Origin: an uncultured Chlamydiae bacterium
Lineage (GTDB): Bacteria; Chlamydiota; Chlamydiia; Chlamydiales; Parachlamydiaceae
Length of the DNA: 64,000 nt
Reading direction: 5' to 3'
NCBI GenBank assembly: GCA_963754655.1
Contig: CAVWGN010000001.1
Coordinates: 1,088,001-1,152,000 of the forward strand
Part shown: positions 1 to 64,000 of the stretch, piece after piece
How the letters are laid out: every line of letters starts with the position of its first letter
Numbering within the stretch: the stretch's first letter is position 1
Notes under the pieces: generated by a model
Told to the model about the DNA's origin: nothing
The model's database searches: none
Seen by the model: the letters and a program-made list of their open reading frames with translations, nothing else
Translations under genes and position numbers: made by a program

Positions 1-408
1 TTCTCCACTCTCAGCAACTCTCCAGCCTTGCACGGCCCAGCGAGGGACAAGAAAACCAGAAACAGTGGCAAGAATGCGGATAGCTGTACATACAAATGGA
101 AGGCAAAATTGAATGGTAAGGAGAGCGACAAGATTTGATAAACTTCTTATATTGAAAGGTCTTTGCTCTTCAAGTTGCTGACTTAAGATATAAAGAATAT
201 GAAAGGCAATTTCAACTAATTTTTTTGCCAAATAAAAAAGATCACTCACAACCTCTGACACTAAAAGAGTAAAAAGCCTAAAACGTGAGGGATAGCAATC
301 TTGCGCAATAGCGATATCAAAAGCTTCCAGACTTTTTTCATGGCAGAAAATTTTAAACTCATATTCATTATCTAAATTGACACAATACTGTACATCTTTT
401 ACATTCAT
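1..408 (-). CDS. Hypothetical protein, partial (runs off window start)
   Basis: Manual translation: ATG at 408 (MNVKDVQYCVNL...), open for 136 codons to position 1, hydrophobic C-terminal part. Not in the ORF track because it has no stop. Confidence 0.6.
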   Translation of the reverse strand, partial: MNVKDVQYCVNLDNEYEFKIFCHEKSLEAFDIAIAQDCYPSRFRLFTLLVSEVVSDLFYLAKKLVEIAFHILYILSQQLEEQRPFNIRSLSNLVALLTIQFCLPFVCTAIRILATVSGFLVPRWAVQGWRVAESGE

Positions 409-550
409 TGAACTTTTCCAATTATCAAATAGAAATAAAATCATAGTAAAAAAAATAGAATTTGACAACCGATAAATTATTTAAATTAAAGGAAAAAGAT
501 TTATCAGATAATTTTTAATGGAAAAATTTATTTAATTGCTTATTTTTTCA

Positions 551-1123
551 TTAGATTCTTCTTTCATTTGAATCTTGGAATGAAAGGGGAGGTTCAGTTG
601 GAGCAGAGCGAGAAGATTCTTCTTCCAAAGGAAAAGAAGCTAGATAGGCTATACTAGTGGGCGATTCTGCAATAAGAAAGGTTTTGTCTTGCACCTCCAC
701 TAAATAGAGAGTGGCGCGAGGAGAAAGATAGCGAGTTTCGAGCACTTTAATATTGCTTGCTGTGTTCAGCTGAGTCATTTTAGTCTTCATCATGCGCTTA
801 AGCGCCCAAGAAGCGAGGATCATAAATCCAATTAGCAACGCAAGAATAAACAGCATATTAAAAAACTTAGCTTGAAAATCTGATTCGCGCTCGGCATGCT
901 CTGGCCAAACGCCAGTCATTTCATCTTGATTTGTCGCATTTTGTAAGTCATGGTCAATTTGATGTTCGGTAGGTAAAAAATGATCGGATGAGCTGGGTCC
1001 AGATGGAAGAGGATGAGAATATTGATTTGTCATATTTTCTTGGGTAAAAGCCAAAAAAGGAAGACATAAAGCGCTAAGAAAAAGCAGAGGAGTAAGCAGA
1101 TAAAACTTCATAGCTATCATCAT
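551..1123 (-). CDS. FliO/MopB-family membrane protein
   Basis: Signal-like N-terminus, one TM helix (MLFILALLIGFMILASWAL), then IKVLETRYLSPRATLYLVEV, typical of the FliO domain. Confidence 0.7.
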   Translation of the reverse strand: MMIAMKFYLLTPLLFLSALCLPFLAFTQENMTNQYSHPLPSGPSSSDHFLPTEHQIDHDLQNATNQDEMTGVWPEHAERESDFQAKFFNMLFILALLIGFMILASWALKRMMKTKMTQLNTASNIKVLETRYLSPRATLYLVEVQDKTFLIAESPTSIAYLASFPLEEESSRSAPTEPPLSFQDSNERRI

Positions 1124-1193
1124 AACTGTTAAAATTGAAACAGGTCTTAATTCTATTTAAGCTAAGACTACCTTTAATAAGGAATTTTTTCCT

Positions 1194-2063
1194 ATGTTTT
1201 TTCATCTAGTAAGAGGAATTATTGCGTTAGATATCGATGGGACAGTGACTGCTCAAGCGCATGGGTTAGAATCAAATGTAATAGATGCTTTAGATCGATT
1301 TGCAAAAGAAGGCTGGTTCTTTATTTTTATCACTGGACGACCCTTTCAGTGGGGCTTTCTAACATTAGAGTCTTTGCCCTTTTCTTACGCTTTAGCAGTG
1401 CAGAATGGAGCTTTATTGCTTGAAATGCCTTCTCGTAAAATTCTTACTCGCAAGTATTTGACTCGAGAAATTCTTCCTCAATTAGAAAAAATCAGTCAAG
1501 AATGCGAAACAGATTTTGTGATTTACTCAGGGCTAGAAAATGATGATTGGTGTTATTATCGATCTGCTTTTCTTCCTGCTTCTTTGCAAAATTATGGGTT
1601 ACAACGAGCTGCATTTTTAGGTGAAAAATGGCGAATGCTTCAAGCTTTTTCCGACTTACCTGTCCCTCGTTTTTCTTCCGTCAAATTTTTTGCCAAAGAT
1701 AAGCATGCTTTTACGATCAGTCAAAGAATTGAAAAAGAATTGGGCCTACATGCTCCTCCCAATCGAGATCCCTTTAATCCCGATTTCTTTGTTATTCAGG
1801 CAACACATCCACAAGCAAATAAAGGATTTGTTTTAAAAGCATTTATTCAAAAGATGAAATTTTCCGGACCTATCATTGCTGCTGGCAATGATCATAATGA
1901 TTGCAGTATGTTGCAAGCGGCTCATGTCAAAATTGTGATGGCAAACGCTCCGCCTGATGTATTGGCAATGGCTGATATTTTAGCTCCTCCTGCGAGCCAG
2001 CAGGGGATTATTCAAGGATTAAGCGACGCCATTTATCGCTTAAAAGGAAATGCTTGTGGTTAA
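1194..2063 (+). CDS. Cof-type HAD-IIB hydrolase
   Basis: Motif I ALDIDGT, motif II ITGR, K in ANKG, motif IV GNDHND. Confidence 0.9.
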   Translation: MFFHLVRGIIALDIDGTVTAQAHGLESNVIDALDRFAKEGWFFIFITGRPFQWGFLTLESLPFSYALAVQNGALLLEMPSRKILTRKYLTREILPQLEKISQECETDFVIYSGLENDDWCYYRSAFLPASLQNYGLQRAAFLGEKWRMLQAFSDLPVPRFSSVKFFAKDKHAFTISQRIEKELGLHAPPNRDPFNPDFFVIQATHPQANKGFVLKAFIQKMKFSGPIIAAGNDHNDCSMLQAAHVKIVMANAPPDVLAMADILAPPASQQGIIQGLSDAIYRLKGNACG

Positions 2064-2466
2064 GCGGCCCTTCGTTTTAGCTCAGCTTAATCGGCAGTCA
2101 TATGGCATTCTTGGCATTCATCAGCATCAGATTTCTTGCATTGTTGGCATTTATCCTAAAGAGCGTCAGCATGAGCAAATGCTGATCATCGATGCTAAAG
2201 TTAAGTTGGATCTTTCGCGCTGCCTTGCTTCGGGTCAAGTGCAGGACACAATCGATTATGTCTTAATCGCCCAGCTTTGCACAGAGTTGGCTCAACAAAA
2301 GAAATATTTTTTATTGGAAACATTTGCATCAGATATTTTGGATGAGTGTATTGGGCGCTTTCAAGCTGTTTGGGCGTGGGTGTGTATTCAAAAGCCCGCT
2401 GCTATCCCGAGTGCTGCTTACGCCTACGTCGAGCTAGAGCGTTTTAAGGAATCTATTGAGGAATAA
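2050..2466 (+). CDS. folB: Dihydroneopterin aldolase
   Basis: IVGIYPKER...Q, TIDY, LLETFA, IQKPAA motifs. Confidence 0.85.
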   Translation: MLVVKRPFVLAQLNRQSYGILGIHQHQISCIVGIYPKERQHEQMLIIDAKVKLDLSRCLASGQVQDTIDYVLIAQLCTELAQQKKYFLLETFASDILDECIGRFQAVWAWVCIQKPAAIPSAAYAYVELERFKESIEE

Positions 2467-2469
2467 GCC

Positions 2470-3171
2470 ATGTGGACACTTGTAACAGGAGGAGCCAAAC
2501 GACTAGGGGCGGGTTTATGCCTTGCTTTAGCAGAAAAGGGGCATTCCATTGTCGTACACTATCGACAGAGCGAAAAAGAGGCCCTTCAAGTTGTTGCTCA
2601 ATGCCAAGCTTTGGGAAGAGAAGCTGCTGCTATCCAAGGGGATTTTAGCTCTATTGCAAACGTACAAGATTTTGTTCAGCGCTATTTGCAACAGTTTTCA
2701 GAGACGCGTACACTGATTAACAATGTAGGAGATTATCTCATTCGCTCTGCCTTGCATACCTCAATTGAAGATTGGATATCTCTTTTTCAAGTCAACCTCC
2801 ACACTCCTTTTATGTTAACAAAAGCCCTAGTTCCCTCCTTGATTCGCAATCAAGGACAGATTGTCAATATTGGCGTTTCTGGTCTTTATCGCCATGCTGC
2901 CAACACTTACGCCACTGCTTATACTTTGACTAAGCAAGGATTATGGGGACTCACATTAGCTACAGCACGTGAACTTGCATCGCACGGCGTACGTGTCAAT
3001 ATGGTTTCACCAGGTCAACTGGATATTTCAGTAGATCGCTGTCCTCTGCCCATGCAGCGATGTGCAACTTGCTGGGAAGTCTGCCGCGTGGTAAACTTCT
3101 TGCTTGATTCTGAAAGTGCTTATATTACCGGACAAAATATTGAAGTGGCAGGAGGACTAGGACTTGTATGA
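2470..3171 (+). CDS. SDR oxidoreductase, pteridine reductase/FolM-like
   Basis: LVTGGAKRLG (pteridine reductase-type Rossmann motif), YTLTK (YxxxK), ITGQNI; adjacent to folB. Confidence 0.75.
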   Translation: MWTLVTGGAKRLGAGLCLALAEKGHSIVVHYRQSEKEALQVVAQCQALGREAAAIQGDFSSIANVQDFVQRYLQQFSETRTLINNVGDYLIRSALHTSIEDWISLFQVNLHTPFMLTKALVPSLIRNQGQIVNIGVSGLYRHAANTYATAYTLTKQGLWGLTLATARELASHGVRVNMVSPGQLDISVDRCPLPMQRCATCWEVCRVVNFLLDSESAYITGQNIEVAGGLGLV

Positions 3172-4670
3172 CACTGGCATCAAAGGAAACACCATCTGAT
3201 CTTTTAAAAGGATTAAGTGAATGGGCGCTTGCGGCTGGACGTTATTTTATGAGCGAACAGACAAATTATGTCCATCTTTACTATGGGGAAAGAGAGCAAA
3301 AGGCTCAGACAATTCCCTTGGTTGAAAATGTTCTATTTGTCCTTGCTTTATTGCGTTCCCGCTTAGTCGAACAAGTTCAAGAAGCAAAGAAGTTGCTTAA
3401 GGGATTATTGATTTTCCAAAATGGGCAAGGAGAAGATCGTGGCAACTTTCCCGTTTATTTGCATGAATATCCCGCTTGTCATGATTCCACTTTAGCTCTT
3501 CAATTGCTTGCTCCTTTTTATTGGATTCTCAAGCAATTTGGACATGTATTGGGATTAGATCTTAAACAGCAGCTTGAACAAGCGGCTTATTTGGCCTTAG
3601 AGCAAAGCTTGCGATTTCATCAAGTCAAACCTTTTTCTTATTCGATTGCTGTACGTTTAGCTGCTGCTCAATTGGCTTATGGCTTACTTTGGAAGAATTT
3701 AGCTTGGCAGCAAATGGGAAAAGAAGAATTAGACCAACTGGCTCAACGCCAGTTAGAGGGCTGGTATACAACGAGGCATTTAGCAGATGTGTTAATCGGA
3801 CTGCAAATGGTTTATCCCTCTTTATCCACAAGTCCTTGGCATCTTCTTTGGCAGCGTATGGAGCAAACTTGGCATGCTCACCTCGCTTGCTACATGGGGC
3901 CTTGCGTGCGAGAATGGCAAGAGAATGAAGAGCCACAAGTCAATCTTTATGATTTATTTGGCGGTTTTTTTGCGGGCCAATTTTCGCGGCGCGCCACACT
4001 TTTAAGTTTGCATCATTTACATGGAATTCTGATTCAACCTTGTCTAGAGAAGTTTAACTTAAATCTTCCTTCTTTAGAGGTGCAAGGAGAGTTAAAAAAA
4101 CAAGCCTGGCACATTGTGTGTCGTTCAGACTGGGCCTATACTGTATTAGAAAAAAAAGAACCTTATCAACCTGCTGTAGATAAGACTCATACTCCTTTTC
4201 GTTTGATTTGGGGAGATTTGCATCGCATTCATTCCCTTATTTGCCAGGGTGGAAATATAGAAAAAGTTGAATATCAAGAGGGAGGGTGTTCTTTACTCTT
4301 ATTTTTTGATTTAAGAGATCATTTACCCGAAGAGGAAAACCATCCTAAACGTGAAGTCGAGTTTTTTGTCGACTTTCATCCAGATATTCGGTTTTATCTA
4401 AATGGACATGCTTCAACGACTTTTGAATTAGGACAGAAAATTAAAGTTTCATTTGCCCACCAACAATTGGAGATGGTTTTTAGTTTAATTGAAGGAGAAG
4501 GAGATTTTTTGGGACATGTCATGCGGAGTAATCGTCCTTCGCAAGTTAATCAAAAAGGAGACAATCGATTTCAAGCTTTTGATTGGACATTTTTTCTACG
4601 AACAATACGACGTCGAGGTCATTGCAAATTACAAGCATCGCTAAGCTTTCAAAAATTAAATAATAGCTAG
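3168..4670 (+). CDS. Hypothetical protein (500 aa)
   Basis: Long ORF with ATGA overlap to the upstream SDR gene; no recognised motif. Confidence 0.75.
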   Translation: MTLASKETPSDLLKGLSEWALAAGRYFMSEQTNYVHLYYGEREQKAQTIPLVENVLFVLALLRSRLVEQVQEAKKLLKGLLIFQNGQGEDRGNFPVYLHEYPACHDSTLALQLLAPFYWILKQFGHVLGLDLKQQLEQAAYLALEQSLRFHQVKPFSYSIAVRLAAAQLAYGLLWKNLAWQQMGKEELDQLAQRQLEGWYTTRHLADVLIGLQMVYPSLSTSPWHLLWQRMEQTWHAHLACYMGPCVREWQENEEPQVNLYDLFGGFFAGQFSRRATLLSLHHLHGILIQPCLEKFNLNLPSLEVQGELKKQAWHIVCRSDWAYTVLEKKEPYQPAVDKTHTPFRLIWGDLHRIHSLICQGGNIEKVEYQEGGCSLLLFFDLRDHLPEEENHPKREVEFFVDFHPDIRFYLNGHASTTFELGQKIKVSFAHQQLEMVFSLIEGEGDFLGHVMRSNRPSQVNQKGDNRFQAFDWTFFLRTIRRRGHCKLQASLSFQKLNNS

Positions 4671-4714
4671 CAACTGCAAAAGAAATTCTTTTAACTGATG
4701 GCCCAAAAATCCCA

Positions 4715-5173
4715 GGTGTTTTTCTAAAAAAATTTGACACTTGCAGCTCTTCAGGCTGCATGACACAACTCACTCATACCCAGGGTTATGGTGTTCATTT
4801 TGTGCAAAAAATGAGCTTTATTTTTCACAATAATTGGCATAGTTGAATTGAAGGTCGCATGTTTATGCCGTCCTTTCAGGACTCGATATCTTTTTGATAG
4901 AACCCAGGCCTCCGCTTCGCTGCGACCTGGGCTGTAACATAACGGCCCTTCAGGCCTTAACAAGAGATGTTTAAGTCCCTCTTCTATAGTCCCTAAATCA
5001 TCTTTTTGTTAAGGCCTGAAGGGCCGTTATGTTACAGCCCAGGTCGCAGCGAAGCGGAGGCCTGGGTTCTATCAAAAAGATATCGAGTCCTGAAAGGACG
5101 GCATAAACATGCGACCTTCAATTCAACTATGCCAATTATTGTGAAAAAATTAGTATAAGGTGGTTAAGTACTA
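4715..5173. mobile_element. Composite palindromic MITE/REPIN-like element (P1, copy 1)
   Basis: Perfect 143-bp inverted arms 4821-4963 and 5006-5148 around a 42-bp loop; second copy at 23039-23426. Left flank 4715-4780 matches 61021-61080. GTGGTTAAGTACTA at 5160-5173 matches the end at 23468-23481. Confidence 0.9.
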
Positions 5174-5478
5174 AATGGTCATTAGGAAAGTGCAAAAGCT
5201 CTTATTCAGGTGAAAGAGTAGTTAAGATAAAACTTGCAGAGGAATTAAGAGACGTAAATCGATTTATTTTATTTAGTTTCAATGGGTTAAACATTTTAAA
5301 ATAAACGGATTCTATCTTTCATTCGCGTTTAAGAATTAAAATTGTAAAAAGTTGAGAGTATTCTTTCATTTCAATTCATTGAAGATTTATTAGAATAGAA
5401 ATAGTGATAAACAAATCAATAATATCCTCTTATTTAAGAGGAGGTGATTTGTAAATTTATGACCCATAAGGAAGGCAT

Positions 5479-6561
5479 ATGATTCCAATTATTACATTTT
5501 CAAATGATACTGATAAAATCCCACATTTAAAAAATTTAAGAGAAGGAGATAAGAGTGAAAAGGAAGAGTTGGAAACACAAGTTTCTGATTCTTTTCTAAA
5601 ACCTCCACGCAGTCCGCGGAAGATTAAATATTTGAGTTCTTCGCATAATTCTTTATTTTCCACTACTGAGTATGAGGAAACAAATAAAAACTCACTGACT
5701 AAAGCGTCAAATGAGTCTGAGTTAGAGCGTGATTTAAAATCCTTACGCAAAGTCACTAGAACTAAAAGCAAAATTAAGAAAGTCACATCAGACCAGATGT
5801 CTCTTTCTACTTCGGCACCGTCACCAAGTTTAAAAAAACAAACGACTCAACCCTTCAATTTTACAAATTTATTGAGTCCCTCAGTCATTAAAAAAGAAAA
5901 AGAAAAAGAAGTTTTGACTCCACGACAAACAGAATCGATAGCTTGTTCCAAAGATAAAAAAAAAGCTAAAAAGATTAAAGACACTAAATCTATGGAGAAT
6001 TTAGCATTAAAAATACCTCCCTTCTTTCGATATTCGCAAACAGTAGCAGAAAAAAAGAATCAAGATAGACACTCTTCAAATTCCACTCTATTTTCAAATG
6101 AACAAGAAATTTCCATTCAAACATTAAAAGAAATTTTAAGTCATAATCAACCTATTTCATTCAAGCAAATTTACCACATTACTTCTTTGCTAATACCATC
6201 TGGAGCTTATAATTATTTACATCTAATGTGCGAAGAAAAATATGCAGAAGAAAATATTGAGTTTCTATTTGATTATCTTCATTGGATTCATACCCAAGAA
6301 AATCAAGCTATTTTAAATCATGAAGTCCTTGAAGATTTGATTGAAAAATATATAAATAACGATACAGAGAAAACTATCAATATTGAAGGCAACTCGCGTT
6401 TGTTAGTTATCCAAGCTTTTAAGAATAAAAATTTCAATGAAGTTGCAAGACTCTTAAAGGAAATTAGTGAAATGATTTCATTGCTTCTTTGGCTAAATAT
6501 ATTTTCTGAAGCTTTTGCAGAAGACGAAACACAAGAATTAATTTTAAAATTCATTCTTTAA
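5479..6561 (+). CDS. Putative effector with S/K-rich N-terminus and C-terminal RGS-like domain
   Basis: CEEKYAEENIEFL...LIEKYINNDTEKTINIEGNSR resembles the RGS motifs E(F/Y)SEENIEFW and EVNID. Confidence 0.65.
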   Translation: MIPIITFSNDTDKIPHLKNLREGDKSEKEELETQVSDSFLKPPRSPRKIKYLSSSHNSLFSTTEYEETNKNSLTKASNESELERDLKSLRKVTRTKSKIKKVTSDQMSLSTSAPSPSLKKQTTQPFNFTNLLSPSVIKKEKEKEVLTPRQTESIACSKDKKKAKKIKDTKSMENLALKIPPFFRYSQTVAEKKNQDRHSSNSTLFSNEQEISIQTLKEILSHNQPISFKQIYHITSLLIPSGAYNYLHLMCEEKYAEENIEFLFDYLHWIHTQENQAILNHEVLEDLIEKYINNDTEKTINIEGNSRLLVIQAFKNKNFNEVARLLKEISEMISLLLWLNIFSEAFAEDETQELILKFIL

Positions 6562-7228
6562 GTAGGAGAGGCTTATGGGAGATACGATGGCAATCGGTAA
6601 GATGCAATTGCTGTTGTTCAATTTTGATTTTAATGAATCCGCAATTGTCTACAATCCAACGCCTTTTTGGAGTAAAGGACAGATGGTCAAGAAAGGCGCG
6701 CAATACGCCGCCATGCGAAACAACGAGCAGGGATTGCCCTATATAGTGAGTTGCAAGGGGAAATAAGAAATCGGTGACGCGTGTGTAGACAGAATGTGTT
6801 GTCTCGAGTTCTGGATGCCAAGCAGAATGAATATAGGTTTCTTGATTTAAAGCCTTTTCCGAAAGAAGAAAGGGACGGATTCTTTCTTCAAATTTGTCTT
6901 TATTAAGGCCTTCTAGTGCACCCGCGCTTCTTTCACGAAGAGCAGAGGAAGCCATCACAGAAAGAACACGTGGCTTAAGAATCAACTCAGCTGTTTGCTG
7001 TGCTCGAATTAAATCGGAAGAGAATACAGCAGAAAAGGGGATATCCGCTAATAATTCTCCTAAATGAGCCGCCTGGGAAATTCCTGTGGCATTCAAGGGA
7101 ATGTCAGTGTGCCCTTGAATGCGCTCTTGAAGATTCCAATCTGTTTCTCCATGCCGAACAAAATAAATTTCACAAGCCGAACAAAAGGTATTCATGCAAT
7201 TGACATTTTTTCTTTGATTTGTAAACAA
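6551..7228 (-). CDS. Histidine phosphatase (phosphoglycerate mutase family)
   Basis: [28 protein letters not shown]. True start may be 7195. Confidence 0.9.
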
Positions 7229-8133
7229 GGGCTATCGATAGCCACTCCCATGGCATGTAATCCATTATCGACATAAATAATCGAGCCTGTAACTGCAGAA
7301 GCGAGAGGAGAAGCGAGAAAAGCAGCCACATTGCCAATTTCTGAAGCTTGTAATTTCTTATTGGATAGAGGAGCATTTGTTTCTGAATAATTAATCATGC
7401 GATCAATAAATCCAATTGCTTTTGCAGCTCGACTGCCAAGAGGTCCTGCCGAGATGGTATTGACTCGAATATTCCATTTTTGCCCAGCTTCCCAAGCCAA
7501 AGTGCGCGTATCGCTTTCAAGAGCTGCCTTAGCTGAACTCATTCCTCCACCATAGCCTGGAATAATTTTTTCAGAGGCAATATAGGACAAAGAAAGAGCT
7601 AAGCCAAAAGGATTCATTAGTGGACCAAAATGAGCAATTAAGCTCACGAAAGAGTAAGCAGAAGAACCTATAGCGGCTAAATAGCCCTTGCGGCTAGTGG
7701 CAAGAAGGGGATTCTGCACTTCAGGAGCATTGGCTAGAGAATGAACGAGAATATCAAGTGTTCCAAAATCGCGTGCAACTGCTTCTGCAACTTCGGAAAT
7801 GGTATAATGGCCAACATCTTTATAGCGCTTATTCTCACGAATTTCTTCAGGAACTTCTTCAGGTCGATCAAAGGAGGCATCTAATGGATAAATTTTAGCA
7901 AATTCCATCAAAGAACCATTAGATAGACGGCGGGAAGCATCGAATTTGCCAGCGTTCAGACTCGTTGTAAAAATTTTTAAAATGGGAGTCCATGTTCCTA
8001 CAAGAATCGTGGCTCCTGCTTCAGCCAAAGATTTAGCAATTGCCCATCCAAAGCCTTGATCATCTCCAATGCCAGCAATAAAGGCAATTTTGCCTTTGAG
8101 ATTAATTTCCAACATAAATTTACTCTCTCCCAT
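7192..8133 (-). CDS. fabI: Enoyl-ACP reductase (plant/chlamydial type)
   Basis: [41 protein letters not shown]. Confidence 0.95.
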
Positions 8134-8315
8134 TCTTAATGTAAATCAGAGACTATTTTAAAGAGTTTTTTGTTTATTGCAAATGATATTAATTCTATTT
8201 AAAAGGAGTATTTCAACTTATCTCCTTATTCTAATTTAGGCATTTTAACTTAAATTTTTTTGACATTGATTAGGGGAGAATGCCATCATCTATTCAATTT
8301 CCAGATAAACGAGTA

Positions 8316-9110
8316 TTAGCTTCCCGCAGAGTGATAACGACGCACTCCTAGCTTCCATAGCTGGCAGGCACAGTAAAGAAATACAATGCCGGTAAGAGGA
8401 AAGAGGAATCCCATCCAAAAAGGTTGAGGCTGGTGGCGCAGCATGATGGCTATGGGGTAATAAGCCACGCATCCTAAAGGGATGATAAAGGTGAAAAAAA
8501 GGCGAAATCCCTCGTTATAAATACTCAAAGGATATTGTCCCGATTCCAATCCTCCATAAGTTGCAATATTCATCAACTCCAATGTCTCAGTTGTCCAAAA
8601 GGAAAGGGTAGCTTGAATAATAAATAAAGCATAAAAGAGACTGCCTGTTCCAATCATAGCTAGCACTAGCATGAATCCTTGTGAGGAGAATAACGGCAAT
8701 TGCAGTTCGCGGCAGCTCCAAAGTAAAACAACCCATCCTTGCAAAAAACGCCCAATTCGCATTGTCTGAAAATCATGCGTGGCAATTTGAAGGAGGGGAC
8801 TACGAGGCCTCAAAAGAACGCGATCAAATTCGCCATGTTTAACCATTTGGCTAAAAGAGTCAAATCCTCTTGCAGAAGCTTCGGCAGCGGCAAATCCCAT
8901 ATGCATAATTCCATAAATTAAGGCAAGCTCTGCTAATGTCCAACCTTGAACCATTTTGAATCGATCAAAAAGCACCCAAATGCCAAAAATATCGATAAAT
9001 GTTGAAAGAAAGTGCGTTACTGACAACATGAGAAAAGAAGCGCGGTATTGCATTTGCGATTTTATCGCAATTCCAATTAACCTAAAGTAAAGGCGGATAG
9101 CTTCAAGCAT
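8316..9110 (-). CDS. ABC-2 family (DUF990-type) permease
   Basis: QYRASF, GEFDRVLLRP, YPLSIY, about 6 TM segments. Confidence 0.85.
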   Translation of the reverse strand: MLEAIRLYFRLIGIAIKSQMQYRASFLMLSVTHFLSTFIDIFGIWVLFDRFKMVQGWTLAELALIYGIMHMGFAAAEASARGFDSFSQMVKHGEFDRVLLRPRSPLLQIATHDFQTMRIGRFLQGWVVLLWSCRELQLPLFSSQGFMLVLAMIGTGSLFYALFIIQATLSFWTTETLELMNIATYGGLESGQYPLSIYNEGFRLFFTFIIPLGCVAYYPIAIMLRHQPQPFWMGFLFPLTGIVFLYCACQLWKLGVRRYHSAGS

Positions 9111-9113
9111 GAT

Positions 9114-9905
9114 TTATCCCCCTTGAATCACAAAGTGATTGATTGCCTTTTTTACAAGAAGTCTGCCTGCCCCTACGAATCCTAATACCCAAAAAAACTG
9201 GAAAGCAAAATAAGAAAGAGCTTCGCTGCTTGGAATGATACCTGTATACAGGCGGCAAGGAATATCAATGATACAGCGGAAAGGCTGAATATTTAAAAAG
9301 GATTGCATCCATTCTGGAAATAAGGGCAATGGAACAACCATTCCAGAAAAAACAACCACAACATGGGGGAGCAATCGTAAAATTCCCTCTCCCGATACAG
9401 TCCAAAAAAGCGTCATGATGACCAAAGTAGTAATAGCAGAAGAGAGCAAGGCAGAAAACACTAAAGAGACGCCAAAAGCTGCCGCTGCTGGCAAAGAAAT
9501 CGGCTGCGCAAGACCGAAAAATAATTGTGCTAGAATAAATAATGGAATACTACGCAATAACGTGGGAATCAAACGCATTGCCATTGAGCGGCAAAACCAT
9601 AGCCAATAAAGATCTAACGGACGAAGAAGCTCAAATGCAACATTTCCACTTTTCACTTGTGCTTCAACTTCTTTATCAATATTCCAAGGGAGCAATTGCA
9701 GCAATGTCTGGCCCATCCAAATGAAAGTAATTGCCTGTTCTAGAGAGATAGGCTGAGTCTCAGAAGCTTGAGCATAAAATGCCGTCAAAATCATGACTTT
9801 GATAATGCCCCAAAAAAGCTGAGTCGAAAGCCCTGCAAGCGCTGCTGCCCGGTATTGAAGCAAGATGGCAAAACGCGCTTTGAGAATGGCAAGGTAAGCT
9901 TTCAT
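9114..9905 (-). CDS. ABC-2 family (DUF990-type) permease
   Basis: QYRAA, GNVAFELLRP, SGMVVPLPLFP. Confidence 0.85.
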   Translation of the reverse strand: MKAYLAILKARFAILLQYRAAALAGLSTQLFWGIIKVMILTAFYAQASETQPISLEQAITFIWMGQTLLQLLPWNIDKEVEAQVKSGNVAFELLRPLDLYWLWFCRSMAMRLIPTLLRSIPLFILAQLFFGLAQPISLPAAAAFGVSLVFSALLSSAITTLVIMTLFWTVSGEGILRLLPHVVVVFSGMVVPLPLFPEWMQSFLNIQPFRCIIDIPCRLYTGIIPSSEALSYFAFQFFWVLGFVGAGRLLVKKAINHFVIQGG

Positions 9906-10885
9906 ATATTGACATCTCGATAAAGCTTGGCAATAATTTCTTCAATCGGAGGATTTTCCGCATAAAGATCGCGGATAGCATGCCGTGTAGCGATGCGGTT
10001 AATCAGTTGGGTTGTAGAAGTAAAGTTAGGATTATAGCTCAACCAGACACGATGCCCTTCTTGTTTGACAATCTGAGCTTGCGAATCGCTAATTGCGTCA
10101 TATTCATTTTCTAGATCAATGATCAAACGCCGTTCAGGAGCAATTTTCTTGCGAAGATCCGCAAGAGAGCCATCTAAAAAGAGGCGCCCTTCATTCAAAA
10201 TAAGAACACGAGTGCAAAGTGATTCGATATCATCCATATCATGTGTCGTCAGCAAAATAGTTACTTTTTTTTCTTTATTGAGATAACGAATAAAATCTCT
10301 TACAGCTAATTTACTGACAGCATCTAATCCGATTGTTGGTTCATCAAGAAATAAGATTTTAGGAGAATGTAGCAAAGAAGCTGCAATATCGCAACGCATC
10401 CGCTGCCCAAGACTGAGCTGGCGAACGGGAACATCCAGTAGCTTAGAGAGTTCTAGAGTATCAATCAGAGAAGTTAAAGTGCGCCGATAAGCCTCACCGG
10501 AAATGCGATAGATATCTTTGAGCAAATCAAAAGATTCAATAACAGGCAAGTCCCACCAAAGCTGTGTTCTCTGGCCAAAGATTACTCCTAGCTGCTGGAC
10601 AGTTTCGATCCTATGTTGCCAAGGTGTCTTTCCCATCACTTTTACATTACCGTCATTTGGGACAAGAATGCCAGAAAGAATTTTAACTGTCGTACTCTTT
10701 CCTGCACCATTGGGGCCGATATAGCCCACTAATTCCCCTTCCTCAATTTGAAATGAGATGTGATCAAGAGCCGTTTTAATGGTATAGTCGCGCAAAAAAA
10801 GGGAGACCAAGCCACCAAATAAGCCCTTCTTACGCTTTGGAATTCGGAATTCTTTACACAAATGATGGACGGATATCAAACTCAT
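9902..10885 (-). CDS. ABC transporter ATP-binding protein
   Basis: Walker A GPNGAGKST, signature LSLGQ, Walker B LFLDEPT. Confidence 0.95.
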   Translation of the reverse strand: MSLISVHHLCKEFRIPKRKKGLFGGLVSLFLRDYTIKTALDHISFQIEEGELVGYIGPNGAGKSTTVKILSGILVPNDGNVKVMGKTPWQHRIETVQQLGVIFGQRTQLWWDLPVIESFDLLKDIYRISGEAYRRTLTSLIDTLELSKLLDVPVRQLSLGQRMRCDIAASLLHSPKILFLDEPTIGLDAVSKLAVRDFIRYLNKEKKVTILLTTHDMDDIESLCTRVLILNEGRLFLDGSLADLRKKIAPERRLIIDLENEYDAISDSQAQIVKQEGHRVWLSYNPNFTSTTQLINRIATRHAIRDLYAENPPIEEIIAKLYRDVNI

Positions 10886-11088
10886 GACTTTCTAACTTTG
10901 AATAGAAGTGCTGAAGAAGTGTATAAAAATTTTTTTTTATTGACAAGAACCAAATCAAGATAGAGAGGTCAACCTGTCAATGCAGGAAAATCAAAAATAT
11001 TAAACTAAAAACTTAATATATATATGATAGATATGCTATTGAGAATAGATATTGGGTTTTTTTTTATCAATTTCAATATAGGGGGTTT

Positions 11089-12549
11089 ATGAAAACAAAA
11101 TATTTAGTATGTGCATCAATATTCATGTTGACTCTGCTGATGAGTAGTCTATTTGCCAATTTGGATAATCAGGACGGAGGTTTAAGCTCAAAGAAGGTAG
11201 ACCTCTCTCAGCTTACTGGACGTGTCGTCACAGCCAACGATCCAGAATATAATGTTGATAGATTAAGCTGGAATTTATATTTTTCACGCTATCCATTGGC
11301 AATTGTCTTTGTTCAAAATAAACAAGATATTTTGAATGCATTAAATTTCTGCCGTGAAAACAAGATTACATTTCGCATTCGTGCAGGGGGTCATGCACTT
11401 GAAGGATGGTCTTCTTTAGACGGAGGAATCATCATTGATCTTAGAGAAATGAAGGGAATTAGAGTAGATCAAAAGAAACGCTTGGCGTTTGTACAACCAG
11501 GTGTGACGCAAGCTCAGGCTGTTGTTGCCTTGGGAGAACTGGGATTTGCAATACCTACTGGCCTCGAACAAACTCCAGGTATTGCTGGTGTTACATTGGG
11601 TGGAGGAATTGGGTTGTCGATTCGAGAGTTTGGATTGGCCTGCGATCATCTGGTAGAAGTAGAAATCATTCTCGCATCTGGAAAAATAGTGCGAGCAACG
11701 AAAGAAAATAAATATAAAGACCTCCTTTTTGCTTGTCAAGGTGGTGGTGGAGGCAACTTTGGTCTCGTAACTGAATTTGTCTACTCTGTCATTCCGCGAG
11801 GAGATGTTACCCTGTATCAGATTGCATATTCATATGAAACGTTAGAAACTGTGATCGACACTTGGCAACATTGGGCTCCTTTCCAAACCAAACGCTTGAA
11901 TAGCGTGTTAGAATTGTTTCCTGAAGCTGCAGCAAATCCTCGCATTAGTGGAGTCTTTTCTGGTTCTCAAACAGAATTATTGCAATTATTGGCACCTGTG
12001 TTGGCTATCCCAGGAAGTAATTTAACTGCCTTAGAGACAGTTCCTTATCCTGAATCATGGTTATTTTTTGCAGCTGATGTGAGCCCTCCTACAAATGATA
12101 AATTTTCATCAACATTTGCTTACAAACCCTTACCACCAGAAGCGATTCGTGTCATAAAAAATTCTCTGGATAATCCAGTAAATTTAAGAGCCAATTTTTT
12201 CTTTCTTGCTATGGGTGGAGTAATGAAAAAGATATCCAAGACGGCAACTCCATTTTGGAATAGAGACGCCTTATTTTATTTTGAATGGGATGAATCTTGG
12301 TCAAATGATGAGCCAGAGCAAGCAGGCCCAGCGTTCACATGGGTGGAAAACTTAAGATCTGCTTTAAGACCTTTTACTCAAGGAGCTTATGTTAATGTAC
12401 CAGATTTTGATATTCCAAATTGGGAAAAAGCATATTATGGAAAAAATTTTAAAAAATTGAAAAAAATCAAGACAAAATATGATCCGAATAATTTTTTCAC
12501 ATATGAACTCCAGGCAATTCCACCACAAGGCAAAGAAATAAGAAGATAA
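11089..12549 (+). CDS. Secreted FAD-linked oxidase (FAD_binding_4 + berberine-bridge-like C-terminus)
   Basis: Signal peptide, RAGGH flavinylation motif, GGGGGNFG, YVN...YYGKN...K.KYDPNNFF. Confidence 0.9.
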   Translation: MKTKYLVCASIFMLTLLMSSLFANLDNQDGGLSSKKVDLSQLTGRVVTANDPEYNVDRLSWNLYFSRYPLAIVFVQNKQDILNALNFCRENKITFRIRAGGHALEGWSSLDGGIIIDLREMKGIRVDQKKRLAFVQPGVTQAQAVVALGELGFAIPTGLEQTPGIAGVTLGGGIGLSIREFGLACDHLVEVEIILASGKIVRATKENKYKDLLFACQGGGGGNFGLVTEFVYSVIPRGDVTLYQIAYSYETLETVIDTWQHWAPFQTKRLNSVLELFPEAAANPRISGVFSGSQTELLQLLAPVLAIPGSNLTALETVPYPESWLFFAADVSPPTNDKFSSTFAYKPLPPEAIRVIKNSLDNPVNLRANFFFLAMGGVMKKISKTATPFWNRDALFYFEWDESWSNDEPEQAGPAFTWVENLRSALRPFTQGAYVNVPDFDIPNWEKAYYGKNFKKLKKIKTKYDPNNFFTYELQAIPPQGKEIRR

Positions 12550-12557
12550 AGAAAAAG

Positions 12558-12590
12558 AAATAGGTCTCACGAATCTGTTGAGACCTATTT
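12558..12590. terminator. Probable bidirectional intrinsic terminator
   Basis: AAATAGGTCTC...GAGACCTATTT stem between convergent genes. Confidence 0.6.
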
Positions 12591-12649
12591 TAAAATTAAG
12601 CTTTGCGTTGAGAAAAGCTAATGGATGACAAATGTACTGTTTTGTCAAA

Positions 12650-15022
12650 TTAATTTTTCATGCCATTTTGTTGGGGTAACGCTAAAGCTTTTTTAAACAT
12701 AGCTGCAGCTTCCTGGAATTTTCCTTCCTGGCTTAAAGTTTTGGCATAATGGCTGACAGTAAAAAGATCTTGTTGTCCCCCAGGTAGATCTAAGGCTTTT
12801 TTAAATTCCGCTGCAGCCTCCACGAGTTTCCCTTGTAAGCGTAAATTTTCGGCATGGCGGCTAACAAGGAAAGGATATTGCTGTGCATTGGTTAGAGCTA
12901 GAGCTTTTTTAAATTCAATTTCAGCTTCCTCGAATTTTTCTTGCTGGCTTAAAGTTTCGGCATAACTGCTGATAATGCTAAGATTTTGTTTTCCTTGAGG
13001 TAGAGCTAAAGCTTTTTTAAATTCAATTGCAGCTTCCTCGAATCTTTCTTGTCGGCGTAAATTCATTGCATAACTTATGACAGAGAAAAAATCTTGCTGT
13101 CCTTGAGGTAGAGCTAGAGCTTTTTTAAATTCAGCTTCAGCTTCCTTTAATTTTCCTTGTAGGCTTAAAATTTGCGCATAACCGCTGACAACTCCAAGAT
13201 CTTGTTGTCCTTGAGGTAAAGCTAAAGCTTTTTTAAATTCCGCTGTAGCCTCCTTAAATTTGCTTTGCCCACCTAAAGTTGCGGCATAACCGTTGACAGC
13301 GAAAGGAAATTGCTCTCCATGAGGTAAAGCTAAAGCTTTTTTAAATTCAATCGCAGCCTCTTCGAGTTTTCCTTGCTGGCGTAAAGTTTCCGCATAACCA
13401 CTGACAGGAAAAAGAGATTGCTGTCCATGAGGTAAAGCTAAAGCTTTTTTAAATTCAATTGCAGCTTCCTCGAGTTTTCCTTGCTGGCGTAAAGTTTCCG
13501 CATAACCACTGACAACGATAAGATCTTGTTGTGCTTGAGGTAGAGCTAGAGCTTTTTTAAATTCAGCTTCAGCCTTTTTGAGTTTTCCTTGTCGGCTTAA
13601 CGTTTCTGCATAACGGCTGATAGCGAAAAGATCGTGCTGTCCTTGAGGTAGATCTAGAGCTTTTTTAAATTCAGCTTCAGCCTCCTCTAATTTTCCTTGC
13701 TGAAGTAAATTTTCGGCATAAACCCTGATAGTGAAAAAATCTTCTTTTCCTGTATTCATCGCTAAAGCTCTTTTAAATTGAGCTTCAGCTTCCTTAAATT
13801 TTCTTTGCTGATATAACGTTACTGCATAACGACTGATAGTGAAAAAGTACTGTCCATTAGATAGTGCTAAAATTTTTTTAAATTCAGCTGCAGCTTCCTC
13901 GACTTTTCCTTGCTGACGTAGATTTTCGGCATAACGACTGGCAGTGAAAAAGTATTGCATTCCTTGAGCTAGAGCTAAAGCTCTTTTAAATTGAGCTTCA
14001 GCTTCCTTAAATTTTCCTTGCAGACGTAAATTTTCGGCATAACCACCAATAATGAAAGAATTTTCTTGTCCTTTAGGTAGAGCTAAAGCTCTTTTAAGCT
14101 CAACTTCAGCTTCTTGGAATTTTTCTTGCTGGTTTAAAATACGCGCATAACGCCCAATAGTAACACTATCGTGTTTTCCTTCAGGTAAAGCTAAGGCTTT
14201 TTTAAATTGAGCAACAGATTCCTCAATTTTTTTTTGTCGATATAAAGTTTCTGCATAACCACGGACAGTGAAAAAATCTTGTTGTCCATTAGGCAGAGCC
14301 AAAGCTTTTTTAAATTCAGTTGCAGCTTGCTCTAACCGTTTTTGCCGGCTTAACATGTCGGCGTAACGGCTGACAGTGAAAAGATCTTGCTTTCCCTGAG
14401 GTAGGTCCAAAGCTTTGTTAAATTGAGCTACAGCTCGCTTAAAGATTGCTTGTTGACTTAAAGTTGCAGCATAATGGCTGACAGTGAAAAAATGTTGGTT
14501 TCCATCAGGTAGAGCTAAAACTTTTTTAAATTCTGCTGCCGCCTTTTCAAGTTCCCCTTGCTGGCGTAACGTCTCAGCATAACGGCTAACAGTGAAAAGA
14601 TTTTCCTGTCCTTTAGGGAGAGCTAAAGCTTTTTTAAATTCAGTTGCAGCTTCCTCAAAATTTCCTTGCTGGCGCAACGTTTCGGCATAACGGCTGACAG
14701 TGAAAAGATCTTGCTGTCCGTGAGATAGGGCTAAAGCTTTTTTAAATTCAGCTTCAGCTTCCTGAAGTTTTCCTTGAAGGCGTAAAGTTTCAGCATAACG
14801 ACTGGTAGAGACAAGATTTTGCAGAGCCATGGCTTGTGTTTGTACTTGGAAAATTGTATTATTATTTAGAAGCTGATGGCGCTCTAATAAATTAGACCTG
14901 AATTCTTGAGAAGGTTGCTCTGTTTGATGATGTATTTTTTGTCTTTTTTTAGGAGGCTCAAAAGATATTTCATAATCATTTGAATTAAACCGTGGCGAAT
15001 TAACAAAAGAAATAGAGTTCAT
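12650..15022 (-). CDS. 36-aa TPR-like repeat protein (20 repeats) with N-terminal NLS-like motif
   Basis: Repeat DLFTVSRYAETLRQQGKLEEAAAEFKKALALPQGQQ; PPKKRQK near the N-terminus. Start moved to 15022 (MNSISF) by alignment with the paralog and an AAGG RBS. Confidence 0.85.
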   Translation of the reverse strand: MNSISFVNSPRFNSNDYEISFEPPKKRQKIHHQTEQPSQEFRSNLLERHQLLNNNTIFQVQTQAMALQNLVSTSRYAETLRLQGKLQEAEAEFKKALALSHGQQDLFTVSRYAETLRQQGNFEEAATEFKKALALPKGQENLFTVSRYAETLRQQGELEKAAAEFKKVLALPDGNQHFFTVSHYAATLSQQAIFKRAVAQFNKALDLPQGKQDLFTVSRYADMLSRQKRLEQAATEFKKALALPNGQQDFFTVRGYAETLYRQKKIEESVAQFKKALALPEGKHDSVTIGRYARILNQQEKFQEAEVELKRALALPKGQENSFIIGGYAENLRLQGKFKEAEAQFKRALALAQGMQYFFTASRYAENLRQQGKVEEAAAEFKKILALSNGQYFFTISRYAVTLYQQRKFKEAEAQFKRALAMNTGKEDFFTIRVYAENLLQQGKLEEAEAEFKKALDLPQGQHDLFAISRYAETLSRQGKLKKAEAEFKKALALPQAQQDLIVVSGYAETLRQQGKLEEAAIEFKKALALPHGQQSLFPVSGYAETLRQQGKLEEAAIEFKKALALPHGEQFPFAVNGYAATLGGQSKFKEATAEFKKALALPQGQQDLGVVSGYAQILSLQGKLKEAEAEFKKALALPQGQQDFFSVISYAMNLRRQERFEEAAIEFKKALALPQGKQNLSIISSYAETLSQQEKFEEAEIEFKKALALTNAQQYPFLVSRHAENLRLQGKLVEAAAEFKKALDLPGGQQDLFTVSHYAKTLSQEGKFQEAAAMFKKALALPQQNGMKN

Positions 15023-15154
15023 AACAAACCTTGTTAAGTTTTTTTTAGTGTCGTTTATTATAGTAAATTCATGCATTTCAATCTAGAGCTATTTAAATCA
15101 AAAAAAAGCCGCTTTTTTTAAATATATTTTATAATTATTTACTACTTTATTAGG

Positions 15155-15338
15155 TAGGCGTTTTTACTAAAAACATGCGACACTGGTAGCTCTTCAGGCT
15201 GAATAACATAACCTATTCATAACCAAAGCGTTGCTCTGTTAGTGTACTTTTAGACCTGCAATCTACTATTGCAAGCTGCGATTTACCGCATCAGTCTGAA
15301 GAGCTGCCAGTGTAAGGGATTTTAGTAAAAATACCTAC
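15155..15338. repeat. REP-like palindromic element on the axis of the inverted duplication
   Basis: TTTTTACTAAAA...CACTGGTAGCTCTTCAGGCTGA (15161-15202) is inverted at 15291-15331; same family as 4715-4780 and 61021-61080. Confidence 0.75.
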
Positions 15339-15477
15339 TTAATAAACTAGTAAATAATTATAAAATATATTTAAAACGCAAAAGCAATTTTTTTATTATT
15401 TAAATAACCCTAGATTGAAATGTGTAGATTCAATATAATACACAAACTTAATAAAAATTTGCTAAAAAGGTTTTGTT

Positions 15478-17739
15478 ATGAACTCTAATTCTTTTGTTAA
15501 TTCATCGCGTTTTAATTTAAATGTTTATGAAGAATCTCTTGAGCCTCCTACAAAAAGACAAAAAACACATCATCAAACAGAGCAACCTTCTCCAGAATTC
15601 AGGTCTAATTTATTAGAGCGCCATCAGCTTCTAGATAATACAATCTTCCAAGTACAAACACAGGCCTTGGCTCTGCAAAATCTTGTCTCTACCAGTCGTT
15701 ATGCTGAAACTTTACGCCTTCAAGGAAAACTTCAGGAAGCTGAAGCTGAATTTAAAAAAGCTTTAGCCCTATCTCAAGGACAGCCAAATCTTTTCACTGT
15801 CAGCCGTTATGCCGAAACACTACGCCAGCAAGGAAATTTTGAGGCAGCTGCAACTGAATTTAAAAAAGCTTTAGCTCTCCCTAAAGGACAGGAACATCTT
15901 TTCACTGTTAGCCGTTATGCCGAAACGTTACGTCAGCAAGGGGAACTCAAAAAGGCGGAAGCAGAATTTAAACAAGCTTTAGCTCTACCTGATGGAAGGC
16001 GGCATTTGTTCACTGTCAGCCATTATGCTGAAACTTTACGTCAACAAAAAGAATTCAAACTGGCTGTAGCTCAATTAAAAAAAGCTTTGGATCTACCTTA
16101 TGGACAGCAAGATCTTTTCACTGTCAGCCGTTACGCCGAAATATTACGCCGGCAACAACGGTTAGAGCAATCTGCAACTGAATTTGAAAAAGCTTTGGCT
16201 TTGCCTAATGGACAACAAGACTTTTTCACTGTCGGTGGTTATGCAGAAACTTTACGTCAGCAAAAAAAACTTGAGGAATCTGCTGCTCAATTTAAAAAAG
16301 CCTTAGCTCTACCTGAAGGAAAACAGGATAGTGGTACTATTAGTCGTTATGCGACTACTTTAAACCGACAAGGAAAATTCCAAGAAGCTGAAGTTGAATT
16401 TAAAAGAGCTTTAGCTCTATCTAAAGGGAAAAAAGATGTTATCACTATCAGCGGTTATGCCGAAAATTTACGTCAGCAAGGAAAATTGGAAGAAGCTGCA
16501 ACTGAATTTAAAAAAGCTTTAGCTCTACGTCTAGGAAATCAATACTTTTTCGTTACCAGCCGTTATGCATTAACGTTACACCAGCAAGGAAAATTGGAAG
16601 AAGCTGACGTTGAATTTAAAAGAGTTTTAGCTACGAATCCAGGAAAAAAAGATTTTTTCACTATCAGCAGGGTTTATGCCATAAATTTATTTAAGCAAAG
16701 AAAATTCGAGGAAGCTGCAGCGGAATTTAAAAAAGCTTTAGCTTTACCTCAAGGACAGCACGATCTTTTTGCCATCAGCATTTATGCCGAAACTTTAAAC
16801 ATGCAAGGAAAATTTGAAGAGGCTGCAACTGAATTTAATAAAGTCTTCGCTCTGCCTGGTGGACAGCAATGTCTTTTTGCCGTCAGCAATTATGCTAAAA
16901 ATTTACGCCTACGAGGAAAACTCGAAGAAGCGATAGATGAATTTAAAAAAGCTTTAGCTCTGCCTGGTGGACAGCAAGATCTTTTTGCTGTCAGCAATTA
17001 TGCCGAAACTTTACGCCTGCAAGGAAAATTTGAAGAAGCTGAAACTGAACTTAATAAAGCCTTAGCTTTGCCTGGCGGACAACAAAATCTTTTCACTGTT
17101 ACTCTTTATGCTGAAATTTTACGCCTACAAGAAAAATTCACAGAGGCTGCAATTGAATTTAATAAAGCCTTAGATTTGCCTGGTGGAAAGCAATACCTTT
17201 TCACTGTCAGTAGTTATGCTGAAAATTTACGTCTGCAAGGAAAACTCCAGGAAGCTGAAGCTGAATTTAAAAAAGCGTTAGATTTACCTTACGGACAGCA
17301 GCATTTTTTCGCTGTCAGTCGTTATGCCGCAACTTTATATGAACAAGGAAAATTTGAAAAGGCTGTTGTTGAATTTAAAAAAGCATTAGCTCTTCCTCAA
17401 GGCTATCAAGATTTTGCCACTATCGCTACTTATGCTGAAATTATACGCCAGCAAGGAAAATTCGCAAAAGCTGCAGCTGAATTTAAAAAAGCTTTAGCTC
17501 TACCTGTAAACGTAGAAATGCAGCCCTATCTTTTCGGTGTCAGCCACTATGCCGAAACGTTACGCCAACAAGGGAAACTCGAGGAGGCTGCGGCTCAATT
17601 TAAAAAAGCTTTAGCGTTACCTCAAGGACAAAAAGATCTTTTCGTTATCAAACGTTATAGCCAAACTTTAAGACAGCAAGGAAAATTCGAAGAGGCTGCA
17701 ATGGAATTTAAAAAAATTTTAGATCTGCAGAAAATTTAA
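15478..17739 (+). CDS. 36-aa TPR-like repeat protein (19 repeats), paralog of 12650-15022
   Basis: Near-identical N-terminus (PPTKRQK) and the same repeat consensus. Confidence 0.85.
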   Translation: MNSNSFVNSSRFNLNVYEESLEPPTKRQKTHHQTEQPSPEFRSNLLERHQLLDNTIFQVQTQALALQNLVSTSRYAETLRLQGKLQEAEAEFKKALALSQGQPNLFTVSRYAETLRQQGNFEAAATEFKKALALPKGQEHLFTVSRYAETLRQQGELKKAEAEFKQALALPDGRRHLFTVSHYAETLRQQKEFKLAVAQLKKALDLPYGQQDLFTVSRYAEILRRQQRLEQSATEFEKALALPNGQQDFFTVGGYAETLRQQKKLEESAAQFKKALALPEGKQDSGTISRYATTLNRQGKFQEAEVEFKRALALSKGKKDVITISGYAENLRQQGKLEEAATEFKKALALRLGNQYFFVTSRYALTLHQQGKLEEADVEFKRVLATNPGKKDFFTISRVYAINLFKQRKFEEAAAEFKKALALPQGQHDLFAISIYAETLNMQGKFEEAATEFNKVFALPGGQQCLFAVSNYAKNLRLRGKLEEAIDEFKKALALPGGQQDLFAVSNYAETLRLQGKFEEAETELNKALALPGGQQNLFTVTLYAEILRLQEKFTEAAIEFNKALDLPGGKQYLFTVSSYAENLRLQGKLQEAEAEFKKALDLPYGQQHFFAVSRYAATLYEQGKFEKAVVEFKKALALPQGYQDFATIATYAEIIRQQGKFAKAAAEFKKALALPVNVEMQPYLFGVSHYAETLRQQGKLEEAAAQFKKALALPQGQKDLFVIKRYSQTLRQQGKFEEAAMEFKKILDLQKI

Positions 17740-17803
17740 TTCCTTTCTTAACCTCCTTAATAAGCTTACTCAATGGCAAAGTACGCCGTAACAAACAATA
17801 AGT

Positions 17804-20428
17804 TTATAATGGAATTGAAAGAGAGAGGGTTACCCCTCTCTCGTTGCGATTTTGCACTTCAATTTTTCCTTGATGGATATTAAGAATAGCTTGCGCAATG
17901 CTAAAACCCAATTGCTCATTTTTATATTTAGGATCTAATAATTGAGAGGACTGATCGAGCATCTGCTCAAACAATTCTGGTTTAATGCGAGAGTCTTCAA
18001 TTGAAATCAAAATCTTAAAGTTCTTTTCTTCTTCTTGACCTTCTATTTGAATCGGACTCTGAGGAGAAGAATGGAAAATGATATAAAGGAGAAAATTTTT
18101 TAAAGCCTCTTTCATTAAACGTGGATCGAAATCAATGTAAATTGGAGCTTTTGGTAGAGATAATTGAATAGAATGGCCCTTTACAAATGGTTCGATTTCT
18201 TTCATACACTTCCCAATAAAATCTTGAATATTTTGCTTGCTCTTTTCCAATTTGACAAAGCCTGATTCTAACTCGACAAAGGACAGTAAGTTATCAATCA
18301 TGATTTGTAGATTTTGACTTGCTTGTTCAATAAGTTGAAGATGCTGTTGATATTCTCTATTGGGAAGCAAGAGATTAAGTTGCTCATAGGCTTTTAAAAT
18401 TTGATTTAAAGGCGTATAAAATTGACTGGAAACAGATTGAAGAAGAGAAACATGCAGTTTCTCAGTTTGTGCAATATATGCTTGATGGGCGATGCGCTCT
18501 TCAAATAAATAACGCTCTAAAGAAATTCCCATTTGTTGAGCCACTGTTTGAAGAAAATTCATTTCAGGAATAGAAAGGGAGCGATCTGTATGGGGAGTAT
18601 ATACAAGCACACCAACGGTGATTTGAGAATAGCGGATGGGAATATAGAGTCCCTTTACAGAAGGCAAGGTAGAGGTTGACCATCCTGCAATTTTGCCATT
18701 TTGCAAAACCCATTGAGCAACCGCTTGTTCTTTTTCTTGGTGAAGAAAAGATAATGGGCTATCAAAGACAAGTTGATTTTCCCCTTCTTTTTTTATCAGA
18801 ATATCAAACTGCCCATTGAAAATGGATTGAAGGCGAGAGGTCACATTCAATCTTAAAGAGTGATAGTCGCTTGCATTGGCAATTTCTCTTTCAATCTCAT
18901 AAAGATGCTGCAATTTATTCTCGCGTAATTTTAACACCTCATCTTGCTTATGAATGCGGCTTGTCAATACGCCAATGATGGCGGCGGTAAAAAAATAAAT
19001 CATGATAAGAGAATAATCTTCAGGATGTGTCGCTTTAAATGTAAAGGAGGTTGGGATAAAGAAGTAATTCCAGCTTAGTGTGCTTAAAATGGCTGCAAAA
19101 AAGATAGGGCCCTGTCCAACAAAAAAGCTAAGAAGTAAAATAGCCAAAAGAAAAATGAATCCTACTGCTCTATAGCCTATCAAGGGAAGCAATAAAAATC
19201 CCAAAACAGATATTCCGAAAATGGAAATAATAGAAATGGCATAGTAATAAAAAGAGCTGCGAGCAAAAGAAGAACGTATGGCTGTCGAAGGCTTGCTCAA
19301 TTTATTTTGTCGAAAAATCACAATATCCGCTTCTTTTGCTTCTTCTTCAAGTTGGTCGATTAAACTTTTTTGAAAAAAGCGCCATGTGCGATGAGAAGCA
19401 GACCGACCAATGATAAGTTGAGTAATATTTTTTAAATGTACAATACGCAATAAAGCTGTCGCAATATCATTATCATAAGTTGTGATCACTTCTGCTCCCA
19501 ATTCCTGTGCTAAATTGAGATGATTCGTTAAATGCGACTGTTCTTCATCTGAAAGGATGTTCCCTAAGTCTACATAAACAACAATCCAGGTCGCGTCTAA
19601 CTCAAAAGCTCGCCGTCGTGTTTTACGAATAAGCTGTTGAGAAAAAAGGCTAGAATCGATGGCGACCATTAATCTTTCACGAGTTTTCCATCCTTTACCT
19701 TTAGAAAGAATGGAGTGAAGATCATGATCGACTTTTTCAGCAGTAAAACGTAGCGCAATTTCTCTTAGAGCAGTTAAAGTATCTTCTTTAAAGAAATTTC
19801 TAGCTGCTACTTGAGATTGGTTGCCTAAATAAACCTTGCCTTCTCTTAAACGTTCGAGAAGCTCGGAAGGGGAAATGTCTACCAATTCAATTGTACTTGC
19901 CCGTTCTAAAATTAAATCAGGAACAGTTTCTCGAATTTGAATTCCAGCAAAACTTTCTACAAGATCTTTTCGACTTTCAACGTGTTGGACATTAAGTGTC
20001 GTATAGACATCGATACCGGCATCTAACAGTTCAATGACGTCTTGCCATCTCTTAAGATGGCGGGAACCAGGAACATTAGTATGGGCAAGCTCATCTACTA
20101 AAACAAGCGAGGGTTTTTGCGAAAGAATGATTTCTAGATCCATTTCTTCAAAAACCGTATCCTTATACTTGACCCATTTCTCTGGAATAATCGGAATCCC
20201 TTTAAGAAGATCCTCAGTTTCTTTCCTTCCATGAGTATTAATCGTTCCGATAATGACTTGGACACCTTCTTTTAGGCGCCTTTTTGCTTCCTTAAGCATT
20301 GCATAGGTTTTGCCAACACCTGCAGACATCCCAAAAAAAATCTTGAGCTTGCCAAGACTTTGCTTATGTTCTTCTTTCTGGACCGCCTTTAAAAGCTCAT
20401 CCGGATCGGGTTGATATTCCTCTATCAT
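17804..20428 (-). CDS. kdpD: KdpD sensor with degenerate kinase core
   Basis: GMSAGVGKTYAML, LVDELAHTN, RWQDV, Usp, 4 TM and GAF regions. H-box reads SVSSQFYTPL, with no His. Confidence 0.9.
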   Translation of the reverse strand: MIEEYQPDPDELLKAVQKEEHKQSLGKLKIFFGMSAGVGKTYAMLKEAKRRLKEGVQVIIGTINTHGRKETEDLLKGIPIIPEKWVKYKDTVFEEMDLEIILSQKPSLVLVDELAHTNVPGSRHLKRWQDVIELLDAGIDVYTTLNVQHVESRKDLVESFAGIQIRETVPDLILERASTIELVDISPSELLERLREGKVYLGNQSQVAARNFFKEDTLTALREIALRFTAEKVDHDLHSILSKGKGWKTRERLMVAIDSSLFSQQLIRKTRRRAFELDATWIVVYVDLGNILSDEEQSHLTNHLNLAQELGAEVITTYDNDIATALLRIVHLKNITQLIIGRSASHRTWRFFQKSLIDQLEEEAKEADIVIFRQNKLSKPSTAIRSSFARSSFYYYAISIISIFGISVLGFLLLPLIGYRAVGFIFLLAILLLSFFVGQGPIFFAAILSTLSWNYFFIPTSFTFKATHPEDYSLIMIYFFTAAIIGVLTSRIHKQDEVLKLRENKLQHLYEIEREIANASDYHSLRLNVTSRLQSIFNGQFDILIKKEGENQLVFDSPLSFLHQEKEQAVAQWVLQNGKIAGWSTSTLPSVKGLYIPIRYSQITVGVLVYTPHTDRSLSIPEMNFLQTVAQQMGISLERYLFEERIAHQAYIAQTEKLHVSLLQSVSSQFYTPLNQILKAYEQLNLLLPNREYQQHLQLIEQASQNLQIMIDNLLSFVELESGFVKLEKSKQNIQDFIGKCMKEIEPFVKGHSIQLSLPKAPIYIDFDPRLMKEALKNFLLYIIFHSSPQSPIQIEGQEEEKNFKILISIEDSRIKPELFEQMLDQSSQLLDPKYKNEQLGFSIAQAILNIHQGKIEVQNRNERGVTLSLSIPL

Positions 20429-20514
20429 GGCTGCTTTTGAGTTGGGAATTGCTGATCTAACTGGATGTTTAATAATGTCATTGCAAGAAAAAATTTGCAG
20501 CCTGTCCAGAACAT
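20425..20514 (-). pseudogene. kdpC: Internally deleted kdpC remnant (29 aa)
   Basis: AGAGG RBS then MFWTGCKFFLAMTLLNIQLDQQFPTQKQP*: KdpC-like N-terminal helix joined to the KdpC C-terminal LLN.xLD motif. ATGA overlap with kdpD, at the position expected for kdpC. Confidence 0.65.
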
Positions 20515-20587
20515 GTGACCTCTTAGCAGATATTGAGAGATTGTTTTCAAATGACTAAGCATTTAGCGATTTGAAAACATTTCTATG

Positions 20588-22681
20588 CTATTCGATAAAG
20601 CCCAAAAATGTAACGATTAGATCAATGAGTTTTATACCAATAAAAGGGGCAACTAATCCTCCAAAGCCATAGATGAATAAATTGTGTTTTAGAAGCTGTT
20701 CAGCTGGTTGAGGACGGTATTTGACTCCTCGCAGCGCAAGAGGAATAAGAGCTATAATAATTAAAGCATTAAAAATGACTGCACTGAGAATAGCGCTTCT
20801 GGGAGAATGTAAATGCATAATATCTAAAATATGCAAGGGACCTTCTGATTGACCAGGCATAAGATATAAACTGCCAAAGAGAGCTGGAATAATGGCAAAA
20901 TATTTTGCTACGTCGTTGGCTATGCTAAAAGTCGTTAAGGCCCCACGCGTCATCAAAAGTTGTTTACCAATTTCTACAATCTCAATTAATTTAGTAGGAT
21001 TGCTATCTAAATCTACCATATTGCCAGCTTCTCGAGATGCTTGCGTCCCGGTATTCATGGCAACGCCTACATCTGCTTGGGCTAAAGCAGGAGCATCATT
21101 TGTTCCATCACCTGTCATGGCAATTAAATGACCGGCCTTTTGTTCCTCGCGAATGCGCTTGAGTTTAATTTCAGGAGTCGCTTGGGCTACATAATCATCT
21201 ACTCCAGCTTCGGCTGCAATTGCTGAAGCAGTCAAAGGATTATCGCCGGTAATCATGACCGTTTTAATGCCCATTTTACGCATTTCGGCAAAACGCTCTT
21301 GAATTCCCCCTTTAATGATATCCTTCAAATGGATGACTCCAAGAATTTTTTGATTATCCGTTACTAGAAGAGGGGTTCCGCCGCGCTTTGAAATAGGTTC
21401 AATTAATGCATTAAGCTGGACAGGAAAAGTCCCTCCCAAGCGTTCAATGTAATTTTTGATCGCTTCAGCAGCTCCCTTGCGAATGGAACGAGTAATTTGG
21501 CCTTGTTCATCTAGAAAATCAATGCCACTCATTCTTGTTTGGGCTGAAAAGGGAACGATTTGCGCACGCTGTGTATCAAGTGATTGCGCTCGCAGATTAA
21601 ATCTGTTTTTTGCTAAGACGACAATGGAGCGTCCCTCAGGTGTCTCGTCAGCTAAGGAGGAAAGCTGGGCAACTTGTGCTAATTCTTGTGCAGAAACATC
21701 CGCTATAGGCAAAAACTCTGTTGCCATGCGATTGCCTAAAGTGATGGTTCCTGTTTTATCAAGCAGTAATAAATCAATATCGCCTGCAGCTTCCACGGCA
21801 CGGCCACTTTTTGCAATAACATTGCGTTGAATGAGACGATCCATTCCTGCAATTCCAATGGCACTCAATAAAGCGCTAATCGTTGTGGGAATCAGGCACA
21901 CCAGCAGAGCGATTAAGACCGGTAGTGTCACAATTTGAGAAATATTGAAGTGAGTGACTGCCGCACTGTAATCAGCGAAAACTTTAATGGAAAATACGGT
22001 TAAGATGAAGATAATTGTTAGAGCGGATAAAACGATGTTAAGGGCAATTTCATTAGGCGTTTTTTTTCTTTCTGATCCTTCAATCAGTTCGATCATCCGA
22101 TCTAAAAAGCTATGCCCAGCTTCAGATGTCACGCGAATTAAGATGCGATCACTCACAATATGTGTTCCGGCTGTCACAGCGCTGCGATCTCCTCCGCTTT
22201 CCCGAATAACAGGAGCCGATTCTCCTGTAATAGCTGATTCATCTACTGTGGCAATCCCTTCAATGACTTCGCCATCAGCTGGAATAACATCACCTACTTC
22301 ACAAACAACACAATCCCCTTTATTTAATTCTGGTGCTGCTATCATCACTTCTTGACCCTTGACAATTTTTTTTGCCATATTTTCGGTTTGTGTTTTTCGC
22401 AAACTGGCTGCTTGAGCTTTGCCTCGACTTTCAGCAACAGCGCTTGCGAAATTGGCGAATAAAACAGTAAACCACAGCCAAAGAGTAATTTGAATATTGA
22501 ATGTGGCAAATTGTTGATGAAAGGGATGTATTAAGAGAAGGGTACAAAAAATTGCTCCTAAATAGGTGACAAACATGACAGGGTTTTTCCATTGTACCCT
22601 TGGATTAAGTTTGAAAACAGCATCTTTTAATGCCTCTAAAATGAGGTTTGTGTTTAAAATTCCTTTTCTGGCTTTTTTCAT
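20588..22681 (-). CDS. kdpB: K+-transporting ATPase subunit B
   Basis: [38 protein letters not shown]. Start moved to 22681 (AAGGA RBS). Confidence 0.97.
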
Positions 22682-22917
22682 AATTATCCTTTTAGTCTGA
22701 GGTTGACAAAAGATTGTCAAAGCCCTCACATGATTAAAAATTAACAATATAGAGTTCGTTAATCAAGAAAAATTTTGAATAAAAAAGAAGAAATTGGAAA
22801 ACCCATTAGGATCTGTCTGTAAATTGATCATATAGGGTTTAAAAAAATAAATTATGAATTGTTCATAATTTTAAAATTGTTTAAGATTTGTTGTTAATCT
22901 TATTCAATTCTTATAGT

Positions 22918-23481
22918 TAGTATTCAACCACATGAGCTTTTGCCTATTGGGACCGTTTCAAAGCCCCGGGGTTGAATTGGCGTAAGTGGGTCAATATTAG
23001 CAATATGGACCCAGTTACGCCAATTCAACCCGGGACTAGGGTGTTCATTTTGTGCAAAAAATGAGCTTATTTTTTACAATAATTGGCATAGTTAAATTGA
23101 AGGTCGCATATTTATGCCGTCCTTTCAGGACTCGATGTCTTTTTGATAGAACCCAGGCCTCCGCTTCGCTGCGACCTGCTGTAACATAACGGCCCTTCAG
23201 GCCTTAACAAAAAGATGATTTAGGGACTATAGAAGAGGGACTTAAACATCTCTTGTTAAGGCCTGAAGGGCCGTTATGTTACAGCCCAGGTCGCAGCGAA
23301 GCGGAGGCCTGGGTTCTATCAAAAAGACATCGAGTCCTGAAAGGACGGCATAAATATGCGACCTTCAATTTAACTATGCCAATTATTGTAAAAAATAAGC
23401 TCATTTTTTGCACAAAATGAACACCCTAGTCCCGGGGCTTTGAAGAGTCTAAATACACAAAACTAATGTGGTTGAGTACTA
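22918..23481. mobile_element. Nested palindromic element: outer TAGTA(C/T)TCAACCAC ends, small hairpin, inserted P1 copy 2
   Basis: Outer imperfect IR 22918-22970 / 23431-23481. Hairpin GTTGAATTGGCGTAA...TTACGCCAATTCAAC at 22971-23029. P1 arms 23039-23210 / 23253-23426 with GGGTGTTC ends. Confidence 0.9.
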
Positions 23482-23520
23482 GGCTTTTTATAATTGAATG
23501 TCAAAAATAAAAGAAAAAAT

Positions 23521-24459
23521 ATGAAAAAAATTGCTTGGCGTTTGTTTATTCTTAGTTTTGTGATCCTGTCCTTATATGGCTTAGGCCGTCTCTATTACCG
23601 CTTAACGGGAGGATTTACAGTGGCTAATATCACTTCTGATTTCTCCTTCCAGCCTCAGTGGACAGTACGTTCTTTAATGGCAAGTGAGCAGAAAGAAGTC
23701 AGTAAGGCTATTGATCAGCCTTACTATTACTTAAGCAAAGGTTGTCAATCCTATGTCTTTATCAGTCAGGATAAAGAATATGTGATTAAGTTTTTTAAAT
23801 ATCAACGTTATCGCTTACATCCTTGGTTTGCTTCCTTGCCTTCTTTGCCTGCCATCGTCAAGTATCGGCAAGAAAAACTGGAGAAAAAATGGAGTAAGCT
23901 TGATGGTTTTGTTCAAAGTTGGAAAGTGGCTTTTGAACATCTCAAAGATGAGACTGGACTTCTCTTTGTTCACCTCAATAAAACGACCCATTTGCAGAAG
24001 CAAATCATGATTTACGATAAAATTGGACTTAAGCATGTTGTTGAACTTGATCAAATGGAATTTTGTATTCAGCGTTGCGCACGCCTATTATGTGATACTC
24101 TTTTAGATTATAAAGCCAACGGTCATTTAGCTGAAGCTCAGCAACTCATTCACCAACTTCTCAATATGATTTTATCGGAATACGCCAGGGGATTGGCTGA
24201 TAATGATCATGCACTTATGCAAAATACAGGTGTGGCGCAAGGTAAGCCTGTACACATTGATGTAGGGCAGTTTATCTTTAATGAAGCCGTAAAACAACCT
24301 CAGGTTTTTCATCAAGAACTGTTTACGAAAACTTATAAGTTTAAGCTTTGGCTTCACGATAACTATCCTGAACTGGGTGGATATCTAGAAGAAGAGCTAC
24401 GCCAAATCATTGGATCAGAATACTCAACTATGAGACCTAGATGGCGTAACAAATACTAA
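23521..24459 (+). CDS. Hypothetical membrane-anchored protein, possibly kinase-like fold
   Basis: N-terminal TM; YLSKGCQSYVF...VIKFFK resembles a Gly-loop/VAIK; later DH...N and HIDVG. Confidence 0.6.
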   Translation: MKKIAWRLFILSFVILSLYGLGRLYYRLTGGFTVANITSDFSFQPQWTVRSLMASEQKEVSKAIDQPYYYLSKGCQSYVFISQDKEYVIKFFKYQRYRLHPWFASLPSLPAIVKYRQEKLEKKWSKLDGFVQSWKVAFEHLKDETGLLFVHLNKTTHLQKQIMIYDKIGLKHVVELDQMEFCIQRCARLLCDTLLDYKANGHLAEAQQLIHQLLNMILSEYARGLADNDHALMQNTGVAQGKPVHIDVGQFIFNEAVKQPQVFHQELFTKTYKFKLWLHDNYPELGGYLEEELRQIIGSEYSTMRPRWRNKY

Positions 24460-24538
24460 TGATCGCTATGATTTAATCAAAAATATCCTTTTTTCAAAGG
24501 AAATAATTTTTTTTGACTTCCTTAATTGATTTTGAAGA

Positions 24539-25522
24539 CTAATTTCTAAAATCTTGTACTTGCAGAATAATTTTGCCTTGAATATGTCCTTGGCGGTTTT
24601 TTTCTTGAGCTTCTGCTGCCTTTTCTAAAGGCATTTCTTGAATTTGGATAGGTTTGACTTTACCCGATTGAATAAGATCACCAATGTGTTGAAGTTGTTT
24701 GCCATTAGGAGATACAAAGACATACAAAACTTTGATATCAAATTTCTTTGCAAATGCCTGATCAGGTGGCTCTACAATGGAAACTAGACGCCCTCCTGGC
24801 TTAAGGAGAGAGTAACTTTCTTTTAAAACCTTACCTCCTAAAGTATCAAAAACAACGTCAAGGCCATTTGGAGCAAGTTTTTGAATTTCATTTTGCAATG
24901 CATAATTCTGATAATCGATCGTAATATCAGCCCCTAAGCTTTTAACATAAGCATGATTAGATTGTCTGGCAGTCGTGATCACATAGGCTCCAGCTAACTT
25001 AGCAAATTGAATGGCAAGGCTTCCGACTCCTCCAGCACCCGCTTGAATTAGAATAGTCTCTTCTTTTTTAAGGTTGGCTGCATCAAAAAGAGACTGCCAA
25101 GCTGTTAAGCCTGCTAAGGGAATGGCGGCTGCTTGAGCAAAGGAAAGATTATTAGGCTTAAAAGCTACCTCTTCTGCGGGATAACAAATATACTCTGCGT
25201 AAGTTCCTTCTTGAATAATTGATTTACGGCAATAGGCAAACACTTCATCACCAACTTTGAACTTTTTGACCTCTTGTCCTAAAGCTGCAATCACTCCAGA
25301 GGCATCCCAACCGGGAATAAGGGGAAAATGATGAGGCATTCGTTTTTCCAGAAGCCCGGTTCGAATTTTCCAATCCACAGGGTTAACGGCCGAACAGCAA
25401 ATTCGAATTTGGACTTCTCCTTGCTTTGGCATGGGAATGTCCAATCTTCCGATTTTTAGTTTTTCAGGACCGCCAAAATCTTCTATAAAAATTGCCTTCA
25501 TGGTTTTTTTTGTCTCTTCCAT
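24539..25522 (-). CDS. NADP-dependent (quinone) oxidoreductase, MDR family
   Basis: AVNPVDWK, PGWDASG, AGAGGVG, GKIIL. Confidence 0.9.
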   Translation of the reverse strand: MEETKKTMKAIFIEDFGGPEKLKIGRLDIPMPKQGEVQIRICCSAVNPVDWKIRTGLLEKRMPHHFPLIPGWDASGVIAALGQEVKKFKVGDEVFAYCRKSIIQEGTYAEYICYPAEEVAFKPNNLSFAQAAAIPLAGLTAWQSLFDAANLKKEETILIQAGAGGVGSLAIQFAKLAGAYVITTARQSNHAYVKSLGADITIDYQNYALQNEIQKLAPNGLDVVFDTLGGKVLKESYSLLKPGGRLVSIVEPPDQAFAKKFDIKVLYVFVSPNGKQLQHIGDLIQSGKVKPIQIQEMPLEKAAEAQEKNRQGHIQGKIILQVQDFRN

Positions 25523-25540
25523 CTAAGTTCTCCTTTTATT

Positions 25541-26020
25541 CTAACTTGGAATAGGAAGAAGCTGGCTTCTCAACATCCAAGCACTTTTTTCATGAGCGCG
25601 CAAAAGTTGGATTAAAAGGTCGGAAGTTCCTTCATCTCCTAATTTAGAGGTAAGTGCAATACGGTCTCTTAGAAAACGGCAAATGGATTCGTGGTCTTTT
25701 AAAAGATCCTCTAACATTTCATCTCCTATTAAATCTCCATTTGATTCTTTAAGTGAAGTGATATCTAAAAATTGTTTAAGACTGCCCGGAGCAATTTTAC
25801 CCAGTTTGCGAATGCGTTCTGCAATTTTATCGATAGCTTCTTCGAGTTTTTCATACTCATTTTCCAAAAACAAATGCAAAGAATAGAAGCGCGAATCGAT
25901 GATATTCCAATGAAAATTTTGTGTTTTGACGTAGAGAATATAAGTATCTGCTAAGAGCATGCTTAAATTTTGGGCGATTTGTTGACGGATATTGTCCGTA
26001 AGGCCAATATTAATTTCCAT
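25541..26020 (-). CDS. dps: Dps DNA-protecting ferritin-like protein
   Basis: NFHWNI...FYSLHLFLE...D.IAERIR...HEKSAWML. Confidence 0.93.
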   Translation of the reverse strand: MEINIGLTDNIRQQIAQNLSMLLADTYILYVKTQNFHWNIIDSRFYSLHLFLENEYEKLEEAIDKIAERIRKLGKIAPGSLKQFLDITSLKESNGDLIGDEMLEDLLKDHESICRFLRDRIALTSKLGDEGTSDLLIQLLRAHEKSAWMLRSQLLPIPS

Positions 26021-26043
26021 AAACTTCCCTTTTAGAACCTGGC

Positions 26044-26583
26044 TTAACTTAACTCTGGAGCTATAGGAAAATCAATTTTAGGATCAGTGATCAAGTTAAA
26101 ATAATTAGTAAACATATTCACCATGATGACTAAGATCACCTCTACGAGTTCGGCATCGCTGACTCCAGCAGCTTTCAAACTTGCGATATCTTGATTGGAA
26201 ACATGCCCTCTATTGTCCACTACCTGTTTGGTAAATTTTAAAATAGCATGATTTTTAGGATCTTGAGATTCAGCATGACGTGCTTTGACAATCTCTTGCT
26301 CACTCATTCCTGCTCCTTTAGCAAGCATCGTATGAGCAGATAAACAGTATTGGCAATGATTGGTTTGTCCCACAATAAGAGCAATTTGTTCTCGGAGTTT
26401 AGGTGACAAATTTGTCCGATTAGCCGCTTCGCTCAAATCTAAAAAGCCTTTTAAAGTCACTGCTGAATTTCCCATGTTTTGGAAAATATTGATGACTTTG
26501 CCCATTTTTTTTTGCAAGGCTTGATACAAATCTTGGACCTCTCCTTTGGCATCTTCTACGCTAACTGATTTCACTCTACTCAT
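26044..26583 (-). CDS. AhpD/CMD-family peroxidase-related protein
   Basis: REQIAL...NHCQYCLSAH; start probably MSRVK at 26583. Confidence 0.85.
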   Translation of the reverse strand: MSRVKSVSVEDAKGEVQDLYQALQKKMGKVINIFQNMGNSAVTLKGFLDLSEAANRTNLSPKLREQIALIVGQTNHCQYCLSAHTMLAKGAGMSEQEIVKARHAESQDPKNHAILKFTKQVVDNRGHVSNQDIASLKAAGVSDAELVEVILVIMVNMFTNYFNLITDPKIDFPIAPELS

Positions 26584-26602
26584 ATTTTTTTCTCCTTCAT
26601 TT

Positions 26603-27457
26603 TTAACCATTTATAATATCGCCTCCATTAGGATGCAAGACTTGCCCTGTGAGATAAGAAGAATCTCTTGAAGCTAAAAATACATAACAAGGAGCCACTT
26701 CATAGGGTTGACCAGCACGGCCCATAGGAGTATTAGAACCAAATTCAGAAACTTTTTTCTCATCAAAAGTAGAAGGAATCAAAGGGGTCCAAATAGGCCC
26801 TGGAGCCACTGCATTTACTCTAATTCCCTTTTTTACTAAGTTTCTAGATAGGGAACGAGTAAAGGCGACAATTGCTCCTTTTGTAGAGGAATAATCTAAC
26901 AGGGTAGGATTGCCTTTATAAGCCGTCACTGATGTTGTATTGATGATGACAGATCCTTCTTTCATATGGTTTAGAGCCGCTTTAACCAAATAAAAACAAG
27001 AAAAAATGTTGGTGCGGAAAGTGCGCTCAAGCTGCTCCTTGGTAATGTTTTGAATATCTTCTTGCGGATGTTGCTCAGCAGCTCCATTCAGAAGAATATC
27101 CAATCCACCTAATTCCTTAACTGTTTGTTCCACTGCTTTGTGGCAAAATTTTTCATCTCCTACGTCGCCTGAGATTAAAATACAGCGTCTACCTTGCTTT
27201 TCAACTTTATTCTTAGTTTCCTTTGCATCTTCATGCTCGTTTAAATAGATAATGGCGATATCAGCCCCTTCCTTTGCAAAAGCAATGGCAACTGCACGTC
27301 CAATCCCACTATCTCCACCAGTAATAAGTGCAATTTTTTGGGTTAGCTTATCGCTTCCTTTATATCCAATATCTTCATCTTGGGGTTTAGGGGTCATTTC
27401 CTTTTCCTTTCCAGGACGCTCGGTTTGTTTTTGAGGGGGAAATTGTTGTTTGGTCAT
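26603..27457 (-). CDS. General-stress SDR dehydrogenase (YdaD/YhxC-like)
   Basis: PPQKQ..PGKE, ITGGDSGIGRA, YSSTK, APGPIWTPLIP. Confidence 0.9.
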   Translation of the reverse strand: MTKQQFPPQKQTERPGKEKEMTPKPQDEDIGYKGSDKLTQKIALITGGDSGIGRAVAIAFAKEGADIAIIYLNEHEDAKETKNKVEKQGRRCILISGDVGDEKFCHKAVEQTVKELGGLDILLNGAAEQHPQEDIQNITKEQLERTFRTNIFSCFYLVKAALNHMKEGSVIINTTSVTAYKGNPTLLDYSSTKGAIVAFTRSLSRNLVKKGIRVNAVAPGPIWTPLIPSTFDEKKVSEFGSNTPMGRAGQPYEVAPCYVFLASRDSSYLTGQVLHPNGGDIING

Positions 27458-27530
27458 TAATGTCTCCGATAGTTTAAAGAAGAGCTGTGTCTCTAAGACA
27501 CAGCAAGCAAATTGATATAGGGTTCTTCAT

Positions 27531-28121
27531 TTAGCGATTTGTAGGCTTGCGCTTAGACGAAGTTGTTGCAGATGTCTCTGTATCTCTGGCTTTTTCGGCC
27601 TCTTCATTAATCCCGGTGCTAAAGAATCCGCCTTCAGCAAGATCTGTTAACTTTTCATCAGCTGCACTTTCTTCATCCAGTGTTTGCTGGAGCAAATCAG
27701 CAATTTCATCAAAATCAATTCGATCATCAAGACCAATGTCGTTTAAATGACGTGCTAAGGTGCGAGCAGAACCATAGCTTGAAATTTCATAGTGTTCTAC
27801 TTTTTGGCAGTCAATAATCGCGCAAGCATCTTTAACAGCAATAGGTAAATTTTGTTTTAAATCCTTTTCTCCTTCTTGAAAAATCGCTTGCATGGTCATA
27901 GAAGTTTTTCCTGTAGGATTTTCATTCAACATTTTAAAAATTTTCTTAAGTCGTTGAACTTGATTTTTTGTCTCGTCTAAGTGCTGAGAAAGAGCTTCTT
28001 TTAAGTCGGGATTTGAGACAGTTTGAATGACTTTGGGTAAATTCTGAACAATTTGATTTTCCGCATCAAAAAGATCTTTTAATAAATTTAAAAAAACATC
28101 AAAAAGTGGGCTTGGTTTCAT
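27531..28121 (-). CDS. YciF/DUF892 ferritin-like stress protein
   Basis: LKDLFDAENQ, HLDETKNQVQRL, QKVEHYEISSYG, TLDEE. Start 28121 with GGAGG RBS. Confidence 0.88.
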   Translation of the reverse strand: MKPSPLFDVFLNLLKDLFDAENQIVQNLPKVIQTVSNPDLKEALSQHLDETKNQVQRLKKIFKMLNENPTGKTSMTMQAIFQEGEKDLKQNLPIAVKDACAIIDCQKVEHYEISSYGSARTLARHLNDIGLDDRIDFDEIADLLQQTLDEESAADEKLTDLAEGGFFSTGINEEAEKARDTETSATTSSKRKPTNR

Positions 28122-28333
28122 GGGCTTACCTCCATTTAAAAAATTGTTTGCTGTATTTTTGACTTTACTCAAATCACTTGATTGCGGCAACTCTTTCTTA
28201 AGAATACAACATGATAGTAGTAGGCTAAAGAAAGAGTTTTTATTATTTAAGTATTTAATTATCAACCATCATTTATAAGAATCTCTTTTAAAAGCTAACT
28301 GAATTTAAAATAGAAGGAAAAGCATTCTAAAGT

Positions 28334-28708
28334 TCATTGCAAATATTTGCGGACAATGTTGATAAGATCATGAGGGAGGAAAGGTTTAGCCAGGAAATCA
28401 TTCAGACCTGCTTCTTGAGCCATTTCTTGAATGCCATGTATGGCGTGAGCCGTGAGAGCAATGATGGGGACCTGCTGATATTGAGGTTCTTTACGCAATA
28501 ATCGAGTCAGTTCCATACCATCTATATCAGGCAGAGATAAATCCATTAAAATTAAATCGGGTTGATGGATCTCACAATAGAGAAGAGCCTCATTTCCACG
28601 AGAAGCTATGATTGTTTTAAAGCCATAATAATTGAGAATTTTCTGTGCTAATAAGCTATTATCCTCATTATCTTCTATAATTAAAATTTTCTTAGGAACA
28701 TGATTCAT
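28334..28708 (-). CDS. Single-domain response regulator receiver
   Basis: ILIIED, ILMDLSLPDIDG, ALTA, KPF. Confidence 0.92.
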   Translation of the reverse strand: MNHVPKKILIIEDNEDNSLLAQKILNYYGFKTIIASRGNEALLYCEIHQPDLILMDLSLPDIDGMELTRLLRKEPQYQQVPIIALTAHAIHGIQEMAQEAGLNDFLAKPFLPHDLINIVRKYLQ

Positions 28709-28844
28709 GATTCATCTTCTTCTAATTGTCTGGTTAAGGAGGAGGCCTACATTGCTAAGCATTTGATTTAAATAATATTTTTGATGCTAAGGCCATTCTA
28801 TTTGCTCTGCCATATTTCCTCAATATGGTTTATCAATTTAAAGC

Positions 28845-31574
28845 TTATTGAATTTTTGGCAAGATAATCGTAAAGGTACTCCCTTTTCCTTTTTGGCTTT
28901 CTACTGTAATGCTTCCTCCATGAAGACTCATGATGTTTTTAGAAATAACCAAACCTAAACCTGTTCCTCCATACTTTCGTGTAATTGAGCTGTCAGCTTG
29001 AGTAAAGGGTTGAAAAATTTTCTGAATTTCTTCCTGTGAAAGGCCAATTCCTGTATCTGTGACTGAAATGCTGACCTGATGAGGAAGATCGAATAAAGCA
29101 ACTTTAATATGTCCTTTTTCTGTAAATTTAACTGCATTGCTCAATAAATTGAGCAAAACTTGGCGAATGCGGACTTTATCTATTTCAATCAAAATAAATG
29201 GATGACTAATGGAAGCAGAGATTGTTAAATTCTTTTGTTGAGCAATCGATTGCATTTCTTCGATACAAGAGAGAATGACTTCTACAATATTATGAGGCAA
29301 TACATTGAGTTCTATTCCTTTAACTTCAATTTTGCTCCAATCTAAAATGTCATTAATCAGATTTAATAAATGAAAGGAAGATTTTTCAATTTTTTTTAAA
29401 CTTATAGTTTGTGCCTCATTAATGAGGCCATCCATCCCGATAAGAAGGCATTGATTAAATCCAATAATGGCATTCAGGGGAGTTCGCAGTTCATGTGAAA
29501 TAGTTGCTAAAAATTCGCTTTTGGCTGCATCGGCCGCTTTAGCATCGCGCAGTGCTTTGATCAGACGTTTTTCATATTCTTTTCTTTCAGTAATGTCGCG
29601 TACGATGAGGGTATCAAAAAATTTGTCTCCGCTTTCCCAATGAGTCTGGGAGATCTCTACCGGAAAAAGATGGCCATCTTGGTGTCGTCCCTTTAACTCG
29701 ACAGGCTTCATACTCCTCACATCTTGAAGAAGAAAATCATCTTTTGGAATAACCCTTCGCAAAGATTTTCCTAACATTTCTTTTTCATTATAACCAAACA
29801 TTTGCTGCGCACCATAGTTCCAAGAAATCACTTCTTCCCTTTCATTAACCGAAATGATGCCATCGATTGACTTTTGTGTGATAAAACGCAAACGTTCTTC
29901 GCTTTCCTGCAAGGCCTTTTCTGCTTTGCGTCTAGCAGATTGTTCAAACATAATGGCGATGATGTCAGCTATTGTTTGACCAAAATGGCGATCTTCTAAT
30001 GTCCAGTCCCGATGACCCCTTGTTTCCTCGCAACTTAATACACCTAATAACACGCCTTCAAAGACGATTGGAATATCTAACTTAGAGCTAATATGGAAAA
30101 CAGCTAAGTAAGAGGATAGCTCTTGATTAAGTTCAGCATCTTGAATAGAGGGCAAAATAAGATGCGAACGCTTAGACAATGCCTGGAAATAATGAGGAAA
30201 ATGAGTAGAATTTAATTCCAAATGATTGGAAAAAGAATGGGTCGATAAAATATAGACTCCAGCGCATGAAAGAATTTCAGTTTGATCAAATTTTTCGTAA
30301 AACCAAACGCTTATGCGATCGACTTGCATAACAGTGGCCGTGCGTAAAATCACTTCATGAATCGCACTTTGAAGTTCTGAAGTAGTTAGTGTTGTTAAGT
30401 ACTCTAAAGCTTCATGACGCCTTTGTAAATAATGCTGTTTTGCATTGAAATTTTCTTCAATGAGTTGGCGTTCATGAATTTCTTTTTGCAGAATACTATT
30501 GATGTTTGCCAGTTCATTAGTTCGTTGGCACACTTCTTGTTCAATAAGCATACGGCGATTGGTAAGAATTAAAAAGTAAGAAGCCATCAAAGCAGAAATC
30601 AAAATCCCAATAATGGGAACTTCCCAATAGTGCCAATACTCATTTCGATTCTGGCGAAGAAATAGAAGTGTGGGCGTTGCTTGTAATTTCCAATGCCGAT
30701 TGCCAAACTTGAAAACATGGTTGTGCGTCCATTCTTCTTGAATCTTTTTTTCCTTAGAAGTTAAATTTTGGGGATCTTTTAAAATGATGGCTTCATTCCA
30801 ATAAAGAAGATGTTCTATGCCTTCTGAAACATCATAAATGCTAATATTAATGCCTAGCGGCACTAATCGAGATCTAACATTTTTCACAATGTATTCAAAA
30901 TTTGAAAAGCCAACCACTGTTCCAAATAGTTGAGTAGAATGTTTAGCAACTTGCAAGTGTTCAAAAAAGACGGATTTAAATAAAAAAAATCCAAGATCTT
31001 TTTTATTTTGAACATAGGTGATATCGCCTGAAACTGTCACTTCTAAACTGTGTTGACTGGTTTCCAATAAGTTTAAAAAGGCGGGATAATCTTGAGAATC
31101 AATAGAGAGAGGTTGATGGGCATCAGCTTTTTCTAAGTAAGTAAAGAGAGCAACAGGTGAATGTGTATGCTTCTCTAAGCTAATAAAATTTAAATCTAGG
31201 ATAGGGGGGGAAGGAGAAGAGGTTTCTATCCATCCTAAAGCTAAAAAATTCGGATAAAAATTAAAGACGTTGCGTACAAAAATTCTGAATTCTTTTTCGG
31301 TCACATGAGCACTGGCATAAAAAAATTGTTTAATATGTTCGATTTGCTCGAGAGACTCTAATAGACTATCTTTAATTAGAAGGAGACGCAAGTCAGCGAT
31401 TCGATTAAATTCAGCATGCGCTCGATTGAGATCTTGCATTTGATAAAAACGAAAGGCAACAAGAGAGAGCAATAATCCGATTAAGAAAATGAGAAAAGCG
31501 ATGCCGTAATGGCGCAGATACGTCCAATAATTACGCCATGACAGAGTAGAAAATAATGGAACAATTATCTTCAT
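28845..31574 (-). CDS. Sensor histidine kinase CHASE-GAF-PAS-HisKA-HATPase
   Basis: Two TMs flank EFRIFV...ALGWI...FGNRHW (CHASE-like); LDIPI..GVL (GAF); WNYGA (PAS); SHELRTPLN, NLLSNAVKFT, DTGIG, GGTGLGL. Confidence 0.88.
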   Translation of the reverse strand: MKIIVPLFSTLSWRNYWTYLRHYGIAFLIFLIGLLLSLVAFRFYQMQDLNRAHAEFNRIADLRLLLIKDSLLESLEQIEHIKQFFYASAHVTEKEFRIFVRNVFNFYPNFLALGWIETSSPSPPILDLNFISLEKHTHSPVALFTYLEKADAHQPLSIDSQDYPAFLNLLETSQHSLEVTVSGDITYVQNKKDLGFFLFKSVFFEHLQVAKHSTQLFGTVVGFSNFEYIVKNVRSRLVPLGINISIYDVSEGIEHLLYWNEAIILKDPQNLTSKEKKIQEEWTHNHVFKFGNRHWKLQATPTLLFLRQNRNEYWHYWEVPIIGILISALMASYFLILTNRRMLIEQEVCQRTNELANINSILQKEIHERQLIEENFNAKQHYLQRRHEALEYLTTLTTSELQSAIHEVILRTATVMQVDRISVWFYEKFDQTEILSCAGVYILSTHSFSNHLELNSTHFPHYFQALSKRSHLILPSIQDAELNQELSSYLAVFHISSKLDIPIVFEGVLLGVLSCEETRGHRDWTLEDRHFGQTIADIIAIMFEQSARRKAEKALQESEERLRFITQKSIDGIISVNEREEVISWNYGAQQMFGYNEKEMLGKSLRRVIPKDDFLLQDVRSMKPVELKGRHQDGHLFPVEISQTHWESGDKFFDTLIVRDITERKEYEKRLIKALRDAKAADAAKSEFLATISHELRTPLNAIIGFNQCLLIGMDGLINEAQTISLKKIEKSSFHLLNLINDILDWSKIEVKGIELNVLPHNIVEVILSCIEEMQSIAQQKNLTISASISHPFILIEIDKVRIRQVLLNLLSNAVKFTEKGHIKVALFDLPHQVSISVTDTGIGLSQEEIQKIFQPFTQADSSITRKYGGTGLGLVISKNIMSLHGGSITVESQKGKGSTFTIILPKIQ

Positions 31575-31680
31575 TGTAATGTTTAATTAATGTTTAAAGG
31601 TTGGCAAAAGAACCAAAAATTAGGTGGATAAATCATCAGAGGGTCTATTGAGAACATAGAGCTATTAAAAGGGACCTTTC

Positions 31681-31713
31681 CGATAGGCTTTATAGATGAT
31701 GCAAAGCCTATCG
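31681..31713. terminator. Probable intrinsic terminator after cyclophilin
   Basis: CGATAGGCTTT...AAAGCCTATCG stem. Confidence 0.5.
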
Positions 31714-31726
31714 AAAATTTGAGGGA

Positions 31727-32314
31727 TTAACTTTGTTTTGGCGTCGAATTTTTCACAGTCATTCGCAAAATTTTGACCTCTTCTGCGGGTCGATCACCTG
31801 GACCTGCTTTTATAGATTCAATTTTTTGAACCACGTCGTATCCTTTTACAACCTCTCCAAAAATTGTATGCTTTTTGTTTAACCAAGGAGTGGCTGCAGT
31901 TGTAATAAAAAATTGGCTTCCATTTGTTTTGGGACCCGCATTTGCCATGGCGAGCAGACCTTTCTTATCGAATTTGACAGAATCTGTGACTTCATCTTCA
32001 AAAGGCGTATTCCAGATAGATTTGCCTCCTCGTCCAGTCCCTGTGGGATCTCCAGTTTGAATCATAAAGCCTTTAATGACGCGATGAAAAATAACGCCAT
32101 TATAGTATCCATCTTCTGCATGTTTTAAAAAGTTCTCGCTTGCTTTTGGAGCAATATCGGGACGCAAGGCAACTTCAAAGGTTCCTTGATTTGTCTCAAT
32201 TTCAACAATTGGCCGATTATTTTGCATGTTATTTTCCTCAGTTGCTTGTAGGGAAGTTAAACAATGAATACAACATAAAGTTAAAGTCAAAAATAATGAG
32301 AACGCTATTTTCAT
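31727..32314 (-). CDS. Cyclophilin-type peptidyl-prolyl isomerase with signal peptide
   Basis: FHRVIKGFMIQTGDP, AMANAGPKTNGSQFFIT, HTIFG. Confidence 0.95.
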   Translation of the reverse strand: MKIAFSLFLTLTLCCIHCLTSLQATEENNMQNNRPIVEIETNQGTFEVALRPDIAPKASENFLKHAEDGYYNGVIFHRVIKGFMIQTGDPTGTGRGGKSIWNTPFEDEVTDSVKFDKKGLLAMANAGPKTNGSQFFITTAATPWLNKKHTIFGEVVKGYDVVQKIESIKAGPGDRPAEEVKILRMTVKNSTPKQS

Positions 32315-32519
32315 GAATTTCTCCGGTTTAAATTTTTGGGATGAATACGAATTTTAAATGAGAAATTAATATATAAAAAGAGAAAGTTTAAGGGTATCTT
32401 TTTAATTGTCTATCCCCATAAGTTGGAGAAATTTAATTGAAAAGTTGACAAGAAAAAATTTTTTCTGCTTGATTAAGAAAAAGGCATCAATAAAATTTCA
32501 ATTAACAAAATAGAGGATT

Positions 32520-32903
32520 ATGAAAAAGTCTATTTTCTCTTTATTATCTATTTTATTTCTTTTTCCATTTTGCTACGCCATCGATAATTCCAATCTAAAA
32601 AAATCTAACATCTATGATCAACAAGAAAATGATTCCAATGCAAAAGAAAGCAAGCTAGAAGCAGACGAAGTTGCTCAAGGAGATCGCAATGTCTCTCCAA
32701 CGAACAATGCACGTTGGTATAAAAGCCGTGAAGGTCGCAGAGAATATCTAAAAGGGGGGAGTGACCATCCGCGTAAGTCGGATCAATTTGATGAATCCAA
32801 TTCTGATAATGCTGCTCCAAAGAGTGATTCTCGCTGGTATAAAAGTCGCGAGGGTCGCCAAGAATATCGACAAGGAGCAAGCGACTATCCAAGTGGACAA
32901 TAG
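32520..32903 (+). CDS. Small secreted protein with duplicated 20-aa motif
   Basis: Signal peptide; RWYKSREGR.EY..G.SD.P occurs twice, 40 aa apart. Confidence 0.7.
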   Translation: MKKSIFSLLSILFLFPFCYAIDNSNLKKSNIYDQQENDSNAKESKLEADEVAQGDRNVSPTNNARWYKSREGRREYLKGGSDHPRKSDQFDESNSDNAAPKSDSRWYKSREGRQEYRQGASDYPSGQ

Positions 32904-33006
32904 CAAAGCAAGGCTGATCTTTTTAATTGCACCAATATCTCCACTATTCCAACATGGGTTTATCCAATCAGGTGCTTTATTTCAATGATTTTATTAGGGA
33001 GATTTT

Positions 33007-33927
33007 ATGCGAGTCTTTATTACAGGTGCAGCGGGATATGTGGGACATGGGGTGGCAAGAGCTTTTCGCGCCAAAGGGCATACAGTTTATGGGCTAGTGC
33101 GTTCTGAAGAAGATGCGCATTTATTGAGCCTTGAAGAAATTTGGCCAGTGAGGGGAGATTTAGAGCAGCCAGAGAGTTATCAATCCATCCTTAATGAAGT
33201 AGAGGTTGCCGTTCACTGTGCCTTTGATTATTCTTCCGAGAAAGGGGTTGAGCGCGATGCAAAAACTATTGATGCTATTTTAGATGCTTTTTCCAAAAGC
33301 CCCCTTCCTCGTTCCTTTATCTATACCTCTGGGGTATGGGTTTATGGTTCTATAGGAAATAAAATGGTAGATGAGTCGATGCCTGTCAATCCTATTGAAA
33401 TTGTTAAGTGGCGTCCAGGTCACGAGGATAAAGTGCTTAAAGCAACCTCACCCACATTACGTACGGTTGTGATGCGGCCTGGACATGTTTATGGCGGAGT
33501 TGGAGGATTAACTAATATTTTGTTCACCTCTACTCAAAATGGAGCAGTCACAATTGTTGGCGAGGGATATAACCGTTGGCCCATGGTGCATCTGCAAGAT
33601 CTTGCGCATGCGTATGTCTCAGCAGCTGAAAGAGAGCTGACAGGAGTCACTCTCAATGTGGTCGATGATTCAACTGCAACACTTCGCGAAATAGCAGAGG
33701 CTATTGCTAAAGCAGCAAAGTTAGAAGGGAAAATTCATTCCTTGCCTTTTGAAGAAGCTAAAAAACAATTTGGTCCGCTTGCGGAAGGTGTTGCCATCGA
33801 TCTAACAATCAATAACTCACGCATTAAGCGCTTGCTAGGATGGCAGATTCATCATGCTCCGTTTCTTTATGAAGCGGATCTCTATTATAATGCTTGGCAG
33901 ACGACCCAGCATGCAGATGAATTTTAA
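33007..33927 (+). CDS. NAD-dependent epimerase/dehydratase (atypical SDR)
   Basis: VFITGAAGYVG, YTSGVWVYG, RPGHVYG. Confidence 0.88.
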   Translation: MRVFITGAAGYVGHGVARAFRAKGHTVYGLVRSEEDAHLLSLEEIWPVRGDLEQPESYQSILNEVEVAVHCAFDYSSEKGVERDAKTIDAILDAFSKSPLPRSFIYTSGVWVYGSIGNKMVDESMPVNPIEIVKWRPGHEDKVLKATSPTLRTVVMRPGHVYGGVGGLTNILFTSTQNGAVTIVGEGYNRWPMVHLQDLAHAYVSAAERELTGVTLNVVDDSTATLREIAEAIAKAAKLEGKIHSLPFEEAKKQFGPLAEGVAIDLTINNSRIKRLLGWQIHHAPFLYEADLYYNAWQTTQHADEF

Positions 33928-33931
33928 AAGA

Positions 33932-34918
33932 TTAGTGAAGAGTTTTTTGTAGAGAGGGGGATGGAGCATCGATTTTTTTTAAGAAAGGCAATAGAGCTGC
34001 TAAAACTTGCTCTGGAGCCTCTTCTTGAGGAATATGACCGCAATTGGCAATGAGAAGTCTTTCTGCATGGGGAAAATCTTTTAAAAACTTCTCGTAATGG
34101 CTGATAGGAAGTAAGGTGTCATGATCGCCCCAAATAATCAGAATGGGGTATGTCAAAGAAGCATAATGTCGTCCCATTTCTATTAAGCGTTGATTATCAA
34201 ATTTCTGTAGCGTGAGAAGAGAGGCGTTTACTCCTCCAGGAAAGCGATAAGGGAGGCTATAGGCTTCGACTTGTTCGTCTGTAACCACTGCTTCATTAAA
34301 GACAAGTTGTTTGAGGCAATGCCGCACCATTTGCGGACCAAGGAAGGGAACCCAAATTTGGCTAATGTGCCGGCCAAGCGAAATATAAAGGGGCAGATCA
34401 AAAGGATAGCCTAAAGCAGTAAGCAAAGTAAGCGAACTTACGCTTTGAGGATATTCCAAGGCCAAAGATAAGGCTAATCCGCCACCCATAGAATTGCCGA
34501 TAAGATGGGCTTTGTGAATGCCTTGCGCTTCCATAAAAGCATTCACTTGTTGGACAAAGAAATCAACGCTATAAACGGCATTGTCAGGTTTATCACTTAA
34601 TCCATAGCCAATTAAGTCAATGGACCATACATGATAACCTGCTTCGGCTAAAGGATCCATTAGCGCTTTCCATGTATAGGAATGAGCTCTAAAACCATGA
34701 AGAAGCAAAAGATGGTGGGGCCCCTCTCCTTTTTCAATATAGTGCATGGCAAGGGGTCCATAAGCAGAGTGCCATTCCCAGAAATGTTTGCCTTCTTTAA
34801 GCTTTTGTTGCTCTTCAGGTTCTAAAATTTGGATGTCGGTAGACACAAAAAGCACAACAAGCGTCATCCACAGTAAGCCAACAAGGGTAGCAACCACTGT
34901 TAATATCTTTCTTCCCAC
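33932..34918 (-). CDS. Alpha/beta hydrolase
   Basis: LLHGF, DLIGYG, GNSMGG nucleophile, WGDHD, GH.PQEE. Confidence 0.9.
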   Translation of the reverse strand: MGRKILTVVATLVGLLWMTLVVLFVSTDIQILEPEEQQKLKEGKHFWEWHSAYGPLAMHYIEKGEGPHHLLLLHGFRAHSYTWKALMDPLAEAGYHVWSIDLIGYGLSDKPDNAVYSVDFFVQQVNAFMEAQGIHKAHLIGNSMGGGLALSLALEYPQSVSSLTLLTALGYPFDLPLYISLGRHISQIWVPFLGPQMVRHCLKQLVFNEAVVTDEQVEAYSLPYRFPGGVNASLLTLQKFDNQRLIEMGRHYASLTYPILIIWGDHDTLLPISHYEKFLKDFPHAERLLIANCGHIPQEEAPEQVLAALLPFLKKIDAPSPSLQKTLH

Positions 34919-35091
34919 GGAAATCCTTAAGAAATTAAATTATCCTCTATTTATATCGGATTAGTAGGAGAAAGACAAGAGAGGGAAAATTTTTTAATAG
35001 CATCATTTTATTAAATAAAATATTTTGTTATAATCATTTATAGAAAGACTGAGAGCTAAACCTAAGATTTTATCTGTTTTGTTGGAGGGAT

Positions 35092-35343
35092 ATGGTACGT
35101 TTTATTTTGAACTTTGTTTTATTTGGCATTCTTTTTTATGCAATTTATGCGGCTTTTCCTGATATTTTTTTTAAGATGGTAAGCTGGGCTAATAAGTTTT
35201 ATGATGTTTTGAAAGATTTCTTTTTCATGGTATCAGATAAAATCAATGAAATGATACGTCCAAAGGGGCCACAAACTCCGCCCCCTCATCAGGCGTTATT
35301 TTTGCTTCCTCTTTGGATTTTGAGAACATTGAAGTTAAAATGA
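35092..35343 (+). CDS. Small hypothetical membrane protein
   Basis: GGAGG RBS and N-terminal TM helix. Confidence 0.6.
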   Translation: MVRFILNFVLFGILFYAIYAAFPDIFFKMVSWANKFYDVLKDFFFMVSDKINEMIRPKGPQTPPPHQALFLLPLWILRTLKLK

Positions 35344-37203
35344 TGAATTTAAAGATAAAGAACACTTAGAACCGGATGAATCAAGCGTTTGCTGAATCCA
35401 TTGGTGAATCTGTTGCTCGGCAATATCTAGAGGCAACGCACCCTGTTGCAGCCAAGCCTGGTGAAAAGCGCGAATATCAAACTGCTCATTTAATTGCTGA
35501 GAGGCTAAATGGCGCATTTCTTTAATCTTCAGCTCTCCAATTTTATAAGCAAGTGCTTGACCGGGCAGAACCAAGTAACGATCGAGTTCTGTTTCAATTT
35601 CATGATCACTCATCCCCACATATTGTTTGAAAAAGTCCAGGGCCTGCTCGCGGCTCCATCCCATAGCATGCATGCCAGTATCAACCACTAAGCGGATGGC
35701 ACGCAGCATTTCATAGCTTAAACGTCCAAATAGGGAATAGGGATCTTGATAAAGCCCCAATTCGGAGCCTAAACTTTCAGCATACAATCCCCAGCCTTCA
35801 ATATAAGCTGTAAAATTAGTATTTTTGCGAAACTCAGGAATACCTTCTAATTCTTGAGCAAGGGTAATTTGTAAATGATGGCCGGGGACCGCCTCGTGTA
35901 AGGATAAAGGCTCCATTTCCCATTTAGGGCGCTGCTCTGCATAACTTGTATTAATAAAAAAGTATCCAGGGCGCTTATCTGCAATAGAACCTGGGCAGTA
36001 ATAAGCGGCAATTTGCGATTCCTCTGAATAAGCAGGAACAGGAATCACTTCAAAGGGAAGAATAGGCAATTTTGTAAAAAGCAAAGGGAGCTTTGATTCA
36101 ATATGGCGTGTCAATGTTTGATAGCTATCTAGCAATTCTGTACGTGTCGAAAAGAAAAATTGGGAATCGGTTTTAATAAAATGAATAAACTCCTCAAATG
36201 TCCCTTGAAATCCTGTTGATTGGATGACCGCTACCATCTCGGCATGAATACGCTTTACCTCTTTCAACCCAATGTTATGAATCTCTTGAGACGTAAGCTC
36301 TGTAGTTGTTGAGCTTTTGACAAGATGGGCATACCAATCTTGTCCTTTTGGAAGATCTGTGAAAGCAATGGTTTTGCGGCAGTTAGGAATGTAATGTTCA
36401 GTTAAATAACGATAAAGTTCATGAAGATGAGGAAGCACAACTTGTTGATAGAGCGTTTGAGCTTCATTCAATAAACGAGATTGCGTTTGAGGATCTATAG
36501 ATGAAGGAAATTGTTGAAAGGCTTTTAGCAATGAACTATCAAGAGGATGATCGACCATCTGATTGAGAATTTGCTGTGGCATGCTCAAAAGAGCAATTCG
36601 AGGAGGTGTAATGCCTAGTTCAATGCCTTTGCTGAGAAGATCGATTGTTTGATTAAAGAGGAGAGGAATTAAGCGCAAACGAGATAAAATATTTTCATAA
36701 TCTTGAAGCGTTTTGGAAGGCATTAATTCAATGATCATGGGCACATACAAATGGATGCCTTGCATTTGATTTATCAACAAATAATGATTGCCAAATTGCA
36801 TATCTAGTTGATCATCTTCCAAAATTTTTTTCAGAGTATAATAACTGACTTGGTCACTTTTCTCTAATTGCTTTGTCTCTATGGAGGCAAGAACCTCTAA
36901 AAATTGCGCTGTAAATTTTTGGCGACGCTGAATGCCTTCTTGGGAGAAATCAGGCCATTGGCCATGATGGCCAGGATAGCCTAAAAAAGTGGCTTCATCT
37001 GGAAATTCTGTGAGGTGCCAGTCCCAATATAAATCAAAAAGATGGTGGAGGCGTTCTGTTTCCTTTTCTTCTGTCATCAGTTGTTGCAGTCGCCATTCTA
37101 AAGAAGGAGGTGATGCAAGGAGATCTTCTGCATGGACAAAATAAGAGGAGAGACTGCCTAGAAAGACAACCGCTGCCAAAAGGGTTTGTTTAAGTGATTG
37201 CAT
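35335..37203 (-). CDS. DUF885 family protein (putative metallopeptidase)
   Basis: HEAVPGHHLQ, EGWGLYAE, RLVVDTGMH, PGQALAYKIG. Confidence 0.92.
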   Translation of the reverse strand: MQSLKQTLLAAVVFLGSLSSYFVHAEDLLASPPSLEWRLQQLMTEEKETERLHHLFDLYWDWHLTEFPDEATFLGYPGHHGQWPDFSQEGIQRRQKFTAQFLEVLASIETKQLEKSDQVSYYTLKKILEDDQLDMQFGNHYLLINQMQGIHLYVPMIIELMPSKTLQDYENILSRLRLIPLLFNQTIDLLSKGIELGITPPRIALLSMPQQILNQMVDHPLDSSLLKAFQQFPSSIDPQTQSRLLNEAQTLYQQVVLPHLHELYRYLTEHYIPNCRKTIAFTDLPKGQDWYAHLVKSSTTTELTSQEIHNIGLKEVKRIHAEMVAVIQSTGFQGTFEEFIHFIKTDSQFFFSTRTELLDSYQTLTRHIESKLPLLFTKLPILPFEVIPVPAYSEESQIAAYYCPGSIADKRPGYFFINTSYAEQRPKWEMEPLSLHEAVPGHHLQITLAQELEGIPEFRKNTNFTAYIEGWGLYAESLGSELGLYQDPYSLFGRLSYEMLRAIRLVVDTGMHAMGWSREQALDFFKQYVGMSDHEIETELDRYLVLPGQALAYKIGELKIKEMRHLASQQLNEQFDIRAFHQAWLQQGALPLDIAEQQIHQWIQQTLDSSGSKCSLSLNSSF

Positions 37204-37511
37204 GAGAATTATCCTAAATAGTTAAGAATCATTTTGGACATGCCCGGGTACTCTGTAACATGAATTTTACCTATCAAGAGAGCGAGAGCTTAAAAATAAA
37301 TGATAAAGGTCTTGCTCATTTTTTGCACGCTTCCAATGGCTTAAAAGAAAAGAACGATTTTTTATAAAGATATAGATAAATCTATTTTTAATTTATATTT
37401 TTAAGTTATTGAACTTCTAATCTTTAAAGATCAATTTTCCTATTCTTTATTTACGTGAAAAGAAACCCATTATCTGGTAAAATGATTTGCTTATTTGAGG
37501 AGATAACCGTT

Positions 37512-39689
37512 ATGCTAGCCAATCCAGACATCGCATCCTTGTTATTAGAAGGGCGGCTTGAAGAAGAGCTTAAACGCTATTTCGGATATAATACTTTTCG
37601 CTCTTATCAAAAAGAGATTATTCAAGCCTTACTATGTAAAGAAGATGTGTTAGCCATTTTGCCAACTGGAGCAGGAAAGTCTCTTTGCTATCAGCTTCCT
37701 GCTTTATTGCAGCCAGGAACAGCTATTGTCATTTCTCCTTTGATTTCTTTAATGCAAGATCAGGTTGTTTCTTTGTTCAAGAATGGAATTTCGGCGGCAT
37801 TTCTCAATAGTAGTCTTTCCTATTACGATATTCAAACTGTTTTACAACATTTATCTGATTACAAGCTTCTTTATGTAGCTCCGGAGCGTTTGACTGATCC
37901 GCAATTTATTGAAAGATTAAAAGGAACGGAAATTTCTTTTTTTGTCATTGATGAAGCACATTGCATTTCACAATGGGGACATTCTTTTCGCGTTGAATAT
38001 CGCAAGCTTTCTATTCTTAAGGAGACTTTTCCTCAGTGTCCGGTAATCGCTTTGACAGCTACTGCTACTACGGATGTTGAAAAAGATATTCAAGTTCAGT
38101 TGGCGATGCAGACGCCTCGACTCATTAAGGGAAGCTTTGATCGTCCCAATTTGACTATTCGGCTACAACCTAAAATTCAGGTAGATAAACAACTCCGGGC
38201 TTTTTTAGAGCAACAGGGTAATCTTTCCGGTATTATCTATTCTGCCACGCGTAAGGGTGTTGAAAATACATTTGAACAACTTCAACAGGCGGGGTATGCA
38301 GTTGGCCGCTATCATGCTGGATTATCTGAGCAGGAAAGATCATCCTCTCAGCACGCCTTCTTACATGATCAAGTGACGCTAATGATCGCAACGGTTGCCT
38401 TTGGCATGGGAGTACATAAACCCGATATTCGCTTTATTGTACATTTAGATATGCCGCGCACAATTGAACAATATTATCAAGAGATTGGCCGAGCAGGTCG
38501 CGATGGGTTGCCTGCTGAATGCTTGATGTTGTATGCGACGCAAGACTTAATTATTTATAAGACTTTTTTAGAAGAAGTTGAAGATCTTGTCATTCGCAAG
38601 CAAATGAAAGCAAAAACTGAAAGCATCTATCGTCTTTGTACTTCTTTAAAATGCAGACGAATGGAATTATTGCGCTATTTTGGTGAGTCTTTTCCTCAAG
38701 AAACATGTGGTGCTTGCGATAATTGCTTGGAAGAAGATGAGCAAATAGAAGGAACAGTGATTGCTCAAAAAATTCTTTCCTGCGTCTACCGGCTCAAACA
38801 AAACATTGGGATACGTATGGTGACGGATGTCTTGCGTGGTTCAAAAAATCAAAATGTCCTTAGCAGGGGCTATGATCAATTGTCTACGTATGGGTTACTA
38901 AGCGAATTGCCTGAACAAGAAGTGCGTTATTATATTGAGTCTTTGCTTCATCTCCACTTTTTAAAATTAACTGAAGGGGAATATCCCGTTTTAAAATGGA
39001 CAGAACTTTCTCCGCCTGTGATTAATGGACAGCAAACAGTCTTTTTTAAGAAAAGAAACTTTAAACCCAAAAAAGAAGAGCGTGAACGCGCTAAGAATCG
39101 AGAAACAACTTTGCATTATGACGAACCTTTATTTGAGACTTTGCGACAATTGCGGCTTCACATTGCGCGCGAAGAGGCAGTTCCTCCTTATGTTGTGTTC
39201 AGCGATCGAGCTTTACAAGAAATGGCTGTTTATTTTCCTCAAACGCAGCAGGAGTTTGCTAAGATTAACGGGGTAGGGCCGATTAAGTGGGTAAAATATG
39301 GGGAAAAATTTTTGGAAGTGATTCGAGCTCATGGGGGAGTTAGAATGATTTCCGACAGAGAATCAATAGCACCAATGGAGCGTCGCAGTTCAGTCGAGGA
39401 AACTATTGCTCTTTATCAGCAAGGACATCATCATTTAGAAAACCTTATGCAAATGCGTCAGCTAGCCAAGAGCACGATAGTGACGCATTTAGTGGAAGCG
39501 ATTCAGCAGGGAATTGATCTTAATATTGTTCCACTTGTTTCCCTTGAAAAGCAAGCCACGATTCAAAAGGTTATTGTTGAAGTTGGCGCTGAGCGCTTGA
39601 ATCCAATTAAAGAGAAATTGCCTGCCGATTTTACTTATGATGAGATTCGACTAGTTGCGGCTTTTTTTCGCCGCAAAGAGGAGTACTAG
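37512..39689 (+). CDS. recQ: ATP-dependent DNA helicase RecQ
   Basis: PTGAGKSLCYQ, DEAHCISQWG, QEIGRAGRDG, Zn-binding CDNC, RQC and HRDC regions. Start approximate. Confidence 0.96.
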   Translation: MLANPDIASLLLEGRLEEELKRYFGYNTFRSYQKEIIQALLCKEDVLAILPTGAGKSLCYQLPALLQPGTAIVISPLISLMQDQVVSLFKNGISAAFLNSSLSYYDIQTVLQHLSDYKLLYVAPERLTDPQFIERLKGTEISFFVIDEAHCISQWGHSFRVEYRKLSILKETFPQCPVIALTATATTDVEKDIQVQLAMQTPRLIKGSFDRPNLTIRLQPKIQVDKQLRAFLEQQGNLSGIIYSATRKGVENTFEQLQQAGYAVGRYHAGLSEQERSSSQHAFLHDQVTLMIATVAFGMGVHKPDIRFIVHLDMPRTIEQYYQEIGRAGRDGLPAECLMLYATQDLIIYKTFLEEVEDLVIRKQMKAKTESIYRLCTSLKCRRMELLRYFGESFPQETCGACDNCLEEDEQIEGTVIAQKILSCVYRLKQNIGIRMVTDVLRGSKNQNVLSRGYDQLSTYGLLSELPEQEVRYYIESLLHLHFLKLTEGEYPVLKWTELSPPVINGQQTVFFKKRNFKPKKEERERAKNRETTLHYDEPLFETLRQLRLHIAREEAVPPYVVFSDRALQEMAVYFPQTQQEFAKINGVGPIKWVKYGEKFLEVIRAHGGVRMISDRESIAPMERRSSVEETIALYQQGHHHLENLMQMRQLAKSTIVTHLVEAIQQGIDLNIVPLVSLEKQATIQKVIVEVGAERLNPIKEKLPADFTYDEIRLVAAFFRRKEEY

Positions 39690-39762
39690 TATTTTTTAAG
39701 ACAACCCCCTAAACCAAGTTGAAAGAGTAGATGTTAAAAGAAAATAAGAATTGTGGATGAAT

Positions 39763-40491
39763 ATGAAAGAAGAATTATCTCCTGAGCTATCTTTATCTTT
39801 TAGTGACCTTCCTCATGATGAGCAATTGATTCGCGTCAAAAATTTGAGCTCTGACGAGGAATGGGCCCAAGGATTATTGTTAAGAGACGAGTGGGCAAAT
39901 TATTTAACTCACGGCATGGGCTTCATCCTCAGTTTGATTGGCTTTATTCTTTTAATGGAGACTCCCTTTCAAGAAAAAGATCATTGGAGGTTGTTGAACT
40001 TTGCCGTCTATGGCGGAAGCTTAATTTTGCTCTATGCGGCGTCAACTTTTTATCATGCAGTAAAACGTCCTAAGCTCAAAAGACTCTTCCGTACAGTCGA
40101 TCATTGTGCTATTTATCTGCTCATCGCTGGTTCTTATACCCCTTTTACTATGCTTGTATTGGGGGGTGTTTGGGGATGGATGCTCTTTGGGACGATTTGG
40201 AGTCTGGCTGCTCTTGGCATCTTCCTTAAAATTTTCTTCCAGCATCGATTTAAGATTTTATCATTAAGCCTCTATTTATTTATGGGATGGCTAGTTGTGA
40301 TTGCTATCGAGCCACTTATTGAACGTTTACACACTCAAGGATTGTATTGGGTGTTGGCAGGAGGAATATGCTATAGTGTTGGTGTAGTCTTTTATGCTTT
40401 AGATAAGCGTCGATTCTACCATGCAATTTGGCATTTATTTGTTCTGGGAGGAAGCATTTGTCATTATTACGCCGTTTTCTTTTACCTCTAA
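39763..40491 (+). CDS. Hemolysin III (PAQR) family membrane protein
   Basis: EWANYLTHG, STFYH, DHCAIYLLIAGSYTP, HAIWHLFV. Start approximate. Confidence 0.92.
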   Translation: MKEELSPELSLSFSDLPHDEQLIRVKNLSSDEEWAQGLLLRDEWANYLTHGMGFILSLIGFILLMETPFQEKDHWRLLNFAVYGGSLILLYAASTFYHAVKRPKLKRLFRTVDHCAIYLLIAGSYTPFTMLVLGGVWGWMLFGTIWSLAALGIFLKIFFQHRFKILSLSLYLFMGWLVVIAIEPLIERLHTQGLYWVLAGGICYSVGVVFYALDKRRFYHAIWHLFVLGGSICHYYAVFFYL

Positions 40492-40624
40492 GATTAAATA
40501 TCTGAAAACTGAAGTTTTGCAAAATTAATGTAATGAAGTACTAGAGGCTAGCAAGAACCTGTAAAAAGCTCTCGCCTTTAAACGACGGAATGATGGTTTG
40601 TAACCAGCCATCTGACTGAATGAT

Positions 40625-42274
40625 TCAAGACAATCTCTTGATCTTTTTTAGGCTTGTATCTGCATATTTAAGAGCATAGGCATTTTTCTGAACGGCAGCC
40701 AAGACAATCTCTTGATCTTTTTTAAGACTTGCGTCTGCATATTTAAGGGCCATGCCATCTTGCTGAACGGCAGCCAAGACAATCTCTCGATCTTTTTTAA
40801 GACCTTCCTCTGCATATTCAAGAGCAATGCCTTTCTGTTGAACAGCTGCCAATACAATGTCTGAATCTCTTTTAAGGCTTGCATCTGCAAATAAAAGAGC
40901 CTGGCCAGTTTGCTGAACAGCAGCCAGGACAATTTCTGAATCTTTTTTAAGGATTTTATCTGTAAACTGGAGAGTCCAGCCATTTTGCTTAACGGCAGCC
41001 AAGACAATCTCTCGATCTTTTTTAAGACTTGCATAGGCATATTGAAGAGCATAGCCATATTGTTTGACAGCAGTCAAGACAAAATTTCGATCTTTTTGAA
41101 GGCTTTCATCTGCAAATTTAAAAACATTGATACCTACACGATATTTTTGCTTAACGGCAGCCAAGACAATCTCTCGATCTTTTTTAAGGTTTCTATGTGC
41201 ATATTGAAGAGCATAGCCATATTGCATAACGGCAGCTAAAACAATCTCTCGATCTTCTTTAAGGCTTTCATGCGCCACTTGAAGAGCCAAGCCATATTGC
41301 TTAACGGCAGCCAAGACAATTTCCCGATCTTTTTTAAGGCTTTCATCTGCATATTGAAGAGCCCCACCATGTTTCTTAACGGCGATCAAGACAATCTGTC
41401 GATCTTTTTTAAAGCTTTCACCTGCATATTGAAGAGCGTATCCATACTCCTGAACCGCAGCTAAGACTATCTCTTGGTCTTTTTTAAGGTTTTCATTTAT
41501 GCATAAAAGAGCGCTGCCATTTTGCTGAACGGCAGCCAAGACAATCTCTCGATCTTTTTTAAGGCTTTCATCTATATCAAAAACAGAACGTCCAAAACAA
41601 TGAGCAACTTTAATCAAAAGTTTTTTATCGTTAAAATTGGAAGAGTTTTTAAGTGTGGAGATGACAGAGCTTTCTGCTTGCTGCCATGTTTGGCCTCGAC
41701 CACCATGGTAAACTTTTTGGATAAAGTCATTTTTGATAACATTTAATCTCTCGACATTCGTAGCTAATGCAAGAGAATTTAAAATAGACAATTGCTCTTC
41801 AGTCATACGTTGGATATTTTCATTGGCGCTCTTTTTGCAAACTTCAAGATTCCAAGAATAGCGATCCAAAAGAGAAAGAAATAAACTCTTTGGGTGAAAT
41901 AATTTTGAATCAATCATTAATAATTTTTCAAAGCCATGGATACTATGGACCCAATCAATCAATTTAAATTCTTGAGATGTAAAATGATTCTTTTTTTCAG
42001 TTGCAATACACTCTTGGAGATTCATAATGGTGGATCGATCTTTATCTTTAAGTTGAAAAAGGACTTGCACCAAAGAAATGCAAGGAGTCTTCTCAAGAAC
42101 ATTTTTCCATTTTTTACAAGTGAGCAAAATAGAAGAAAGATCGCGCAAAGATTGGTTTTGGTTCACCACTTGATCAAAAATATTTCCTAACACATCCTTA
42201 AGAAGTAATGTGTCTAATAAAGTTTCGTTTGAAGTGTTTTGAATTATTTTTGAATGAAAGGCAAGAGTTTGCAT
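40625..42274 (-). CDS. F-box-like + DUF4116 25-aa repeat protein, C-terminus frameshifted/truncated
   Basis: LLLKDVLGNIF...LSSILLTCKKWKNV (F-box-like); about 12 repeats ALQYADESLKKDREIVLAAVKQYG; last repeat slips frame (KKIKRLS). Confidence 0.8.
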   Translation of the reverse strand: MQTLAFHSKIIQNTSNETLLDTLLLKDVLGNIFDQVVNQNQSLRDLSSILLTCKKWKNVLEKTPCISLVQVLFQLKDKDRSTIMNLQECIATEKKNHFTSQEFKLIDWVHSIHGFEKLLMIDSKLFHPKSLFLSLLDRYSWNLEVCKKSANENIQRMTEEQLSILNSLALATNVERLNVIKNDFIQKVYHGGRGQTWQQAESSVISTLKNSSNFNDKKLLIKVAHCFGRSVFDIDESLKKDREIVLAAVQQNGSALLCINENLKKDQEIVLAAVQEYGYALQYAGESFKKDRQIVLIAVKKHGGALQYADESLKKDREIVLAAVKQYGLALQVAHESLKEDREIVLAAVMQYGYALQYAHRNLKKDREIVLAAVKQKYRVGINVFKFADESLQKDRNFVLTAVKQYGYALQYAYASLKKDREIVLAAVKQNGWTLQFTDKILKKDSEIVLAAVQQTGQALLFADASLKRDSDIVLAAVQQKGIALEYAEEGLKKDREIVLAAVQQDGMALKYADASLKKDQEIVLAAVQKNAYALKYADTSLKKIKRLS

Positions 42275-42440
42275 AATGATTCTCTAATTAAATCATTTAT
42301 TTTAATTTTTATGCTAAATTTATGTAAATTTTATGATGCATAATTTTATATTTAATTTTATAAGTCAATAATTAGTTTTATATTTTTAAAATCGCGTGAA
42401 GGACAGCCTAATCCAATTTTTTAAAACGGTTAGAGCTATC

Positions 42441-42518
42441 TTGCTTAAAGGCAGACAAGACAATCTCTCGATCTTTTTAAAGCTTTCGTTTATATCAAAA
42501 ACAGAATATCCAAAACAT
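42441..42518 (-). pseudogene. Fragment duplicated from the DUF4116 gene
   Basis: Aligns to 41522-41599 (CAAGACAATCTCTCGATCTTTTT...TATATCAAAAACAGAA..TCCAAAACA). Confidence 0.7.
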
Positions 42519-42533
42519 TTGATAGTAGGAAAA

Positions 42534-43637
42534 ATGCGGATCCTTAAAAGTTTACTTCTTTTTATCTTTATTGTTTTTAGTGTACCCATCTCTGGCGCTT
42601 GTTACTCATATTTGCCTCCTCGTTTTGCTTCTTCTATTTATTCATCAATGGTTTGGATTCCAGGTGGAGAATTTACAATGGGATCGGATAGCCAAGAAGC
42701 AAAGAATGATGAAAAACCTCCTCATCGAGTTAAGGTAAGTGGATTTTGGATAGATGCAACCCCCGTTACGAATCGTCAATTTAAAGAATTTGTGGATGCG
42801 ACGGGATATGTCACCACGGCAGAAAAGGCTCCTACGATGGAAGAAATTATGAGACAAGTACCTCCAGGAACACCAAAACCTTCAACGGAATTACTTGTTC
42901 CCGCTTCATTGGTTTTTAAGCCTTCGAGCCGTCCTGTTTCCCTTACCCAACCTAACCTGTGGTGGGAGTGGAAACTTGGAGCTAATTGGAAGCATCCAGA
43001 AGGTCCTGACAGTTCTCTTAAAGGTAAAGAAAATCATCCTGTTGTTCATGTTTCATGGTTTGATGCTGTTGCTTATGCAAAATGGGCTGGTAAAAGACTT
43101 CCTACAGAGGCTGAATGGGAATTTGCAGCTTATGGAGGTAGAGAAAATATTAAATATGTTTGGGGAAATGAAGAATTTTCAGAAGAAAAACCACAAGCCA
43201 ATATTTGGCAGGGAAAATTCCCCTACAAAAGCACAAAAGTAAAGGATGGCTTTGGTACAACAGAAGTCAAAACGTATCTTCCTAATCCTTATGGGCTTTA
43301 TGATATGGTAGGGAATGTATGGCAATGGTGTTCAGATTTTTACCATGCGTCTCATTACGCTCAGGAAAAAGAAAAAGGTTTGTCTATCGATCCCACAGGT
43401 CCAACAGCAAGTTTTGATCCGGAAGAACCTTATACAAGCAAAAGAGTTCATCGTGGAGGATCCTTTTTATGTCACCATAGCTATTGTAAAGGATATCGCA
43501 TCACAGCACGTATGAAAACATGTCCTGACACAAGTTTAAACCATTTAGGTTTTCGTTGCGTGACCAGAAATGAGACATGGAAGGACAAGCAAGAGAAGCA
43601 AGCCAATCAACAGACTGCCTCCACTATTTCAAATTAG
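42534..43637 (+). CDS. Formylglycine-generating enzyme (SUMF1) family protein
   Basis: FTMGS, HPVVHVSWFDA, RLPTEAEWE, GNVWQW, RGGSFLCHHSYC, GFRC. Start moved to 42534 (AGGA RBS, signal peptide). Confidence 0.92.
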   Translation: MRILKSLLLFIFIVFSVPISGACYSYLPPRFASSIYSSMVWIPGGEFTMGSDSQEAKNDEKPPHRVKVSGFWIDATPVTNRQFKEFVDATGYVTTAEKAPTMEEIMRQVPPGTPKPSTELLVPASLVFKPSSRPVSLTQPNLWWEWKLGANWKHPEGPDSSLKGKENHPVVHVSWFDAVAYAKWAGKRLPTEAEWEFAAYGGRENIKYVWGNEEFSEEKPQANIWQGKFPYKSTKVKDGFGTTEVKTYLPNPYGLYDMVGNVWQWCSDFYHASHYAQEKEKGLSIDPTGPTASFDPEEPYTSKRVHRGGSFLCHHSYCKGYRITARMKTCPDTSLNHLGFRCVTRNETWKDKQEKQANQQTASTISN

Positions 43638-43667
43638 TGTTTTTGATTAATCTCTGATTCCAAGATA

Positions 43668-45437
43668 TTAGCCACGTAAATTGGCGGCTAATTTTAAATA
43701 CATGGCAACATCATTTTCAACTAACTGCAAAGCCCCTTCCCAAAATTGAGACTCTTCTAGTTTAACACCAAGATGACGATAAGCGAGTTCTTCCGTAGAT
43801 AAGCTGCCTGAATCACGTAAAAGCGAAGCATAAGCTTTTTCAGCATCTTTTTTCTGCTTGAGATGAGCATAAATGCCTTGGCTGAAGAGATAGCCAAATG
43901 TATAGGGAAAATTGTAAAAGGGAACTTCAGTAAAATAGAAATGCTGTTTGGCAACCCAAAAGTGAGGATGCCATTTTGCTAAGGCATTGCCAAAAGCTTT
44001 TTGTTGAGCTTTTTCCATTAAAATATTTAAATCTTTTGCTAATACAAAGCCTTTGCGGCGTTCTTGATAAAAATCGAGTTCAAAGAGAAAGCGGGCGTGA
44101 ATATTCATTAAAAAAATGACAGCTCGTTGCAATTTGTTGTCAAGTAAAGCTAATTGAATCGCGGGAGTTCGAGATTGTTTGATCATCGAATCGATAATGA
44201 CCATTTCTGCTAGCGTGGAAGCTGTTTCAGCAACGTTCATGCGATATTGCTGTGCAAAAAGAGAAAGATTGCGCATTTCATAGCTGTGATAGGCGTGCCC
44301 TAATTCATGAGCGAGCGTAAAGACGTTATTCATGGTTCCGCTATAAGTCATAAAAATGCGGCTTTGCTTTGCATGTAGCAGAGGAGCACAAAACCCGCTT
44401 GGACGCTTACCAGAGCGATCTTCGGCTTCAATCCAACGTTGTTCAAATGCTAGTTGAGCAAAATTGCCCATAGCAGGGCTAAAATCAGTGAAATGTTGAA
44501 TAATGAACTGAGCGGCTTCATCGAAGGATATTTGAGATTCTGAGCCAAAAGGTAAAGGGGCATCCAGATCATACCAGGCTAATTGTTTGATTCCTAGAAG
44601 TTGAGCTTTGCAAACGAAGTATTCTTGTAGAATTCCTTTATGTTTTTCAATAGTTTGCCACATGGTTTGAAGGGTTTTTTCTTGCATACGATTGCAAAAA
44701 AGCGGTTCTTGAAGAAGAGAAGACCATTCTCTAGCAGTATAGAGATTCAAGCGAAATCCCGCTAAGTGATTGATCATTTGCGCAGCCAGATTTTCGTGCG
44801 TTTCCCACGTCTCTTCCCAGCGCTCAAACCAAGCTTGTCGGATGCCTCGATCGGGATGAAAAAGACGATTCTCTGCTTGCCCAACGGAAAGAGCCTCTTC
44901 TGATGGAAAAGGAGAGGAAATGCGCAAATGGCCAATAAAAGCATCATAAATATCATGCCAGCCTTGATAGCCATCTATACCCAATTGATGGGCAAGGCGT
45001 TCTTGTTCAACAGGTAGCTTTTCTTTTGACTGTTGGCGTCTTTCTCTTAAGGAGAAGGCTATCGGTTGAATCTCTGGATCGGCAAGTAAGTTGACGAATG
45101 TCTTTTCATCAAGCTGAAAAAGGAGTGCATTCAATTCTTCTCCTAAGGAATCACAGTTTGCTTTTAATTGAGTAATTTGGCTTTGTAGTTGAAGAGCTTC
45201 TTGATCTTCAACATTTTGTGATAAAAGACAGCCGATGAAATATTGAAGATCTCGGCAGTGGCCTTCTAACTCTTGAAAGTGAAGGATCCCCTTTTTAATA
45301 TCAGAAAGTTGTTTCAAGTTGCGTTTGAAGCTTTGCAGCTGATGTTTCAAATGGTGCAAAGCGGAGTGCAATGCAGGAGATTGACTGCCCCCTGGAAAAA
45401 GGGAATCTAAGTTCCAATTAAGAGAAAAGGTTGTCAT
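43668..45437 (-). CDS. pepF: M3B oligoendopeptidase F
   Basis: TLAHELGHAYH, AETAST, FYNFPYTFG. Confidence 0.92.
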   Translation of the reverse strand: MTTFSLNWNLDSLFPGGSQSPALHSALHHLKHQLQSFKRNLKQLSDIKKGILHFQELEGHCRDLQYFIGCLLSQNVEDQEALQLQSQITQLKANCDSLGEELNALLFQLDEKTFVNLLADPEIQPIAFSLRERRQQSKEKLPVEQERLAHQLGIDGYQGWHDIYDAFIGHLRISSPFPSEEALSVGQAENRLFHPDRGIRQAWFERWEETWETHENLAAQMINHLAGFRLNLYTAREWSSLLQEPLFCNRMQEKTLQTMWQTIEKHKGILQEYFVCKAQLLGIKQLAWYDLDAPLPFGSESQISFDEAAQFIIQHFTDFSPAMGNFAQLAFEQRWIEAEDRSGKRPSGFCAPLLHAKQSRIFMTYSGTMNNVFTLAHELGHAYHSYEMRNLSLFAQQYRMNVAETASTLAEMVIIDSMIKQSRTPAIQLALLDNKLQRAVIFLMNIHARFLFELDFYQERRKGFVLAKDLNILMEKAQQKAFGNALAKWHPHFWVAKQHFYFTEVPFYNFPYTFGYLFSQGIYAHLKQKKDAEKAYASLLRDSGSLSTEELAYRHLGVKLEESQFWEGALQLVENDVAMYLKLAANLRG

Positions 45438-45578
45438 AGCAAATGTTTAGGTTTATTCCATGCATAGAGTAAAAAAAAATTAAAGAAATGGAATGTTTTT
45501 GATATTTCGTTTTTCAGCTCTCTTGCCATTCTAACAGGTTCTGCTTTTGTTGCCTTTCAATTTCTTTATCGACTGATT
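45433..45578 (+). pseudogene. Decayed copy of the DUF1622 gene 5' region
   Basis: 45522-45578 matches 49141-49197 at 51/57 nt; 45433-45485 resembles 48978-49032. Confidence 0.7.
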
Positions 45579-45628
45579 TATAGGGGTGCAATTAAAAGTG
45601 GAAGTTTACAAGGTGAGGTTCCACATTC

Positions 45629-46731
45629 TAGTACTCAACCACATTAGTTTTTGCCCATTGGAACCGCTTCAAAGCCTTGGGATTGGGATGAGATGATTCT
45701 CTTGTAGTCCTTCAGACTACATGACGATGGAGAATCTAAACCAGGGCGATGCCCTGGGCTATTTTTATTTGAAGCCTTTCAGGCTCTAAACATTGGACAT
45801 TTTTAGAAGACCTTCTTCTATAACGATTGTAGGGCCCATGCCTATTAAATAGTACATACTCCACATCATTTTAGAGATGGTTAACAAACAAGATGTCTCA
45901 TGTTCAGAGCCTGAAAGGCTTCAAATAAAATAGCCCAGGGCCGGGAATTAACAAAGAACTGTTTTTGGGCTTGATATTCTTCATGTCAATTTAACAATAC
46001 CCCGCCTGTAACAGGCTTTAAAGGCATACTTCCCGAAAATGACGGAAAAACATCAAAGCCCAAAACAGTTCTTTGTTAAGTCCCGGCCATAGGCTAGGAA
46101 CGAAATGCTTTTGGCAAACTCCAGAAGCTAAATTTGTCGCTCAAGCGGCGTTAGCCGCGCATGGATAGTAGCCGTGGGTGTAGGCGCAAGCCGGAACCCA
46201 CGGTGTATGGTAAAAAAAATGAAGCCACGTTAGTGGCGTAGGAAATGTGATTGTGGAGCAATTTTTATTTAAACGAATGCTACGCCACTAACGTGGCTCA
46301 AATTTGTTTTTTGGGTAACCGTGGGTTTCGGCTTGCGCCTACACCCACGGCTACTATCCATGCGCGGCTAACGCCGCTCGTCGCTGAGGGAAAGGATATG
46401 GATCAAGCAACATTGCAAAAACAAAGATAAAAAATTCCGATTACCTAGCCATATGCCGGGACTTAACAAAGAACTGTTTTGGGCTTGATGTTTTTCGCGT
46501 TATTTTCGATAAATATGCCTCTAAAGCCTGTTAAAGGCGGGGTATTGTTAAATTGACACGAAGAATATCAAGCCAAAAAACAGTTCTTTGTTAAGTCCCG
46601 GCCCTGGGCATCGCTCTGGGTTAGATTAGCCCTCGTCATGTAGTCTGAGGGACTACAAGAAAATCATCTCATCCCAATCCCAAAGCTTTGAAGCACTCCC
46701 AATAGGCTAAAACTAATGTAATGGAGTACTA
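45629..46731. mobile_element. 1.1-kb nested palindromic composite
   Basis: Outer IR 45629-45758 / 46602-46731; inner hairpin 45751-45941; two inverted 144-bp self-palindromic units 45942-46085 and 46457-46600; central palindrome 46144-46378. Confidence 0.9.
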
Positions 46732-46796
46732 CTACTCCTTCAAGCAGGCGATACGATCAAGCTATCTTATGACAACGATGTTATGATTGAGATTTA

Positions 46797-48248
46797 TTAA
46801 TAGGTTTCTTTCACTTGAAGCTCGGTGCCAAGAGCTGCTCCCAAAAAATCCAATCCTAGGGCTTGACAGATCCCATTTTTCATTTGGGAATCAACCATGT
46901 CCCAATCTATCACTTGGTTTGAGGAGCCCCAAAGAGCATTAAATTGATCGTTATACTTATTAAGATTGCTTTCATCGGTGGTGAATTTAGGATTGAATTG
47001 ATTTGTCTCTTGAGTTCTTGTCGACCAAAGAGCCTTGACTGTAGCTGAGATATTCGCGTTAAAATCTATTTCGAATAAAGCTTTAATCTTTGACGAATCC
47101 ATATAGCGAACAAGAGCACCCAGTCCACCAAAATAGTCAACGCCATAAGCGGAGCAATAGCTTGACGGAAAAAAAGGTTCATAAAAGATGCCATCGTCTT
47201 TTCCTATGAGCGCCAATTGTACTCCGTGGACGAGCTTTTGAAGGGTGTCTTTTACCTTCGTCTCAAATTCGTTTTTGTTAAATTTCCATTCCGGATGATA
47301 TTTACTATATTCAGCCAGGTCATCTTTTAAATTCAATAAGTCTATGAGCGCACTGATCAGAATTCCCTGGTCTCCTGACCAGAGCCATTCTTTAGACCCG
47401 TCGGGATGTGTCATATCTTGATAATTAGAGCCTGTGGAAAAGTCTAAAGGCCGTTCATGTACAAGCGCCGCATTGTCGTTTCCTATGAGAGGCTTTAAAT
47501 ATTCATTATCTCCTTTTAGATCGATCCATTTCGAAAACCATAACCACTGACAATAAGCCATATCGAGAAAACGCTCCCGATTAGGTTGTTTTTTTTGATT
47601 GTAAACGCTATACAAACGGGTTGAAAGGAGTAAAAGCAAGGCGTTAATGATCGTGTTTTTCACACCTTCTTTTGGTGATTCAGCGTCATTATTTCGGCAA
47701 CCATGGCCAACAGGCGTAGAATCTGGGCTTGTGTCATCATAGGCATTTTCAATGATGTATTCCCAACAGGATGTTGTTGCAAGATTTAAATATTTTTGTG
47801 CGAGCTCTTCATTTTTCAAACTCTTCAGATGCTTATAAGCATTAAGTGCCATTAACCCCCACCAGCCGAAATCGTCACACCACTCTTTATCACGATCCGT
47901 TTTCTCAAAGTAAACTAAGTTCTGGCCTAAAATCTCTTGGATTTTTTGGCTGATCTTTTCCACTTCTGAATCATAAGGATAGCGTCTCATGAGCATTTCT
48001 AAGAAAGAAAGGTAGGCATCACATGTATTGGCCCTTTTCCAAAAATTGTCAAAATCCCAAACATCGTAGAAACGTTTGCACGCCTCTATTGAATAAGATT
48101 TTAGATCATCATCAGAAAGCAAACAGCTATTTTCGGTACGTTCCACTTCAACTTTTGACTTCTTCTCACTCTTACCTACAGCTCCTGTTTGATTCAACCA
48201 ATCTAGAGTTGGCAAAGAAAATCCACCATAACCCACGCCCCACGCCAT
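46797..48248 (-). CDS. Glycoside hydrolase family 76-like protein
   Basis: WCDDFGWWGL (adjacent DD), KNTIINA and WSGDQG match the GH76 yDD..W, KN.i.N and w.yNQG motifs. Start at ATG 48248 after GGAGG. Confidence 0.65.
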   Translation of the reverse strand: MAWGVGYGGFSLPTLDWLNQTGAVGKSEKKSKVEVERTENSCLLSDDDLKSYSIEACKRFYDVWDFDNFWKRANTCDAYLSFLEMLMRRYPYDSEVEKISQKIQEILGQNLVYFEKTDRDKEWCDDFGWWGLMALNAYKHLKSLKNEELAQKYLNLATTSCWEYIIENAYDDTSPDSTPVGHGCRNNDAESPKEGVKNTIINALLLLLSTRLYSVYNQKKQPNRERFLDMAYCQWLWFSKWIDLKGDNEYLKPLIGNDNAALVHERPLDFSTGSNYQDMTHPDGSKEWLWSGDQGILISALIDLLNLKDDLAEYSKYHPEWKFNKNEFETKVKDTLQKLVHGVQLALIGKDDGIFYEPFFPSSYCSAYGVDYFGGLGALVRYMDSSKIKALFEIDFNANISATVKALWSTRTQETNQFNPKFTTDESNLNKYNDQFNALWGSSNQVIDWDMVDSQMKNGICQALGLDFLGAALGTELQVKETY

Positions 48249-48426
48249 ACTTCCTCCCACATTTTTGTCTTAAGCGAACTCATATATAATTAAGAATTTT
48301 AATGTCAAAAACTTTTGAGTGTTAGGCGCATCTAGTACTCGATTTTCTTTTCTAGAAAATGGATTTTAACTCCAATTTTGACATTTAAATGATCTAGAAT
48401 TCGTAAGTTAATTTTTAATTTTTTGC

Positions 48427-48856
48427 GCGGGAGTTCTAGATTGTTTGATCCTCGAATCCATAATGACCATTTCTGCTAGCGTGGAAGCTGTTTCAGCAGG
48501 GTGTGATTAAATCTGAGACTTTATATTTTTTAGCAGATTGATACGAAATGATAGGGCGGCGGTAGCCGCTTTCAGTGGGAAGCCCCGTATGAAGCGAGCT
48601 TGCGAGCGGAATGCGGGGTGGGCATCAATAAAATATAAACCGCGGAAGCGGTGGGAGGGATCTTACGCTGCTTCCGCAGCTCAATGCTATCGTGCCTACA
48701 CCCCGCATTCCGCTCGCAAGCTCGCTTCATACGGGGCTTCCCACTGAAAGCGGCTACCGCCGCCCTATCATTTCGTATCAATCTGCTAAAAAATATAAAG
48801 TCTCAGATTTAATCACACCCGTTTCAGCAACGTTCATGCGATATTGCTGTGCAAAA
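48427..48856 (-). pseudogene. 99-bp duplicate of pepF interior, split by a MITE
   Basis: 48427-48498 plus 48830-48856 equals 44161-44259 with 3 mismatches. Confidence 0.9.
48499..48820. mobile_element. 322-bp palindromic MITE with 9-bp TSD
   Basis: Perfect 122-bp arms (48499-48620 / 48699-48820), ends GGGTGTGATTAAATC, flanked by GTTTCAGCA at 48490-48498 and 48821-48829. Confidence 0.95.
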
Positions 48857-49038
48857 TTTTCTTAATTAAACCAAATCTTCGTCTCTTTTTTAATTGATGA
48901 TCGCCCTAATAAAATCTTGTCCGAATGTGTTAGAGGTCTATTTTTTGGAAGCATGGTTTTTTCTTCTATTTTTCAAAGTCATAGCGAATTTTTTTAGATT
49001 TATTATATACATAGAATAAATGACAACTAAAGGCTAAT

Positions 49039-49464
49039 ATGTTTGATTTCATTTCGATGTTTCAGTTTTCAGCGGATTCAATTACTGCTCTCGATGATAT
49101 TCTCACTCTTGTCAAGCACTTAATGACGCTGTTTGGGTCGCTTGTCATTCTAATAGGTTCTCTTTTTGTTGCCTTTCAATTTCTTTATCGCTTGATTCAT
49201 AGCCGTCATCAACAGTTGCTTAACTTTGATTTAGCCAGGCTGGGCCTCACGCGGTCTATTATTTTAGGGCTCGAATTTATCATTGCAGCAGATGTCATTC
49301 AAACGACAACGACACCTGATTATTATGCTGTAGGCATTCTTGCTGCAGTTGCTTTGATTCGAGCTTTTCTAAATTATTCTTTGACTAAGGATCTCGCCTC
49401 TTTGAGTCAGCGGGAAAAACAGGAAAAAGAGCAGATGGCTCGTCGAGAAGTGGAAAATTCTTAA
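49039..49464 (+). CDS. DUF1622 family membrane protein
   Basis: RLGLTRSIILGLEFIIAADVIQT...IRAFLNYSL. Confidence 0.85.
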   Translation: MFDFISMFQFSADSITALDDILTLVKHLMTLFGSLVILIGSLFVAFQFLYRLIHSRHQQLLNFDLARLGLTRSIILGLEFIIAADVIQTTTTPDYYAVGILAAVALIRAFLNYSLTKDLASLSQREKQEKEQMARREVENS

Positions 49465-49557
49465 GAAAAAGAATCGAATTTGCACAACTTTAGTTATCAT
49501 CTCGCCTTACGTAAGCGAGGTCAAAAAATTAGTGTAATCCCATGTGTACGCATCCTC

Positions 49558-49607
49558 ATGAATGAGGATATGAACATGCATTATGAATGAGGATATGAAC
49601 ATGCATT
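49558..49607. repeat. 25-bp tandem duplication
   Basis: ATGAATGAGGATATGAACATGCATT x2. Confidence 0.85.
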
Positions 49608-49612
49608 CAGTA

Positions 49613-50869
49613 TTAGGGAATAAAATAAATTAAGACCTTATCGACCCGACGTCCATCCATTTTAACCACTTTAAAGCGGAACTTATTCCAAGTAAAAGCA
49701 TCCCCTACTTTGGGAATGCTTCCAATCTGTCGCATACAAAATCCGCCTAAGGTGCGATAAGTGCCCTTTTCCTCTTCTGGCAGCGCCTCAATATCAAATT
49801 GTTCCTTAAGTTCATCGATGGGAATCATACCATCGACTAGCCAAGAACCATCTTTGCGTTGAACAATCTGTGTTTCAGGTAAAATGGAACTTGAGGGAAC
49901 ATCGCCCACAATAGATTCAAGAACGTCATGTAACGTAATCAGTCCTTGGATACCTCCATACTCATCTGTAACAAGAGCAATGTGATCAGGTCTTTTTTTA
50001 AAGATTTCGAGCAACTGAACCACCCGCATATTTTCCGGCACAAAAATCGAAGGTTTAATGACTGCTTTAAGATCCAAAGTTCCGCTTGTTAGCATTTGAT
50101 TAAGAATATCTTTTGAAGTGACAAGCCCAATGACTTCGTCCAGTTCTCTATCGCAGACAGGAAAGCGATTATGAGGAGAGATATTTAATTGCTTGCGTAA
50201 ATTTTCTGAACAAATGTTAATATCAATCCATTCGATATCCATGCGTGGAATCATCAGAATATTGATACGCCGATTGCCCAGGCGGAAAATGCTTTCTACC
50301 ATATCATGCTCAATCTCTTTGATAACACCCGCTTGAGTTCCCTCTTCTAAGATCAGTTTTATTTCTTCTCCTGTAATTTTTTCTTGGGTTTTCCCGCGCG
50401 ATAGGAGCCGTGCAATGTATTCGAAAGAGATAACGAAAGGATAAGTCATTGTAATCAGAAATCTAATGGCATAGGCAGTAAAAGGTGCTAGTTTTTTCCA
50501 ATAAAGAGCTCCCAATGTTTTGGGGATCATCTCAGTGAAAAACAGCATGGTGAGCGTTAATAAAACTGAAACTAGGGCAAGCCACTTTTCGCCATAAATT
50601 TCGCTTACCTGAGCCCCTACACCAGCTGCTCCAAAAGTGTGCGCTGCAGTATTGAGAGTTAAAATTGCTGCTAGAGGGCGATCAATGCGTGTTTTTAAAT
50701 CGCCTAGAATTTGTCCGACTGCGGGCTTTTTTTTCTTTAGCAAGGCGACATAGCCATTTGTGCAGCAAAGCAATACAGATTCTAAAATGGAACAGGTAAA
50801 AGAAAAAAAGTGCGAGGTAAGGTAATAAAAAAGTAAAATTGTCATATGATTGGTTGGTTGCTTTATCAT
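49613..50869 (-). CDS. CNNM/CorC-HlyC family protein (DUF21-CBS-CBS-CorC)
   Basis: ILTLNT, EMIPKT, HNRFPV, VTDEYGG, TLGGF. Confidence 0.9.
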   Translation of the reverse strand: MIKQPTNHMTILLFYYLTSHFFSFTCSILESVLLCCTNGYVALLKKKKPAVGQILGDLKTRIDRPLAAILTLNTAAHTFGAAGVGAQVSEIYGEKWLALVSVLLTLTMLFFTEMIPKTLGALYWKKLAPFTAYAIRFLITMTYPFVISFEYIARLLSRGKTQEKITGEEIKLILEEGTQAGVIKEIEHDMVESIFRLGNRRINILMIPRMDIEWIDINICSENLRKQLNISPHNRFPVCDRELDEVIGLVTSKDILNQMLTSGTLDLKAVIKPSIFVPENMRVVQLLEIFKKRPDHIALVTDEYGGIQGLITLHDVLESIVGDVPSSSILPETQIVQRKDGSWLVDGMIPIDELKEQFDIEALPEEEKGTYRTLGGFCMRQIGSIPKVGDAFTWNKFRFKVVKMDGRRVDKVLIYFIP

Positions 50870-51057
50870 GCCTCAATTGCATGAGAAGAACTTGCATGGA
50901 AAGCAACAAAGTGACCTATTTTAATAGACATTTAGGTTAATCTTATCAACCTAAATGCCTTGTAAGTGAAGATCGAAAACCAGTACTCCTTTTTTATTTG
51001 ACATAGTCTAACATATTTTTATATACAAAGTAAATATTTCATTTTCTATTTTATTTT

Positions 51058-52230
51058 CTATACTATAGATTCATTCTTTTTTAAAGAGACTTTTTTCTTG
51101 CTAGAAGAAGAACTTAAAGAAGAAGAGGAGCTTACAGAGGTCTCTTCTATACTTTTGGAGATCTTTTTGATTCCTTCTTTGGAATCAATGCGCCATCCCA
51201 TAGCAGTATCAAAAAATGCTACATGATATTTAAGATTGAACCGTTGTGCGACTAACTCTTTATAACAGGCAACTTTTTGAGTATAGTCTAACTGAGGACT
51301 GAAAAGATCCTTCTCTTCTAGCTGCAGAGTTTCTTCTGTTGAATTAGCCTTCTGTTCATTTATCCATTCGTCTTCTGATGAACGTTTCTTTGTTTTAACA
51401 ACGGGGAGATAATGCATAGAGAGGGATTGATCCAAAGGATTGATCGTATTTTTATCTTTATTGATCATATTTTTATCTTTTAGGGTAGGCTCTAGATTTT
51501 TTAGTCCGATTCGCAAAGGGTCAGTGGGCGGCAACATTTGAATTAAATGAGAAATCATATGGCAGTAAACGTCTTCTCGTCGATAATAAGAAGGAAGATT
51601 CTCATACTCATTCAAGCAGGCACTAATGCATTCATCTAGATTTTTAGTCGAGCCCAAATTGATAATGGTGTGCTGCAAAAGAGGCGGCTTAGTATGCGAT
51701 TGATATTCTTCTAACAATTGCTCTTCCATCTGCTTGATCTCTTTCAATTGTTTAAGAAATTTTTTAAATATTTGAGCATGTTCTACTCCCTCTTTATTGA
51801 GCTTAGCCAATGAACCACTCTCTTCAAAGTCGAAGGTTGTTTTTGCTTCATAAATTGTGGTTGCTGAATCGAATGTCTCTCCTAAAGCAAATAGGCCTAC
51901 CCCGATCCATTTTGCTGTTATATTATCTGCTACAAGGGCAACGATAGCCCCTGAAATAGAACAGACCTTGGAAGTTCCATTTAATAAACTCAAAATCCAA
52001 ATTGTTTTCCTTGAGGGCGAACAACAACTTCCTTTCTCCAGTTCCTCTTCGCGTGTCTTTACAGCTTCAGCGAACGCGCTTAAACGTTTGACTTCTGCTT
52101 TTACAGTTTGATAAATTTTGCTTATATCTTCTTTTGTAAGATCTGTTGTGTTAACCTTGTCATTAAAGACCTTTACTTGATTCTCAAAAGCACTATAGCT
52201 CTGTTGCCATTCTTGAATATTAACGCTCAT
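51058..52230 (-). CDS. Hypothetical protein, Inc-like/effector candidate
   Basis: Coiled-coil-like segments around a two-lobed, moderately hydrophobic stretch; Ser/Lys-rich tail. Confidence 0.55.
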   Translation of the reverse strand: MSVNIQEWQQSYSAFENQVKVFNDKVNTTDLTKEDISKIYQTVKAEVKRLSAFAEAVKTREEELEKGSCCSPSRKTIWILSLLNGTSKVCSISGAIVALVADNITAKWIGVGLFALGETFDSATTIYEAKTTFDFEESGSLAKLNKEGVEHAQIFKKFLKQLKEIKQMEEQLLEEYQSHTKPPLLQHTIINLGSTKNLDECISACLNEYENLPSYYRREDVYCHMISHLIQMLPPTDPLRIGLKNLEPTLKDKNMINKDKNTINPLDQSLSMHYLPVVKTKKRSSEDEWINEQKANSTEETLQLEEKDLFSPQLDYTQKVACYKELVAQRFNLKYHVAFFDTAMGWRIDSKEGIKKISKSIEETSVSSSSSLSSSSSKKKVSLKKNESIV

Positions 52231-52581
52231 AGATAACCTTCCTTTAATAACTCGCTCTTTAGGACTTATAGTGAACGATAAGTGTTTAAATGCTTACTCA
52301 AATCTAACAGAAACATTAGCGAAGTTGAAGAGCAATCCGTAAGGAAAGAAAATAAATGATAGAATAAATCCACGAGAGCGAGTCTGTCTATTGATTTTAA
52401 CTCCACTCTCCTTATCCTCCTTTTTCTTATTTTTTAAAATTATTTTTTTTGTCATTCTTATCAGTGTTCGAATAGTTTGTGAAAAGCTCATTTTTTGAGA
52501 GAATCAGTTGAGTTTATTAAATAAAAAATATATATAAAACTTCTTATCAATAACAGAACCCTTTAAGTTAGAACTTATTTT

Positions 52582-54648
52582 ATGACTGCAAGACCTCTTT
52601 ACACCAATCGCTTGATTCATCAGAAATCGCCCTACCTTTTGCAGCATGCCCACAATCCCGTCGATTGGTATCCTTGGGGAGAGGAAGCTTTTCAGGCCGC
52701 TAAAGACCAAGATAAACCGATTTTCTTATCTATTGGTTATGCCACTTGTCATTGGTGTCACGTGATGGAACGTGAATCTTTTGAGAATGTAGAAGTTGCT
52801 CAACTGATGAATCAAACCTTCATCAATATCAAAGTGGATCGTGAAGAACTTCCTGATGTCGACAGCTTATATATGGAGTTTGCGCAGAGCATGATGGCGG
52901 GTGCAGCAGGTTGGCCATTGAACGTTCTTTTAACTCCCGAACTTGAACCTTTTTTTGCTGCAACTTATCTTCCTCCTTACAGCAGCCATGGCTTGATGGG
53001 ACTGATAGATCTTATCCAGCGCATTGGCGAATTGTGGTCGAGTGAAGAGAGAAATAAAATCTTAAGCCAGGCGGAAAAGATTGTAGAACTATTTTCGCAT
53101 ACCGTTCATACTAAGGGAGAAGAGTTGCCAGAGCCGGAACAGGTGATAGCAACTGCTGAACTTCTTTATAAAATGGCTGACCCTGTTTATGGGGGAATTA
53201 AAGGGGCACCTAAATTTCCCATTGGTTATCAATACAGCTTTCTTATGCATTATTATAAAGCCACTAAAGATAACCGGGCCCTTTTCCTCGTCGAGCGGAC
53301 ATTGGATATGATGCATCGAGGAGGAATTTATGATCACTTAGGCGGTGGATTTTCTCGCTATAGCGTTGATGAAAGATGGATTGTTCCTCATTTTGAGAAA
53401 ATGTTGTACGATAACGCGATTCTTGCGCAGAGTTTTCTCGAAGCTTGGCAATTAACGAAAAGACCTCTTTATCGACAAGTTTGCGAAGAAATACTAGGCT
53501 ATATTTTACGTGATATGACCCATCCCGATGGGGGATTTTATTCTGCAGAAGATGCAGATTCAGAAGGACATGAAGGATTATTTTATACTTGGCTTTATGA
53601 AGAAGTCATGCAAATTTTGGGAAAAGAGGGAGAATTATTTTGTGCATTTTATGACATTAAACCCGCGGGGAATTTTGAGAATCGCAATATTTTAAATACT
53701 CCACTATCTTTAGACGAATTTGCAGCTCAGCATCATTTGAAATCGGAGGATTTACGTCTTAAGTTTGCATCTCAACGGGATAAGCTTTGGCAAGTCAGGG
53801 AAAAGCGAATTCACCCTTTAAAGGATGACAAGATTTTAAGTGGATGGAATGGCCTCATGATTTATACGTTAGCCGAGGCTGGCAAGGTTTTCCAATATGA
53901 ACCTTATCTAAAAGCCGCTCTCAAAGCCGCACGTTTTATAAAGAAGTATTTATGGCAGGATCAGGAGCTTTTAAGGAGATGGCGCGATGGGCAAGCAATG
54001 TTTGCCGGAAGCTTGGATGAATATGCCTTTATGATTCGTGGCATCTTGTCTCTTTTTGAAGCTAATGCAGGCATTGAATGGTTAGAATGGGCAATGGAAA
54101 TGACTCAAAAATTAAAAGAGCTCTATAAAGAGGAAGAGGGAGCTTTTTATCAAACAGATGGCTCAGATAAAAATTTAATTTTGCGTCGCTGTCAATTTTC
54201 AGATGGTGCTGAACCTTCTGGTAATGCGATTCATGCTGAAAATCTTCTTAGACTTTACCAACTGACACAGCAGGCAGATTATTTGCAGCAAGCAGAAGAT
54301 ATTTTTAAAGGAGTAAAGGATTATTTGGAAAATTATCCTATAGGTTATTGTTACCATGTCATGAGTTTGCAGCGCTATTACGATAGAAAAGCGCCTACTT
54401 TTGTCATTGCTCTCAATTCTAAAAAAGAATATGAGGCAGAATTAAAACAAAAACTGAGCAAGCAATTTATTCCTCATCAGGCTGTCATTTGGCAAACACA
54501 CGATGTCGAATTAGAGGAACTTCTTCCATTTACCCAAGAACAAAATGCTCGAAATGATCGTACTACCCTTTATATTTGCTACGAAGGAGTGTGTCAAAAG
54601 CCGTTGAATAAGCTATCTGAGATGTATGAAGCCATAGAAAAACTTTAA
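52582..54648 (+). CDS. Thioredoxin domain DUF255 (YyaL/SPATA20-like) protein
   Basis: NRL...[37 protein letters not shown]. Confidence 0.93.
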
Positions 54649-54742
54649 AGTGAATCATTTAACGTCAAATTTTGCAACTAAACATTTCTCTAAAAGCTCA
54701 TAATTTGTATAATGGAATCGTTTTAATTAGCAGTGGCAAATA

Positions 54743-56824
54743 ATGACAACCATTCGTAAAACTCTTATAGATATTCTTGAATCTCAAGCTTTTGATCGGT
54801 TAGAGCCTTTCAAACAATTCGCTGTATGGAAAAGCTTTACGCAAGATGAACGTGTCCTTTTGGCTCGCCTGTTGGTAATGCAGGGAGCTCATCAATTGGC
54901 GCAAGGTAATCATCAAGCACTAGAAAGCTTTGACGCTGCGGGACAAATCTCTTCAAATGCTCCCGACATTTTATATCAGCAAGGCAGTGTTTTAAGTGGT
55001 TATCGAGAAAATATCAGATGTTTAACTCTTGCTTGTCAATCACTTGCGCGTGCTTTACAGCAAGATCCATTCCTTTTTAAAGCGTGGTATCTCCGTGCAG
55101 AAGTTTTGATTGATATTGGACTTTTTGAAGGAGAAGCTTCCTATTTTGTGGAGGCGCATCAATGCTTTGAAAGAGCTTATTCTATTCTTGAGAAAGCCGA
55201 AGAGCCGTTTCGTCAAGAGGATTTTTTTTGGAAATGGGGCTTATGCTTAGCTTCTTTGGGTAAAGTTTCAGGAGAACCTTTAGATTTTCATCGGTCAATT
55301 GAAAAATATCGTCATTGTTATGAACTGGGCTGCCAAGAAGCAAAGTTCTTTAATGATTTTGGGCATAGTTTAGCCGATTTGGCTTCTCTTTTAGATAAAC
55401 CAGAATACTTTGCCGAGGCCCTTATCCTTTTTAATCGAGCCGTTCGTCAAGATTCCCATCCCTTTGATGGATGGTATAATCAAGCCTGCTGCATTCAGAG
55501 TTTAGCGGAATACAAGATCGATGAAAAATTATTAGAGCAAGCTGACTACAGTTTTCAAAGAGCTGCTGAAATTAATCCTCAACATAGCCAGGTTTGGCTT
55601 AAATGGGGACAGCTTGAAATGACAATTGGAAAGGTAAAACGGGATCAGCACAGGATAGAAGCGAGTTTGTTGAAATTTGCTCATGCGCATCAATTAGAGC
55701 TTGGACATCCTCAAGTTTTAAGTAGTTGGGCAGAAGCTGAACTTTTTCTAGGTGCTCAGGAAGATAGATTAGAGCTCATTCACTCTGCTAGGCTCAAGAT
55801 TTTAAATAGCTTAGAAATTCAGCCAGAAGATCCCAATGCATGGTATTTATATGGATCTTGTTTGAGCGAATTAGGACGCTATTTTAACGATGAGGATTAT
55901 TATAACCAAGCAATCGAAAAGTTTCAGTTTGGCCTTTCTCTCACCCGTCAACACCCTCTTCTTTGGTATGGATTGGCTCTCGCGCACTTTGCGTTAGGAG
56001 AGTTAACGGAACAGCAAGCTTTATTTGAAAAAGCAGTCCGTTATTGCTCACGTGTCATCGAATGTGGAGGAGAGGGATTTGCTCAATTTTGGAATGATTG
56101 GGGAGTTGCTCTATTGAAGCTTGCAGAAATGACGCAGCAAGCTTCGCATGTGGAAATGGCAATTGAAAAATTTGAACGTGCTCTTAAACAGCCACTTCAG
56201 GCTGGAGAAGGAGAAGATGTTGATTTAGAATGGATTTATAACTACGGCTGTGCATTTGATCTTTTAGGAGATTTAAAAGAGGAACCTTCTTATTTTGAAA
56301 AGGCAGTTCAAGTCCTGACTCAAATTCTTCAGTTAGATCCCAATTACATTTTAGCACGTTATAATTTAGCACTTGCTTTATCACATTTAGGCGAGGCTAT
56401 GTTTGAAGTTGAGTTTTATCATAAGGCGATTGAACATTTTCAAATTCTCTTAGATCAAAATCCAGAAGATGACATGATTCATTTAGATTTTGGAATGTCT
56501 TTAACCAATCTAGGACTCCTGATTCATGATGCTCATCATCCCGAACGTTCTCAGACGCTTTATCGTCAATCAGAGAACCATCTCATGCAGGCAGCAGCAT
56601 TAGGCAATACACAAGCTTATTATCAGCTGGCTGGTCTGTATTCCATTACAGGACACAATGACCCTGCCATGCATTATCTCGAGCGCGCACAATTTTGCGG
56701 CACATTGCCTAGCATTGACGATTTGTTGCATGATGAGTGGCTGGAGAATTTGAGGCAAACACCCTCTTTTCGACAATTTATCAATGAGCTATCAAGTCAG
56801 CAGCAATCAATGGATGATAAATAG
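54743..56824 (+). CDS. TPR-repeat protein
   Basis: Multiple W..WG..L...A...F..A patterns; C-terminal AYYQLAGLYS...AMHYLE. Confidence 0.8.
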   Translation: MTTIRKTLIDILESQAFDRLEPFKQFAVWKSFTQDERVLLARLLVMQGAHQLAQGNHQALESFDAAGQISSNAPDILYQQGSVLSGYRENIRCLTLACQSLARALQQDPFLFKAWYLRAEVLIDIGLFEGEASYFVEAHQCFERAYSILEKAEEPFRQEDFFWKWGLCLASLGKVSGEPLDFHRSIEKYRHCYELGCQEAKFFNDFGHSLADLASLLDKPEYFAEALILFNRAVRQDSHPFDGWYNQACCIQSLAEYKIDEKLLEQADYSFQRAAEINPQHSQVWLKWGQLEMTIGKVKRDQHRIEASLLKFAHAHQLELGHPQVLSSWAEAELFLGAQEDRLELIHSARLKILNSLEIQPEDPNAWYLYGSCLSELGRYFNDEDYYNQAIEKFQFGLSLTRQHPLLWYGLALAHFALGELTEQQALFEKAVRYCSRVIECGGEGFAQFWNDWGVALLKLAEMTQQASHVEMAIEKFERALKQPLQAGEGEDVDLEWIYNYGCAFDLLGDLKEEPSYFEKAVQVLTQILQLDPNYILARYNLALALSHLGEAMFEVEFYHKAIEHFQILLDQNPEDDMIHLDFGMSLTNLGLLIHDAHHPERSQTLYRQSENHLMQAAALGNTQAYYQLAGLYSITGHNDPAMHYLERAQFCGTLPSIDDLLHDEWLENLRQTPSFRQFINELSSQQQSMDDK

Positions 56825-57169
56825 ACCTGTTTCTTGGAAATTTGCGCATCCCCCTTTAAAGCAAAATCACATTTGCAATCCTTCACTTTGAATGAATACT
56901 AAGTTTGATAAAATGCGTTGTTTAAACAACACTTTCCAATAGGCGCTAATTTTTCCTATTATTAGGCAATCAAAATATCGCATTATTGTCAATTCTAATA
57001 ATGTCCCTTTTAATCAATTTTTTAGGGTTTATATCAATTTATTTAATTTATATTTATTAGTAAATTAATAATTAAAATTAATTAACTTTTTAATTTTAAT
57101 ATTATAAAATAAAAATAGGTAAGTTTAATTTTAATAAGTTGATTCTTTTAATTATGAGTCGGAGTTTTT

Positions 57170-59524
57170 ATGTTTCCAATCTCTGCTCCAAATCCCTTGC
57201 TCCATGTTCCTTTTGACATTGATAATCAAAATGTATTGCATTCTGAGTGGCAAAAAGAACCCGTTACGGCATTTTTCGGAGGAAAAATGCAGCAAATCCG
57301 CGTATTTATCCAGAATGATGGCAATATTGTGCTGCAAAAGGTAGAGCAAACGATGAGGGAGCGATTGTTCAATTTTATTCGCAATTTAGCAGGTCAAAAA
57401 GAAGAAGGAATCTCTATTGTGTCAACTCAAGAAAGTCATCTTGCCAGAGAGATTTCCTCGTTGAAAGAAAAAGAAAAACAATGGTTGCAAGAAATATTGA
57501 ATTCAAAATCTGTTCCCGATATTCCCACTGCGATTAATACATTGATGGAGGAGATTGCAAAGAAAACAGATCAAGAATTTTCTAGTGCTATTCAACAACA
57601 AGGCGCCACACAAATTCCAACTGAATTAGAGGCACCGCCTCAGGTTCCTTCGTTTGCGTTTATTAAGATCACTGATTATGTTAATTCTCATTTAACTGAA
57701 AATCCTGTGATTAATCGGAATATGAAAGCAATGGCTGAAGCATTAGATCAACATGTACAAACAAAATATGCAAAACAAATCAAACATGATATTAAACATG
57801 CACAGCAACGATCACCAGAACCTTTAACAGATAAACAAAAAAAAGCTATTGAGCAAAGAGTGCAAAAAAAATTTCAAGAATCGCTGATATTTTTTACACA
57901 GGTCGATAAGAGAAAAAGCCCTGACAATCCTCTGGAAAGAATGGCTTCTACCTTTGCTTATTTGAATCCTTCTTCCGAAGTTTCTTTCATTGAGGGAAGC
58001 TCTCAATTTGCTGCACAGTTAGCCATCTTGGCATTTGAACAACATCGTGAAAATCCTGAGCAATATGTGTCCCATGGCTTTGATCATTCAATAAATGTTG
58101 CCAATTATATGCGCGCTGTATTGAAAATGAATCCACAGATTGTAGAGGCTATGTCTAGCAAATACAAAATTAGCGAAGGTGAAGCACTCTTTCTGCTCGA
58201 AAATGTTGCTTTCTTGCATGACACGGGCTATCCCTGCGTGGGTCATCGCACTAAAGCTGTTCATGGGATTTCAGGAGCAGATCTCATCCTTTCTATGCAT
58301 CCCATGTTTGATAAAATCATCACATCTCCTGAGGTTGATAAGGAAGTTTTGTTTAACGATTTTCGCAATGCGATTATGTTCCATTCTGCCGATAAAGTTG
58401 AATCGGCATTTGGAGCTAAAATTCAGACGACAATGGGAACCTTCCTTACTGAACCAAAAAATATTGTGACTGTTCTTTCTAATTTTTATGATCCGAAAAA
58501 AAATCCTAGTTATACTCCTCGTTACGCTTTAGAAATTTTCGTACAAAATCCTCAAGAAAAAGAGGAGATTGAAAAGGCTCTTGTTGAGTCCCGGGCAGTA
58601 TTTGAAAGTCTATATGGAAAGACAATTGTTCTTCCTAAAGTGAACATTCATGAAGGACTCTTTCAGGGGCGTTTTGCCGATTTGGAAATCAATAAGGACA
58701 AATTGATTGGATTAGAGTTTAGTGTCACAGATCTCTTAGAAAATCCATTAAATATGATTCGGCTAGTGGATAATATGGACATGCGTAATACGCGATTAAC
58801 TCCCACTCAAAATGAAACCTCATTCAGGGAAATCTATGCTCGTTTAGGCGATCATCAAGGAGTGAGTCAGCTTGCTGTTGAACTTGAAACGTTTGAACGA
58901 CGCATGGACAAAAAAAAACAAGCGATCCCCAAAGAAGATCAAGGCCAACAAGCGCTATTAGCAGAAGAGGTTGAAAAGGGGACTCAAGAAATTCTAAAAC
59001 GTCATTCTTCTCAGATGGAAGGAGATATTTTGGAAAAGCAAGTCAAAAATGCCCTACAATCCAGTTCATTTACTGAAATTAAGACGGTGAAAGAAGCACG
59101 TGATTTATTAAATCAAGTGTTAATTAATGTGATTTTTAAACAAGATCAATGGATGCAACTCCCCATAGAAAAGCAAGAAGATGTGCGTTTCATAGGCATG
59201 CAGCAATCAAGCTATGATTTTCGCCATTTTGGAGGAACCGAAGCAATCACTGAAGTCCAACTAAAGTCGATTCCTCGTTTAGAACCAGAGCCAGGACAAG
59301 GAGATATTCCATGTGTTGTAGTCACTGTGAATCGACAACACTTTGAAGATTTAAATAAAGTCAAAGTGAATGAAGAGGGTATCCTCGTTGGAATTGGTGA
59401 ATATCAAATCTGGCGAGCCAGTGATGCCTATAAAAGCCTCGTTTTGGGAAATACAAAAGTGCAATTACAAATTATGGATGAAGCAGGCTTACTTGTAGAG
59501 TGCATTGTGAATCAACAACAATAG
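57170..59524 (+). CDS. Large protein with split HD-phosphohydrolase-like motifs
   Basis: SHGFDHSINV, FLHDTGY, HGISG, MFHS and distant RLVDNMD. Confidence 0.55.
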   Translation: MFPISAPNPLLHVPFDIDNQNVLHSEWQKEPVTAFFGGKMQQIRVFIQNDGNIVLQKVEQTMRERLFNFIRNLAGQKEEGISIVSTQESHLAREISSLKEKEKQWLQEILNSKSVPDIPTAINTLMEEIAKKTDQEFSSAIQQQGATQIPTELEAPPQVPSFAFIKITDYVNSHLTENPVINRNMKAMAEALDQHVQTKYAKQIKHDIKHAQQRSPEPLTDKQKKAIEQRVQKKFQESLIFFTQVDKRKSPDNPLERMASTFAYLNPSSEVSFIEGSSQFAAQLAILAFEQHRENPEQYVSHGFDHSINVANYMRAVLKMNPQIVEAMSSKYKISEGEALFLLENVAFLHDTGYPCVGHRTKAVHGISGADLILSMHPMFDKIITSPEVDKEVLFNDFRNAIMFHSADKVESAFGAKIQTTMGTFLTEPKNIVTVLSNFYDPKKNPSYTPRYALEIFVQNPQEKEEIEKALVESRAVFESLYGKTIVLPKVNIHEGLFQGRFADLEINKDKLIGLEFSVTDLLENPLNMIRLVDNMDMRNTRLTPTQNETSFREIYARLGDHQGVSQLAVELETFERRMDKKKQAIPKEDQGQQALLAEEVEKGTQEILKRHSSQMEGDILEKQVKNALQSSSFTEIKTVKEARDLLNQVLINVIFKQDQWMQLPIEKQEDVRFIGMQQSSYDFRHFGGTEAITEVQLKSIPRLEPEPGQGDIPCVVVTVNRQHFEDLNKVKVNEEGILVGIGEYQIWRASDAYKSLVLGNTKVQLQIMDEAGLLVECIVNQQQ

Positions 59525-59534
59525 GAGTATAAAC

Positions 59535-60215
59535 ATGAATTCAGAGATGAGAATAGATTCTATAAGGCCCTTTGATTCTCCTTTAGAGCATCAGACACTC
59601 TCCGACCAAATTTTAAATAATTTAGTACGACTATCGGCAAAAGAGAAAGATGAAAAAAAGGTTTTTGTGGAAAATAAAAATACTCCAATTGAAACTTATC
59701 ATTATGGCAATGAATCGGCAAAGATCATCAAGCGATTACATGATGCAACTGTAGGAGAAGAGGGAGGCGAGGTTAGGTATTATGTTGAATGGGTTGATTA
59801 TAGACATTTTCAATGGTGGAAAAATGCTTTGGAAAAACTGCCTATTTATTTTTTAAATATTCCTGTGGATTATTTTGCAAGCGAAGCCGGCTTTCCACAT
59901 CCTGAACTTCTTTTTTCTCCAGAAAAGGTCACAGAACATTATTTGTGGAATCCTCAGAATGCAGATAGGCGAATTGCATGTAAACAATGGGTGGAAGATC
60001 AGGTTGTCAAGATACTGAATCCTAGTCTTTCGCCTGATTACCGAGTTCAATTTTTAGAAGGATATTTTCGATTGATTCCTCTCACACCAGAGGCAATTGA
60101 GAGTCATTTAATAGACAATGGAGCTTACAATAAAGCAAAATCAGTGATAGGTAATGCTATCAAGCCTTTACAAGAGACTTATGAGAGAATGAATAAAAAA
60201 TTGAAGGGAAACTGA
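59535..60215 (+). CDS. Hypothetical protein
   Basis: AGGAG RBS, 10 bp after the upstream gene. Confidence 0.7.
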   Translation: MNSEMRIDSIRPFDSPLEHQTLSDQILNNLVRLSAKEKDEKKVFVENKNTPIETYHYGNESAKIIKRLHDATVGEEGGEVRYYVEWVDYRHFQWWKNALEKLPIYFLNIPVDYFASEAGFPHPELLFSPEKVTEHYLWNPQNADRRIACKQWVEDQVVKILNPSLSPDYRVQFLEGYFRLIPLTPEAIESHLIDNGAYNKAKSVIGNAIKPLQETYERMNKKLKGN

Positions 60216-60268
60216 TAAGCGCGATCAAGTTGACTGCTTTTTTGAAATCGGAAAGAGAAAATGCTAGC

Positions 60269-60901
60269 TTAAAAGCCAAAGCGCTCTTTGCGTACCTGCA
60301 TGAGAAGGATGCCTAAGCGATTTAATCCCTTGCCATCACTTCCATATCCCCAATAAGCATCGAACGGGCTAGCCTCAATTAAATAGCAGGTTCCCGTTTT
60401 GTGCAGCACATTGCTTAAATGTGCATCTTGAAATTTACATCTTAGAATCTCTAACATGATATCTTCTTTGATATCATGCCAATCGGGTCTGCTTAAGTAT
60501 TGATTTTGTTGAGCAATTTGAAAAGCTTCTCGTGAAGTGGGTGTATTCATAATTTGCTGGCGTACATTTTGAGCGTCCTTAGAAGCCCAATTAAATTTTT
60601 CTGCTTGAAAAGCATGTTCTGAAGTTCTCCAGTTAAGGCCTAAATATTGAACACCATGTAACCCATCTTTGCGCCAATTCTCATAAAAATTAGTTAATTC
60701 GTAATAGTGTTCCCCTTTATTATAAAAATAAATGATAGCGTGCTTTTGAATGTTTTCTGGTTCAACCGCAAAAGAATGCATTCTTTTGCTTAAGGCAGGG
60801 CCCCCCGACCGTATATCAATCGCTGCTCGTCGTTCAACATTTGCATTAACTTGAGCAAAAGCAGTGATTGCAAACAACACAACTAAATAAAAATGTTTCA
60901 T
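60269..60901 (-). CDS. NADAR (YbiA-like) protein with signal peptide
   Basis: LTNFY, TSEHAFQAEKF, RPDW..IK..IM, EASPFDAYWG...GLNRLGILLMQVR. Confidence 0.9.
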   Translation of the reverse strand: MKHFYLVVLFAITAFAQVNANVERRAAIDIRSGGPALSKRMHSFAVEPENIQKHAIIYFYNKGEHYYELTNFYENWRKDGLHGVQYLGLNWRTSEHAFQAEKFNWASKDAQNVRQQIMNTPTSREAFQIAQQNQYLSRPDWHDIKEDIMLEILRCKFQDAHLSNVLHKTGTCYLIEASPFDAYWGYGSDGKGLNRLGILLMQVRKERFGF

Positions 60902-61020
60902 ATAAAACCTGTTATTGTATTATAATAAATAATAAATAATGACATGCTTTTTAATTAAAGTAAACAGTTTTAATTATATTAAATTGTTTAATAATAAGGC
61001 TTGTTTTGCCTTAAGCTGTT

Positions 61021-61627
61021 TTTTTACTAAAAATATTTGACACTTGCAGCCCTTCAGGCTGCATGACACAACTCACTCATATATCCAGGACGTTGCTCCA
61101 TACGCATCAAGCTAAGAGATGAGCGTAAGCTACGCGATGCATTCAGTCGCCGCGCCGCTTCGCTCTGGGCTCTATGCGTGGTTTGAGAACCCACCGTTCG
61201 GTCGCCCTCCGGGCTCTGTCACGGTGGGTTAGGATCAGTCGTCCTACGGACTCTAGCGGCATTATCAGAATGCCTTGACTACCATTCAATGGCTTCTAAA
61301 TTGCCGCTAGAGTCCGTAGGACGACTGATCCTAGCCCACCGTGACAGAGCCCGGAGGGCGACCGAACGGTGGGTTCTCAAACCCCGCACAGAGCCCAGAG
61401 CGAAGCGGCGCGGCGACTGAATGCATCGCGTAGCTTACGCTCATCTCTTAGCTTGATGCTTATGGGGCGTTGCTCTGGTCTATTGTACTTACCGCCTTTC
61501 AGGCTCTGAACATTGGACATTTTTGGAAGACCTCCTTCTATAACGTTTGTAGGGGCTATGCCTATTAAATGGTACCTACTCCATAATCATTTTAGGAACG
61601 GTTAACAAAAAATGTCCAATGTTCAGA
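61021..61627. mobile_element. REP-like host element interrupted by a 366-bp palindrome
   Basis: 61021-61080 matches 4719-4780; 61494-61627 matches 45774-45907. Insert 61099-61464 has 163-bp arms (4 mismatches) and is flanked by GG(A/G)CGTTGCTC. Confidence 0.88.
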
Positions 61628-61637
61628 CAAGTGTTAA

Positions 61638-61757
61638 AGTACATCAAGACGAATTGCTACTCGTTACGATAAGTTAGGAAAAATATTTAGAGGAGTGGTT
61701 ATAATTGCGTTTATTATAATTTATATCACATGTTGGTAATGTTTTTCAAACACGCTC
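61638..61757 (+). pseudogene. 3' remnant of an IS5-family transposase with right terminal repeat
   Basis: Frame from 61638 reads STSRRIATRYDKLGKIFRGVVIIAFIIIYITCW* (IS5 C-terminal RRIATRYDK motif), followed by TTTTCAAACACGCTC. Confidence 0.8.
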
Positions 61758-62091
61758 CAGGGTGTGTTTGGAAAAGGCTACTTTTTGTTGGGGTTTAAGG
61801 GGCTTTGCCCCTTTTTTGGAGTGCATCAATCTGGGATTCATGTCGCCGAGTACCTCACAGCCCTACCATCAAAAGAGGTACTGAAAAATCAAGGTTTGAC
61901 TGCCGAAAAGTAGAAGAGTTTAAGAAAGCAATATGTCGTTTAAGGAATTGTTGTTTACAGCTTTTTGATAGAAGGGATCGACAAGCTCTGTTGCTTGAGT
62001 CTAGAAATCGATTCTACATTTTTTCGTTAGCAAACCAAATTTTGCATACTAACCAACTAAATGTGCATCTAGAAAAATGGAAAAATATTCC

Positions 62092-62121
62092 TTGACAAAA
62101 AAGAGGAAAGCTATGTAAATT
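62092..62121 (+). promoter_or_regulatory. Candidate sigma70/66 promoter
   Basis: TTGACA-N18-TAAATT upstream of the small ORF and symporter. Confidence 0.4.
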
Positions 62122-62209
62122 TGAGGCTACGTTTAGATCTTAGACTTTACGAAATCGGTTGTCTATTATATATTAACGCTTCTTAACCTTATTATAAGGA
62201 GTCCCCACA

Positions 62210-62368
62210 ATGTGTACCGGTTATGAAGGATTGGAGAGTCATCGGCTCGACGATCTTTATATAAATAATTCAGCTATCCATTCTTTTTCAGATTCTTCTT
62301 TGTCCCTTTCTTGCCATTTTGCGTCATTGAAACGCAAGCCCTTTTTCGTTTGTTCTAAACGAAAGTAA
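62210..62368 (+). CDS. 52-aa small ORF in the symporter leader
   Basis: AAGGAG RBS, then MCTGYEGLESHRLDDLY...RKPFFVCSKRK*. Confidence 0.4.
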   Translation: MCTGYEGLESHRLDDLYINNSAIHSFSDSSLSLSCHFASLKRKPFFVCSKRK

Positions 62369-62537
62369 CTCCCACTTTTTTATTTTTGGCTTCTATAAGC
62401 CGCTTTTTACATTTATTGCGTTCGTTAGCTTTGTAGCTTAGTTTAATTTGCTGCCTTTTTGCTTTTCTTTAGGCAGCTGCTTAATCCATCCCAGCTAACT
62501 TCCGCTTGTATTAAATATTATTTTAAAGGAATTTTTT

Positions 62538-63899
62538 ATGTTCAATCATGTTTTTAATTTTCTCATGGAAGCCGATGCTGCCTTTTGGGGGTACATAGGT
62601 TTTTCCATCATCATTTTTCTCGGATGTTATTTAACATTTACAACTCGTTTCTTTCAGATTCGAGCATTCCCGCATGTGGTTCATACATTTGTTCAGGAAA
62701 TTTTCCATCATCCTGTCGGCACTCGAGGATTGCATCCCCTAAAAGCATTTTTTGCTTCCGTGGGAGGCATGCTTGGAGTGGGCAATGTTGTGGGAATTGT
62801 CACCGCAATTCAACTTGGAGGCCCTGGGGCTCTATTTTGGGTTTGGATCGCAGGCTTTGCCGGCACACTAATTAAGTACGCGGAAATTTATTTAGGGCTA
62901 AAGTATCGCGTGCGGAATGAACGCCAAAGCTATGACGGCGGACCCATGTATTTTCTAAGAAAGGCATTTGGAGTGAAGTGGGTTTCAGTGACAGTTTGCG
63001 TTCTTCTCTGCATCTACGGAGCTGAAATTTATCAGTTTAATGTCGTTGTCGAAACGATTGCCTATTCGTGGAATATCAACAGCTTTTTGGTCGCAATCGG
63101 ACTTTTGAGTTTAGTTCTATTTGCTGCTATGGGCGGAGTGACGCGGGTTGCTAGAGTGTGCTCGTGGATTATGCCTATCTTCATGCTCGTTTATATCAGC
63201 ATGAGCTTATGGGTCATCGGAAGTTACCTTACCGATTTACCGACAATAATGGCTATGGTGATTAAGTCTGCGTTTAGTGGACATGCAGCATTGGGAGGCT
63301 TTGCAGGGAGCACCATGATGCTTGCGATCCAAAACGGAATGGCAGGAGCTTGCTATGCAGCAGATATTGGGATTGGATATGATTCAACGATTCAAAGTGA
63401 ATCACATACGATCTATCCAGAAAGACAGGCGCGCATGGCTTTTTTTGGTGTCTGCCTGGATAACTTCATATGCACGTTAAGCATTTTAGTTGTCCTTGTT
63501 ACGGGTCTGTGGCAAACCCCAATTGGCAGCGAAAGTGCTCCTCTTGTGCAAATGGCCTTTTCGCAATATTTTCCATTTATGGATATCATCATGCCACTTT
63601 TTGTTTTCATTTTGGGATATACGACATTAATCGCATATCTCATCGTCGGAATGAAATGTGCAAAATATCTTTCTCCACGCAATGGAGCTAAATTTTACAT
63701 TGGCTATAGCATCTTTGTATTCACCTTCTTCGCTTTTTTTGATCAGACACAAGCATTGCTTGTCATGCGGATGGCAGGAGCTCTTTTATTGATCATTAAC
63801 CTGACAGGTATCTACCGTCTTAGAAAGGAAATTATTTTTGCTTATGACATAACTCCTTCGGAATCGAGCGTAATCGCTTGTGGACAAGGAGGCTACTAG
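62538..63899 (+). CDS. Alanine/glycine:cation symporter (AGCS family)
   Basis: GVGNVVG, GGPGALFWVW, GGPMYFL, D.FICT. Confidence 0.93.
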   Translation: MFNHVFNFLMEADAAFWGYIGFSIIIFLGCYLTFTTRFFQIRAFPHVVHTFVQEIFHHPVGTRGLHPLKAFFASVGGMLGVGNVVGIVTAIQLGGPGALFWVWIAGFAGTLIKYAEIYLGLKYRVRNERQSYDGGPMYFLRKAFGVKWVSVTVCVLLCIYGAEIYQFNVVVETIAYSWNINSFLVAIGLLSLVLFAAMGGVTRVARVCSWIMPIFMLVYISMSLWVIGSYLTDLPTIMAMVIKSAFSGHAALGGFAGSTMMLAIQNGMAGACYAADIGIGYDSTIQSESHTIYPERQARMAFFGVCLDNFICTLSILVVLVTGLWQTPIGSESAPLVQMAFSQYFPFMDIIMPLFVFILGYTTLIAYLIVGMKCAKYLSPRNGAKFYIGYSIFVFTFFAFFDQTQALLVMRMAGALLLIINLTGIYRLRKEIIFAYDITPSESSVIACGQGGY

Positions 63900-64000
63900 A
63901 TGCTGCAACTATATCAGCTTGGAACAATAACAACACAATCCTTTGATAGTTCAGGAACAGTTTCTGATGTTCAATTGAACATGGAAAGAAAGCAAGAAGA

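Follow-up and report, generated by a model that had tools for sequence, protein, structure and literature searches.

A 64,000-nucleotide stretch of the chromosome of an uncultured Chlamydiae bacterium (the window) holds five palindromes, which a sequence-only reading had described as unrelated in sequence, alike in their hairpins and possibly recognized by an HUH Y1 enzyme. We asked what these palindromes are, which enzymes might recognize them and how they have spread.

Inverted doublets of a single module type

All five palindromes lie at the positions originally given for them, and the sequence, read directly, yields the cores as quoted: a small hairpin (hp1), a spacer, AGCC, a large stem, GGT and, about 20 nt later, a second hairpin. 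Each consists of two copies of a single module type in inverted orientation, with modules pointing outward in P1, 45k and 61.3k and inward in 46.1k and E48, again as claimed. Long inverted repeats mark P1 at 4821-5148 (143-nt arms, 100% identity) and 23029-23436 (150 nt, 100%), E48 at 48499-48820 (122 nt, 100%) and the element at 61095-61468 (167 nt, 97%); a further one at 45933-46609 (166 nt, 88%) encloses a nested pair at 46144-46378 (61 nt, 98%).

In its general form the module runs from hp1 through a spacer of 10-12 nt and AG to the large hairpin, usually followed by a second small hairpin; outside the window, the genome has a sixth family that retains the same frame. The hairpin loops are GNRA-like, and the E48 stem contains one T.G pair. 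The tetranucleotide feet ACAG, ATAG, GTAG, GAAG and CTAG occur as listed, but AG alone is common to all. Likewise, the AGCC...GGT frame holds for the five window cores, but GGT is not universal in other phyla, where the base 3' of the stem varies: of 79 modules, 38 have A there and 35 have T. Ahead of the stem, 62 of these 79 have AG, a feature that the scan did not demand. The features of the window are listed below, with strand where one applies; scores refer to the Rfam model RF01687 and to R1, a model built from foreign modules only.

4715..4778: fragment of repeat family 'X' with its own small hairpin, outside the module; 16-93 copies
4779..5148: P1 MITE copy, right-truncated; boundaries from a BLAST pile-up
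4870-4956 (-) and 5013-5099 (+): modules of the outward P1 doublet within 4779..5148; RF01687 35.2 bits, R1 35.9 bits
22918..23483 (parts 22918-23036 and 23429-23483): host palindromic repeat, split by a P1 MITE; ~100-145 copies
23039..23426: complete 388-bp P1 MITE, with TA at 23037-23038 and 23427-23428
~23119-23205 (-): damaged left P1 module, large hairpin with a 2-nt deletion; R1 20.2 bits
23260-23346 (+): intact P1 module of the 388-bp MITE; R1 35.9 bits
45704..45785 (-): 45k module, left half of an outward doublet; R1 35.5 bits, E 1e-7
45908..45940 (+): 45k module, right half; R1 24.6 bits
45941..46087, second copy 46456-46602: 147-bp palindromic mini-repeat, from genome end pairs
46136..46386: 46.1k inward doublet, modules 46145-46237 (+) and 46284-46377 (-)
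48490..48498 (+), second copy 48821-48829: 9-bp target-site duplication of E48; empty site in the same-genus genome G115
48499..48820: E48 MITE, 322 bp, modules 48556-48651 (+) and ~48668-48763 (-)
61096..61467: 61.3k outward doublet, modules ~61146-61251 (-) and ~61312-61417 (+)
61473..61627: fragment, centre of a 45k-type doublet, by comparison with the 45k sequence

The nested repeats break the large hairpin of the right 45k module at 45941, and it resumes at ~46603-46627; the 147-bp mini-repeat has 118 of its 129 end pairs spaced ~150 bp apart. A direct 5-nt repeat (61091-61095 and 61468-61472) bounds the 61.3k doublet. The 'X' sequence of 4715..4778 is found again at 61018-61081.

Chance palindromes do not account for this pattern. 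A strict descriptor (4-bp hp1, spacer of 8-13 nt, AGCC, a perfect stem of at least 7 bp, then T) found 153 sites in the genome, a number that overstates independence since the copies belong to few repeat families, versus 1, 1 and 0 in three chromosomes simulated with a first-order Markov model. When the stem minimum was lowered to 6 bp, P1 accounted for 238 sites, 46.1k for 67, 61.3k for 63, 45k for ~36, a Y45 variant for ~6 and the sixth family for 6, besides 17 false matches at the P1 centre and ~25 singletons. E48 escapes the descriptor because of the T.G pair in its stem. The genome holds ~526 module cores.

Y1 genes and an Rfam motif

The window was said to contain no Y1 gene, which is correct; such genes occur elsewhere on the chromosome. 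PF01797 has ten matches in the genome; the enzymes score 81-92 bits (curated cut-off 23) and have the HUH motif and the catalytic tyrosine. We inspected ~600 nt on each side of eight Y1 genes. The suspected link to Y1 enzymes was borne out on genomic evidence for all five families, each of which has a chromosomal Y1 gene with its own module adjoining; by BLAST and flank reading, each window core pairs with one Y1 gene only. The P1 module lies 9 nt past the stop codon of its gene (90% identity over 87 nt) and again 52 nt 5' of the start (79% over 61 nt). The 45k module is found 5' of three copies of its gene, the 46.1k module 42 nt past the stop (87% over 60 nt), the E48 module upstream, and a whole 61.3k doublet 92 nt past the stop. 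For Y_46 and Y_61, the module lies on a single side of the gene.

The enzymes are five diverged paralogues of 148-150 aa, in which DHxHxL and KYIxNQ (HUH and catalytic Y) align with TnpA of ISHp608. They pass the NCBIfam IS200/IS605 model (63-73 bits, cut-off 55). Against the NCBIfam model REP_Tyr_transpos (cut-off 80), four of the five score 22.6-25.3 bits and Y_61 has no match at E <=0.01. The motifs DHxH, WQ and Y---Q--HH, together with a C-terminal tail, fit TnpAY1 subclass 1.2 of Quentin, Siguier, Chandler and Fichant (2018; PMC6006769), an assignment made by eye against Table 1 of that paper. As presented there, members are ~148 aa long, carry DH[IV]H, WQ, Y---Q--HH and a conserved C-terminal tail, and occur in low copy number as divergent paralogues within a genome; the subclass is described as having no REP partner and as occurring mainly in Cyanobacteria and Bacteroidetes. 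The genes studied here depart from that published description in being flanked on both sides by conserved hairpin modules and in ranging over Chlamydiota and at least 10 other phyla.

Two other identities were rejected. The enzymes are not class-2 RAYTs, since the Y motif ends in Q rather than NP and the RAYT cut-off is missed. Nor are they classical IS200 elements: subclass 1.1 TnpA of IS200/IS605 (ISHp608, ISDra2) offers the closest solved structures and has hairpins near the gene ends, but the modules here are inverted rather than on the same strand, and the gene units are not multi-copy. They are divergent low-copy paralogues: the five Y1 genes of genome G064 share at most 65% DNA identity, and in genome G000 only three Y_45 copies, within 6 kb, are mutually close. 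Pieces of Y_45-like genes are present at several further loci.

Model comparisons suggest that the module equals the reverse complement of the Rfam motif Acido-Lenti-1 (RF01687) and that the five families are not unrelated, as had been supposed, but diverged members of this one known motif. Acido-Lenti-1 (Weinberg et al. 2010; PMC2864571) is catalogued as a small RNA of unknown function and was still so termed in 2026. Our literature search found no publication linking RF01687 to TnpAY1 subclass 1.2. Module and Acido-Lenti-1 share the same two-hairpin motif, but its mirror-image placement about the gene favours a DNA element. RF01687 reached the gathering score in 11 of the 20 foreign loci submitted, always adjoining the gene, on the minus strand upstream and the plus strand downstream. 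In the window, P1 scored 35.2 bits (gathering score 37) and the other four families gave no match at E <=1; elsewhere in the genome, 11 P1-type copies scored 37.1-38.7 bits. R1 recognized both P1 (35.9 bits) and 45k (35.5 bits), gave 9.8 bits for 46.1k (E 0.51), and had no match in the window to E48 or 61.3k at E <=1. For 46.1k, E48 and 61.3k, the link rests on adjacency within this genome and on comparable modules of chlamydial relatives (loci L015 and L031).

The pairing of gene and module is conserved across many phyla. In 17 of 29 chlamydial loci, homologous genes are bracketed by modules placed and oriented as expected; beyond Chlamydiota, in at least 10 phyla, they occur at 52 to 66 of 80 loci depending on scan strictness, the strict scan giving 52, with modules on both sides in 27. 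The distance from module to coding sequence is mostly 40-60 nt in these phyla; in chlamydiae, the second small hairpin adjoins the coding sequence. Protein clades retain their own stem type. Among 40 genomes of the same family, R1 matched 17 of the 20 with the gene (it had no match in G226, G230 and G245) versus 5 of the 20 without; in three of these five the matches were substantial, and those assemblies are 73-81% complete.

Probable DDE-type vehicles

The ends of the elements had been likened to DDE-type IS termini, and for P1 this is so: its ends match the inverted repeats of a multi-copy IS, with which they share about 100 nt on either side and whose 375-aa protein matches DDE_Tnp_1 at 52.8 bits. 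P1 thus shows every character of a MITE: terminal inverted repeats, a target duplication, no ORF, high copy number and an IS that shares its ends. Of the 15 distinct elements listed, at least 12 lie between TA dinucleotides. E48 has all of these characters except the IS partner: no autonomous element with its ends was found, all 22 end pairs spanning ~320 bp. Its 8-9 bp direct repeats are exact in 13 of 31 copies and near-exact in ~6 more, and in G115 the site is empty and the 9-mer stands there once. Within 57-nt terminal inverted repeats, E48 is a Y1 gene unit that has lost its ORF but kept both flanks: the alignment of its arms with the flanks of Y_E48 breaks off 6 nt short of the ATG and starts again 14 nt past the stop. 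The remaining families differ in detail. For 46.1k, 25 of 38 end pairs are ~250 bp apart, always with identical flanks, and for 61.3k direct 5-nt flanks occur in 2 of 10 pairs, the rest being inverted.

The target-site duplications of P1 and E48 point to spread by DDE transposition rather than by Y1 action, and high copy number seems to be owed mainly to DDE-type vehicles rather than to the Y1 enzymes. Shells of terminal inverted repeats with ~8-bp duplications, but with different ends, surround module doublets in another genus too; this recurrence might mean that the shells form part of the system and do not come from unrelated DDE elements. Insertion sequences such as IS1397 are known to insert into hairpin repeats. 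The present elements resemble MITEs and REP-targeting ISs in being short, gene-less and bounded by terminal inverted repeats with duplications, in one case with an IS partner, and in landing in hairpin loops. They differ in their interior, which is made up of the two flanks of a Y1 gene unit and not of a deleted DDE IS.

Competing readings and a model

Taken together, the data make it probable that the doublets are the end modules of REPtron-like Y1 subclass 1.2 units, joined in pairs and spread chiefly by DDE-type shells. The nearest competitor is a pure REPIN-RAYT system, in which the Y1 enzymes would themselves multiply and scatter the doublets, with the outer repeats and short duplications arising as side effects. 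The likeness to REPtrons (TnpA-REP, class 2 TnpAY1, of E. coli, Pseudomonas and Stenotrophomonas) is considerable: a low-copy Y1/HUH gene sits between inverted hairpin repeats, gene-less inverted doublets are dispersed, several enzyme-repeat pairs share a genome and gene and repeat co-occur. Cognate repeats that both flank the gene in inverted orientation and are dispersed are the arrangement of a REPtron with its REPINs, and we find it here. Five families match five genes, the module accompanies the gene across genomes (17/20 versus 5/20), E48 stems from a gene unit and lacks a DDE partner, gene pieces are scattered, and the shells of the second genus have different ends. On the other hand, the enzymes lack the class-2 Y---NP signature and miss the RAYT model, the repeat has two or three hairpins and a fixed spacer instead of GTAG plus one palindrome, and many doublets sit in shells with target duplications. 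IS200/IS605-type Y1 transposition inserts ssDNA beside a short target and makes no duplication, which is difficult to reconcile with the variable 8-9-bp duplications and verified empty site of E48, or with the IS ends and TA duplications of P1; the gene units, moreover, are divergent and not multi-copy. If a REPIN is taken, after Bertels and Rainey, as a doublet that replicates as a unit and is moved by a RAYT, the target duplications argue for another mover. We consider a pure REPIN-RAYT system unlikely.

It is still less probable that the elements are DDE MITEs that acquired hairpin-rich DNA by accident, with the Y1 genes as unrelated neighbours or domesticated. Terminal inverted repeats with target duplications, the IS partner of P1 and the passenger-like, invariably identical flanks of 46.1k would all be expected, but the five families carry five module types, each belonging to its own Y1 paralogue, and the pairing keeps position, orientation and spacing across phyla. 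Least credible is an RNA reading, with the module a small RNA or untranslated-region structure regulating Y1 or nearby genes: Rfam lists RF01687 among sRNA genes, the loops are GNRA-like, the T.G pair of E48 would be G.U in RNA and a 2026 preprint suggests a regulatory role, but the motif lies on both strands in mirror image about the gene (27/80 loci), forms 97-100% perfect DNA palindromes at hundreds of genome sites and has stem transitions free of strand bias (22 G.T versus 23 A.C in P1, 13 versus 15 in 45k).

According to the favoured model, of REPtron-like units spread by shells, two mirror-image modules, both pointing at the gene, would bracket each Y1 gene. When the DNA becomes single-stranded the hairpins would extrude and be bound by the cognate Y1 dimer, as membership in the enzyme family suggests; the stem sequence would confer specificity, and the unpaired AG and spacer would supply the cleavage context, by analogy with IS200/IS605 TnpA and RAYTs. 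Five enzyme-hairpin pairs could in this way operate side by side without cross-talk. Doublets would be carried in shells of terminal inverted repeats with target duplications (TA for P1, 8-9 bp for E48), those of the 46.1k type would be passengers of larger repeats, and fresh insertions would favour the loops of other modules' hairpins, leading to nesting.

A broader proposal, which we regard as possible though doubtful, is a pan-bacterial ssDNA recombination system in which subclass 1.2 Y1 enzymes and Acido-Lenti-1 modules cooperate with DDE transposons. Doublets would be positioned or kept at hairpins, including those inside IS ends, by the Y1 enzyme and then amplified by DDE transposition, and the extruded hairpins would serve as preferred landing sites. 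If true, five or six orthogonal enzyme-hairpin pairs would coexist in this one genome, as a natural set of sequence-specific recognizers of ssDNA hairpins.

Palindromes of the window and their common module

An inverted-repeat search and inspection of the sequences placed the five long, almost perfect palindromes where the sequence-only reading had put them, in a genome of 3.12 Mb plus a 35-kb contig with 38.8% G+C. Every window palindrome is one module, inverted and paired into a doublet. In the orientation of that reading, the module consists of a small hairpin (hp1), a 10-12 nt spacer, AG, a large hairpin whose stem has CC at its start and GG at its end, T, about 20 nt and a second small hairpin (hp2). 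The earlier assignment of directions also held: the modules point outward in the P1, 45k and 61.3k families and inward in 46.1k and E48. A strict descriptor of this arrangement, which demands perfect stems and therefore misses degraded copies, found 153 sites in the chromosome versus 1, 1 and 0 in three Markov simulations of it, well beyond chance. Since the chromosome hits all belong to a small set of repeat families, what matters is how many families arose independently. A sixth family was found outside the window, with 6 copies, and it retains hp1, the spacer, the AGCC...GGT frame and hp2. Modules with stems of at least 6 bp numbered 238 for P1, 67 for 46.1k, 63 for 61.3k, about 36 for 45k and about 6 for a Y45 variant; BLAST with the five window cores returned 283, 44, 71, 42 and 86 copies (about 526 in total), counts of repeats which are not independent events.

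A MAFFT alignment of 16 modules from six families was structurally poor, and no model was made from it. In a corrected count meant to reveal the functional strand, G.T outnumbered A.C in the stems by 73 to 47; the excess comes from E48 alone (30 versus 5) and is probably one inherited variant. Two other identities were ruled out: the hairpins at the five window loci inspected have no T run behind them, as a terminator would, and a HIP1-type cyanobacterial repeat has just 35 copies in the genome. A tRNA scan of the window gave no match. The loops of the P1 large hairpins (window 4921-4927 and 5042-5048) and a stretch of 61.3k (61400-61406) share a heptamer known to fold into a DNA mini-hairpin of exceptional stability, which would suit a role as single-stranded DNA.

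Y1 genes and the modules beside them

The genome has 10 matches to PF01797 (Y1_Tnp): one classical IS200-type gene, six intact genes coding for 148-150 aa and three fragments. For the P1 gene, Y_P1, a 163-aa frame from an upstream ATG is also possible. When the flanks of these genes were inspected and the window cores compared with them by BLAST, each of the five window families turned out to be paired with a Y1 gene, a partner that the sequence-only reading had proposed to look for in the genome.

Y1 genes paired with the module families (positions on contig C1 of the source genome)
395750-396202: P1 gene, module on both sides
2542103, 2544233 and fragment 2548084: 45k genes, module upstream, degraded copies downstream
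2802159-2802605: 46.1k gene, module only downstream
2939306-2939758: E48-type gene, module on both sides
2429353-2429802: 61.3k gene, complete doublet 92 nt downstream

The window cores did not match the flanks of other families' genes, except for P1 MITEs (gene-less mini-transposons) about 460 nt upstream of two copies of the 45k gene, Y_45. The five Y1 proteins are 37-49% identical to one another. All pass the cut-off of 55 of the NCBIfam IS200/IS605 model (63-73 bits) and none that of the RAYT model (80), to which four score 22.6-25.3 bits and the 61.3k protein has no match at E ≤0.01. Their best solved relative is the ISHp608 TnpA, with which the HUH motif and the tyrosine align. The motifs DHxH, WQ and KYIxNQKEHH and the C-terminal tail match those tabulated for TnpAY1 subclass 1.2 by Quentin et al. 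(2018, PMC6006769; their Table 1), who give this subclass without a DNA partner. The classical IS200-type gene (locus L001, C1 1646422-1646853, outside the window) reads DHVNLL at the HUH place, the second histidine being replaced, and no module was seen in its flanks. Coding fragments like Y_45 lie at 7-15 other loci outside the window, for example C1 428575-428921, 452856-453105 and 2512531-2528531, and one of them touches an E48 copy directly; these fragments suggest that gene-bearing units were formerly more numerous.

The pairing extends to other genomes. Within the phylum, a Y1 search at E up to 1e-10 was positive in 72 of 300 sampled genomes, both Y1 types being counted. At 17 of 29 chlamydial loci with full-length homologues, a strict-descriptor module lies at the expected place, that is, upstream on the plus strand and/or downstream on the minus strand, and the stems differ among loci. 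A search of all bacteria gave more than 592 relatives, from which 80 loci were kept; among their phyla are Acidobacteriota, Planctomycetota, Verrucomicrobiota, Bacteroidota, Kiritimatiellota and Myxococcota. A generic two-hairpin scan in which AGCC was not required found a module within 250 nt and pointing at the gene in 66 of the 80, two of these positive loci giving N-run artefacts too. A stricter scan found modules within 130 nt at 52 loci, on both sides at 27 of them; most lie 40-60 nt away from the coding sequence. These 79 modules have 40 distinct 8-nt stems, and AG stands ahead of the stem in 62. The T that closes the frame in the window is not general among the foreign modules: of the 79, 38 have A and 35 have T behind the stem. 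The two stems of one locus are closer to each other than shuffled pairs are (mean distance 1.56 versus 3.35; none of 2000 shuffles was as low). The source genome's five paralogues belong to separate clades of a protein tree; members from other genomes share these clades, which retain their own stem types.

Probable match of the module to Rfam Acido-Lenti-1

Taken from the other strand, the module corresponds to Acido-Lenti-1 of Rfam (RF01687), listed since 2010 as an RNA without a known function (Weinberg 2010) and still given as such in two 2026 preprints. The window P1 copies score 35.2 bits against this model (E 2.8e-4; gathering score 37), and the 45k, 46.1k, E48 and 61.3k copies of the window have no match at E up to 1; at the gathering score, the whole window has no Rfam match. 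Outside the window, the genome has 11 copies that score 37.1-38.7 bits among the 150 matches listed of 1077 candidates. When 20 of the 80 foreign loci were scanned, 11 had hits at or above the gathering score, 21 in all, invariably next to the gene, on the minus strand upstream and on the plus strand downstream. Such mirror symmetry around a gene is expected of a DNA repeat and not of an RNA gene, and this argues against the rival reading, implied by the Rfam entry, that the module functions as an RNA. The main-text literature searched on Acido-Lenti-1, TnpAY1 and REPIN/RAYT in planctomycetes or chlamydia gave no link between motif and transposase.

A model, R1, was built from foreign gene-flanking modules, without any chlamydial sequence. 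Fifty of these had short loops; 11 whose 4-nt loops MAFFT had shifted were left out, as was a single false hit, and in the alignment of the remaining 38, 13 of 13 pairs vary on both sides, changes given little weight since perfect stems were a selection criterion. Applied to the window with filters off, R1 scored 35.9 bits for P1 (three matches, E 8e-8), 35.5 bits for the intact 45k module, 24.6 bits for the interrupted 45k copy, 20.2 bits for the damaged P1 copy and just 9.8 bits (E 0.51) for 46.1k, with no match to E48 or 61.3k. Thus R1, an outside model, assigns P1 and 45k, two of the five families, to the pan-bacterial module. For 46.1k, E48 and 61.3k, putative membership rests on adjacency to the genes here and on like modules near relatives' orthologues (locus L015 for 46.1k, L031 for E48). 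Among 40 genomes of the source's family, R1 matches (E up to 1e-3) were present in 17 of 20 that carry a subclass-1.2 gene (E up to 1e-30) versus 5 of 20 that do not (Fisher's test, p = 3.3e-4, related genomes not being independent). Three of the five gene-less genomes with matches are assemblies 73-81% complete; three gene-bearing genomes have no match to R1, which covers one module type only. Several relatives have 65 to 120 or more matches, so amplification is not peculiar to the source genome.

Vehicles of the doublets

As the sequence-only reading had supposed for the element ends, the outer ~100 nt of P1 are the inverted repeats of an IS of DDE (cut-and-paste) type. This IS has at least 9 copies, and its ORF of 375-390 aa matches DDE_Tnp_1 (52.8 bits) and DUF772. 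In one copy a P1 doublet separates the end from the interior, and such a copy could plausibly have given rise to the P1 MITE. The commonest span of the latter is 388 bp (62 of 133 end pairs); at least 12 of 15 distinct elements listed have TA on either side, and the MITE always lies within a palindromic CCCnGGG context, the loops of other hairpin repeats.

E48 is a 322-bp element with 31 copies, flanked by exact 8-9-bp direct repeats of varying sequence in 13 and by near-exact ones in about 6 more. The window copy has the same 9-mer on both sides. Three genomes of the same genus were compared, about 70% identical in DNA, and one of them (G115) has the uninterrupted site with a single 9-mer; the window E48 truly inserted here and duplicated 9 bp. 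Its arms align to the flanks of the E48-type gene, stopping 6 nt short of the ATG and resuming 14 nt past the stop; E48 is thus the gene unit minus its ORF. No recognisable target duplications were found around this gene unit and two gene-less relatives, and a search for an IS with E48 ends found none. The sequence that hosts E48 (window 48400-48900) is ~70-87% identical to a same-genus genome and has no ORF of 150 aa across the site; E48 may have interrupted conserved non-coding sequence or a small gene.

The flanks of 46.1k doublets are always alike (25 of 38 end pairs), as for passengers of a larger repeat. The 61.3k doublets sit within CCCAGGGC-type hairpins, with direct 5-nt flanking repeats in 2 of 10, including the window copy, and inverted ones in the others; one doublet lies on the 35-kb second contig (C2 24230-24605), so the repeats are not limited to the chromosome. 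In G239, a genome of another genus, doublets lie within elements with different terminal repeats and ~8-bp duplications, clear in at least 4 of 10 copies listed, and the Y1 gene unit is without the terminal repeats of these elements. Multi-copy gene-bearing units were not found in a further genome, G064, whose genes are divergent paralogues.

Other repeats surround these elements. Window 45941-46087 and 46456-46602 are copies of a 147-bp mini-repeat that is palindromic, ends in the CCGGGACTTAAC type and has no Y1-type module; its genomic end pairs span ~150 bp in 118 of 129, often in or beside CCCnGGG hairpins. A family with its own GCAGC...GCTGC hairpin (window 4715-4778 and 61018-61081; tens of copies) adjoins module-bearing elements at 2 of 5 loci. 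Outer ends of the CTAGTACTC...AATGGAGTACTA type, with spans of 0.4 to 2.4 kb, frame element nests (window 45628-45700 with 46660-46731, and 22918-22960 with 23440-23483) and may be an additional MITE layer. At 15036-15460, two convergent TPR-protein genes are separated by an AT-rich nested inverted repeat that has no relation to the modules; its arms measure 81 and 57 nt and are 75-93% complementary.

Y1 enzymes of the IS200/IS605 type insert single-stranded DNA, and the target is not duplicated. The duplications of the E48, P1 and G239 type consequently point to DDE enzymes, and they speak against the closest rival, that the Y1 enzymes alone spread the doublets; a further reading would make the modules chance cargo. 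The best reading is a two-layer system of Y1 module sites and DDE-type amplification. The modules would be the DNA sites that subclass-1.2 Y1 enzymes recognise, in a REPtron-like layout, the gene-less doublets would derive from such modules, and DDE-type vehicles would have multiplied them and placed them in one another's hairpin loops. We infer that the Y1 enzymes act on the modules, mobilising, maintaining or resolving them. The REPIN-like system first proposed stands as to its REPtron-like arrangement of sites, and the spread departs from the simple REPIN picture through the target duplications.

What is new is the evidence for DDE vehicles as amplifiers of doublets and the presence of five or six putative orthogonal enzyme-hairpin pairs within a single genome. 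An Rfam family of unexplained RNA would gain a concrete identity, and subclass 1.2 of the Y1/HUH enzymes a DNA partner. Annotation pipelines tag module sites as small RNA genes, by which readings of neighbouring genes are misled, as in one example. Five diverged enzyme-hairpin pairs in one genome make a specificity matrix for hairpin reading by HUH enzymes and possibly orthogonal HUH tags. Y1 modules nested in DDE MITEs would be two transposition systems feeding on each other, their palindromes filling a 3.1-Mb genome of intracellular type.

Follow-up and report, generated by a model that had tools for sequence, protein, structure and literature searches.

Divergent paralogous genes for long TPR superhelix proteins with a 36-residue unit, possibly host-directed, in an environmental Parachlamydiaceae chlamydia

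Positions 12650–17739 of the window, the whole 64,000-nucleotide stretch of DNA that was analysed, hold two neighbouring genes in divergent orientation, A and B. Their products are paralogous superhelical TPR proteins, and the organism is an environmental chlamydia of the Parachlamydiaceae. The features of the locus are as follows.

12650..15022, minus strand: gene A, 790 aa from Met19; N-terminal module and 20 repeats of 36 residues
12650-15076, minus strand: mechanical ORF of gene A, 808 aa
15478..17739, plus strand: gene B, 753 aa; N-terminal module and 19 repeats, the final repeat incomplete at the C-terminus
12681..14822, minus strand: tandem array in gene A, 19.9 copies with a period of 108 bp
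15675..17726, plus strand: tandem array in gene B, 18.9 copies with a period of 108 bp
14822..15022, minus strand: non-repetitive N-terminal module of A, from Met19 to residue 85
14936..14956, minus strand: basic motif PPKKRQK in A, at residues 41-47 within the 808-aa ORF
15544..15564, plus strand: PPTKRQK basic motif of B, residues 23-29
15023..15477, no strand: intergenic region between the divergent genes, in which the sequences upstream of A and B mirror each other, with a short central palindrome
13866..14862, no strand: left arm of an inverted duplication of 997 nt, covering A1 to about A9
15635..16631, no strand: right arm of the same inverted duplication, covering B1 to about B9

Met19 (coordinate 15022) is the most likely translation start of gene A, because the regions upstream of Met19 in A and Met1 in B are homologous, including a TATAAT and an AAGG element, and because the B counterpart of the upstream ATG of A is out of frame; counted from Met19, KRQK of A lies at residue 26. 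Scans of the locus gave 9 consensus promoter sites against 11.9 expected from shuffled sequence, i.e. not above chance, and 6 terminators against 6.0 expected from shuffling.

Tandem Repeats Finder detected a 108-bp period in both genes, with 74% matches and a score of 1781 over the array of A, and 72% matches, 2% indels and a score of 1473 over that of B. Tyr-Ala anchors number 20 in A and 19 in B, in agreement with the 20 and 19 repeats counted in a preliminary description of this DNA, and they are spaced by 36 residues with the exception of single spacings of 35, 37 and 39. The scaffold, described there as nearly fixed, is indeed so: Y7, A8, L11 and L28 occur in 38 of the 39 repeats each, Q14 in 37, A20 and F24 in 36, and A27 in 34. 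Positions 8, 20, 24 and 27 of a TPR unit are occupied by signature residues, small or large, and a Pro lies near position 32; the repeats of A and B carry this signature at the four positions, with a Pro at position 31 in 29 of 39. Their unit is, however, 36 rather than 34 residues long by three measures, namely anchor spacing, DNA period and self-similarity lag. The core motif does not occur in the window outside 12650–17739, and a TPR-encoding ORF at 54743–56824, considered as a further copy, proved to be unrelated (best lag 41).

Profile searches likewise identify both proteins as TPR-type. Pfam TPR_12 matched A and B with E-values of 7e-48 and 3.6e-48 (161.2 and 162.1 bits; cut-off 30.1), and TPR_2 with 1.2e-44 and 1.1e-46 (147.1 and 153.5 bits; cut-off 27). 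The comparison of TPR with PPR models proposed in the preliminary description was thus one-sided, with TPR models at 1e-44 to 1e-48 and no match to PPR models: neither PPR nor Sel1 families were among the best 25 of 28 and 32 Pfam families (A and B, whole proteins) or in two-repeat segments at E ≤ 10, a setting at which the HMMER filters still discard most matches above about E 0.1. No domain other than TPR was found in A or B with Pfam, NCBIfam and PADLOC models, bearing out the claim that a catalytic domain is absent; none of the PADLOC defence-system models matched at the locus. NCBIfam yielded partial matches to PilW, BcsC, MamA, Tgl and LcrH/SycD, all below their cut-offs.

An AlphaFold2 model of B, built from an alignment of 8 sequences, had a mean pLDDT of 88.4; 562 of its 753 residues score at least 90, helix pairs recur regularly throughout, and the 19 or 20 units are modelled as a single continuous solenoid. 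In this model each repeat consists of two 13-residue helices joined by a 3-residue turn, with a loop of 7 residues leading to the next, so that the predicted unit is a canonical TPR plus two residues in the inter-repeat loop, repeated uniformly every 36 residues; the suggestion of a TPR with a longer loop therefore stood, on both profiles and predicted fold. The best sequence match among solved structures was the TPR region of O-GlcNAc transferase (E 4.4e-12), in an alignment that requires 2-residue gaps in every repeat and places the variable pair of residues in front of the Tyr at TPR positions 5 and 6. The top Foldseek matches for the B model were long TPR or HAT scaffold complexes, with the best local match to 1w3b (TM 0.83 normalised to the target, rmsd 3.7 Å, 404 columns), and none of the matches listed is described as a PPR, PUF or TALE entry. 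The superhelices of O-GlcNAc transferase and SPINDLY (1w3b, 7ntf, 7y4i) share with A and B a long unbroken TPR run, and O-GlcNAc transferase is closest to them both by sequence among solved structures and by local superposition. They differ in that A and B are bacterial, have a 36- instead of a 34-residue unit, contain no catalytic domain and lack the Asn ladder at position 6 with which O-GlcNAc transferase grips substrate peptides. Sel1-like repeats, TPR relatives of 36–44 residues known from intracellular and host-associated bacteria, also exceed 34 residues; A and B are set apart from them by the lack of a Sel1 match and by the confinement of the extra residues to the inter-repeat loop. A structure annotated as 'conserved hypothetical secreted protein' (1ouv) was a weak sequence match (E = 0.014).

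Variation between repeats was reported to centre on the two residues before the Tyr. All 15 residue pairs listed for this site were found and none besides, and the list for the other variable site (D/N/Y/H/F/S/C) was exact. The term 'hypervariable di-residue' nevertheless overstates the case, as the pair contributes 8.7% of the total column entropy compared with 5.6% if variation were even. The first residue of the pair is Ser in 28 of 39 repeats and the pair SR accounts for 15 of 39, while position 6 is R in 17 repeats, G in 8, H in 4, S in 3, V and N in 2 each, and I, L and T in 1 each (n = 39); one of the two RV pairs, in B10, reflects a one-residue insertion (SRVYA). Entropy exceeds 1.5 bits in 15 of the 36 repeat positions, the highest value (3.11 bits) being that of the loop residue in P-x-G. 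Mapping of the variable sites to the groove fared better: mean entropy is 1.91 bits at groove positions, compared with 1.08 bits at all other positions (p = 0.0014) and 1.11 bits on the convex face of helix B (p = 0.0047; both Mann-Whitney), where faces were assigned by canonical TPR numbering as given in the excerpted text of PMC1261162 and not by solvent exposure in the model. Variability is thus enriched on the canonical concave ligand-binding face instead of being evenly spread over the surface. According to the same excerpted text, the canonical concave positions of ligand-binding TPRs are more variable than the others (PMC1261162), and the entropy pattern of A and B agrees with that of ordinary peptide-binding TPRs.

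A code in which the solenoids read nucleic acid, one repeat per base, in the manner of PPR proteins or TAL effectors, was raised in the preliminary description, and we regard it as very unlikely. Several features recall such proteins. Both comparators are built of tandem helical repeats of about 34–36 residues, and A and B have numerous uniform repeats; TAL effectors, which are delivered by type III secretion and imported into the host nucleus, carry a nuclear-import motif, and a nuclear-import-like motif is present in A and B. In PPR proteins, with their 35-residue unit, two code residues specify the base, and the Ser at position 5 in 28 of 39 repeats together with Asp or Asn just N-terminal to helix A in 25 of 39 recalls the residue types of that code. 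At an overall pI of about 9.2, the proteins carry net charges of +13 (A) and +11 (B) on the helix-A face. Against this, the concave set is near neutral once the residues preceding helix A are included (0 for A, +4 for B), variation extends over 15 of 36 columns in place of two adjacent residues, the period is 36 and not 33–35, no PPR model matched among the best 25 families or in two-repeat segments at E ≤ 10, and the listed structural neighbours are protein-binding TPR scaffolds. Repeat-to-repeat DNA identity outside the duplicated part is only about 61–85%, whereas TAL repeats are near-identical, and A and B carry their motif at the N-terminus and no evident activation domain. When mutual information between variable columns was assessed by permutation, 7 of 28 column pairs had p < 0.05; as repeats A1–7 and B1–7 are duplicates, the result does not speak for a code. 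We favour instead a model in which the concave face formed by helix A binds at least one protein ligand, probably in the form of extended stretches of polypeptide, with repeat-to-repeat variation concentrating at TPR positions 5/6, 9, 12 and 13 and at the residues just before helix A. A role as modular binder, as originally proposed, fits the predicted fold with its matches to long TPR scaffolds.

Repeats A1–A7 and B1–B7 are 99, 94, 90, 81, 94, 92 and 86% identical at the DNA level, consistent with the reported collinearity of about seven repeats; beyond repeat 7, identity falls to 61–84%, as between any two repeats. The collinear part is covered by the 997-nt inverted repeat (89% complementary), and 184 of 201 aligned bases of the N-terminal modules are identical. 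The common promoter, N-terminus and first seven repeats may have arisen from a recent inverted duplication or from gene conversion. Since A and B have the first seven repeats in common and differ in the other 12–13, they are likely to have one interaction in common and others that are distinct. Between the collinear parts of the two intact ORFs, dN/dS is 0.67 at dS 0.13, which speaks for real genes; πN/πS across repeats is 0.55. Both values show weak constraint and are compatible also with a protein of little importance. Taken further, this would make A and B fast-evolving, weakly constrained and decaying products of repeat expansion and inverted duplication that serve no specific ligand, and the 91% identity of A13 and A14, which implies a recent duplication of repeat units, as well as the very small size of the family in public data, would accord with it. 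We assign such an origin a small probability, as neither ORF is broken or loses its frame over 2.3 kb even though repeat length changes three times, the core packing positions are near-invariant with variation biased to one face, and the N-terminal motif is retained in L001, a relative at 51% identity.

Relatives of A and B were found in few records, all chlamydial or chlamydia-like metagenomic. Self-similarity lag analysis detected the 36-residue period only in A, B, L001 and P0004, and these four proteins are soluble, without a hydrophobic segment. The six closest relatives (L002a–c, P0003, P0259 and P0272) have a best period of 34, clear for P0003 and L002a–c and weak for P0259 and P0272, together with an N-terminal hydrophobic segment located directly past the site aligned to the basic motif or near the N-terminus. 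P0003 and the L002 genes, initially considered as 36-residue relatives, were rejected on this basis. These membrane-anchored TPR proteins come from the same bacterial group where the source is named and have the same YAETLRQxGK core and helix A and B consensus as A and B; they differ in period and hydrophobic segment and, in the 4 examined, lack K[KR]x[KR] at the aligned site. L002a–c are three tandem genes in a Parachlamydiaceae MAG, and the N-termini of L002a–c and P0272 (MNSIS, MNTIS, MNSIF, MMINSI) resemble the starts of A and B. P0003 carries an extra C-terminal region of 590 residues; an OTU-like protease was considered there and dismissed, with no Pfam match at E ≤ 1 and no usable Atlas match. 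The window and L001 do not share a conserved gene order. A text search of the literature for the string YAETLR found nothing.

The basic motifs PPKKRQK and PPTKRQK are present in A and B as described, and K[KR]x[KR] occurs at residues 24–28 in 4 of 4 soluble 36-residue proteins, which are homologous and hence do not represent four independent observations, and at the aligned site in 0 of 4 membrane-anchored relatives. In the B model the motif lies within residues 1–36, which have pLDDT below 50 and are predicted to be disordered, and the remainder of the N-terminal module is modelled as one long helix. The N-terminal modules of A and B matched no Pfam family at E ≤ 10, and that of L001 gave weak matches (E about 0.04–0.06); a search of the 72-residue module against 1.84 billion representative proteins, of low power with so short a query, gave 0 matches at E ≤ 0.001.

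In the membrane-anchored relatives the aligned site reads LRQK, VQQK or SQQK and is simply the flank of a hydrophobic helix, so the motif could be a leftover inherited from such a flank instead of a signal for import, and A and B could be unexported TPR adaptors acting inside the bacterium, e.g. in envelope or secretion-complex assembly. The N-terminal hydrophobic segment of all six closest relatives, suggesting an ancestral membrane role, argues for this, as do the sub-cut-off partial matches to bacterial TPR assembly factors and the frequency of K[KR]x[KR] in the window (11 of 38 other ORFs, in 3 of 38 at residues 15–40). We nonetheless consider an intrabacterial adaptor rather unlikely. Loss of the membrane segment, gain of K[KR]x[KR] and the change to a 36-residue unit coincide in one sub-lineage, which points to a changed location or role; A and B diverge fast; and a family with few records and unconserved gene order is unlike core bacterial machinery.

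To our knowledge, every known chlamydia resides inside a eukaryotic cell. From this lifestyle, from the absence of a signal peptide or membrane segment in A and B, and from a disordered polar N-terminus whose start resembles those of the relatives, we infer export to the host, most likely by type III secretion, after which the KRQK-type motif, conserved within this disordered stretch, may drive nuclear import. That A and B are host-directed TPR scaffold proteins, possibly nuclear, with secretion, import and ligand all putative, is our preferred reading, which we hold to be about as likely right as wrong. A bolder extension would see the 36-residue unit as a new TPR-derived class of solenoid in chlamydial symbionts that passes into the host nucleus and there reads a drawn-out linear polymer, either a nuclear polypeptide of repetitive or disordered kind or a nucleic acid, repeat by repeat; we give it a slim chance, and the same applies to its corollary that specificity comes from groove residues (5/6, 9, 12, 13 and the helix N-cap), with the common seven repeats serving as an 'address' and the remaining repeats setting the two paralogues apart.

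Proteins of comparable character have been described in related organisms. In the excerpted text of Domman et al. 2014 (PMC4209131), Parachlamydiaceae have large TPR and LRR families thought to act in the host, including NEX2 (F-box plus TPRs) and PEX2 (TPRs plus a CHAT domain), and families of this type range from 1 to 39 repeats. As portrayed there, NEX2 and PEX2 are, like A and B, repeat-rich, fast-diverging and from amoeba-associated chlamydiae, with a proposed action in the host (PMC4209131). F-box and CHAT were absent from the best 25 of 28 and 32 Pfam families of A and B. A literature search combining 'nucleomodulin' with 'tetratricopeptide' gave no chlamydial case among 8 papers, as judged from the listing.

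Repeat proteins without a known role number in the hundreds in environmental chlamydiae, from which very few nuclear-acting effectors are known. The A/B sub-lineage, soluble after loss of the membrane segment, gain of the nuclear-import-like motif and change of repeat length, provides a compact testable case in which one half of the protein is common to the paralogues and the other half different. If both export and nuclear import hold, A and B would be candidates for a TPR-type nucleomodulin, a bacterial effector that is exported and accumulates in the host nucleus, from an amoeba symbiont; if neither holds, they are two more TPR proteins. The highly regular 36-residue unit may also interest repeat-protein engineers.

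The window contains no tRNA genes that would mark an island, and the A/B locus shows no composition anomaly. Elsewhere the window encodes a eukaryote-like RGS domain, and the neighbouring FabI gene is 78–82% identical to genes of Parachlamydiaceae MAGs and Candidatus Protochlamydia, its best named matches.

The two divergent paralogous genes A and B are built of tandem 108-bp units, each encoding a 36-residue repeat (A1–A20 and B1–B19, numbered from the N-terminus).

Repeat genes in the window
12650-15076, minus strand, ORF A, 808 aa
15478-17739, plus strand, ORF B, 753 aa

Tandem Repeats Finder resolved the 108-bp period into 19.9 copies in A (74% matches) and 18.9 copies in B (72% matches), and the 20 and 19 Tyr-Ala anchors lie 36 residues apart, the only departures being one interval each of 35, 37 and 39 residues. 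The near-fixed repeat scaffold given in the preliminary description is correct, with Y7, A8, L11 and L28 each present in 38 of the 39 repeats, Q14 in 37, A20 and F24 in 36 and A27 in 34; its 15 residue pairs preceding the tyrosine were all found, with none besides, and its list of D, N, Y, H, F, S and C at the other variable site is exact.

Pfam TPR models match A and B at 1e-44 to 1e-48, far exceeding the cut-offs, whereas PPR and Sel1 models were neither among the best 25 Pfam families for A or B nor matched at E <= 10 by two-repeat segments, so that the comparison of TPR with PPR profiles suggested at the outset comes out for TPR. Among solved structures, O-GlcNAc transferase gives the best sequence match, through its TPR region (4.4e-12); in this alignment the variable pair falls on TPR positions 5 and 6, and each repeat requires a two-residue gap. 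The AlphaFold2 model of B, which rests on an eight-sequence alignment, has a mean pLDDT of 88.4, with values below 50 for residues 1-36 including PPTKRQK, and its unit comprises a helix of 13 residues, a turn of 3, a second helix of 13 and a loop of 7. Using Foldseek against the PDB, the best local fit was 1w3b (TM 0.83 normalised to the target, rmsd 3.7 Å); all 44 matches listed are complexes with TPR or HAT scaffold subunits (Paf1C, SKI, IFT-A, O-GlcNAc transferase, SPINDLY, TTC7B, APC/C, NatA, spliceosome), and none of these 44 is described by its entry title as PPR, PUF or TALE. Given the profile matches, the O-GlcNAc transferase alignment and the modelled fold, the repeat is a TPR solenoid with two additional loop residues per unit, as the proposal of a TPR with a longer loop had anticipated, and the TPR scaffold nature of A and B is nearly certain. 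Both proteins share the profile, signature residues and fold of the TPR family, but depart from its 34-residue unit in having one of 36; they lack the features tested for the PPR, TAL, Sel1 and NEX2/PEX2 families. Their core motif was not found in the papers searched.

The repeats had been described as carrying a hypervariable di-residue before the tyrosine. This holds only in part. At TPR position 5, two residues before Tyr, Ser occurs in 28/39 repeats, and 15/39 pairs are SR; the two positions together account for 8.7% of the summed column entropy, with more than 1.5 bits at 15 of the 36 columns. Entropy is highest at the middle residue of P-x-G in the loop (3.11 bits), followed by TPR position 6 (2.46–2.49 bits), the helix N-cap and position 3 (2.2 bits each) and positions 9, 12 and 13 (about 2.0 bits). 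Scaled to the mean synonymous diversity, per-position nonsynonymous diversity is greatest in the loop (1.35) and at position 6 (1.14), with an overall piN/piS of 0.55. It is very improbable that A and B are a weakly constrained by-product.

According to Magliery and Regan (PMC1261162), TPR positions 2, 5, 9, 12, 13, 33 and 34 are variable and concave-facing, and HOP also uses position 6. Defined in this way by canonical TPR numbering, the concave set averages 1.91 bits of entropy in A and B; all remaining positions average 1.08 bits, the remaining non-core positions 1.39 and the exposed helix-B face 1.11 (Mann-Whitney p = 0.0014, 0.0079 and 0.0047, respectively). Variability is not spread evenly over the repeat positions; it is concentrated on the canonical binding face of the TPR superhelix, in agreement with the suggestion that the variable sites map to the groove. 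TPR grooves that bind a ligand typically vary in this manner, and the pattern does not amount to a two-residue code. The positive charge of the helix-A face alone (net +13 in A, +11 in B) and the pI of about 9.2 of the whole proteins stand beside a concave set that, including residues before helix A, carries a net charge of 0 (A) and +4 (B), and these charges favour neither a peptide nor a nucleic-acid ligand. With variation over 15 columns, so small a share of it in the pair and no PPR match among the best 25 families or in two-repeat segments, it is very improbable that A and B read a PPR/TALE-like nucleic-acid code; they would rather bind protein ligands along the groove.

The N-terminal modules of A and B are identical at 184 of 201 aligned bases, and A1–A7 and B1–B7 share 99, 94, 90, 81, 94, 92 and 86% DNA identity, in order. 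Weaker traces of collinearity follow at A10-B9 (82%) and A11-B10 (80%), beyond which identity drops to 61–84%, the level between any two repeats; the proposed collinearity over about seven repeats followed by divergence is thus borne out. The common part forms a 997-nt inverted repeat (89%), with a dS of 0.13 and a dN/dS of 0.67 between the collinear parts. The pattern fits recent duplication in inverted orientation, or a gene-conversion tract at the 5' end, combined with free repeat turnover farther 3', as in A13 and A14 (91% identical). The paralogs may have one interaction surface in common (repeats 1–7) and differ in the remainder. The most likely start of A is Met19 (coordinate 15022, 790 aa), because the stretch before A-Met19 is homologous to that before B-Met1, the homology taking in a TATAAT box and an AAGG ribosome-binding site, and the upstream ATG of A has an out-of-frame counterpart in B. 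The intergenic region 15077-15477 is mirror-symmetric, the upstream sequences of the two genes being homologous, and has a short palindrome at its centre, CACTGGTAGCTCTTCAG ... CTGAAGAGCTGCCAGTG. Within the repeats (38 repeats; 12681-14822 and 15675-17726), codons Q14, F24, K25 and K26 have piS values of 0.000–0.013 against a mean of 0.435, whereas the Lys codon at position 16 has 0.42; the near-nil values at the GAATTTAAAAAAGC core could reflect biased codon usage or homogenisation of the DNA itself.

Very few close relatives emerged. In searches of 5.8 billion proteins these were P0003 and P0004, below which scores fall away to generic TPR proteins (792 and 414 bits with a three-repeat profile, next match 197); scanning genomes contributed L001 (51% identity) and L002, a tandem array of three genes (L002a-c) in a Parachlamydiaceae MAG.

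Relatives of A and B by best repeat period and N-terminus
Soluble group: A, B, L001, P0004; 36 residues; hydrophobic segment absent; K[KR]x[KR] in 4/4, at residues 24-28
Anchored group: P0003, L002a-c (clear), P0259, P0272 (weak); 34 residues; hydrophobic segment close to the N-terminus

For P0259 and P0272, the self-similarity lag scores are 0.34 and 0.08. None of the 19 generic TPR matches tested had 36 as its best period (34 in 18, 42 in P0264). Six of eight aligned N-termini start with M-N-[STP]-[ILN]-[SF] (MNSIS, MNSNS, MNTIS, MNSIF, MNPLS), the exceptions being L001 (MSSIP) and P0003 (MASYV); P0272 begins with MMINSI. The three paralogs at L002 (9665-16872; 970, 651 and 633 aa) have a YAETLRQ core with a 34-residue period, and in each a hydrophobic segment follows the MNSIS-, MNTIS- or MNSIF-type start. 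P0003 combines a hydrophobic N-terminus, about 17 TPRs of 34 residues and a 590-residue C-terminal region (residues 661-1250) that matched no Pfam family and gave no usable Atlas match. The closest relative, L001 (3661-5355, 564 aa), lies between small ORFs and a putative gene read from its sequence as penicillin-binding-protein-like; Kdp and FAD-oxidase genes are not adjacent, so the family lacks a conserved gene neighbourhood.

The KRQK motif (PPKKRQK in A, PPTKRQK in B) possibly mediates nuclear import, an idea favoured by its position in a predicted disordered N-terminus, its retention in L001 (PTKRPAKRQRTDQ), where little else of the N-terminus is conserved, and its coupling to the loss of the membrane segment. 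Against it, K[KR]x[KR] also occurs in 11 of 38 other window ORFs (3 at residues 15-40, 1 with Pro close upstream), and the aligned site in anchored relatives (LRQK, VQQK, SQQK or EKWK; K[KR]x[KR] in none of the four aligned) merely flanks a hydrophobic helix; A, B, L001 and P0004 are homologous, so the motif was not observed independently four times. The odds are somewhat against nuclear import. Of the eight papers listed that mention both nucleomodulins and tetratricopeptides, none is on chlamydiae.

Judging by chlamydial biology and by what is published on Parachlamydiaceae repeat families (PMC4209131), A and B may be delivered into the host cell, export being about as likely as not. Their neighbours are ordinary bacterial genes, encoding an ABC transporter, FAD oxidase, KdpD, KdpB and a PRK06300-type FabI whose best named matches are Parachlamydiaceae MAGs and Candidatus Protochlamydia (78–82%; another record, 87%). 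A bacterial adaptor that is not exported is a less likely alternative. A TPR scaffold with protein ligands, host delivery and possible nuclear import would, taken as a whole, have an even chance of being right.

Another TPR protein in the window (54743-56824, plus strand, 693 aa) was rejected as a relative, having no YA-x-[TN]-L motif and a best self-similarity lag of 41. In a 360-aa ORF (5479-6561, plus strand), Pfam identifies an RGS (regulator of G-protein signalling) domain of eukaryotic type (3.4e-5; 24.7 bits, cut-off 23.9); the ORF has no NCBIfam match and is a candidate for a further host-directed protein. A 549-aa ORF (40625-42274, minus strand) is built of 10 DUF4116 repeats (Pfam 9.3e-158).
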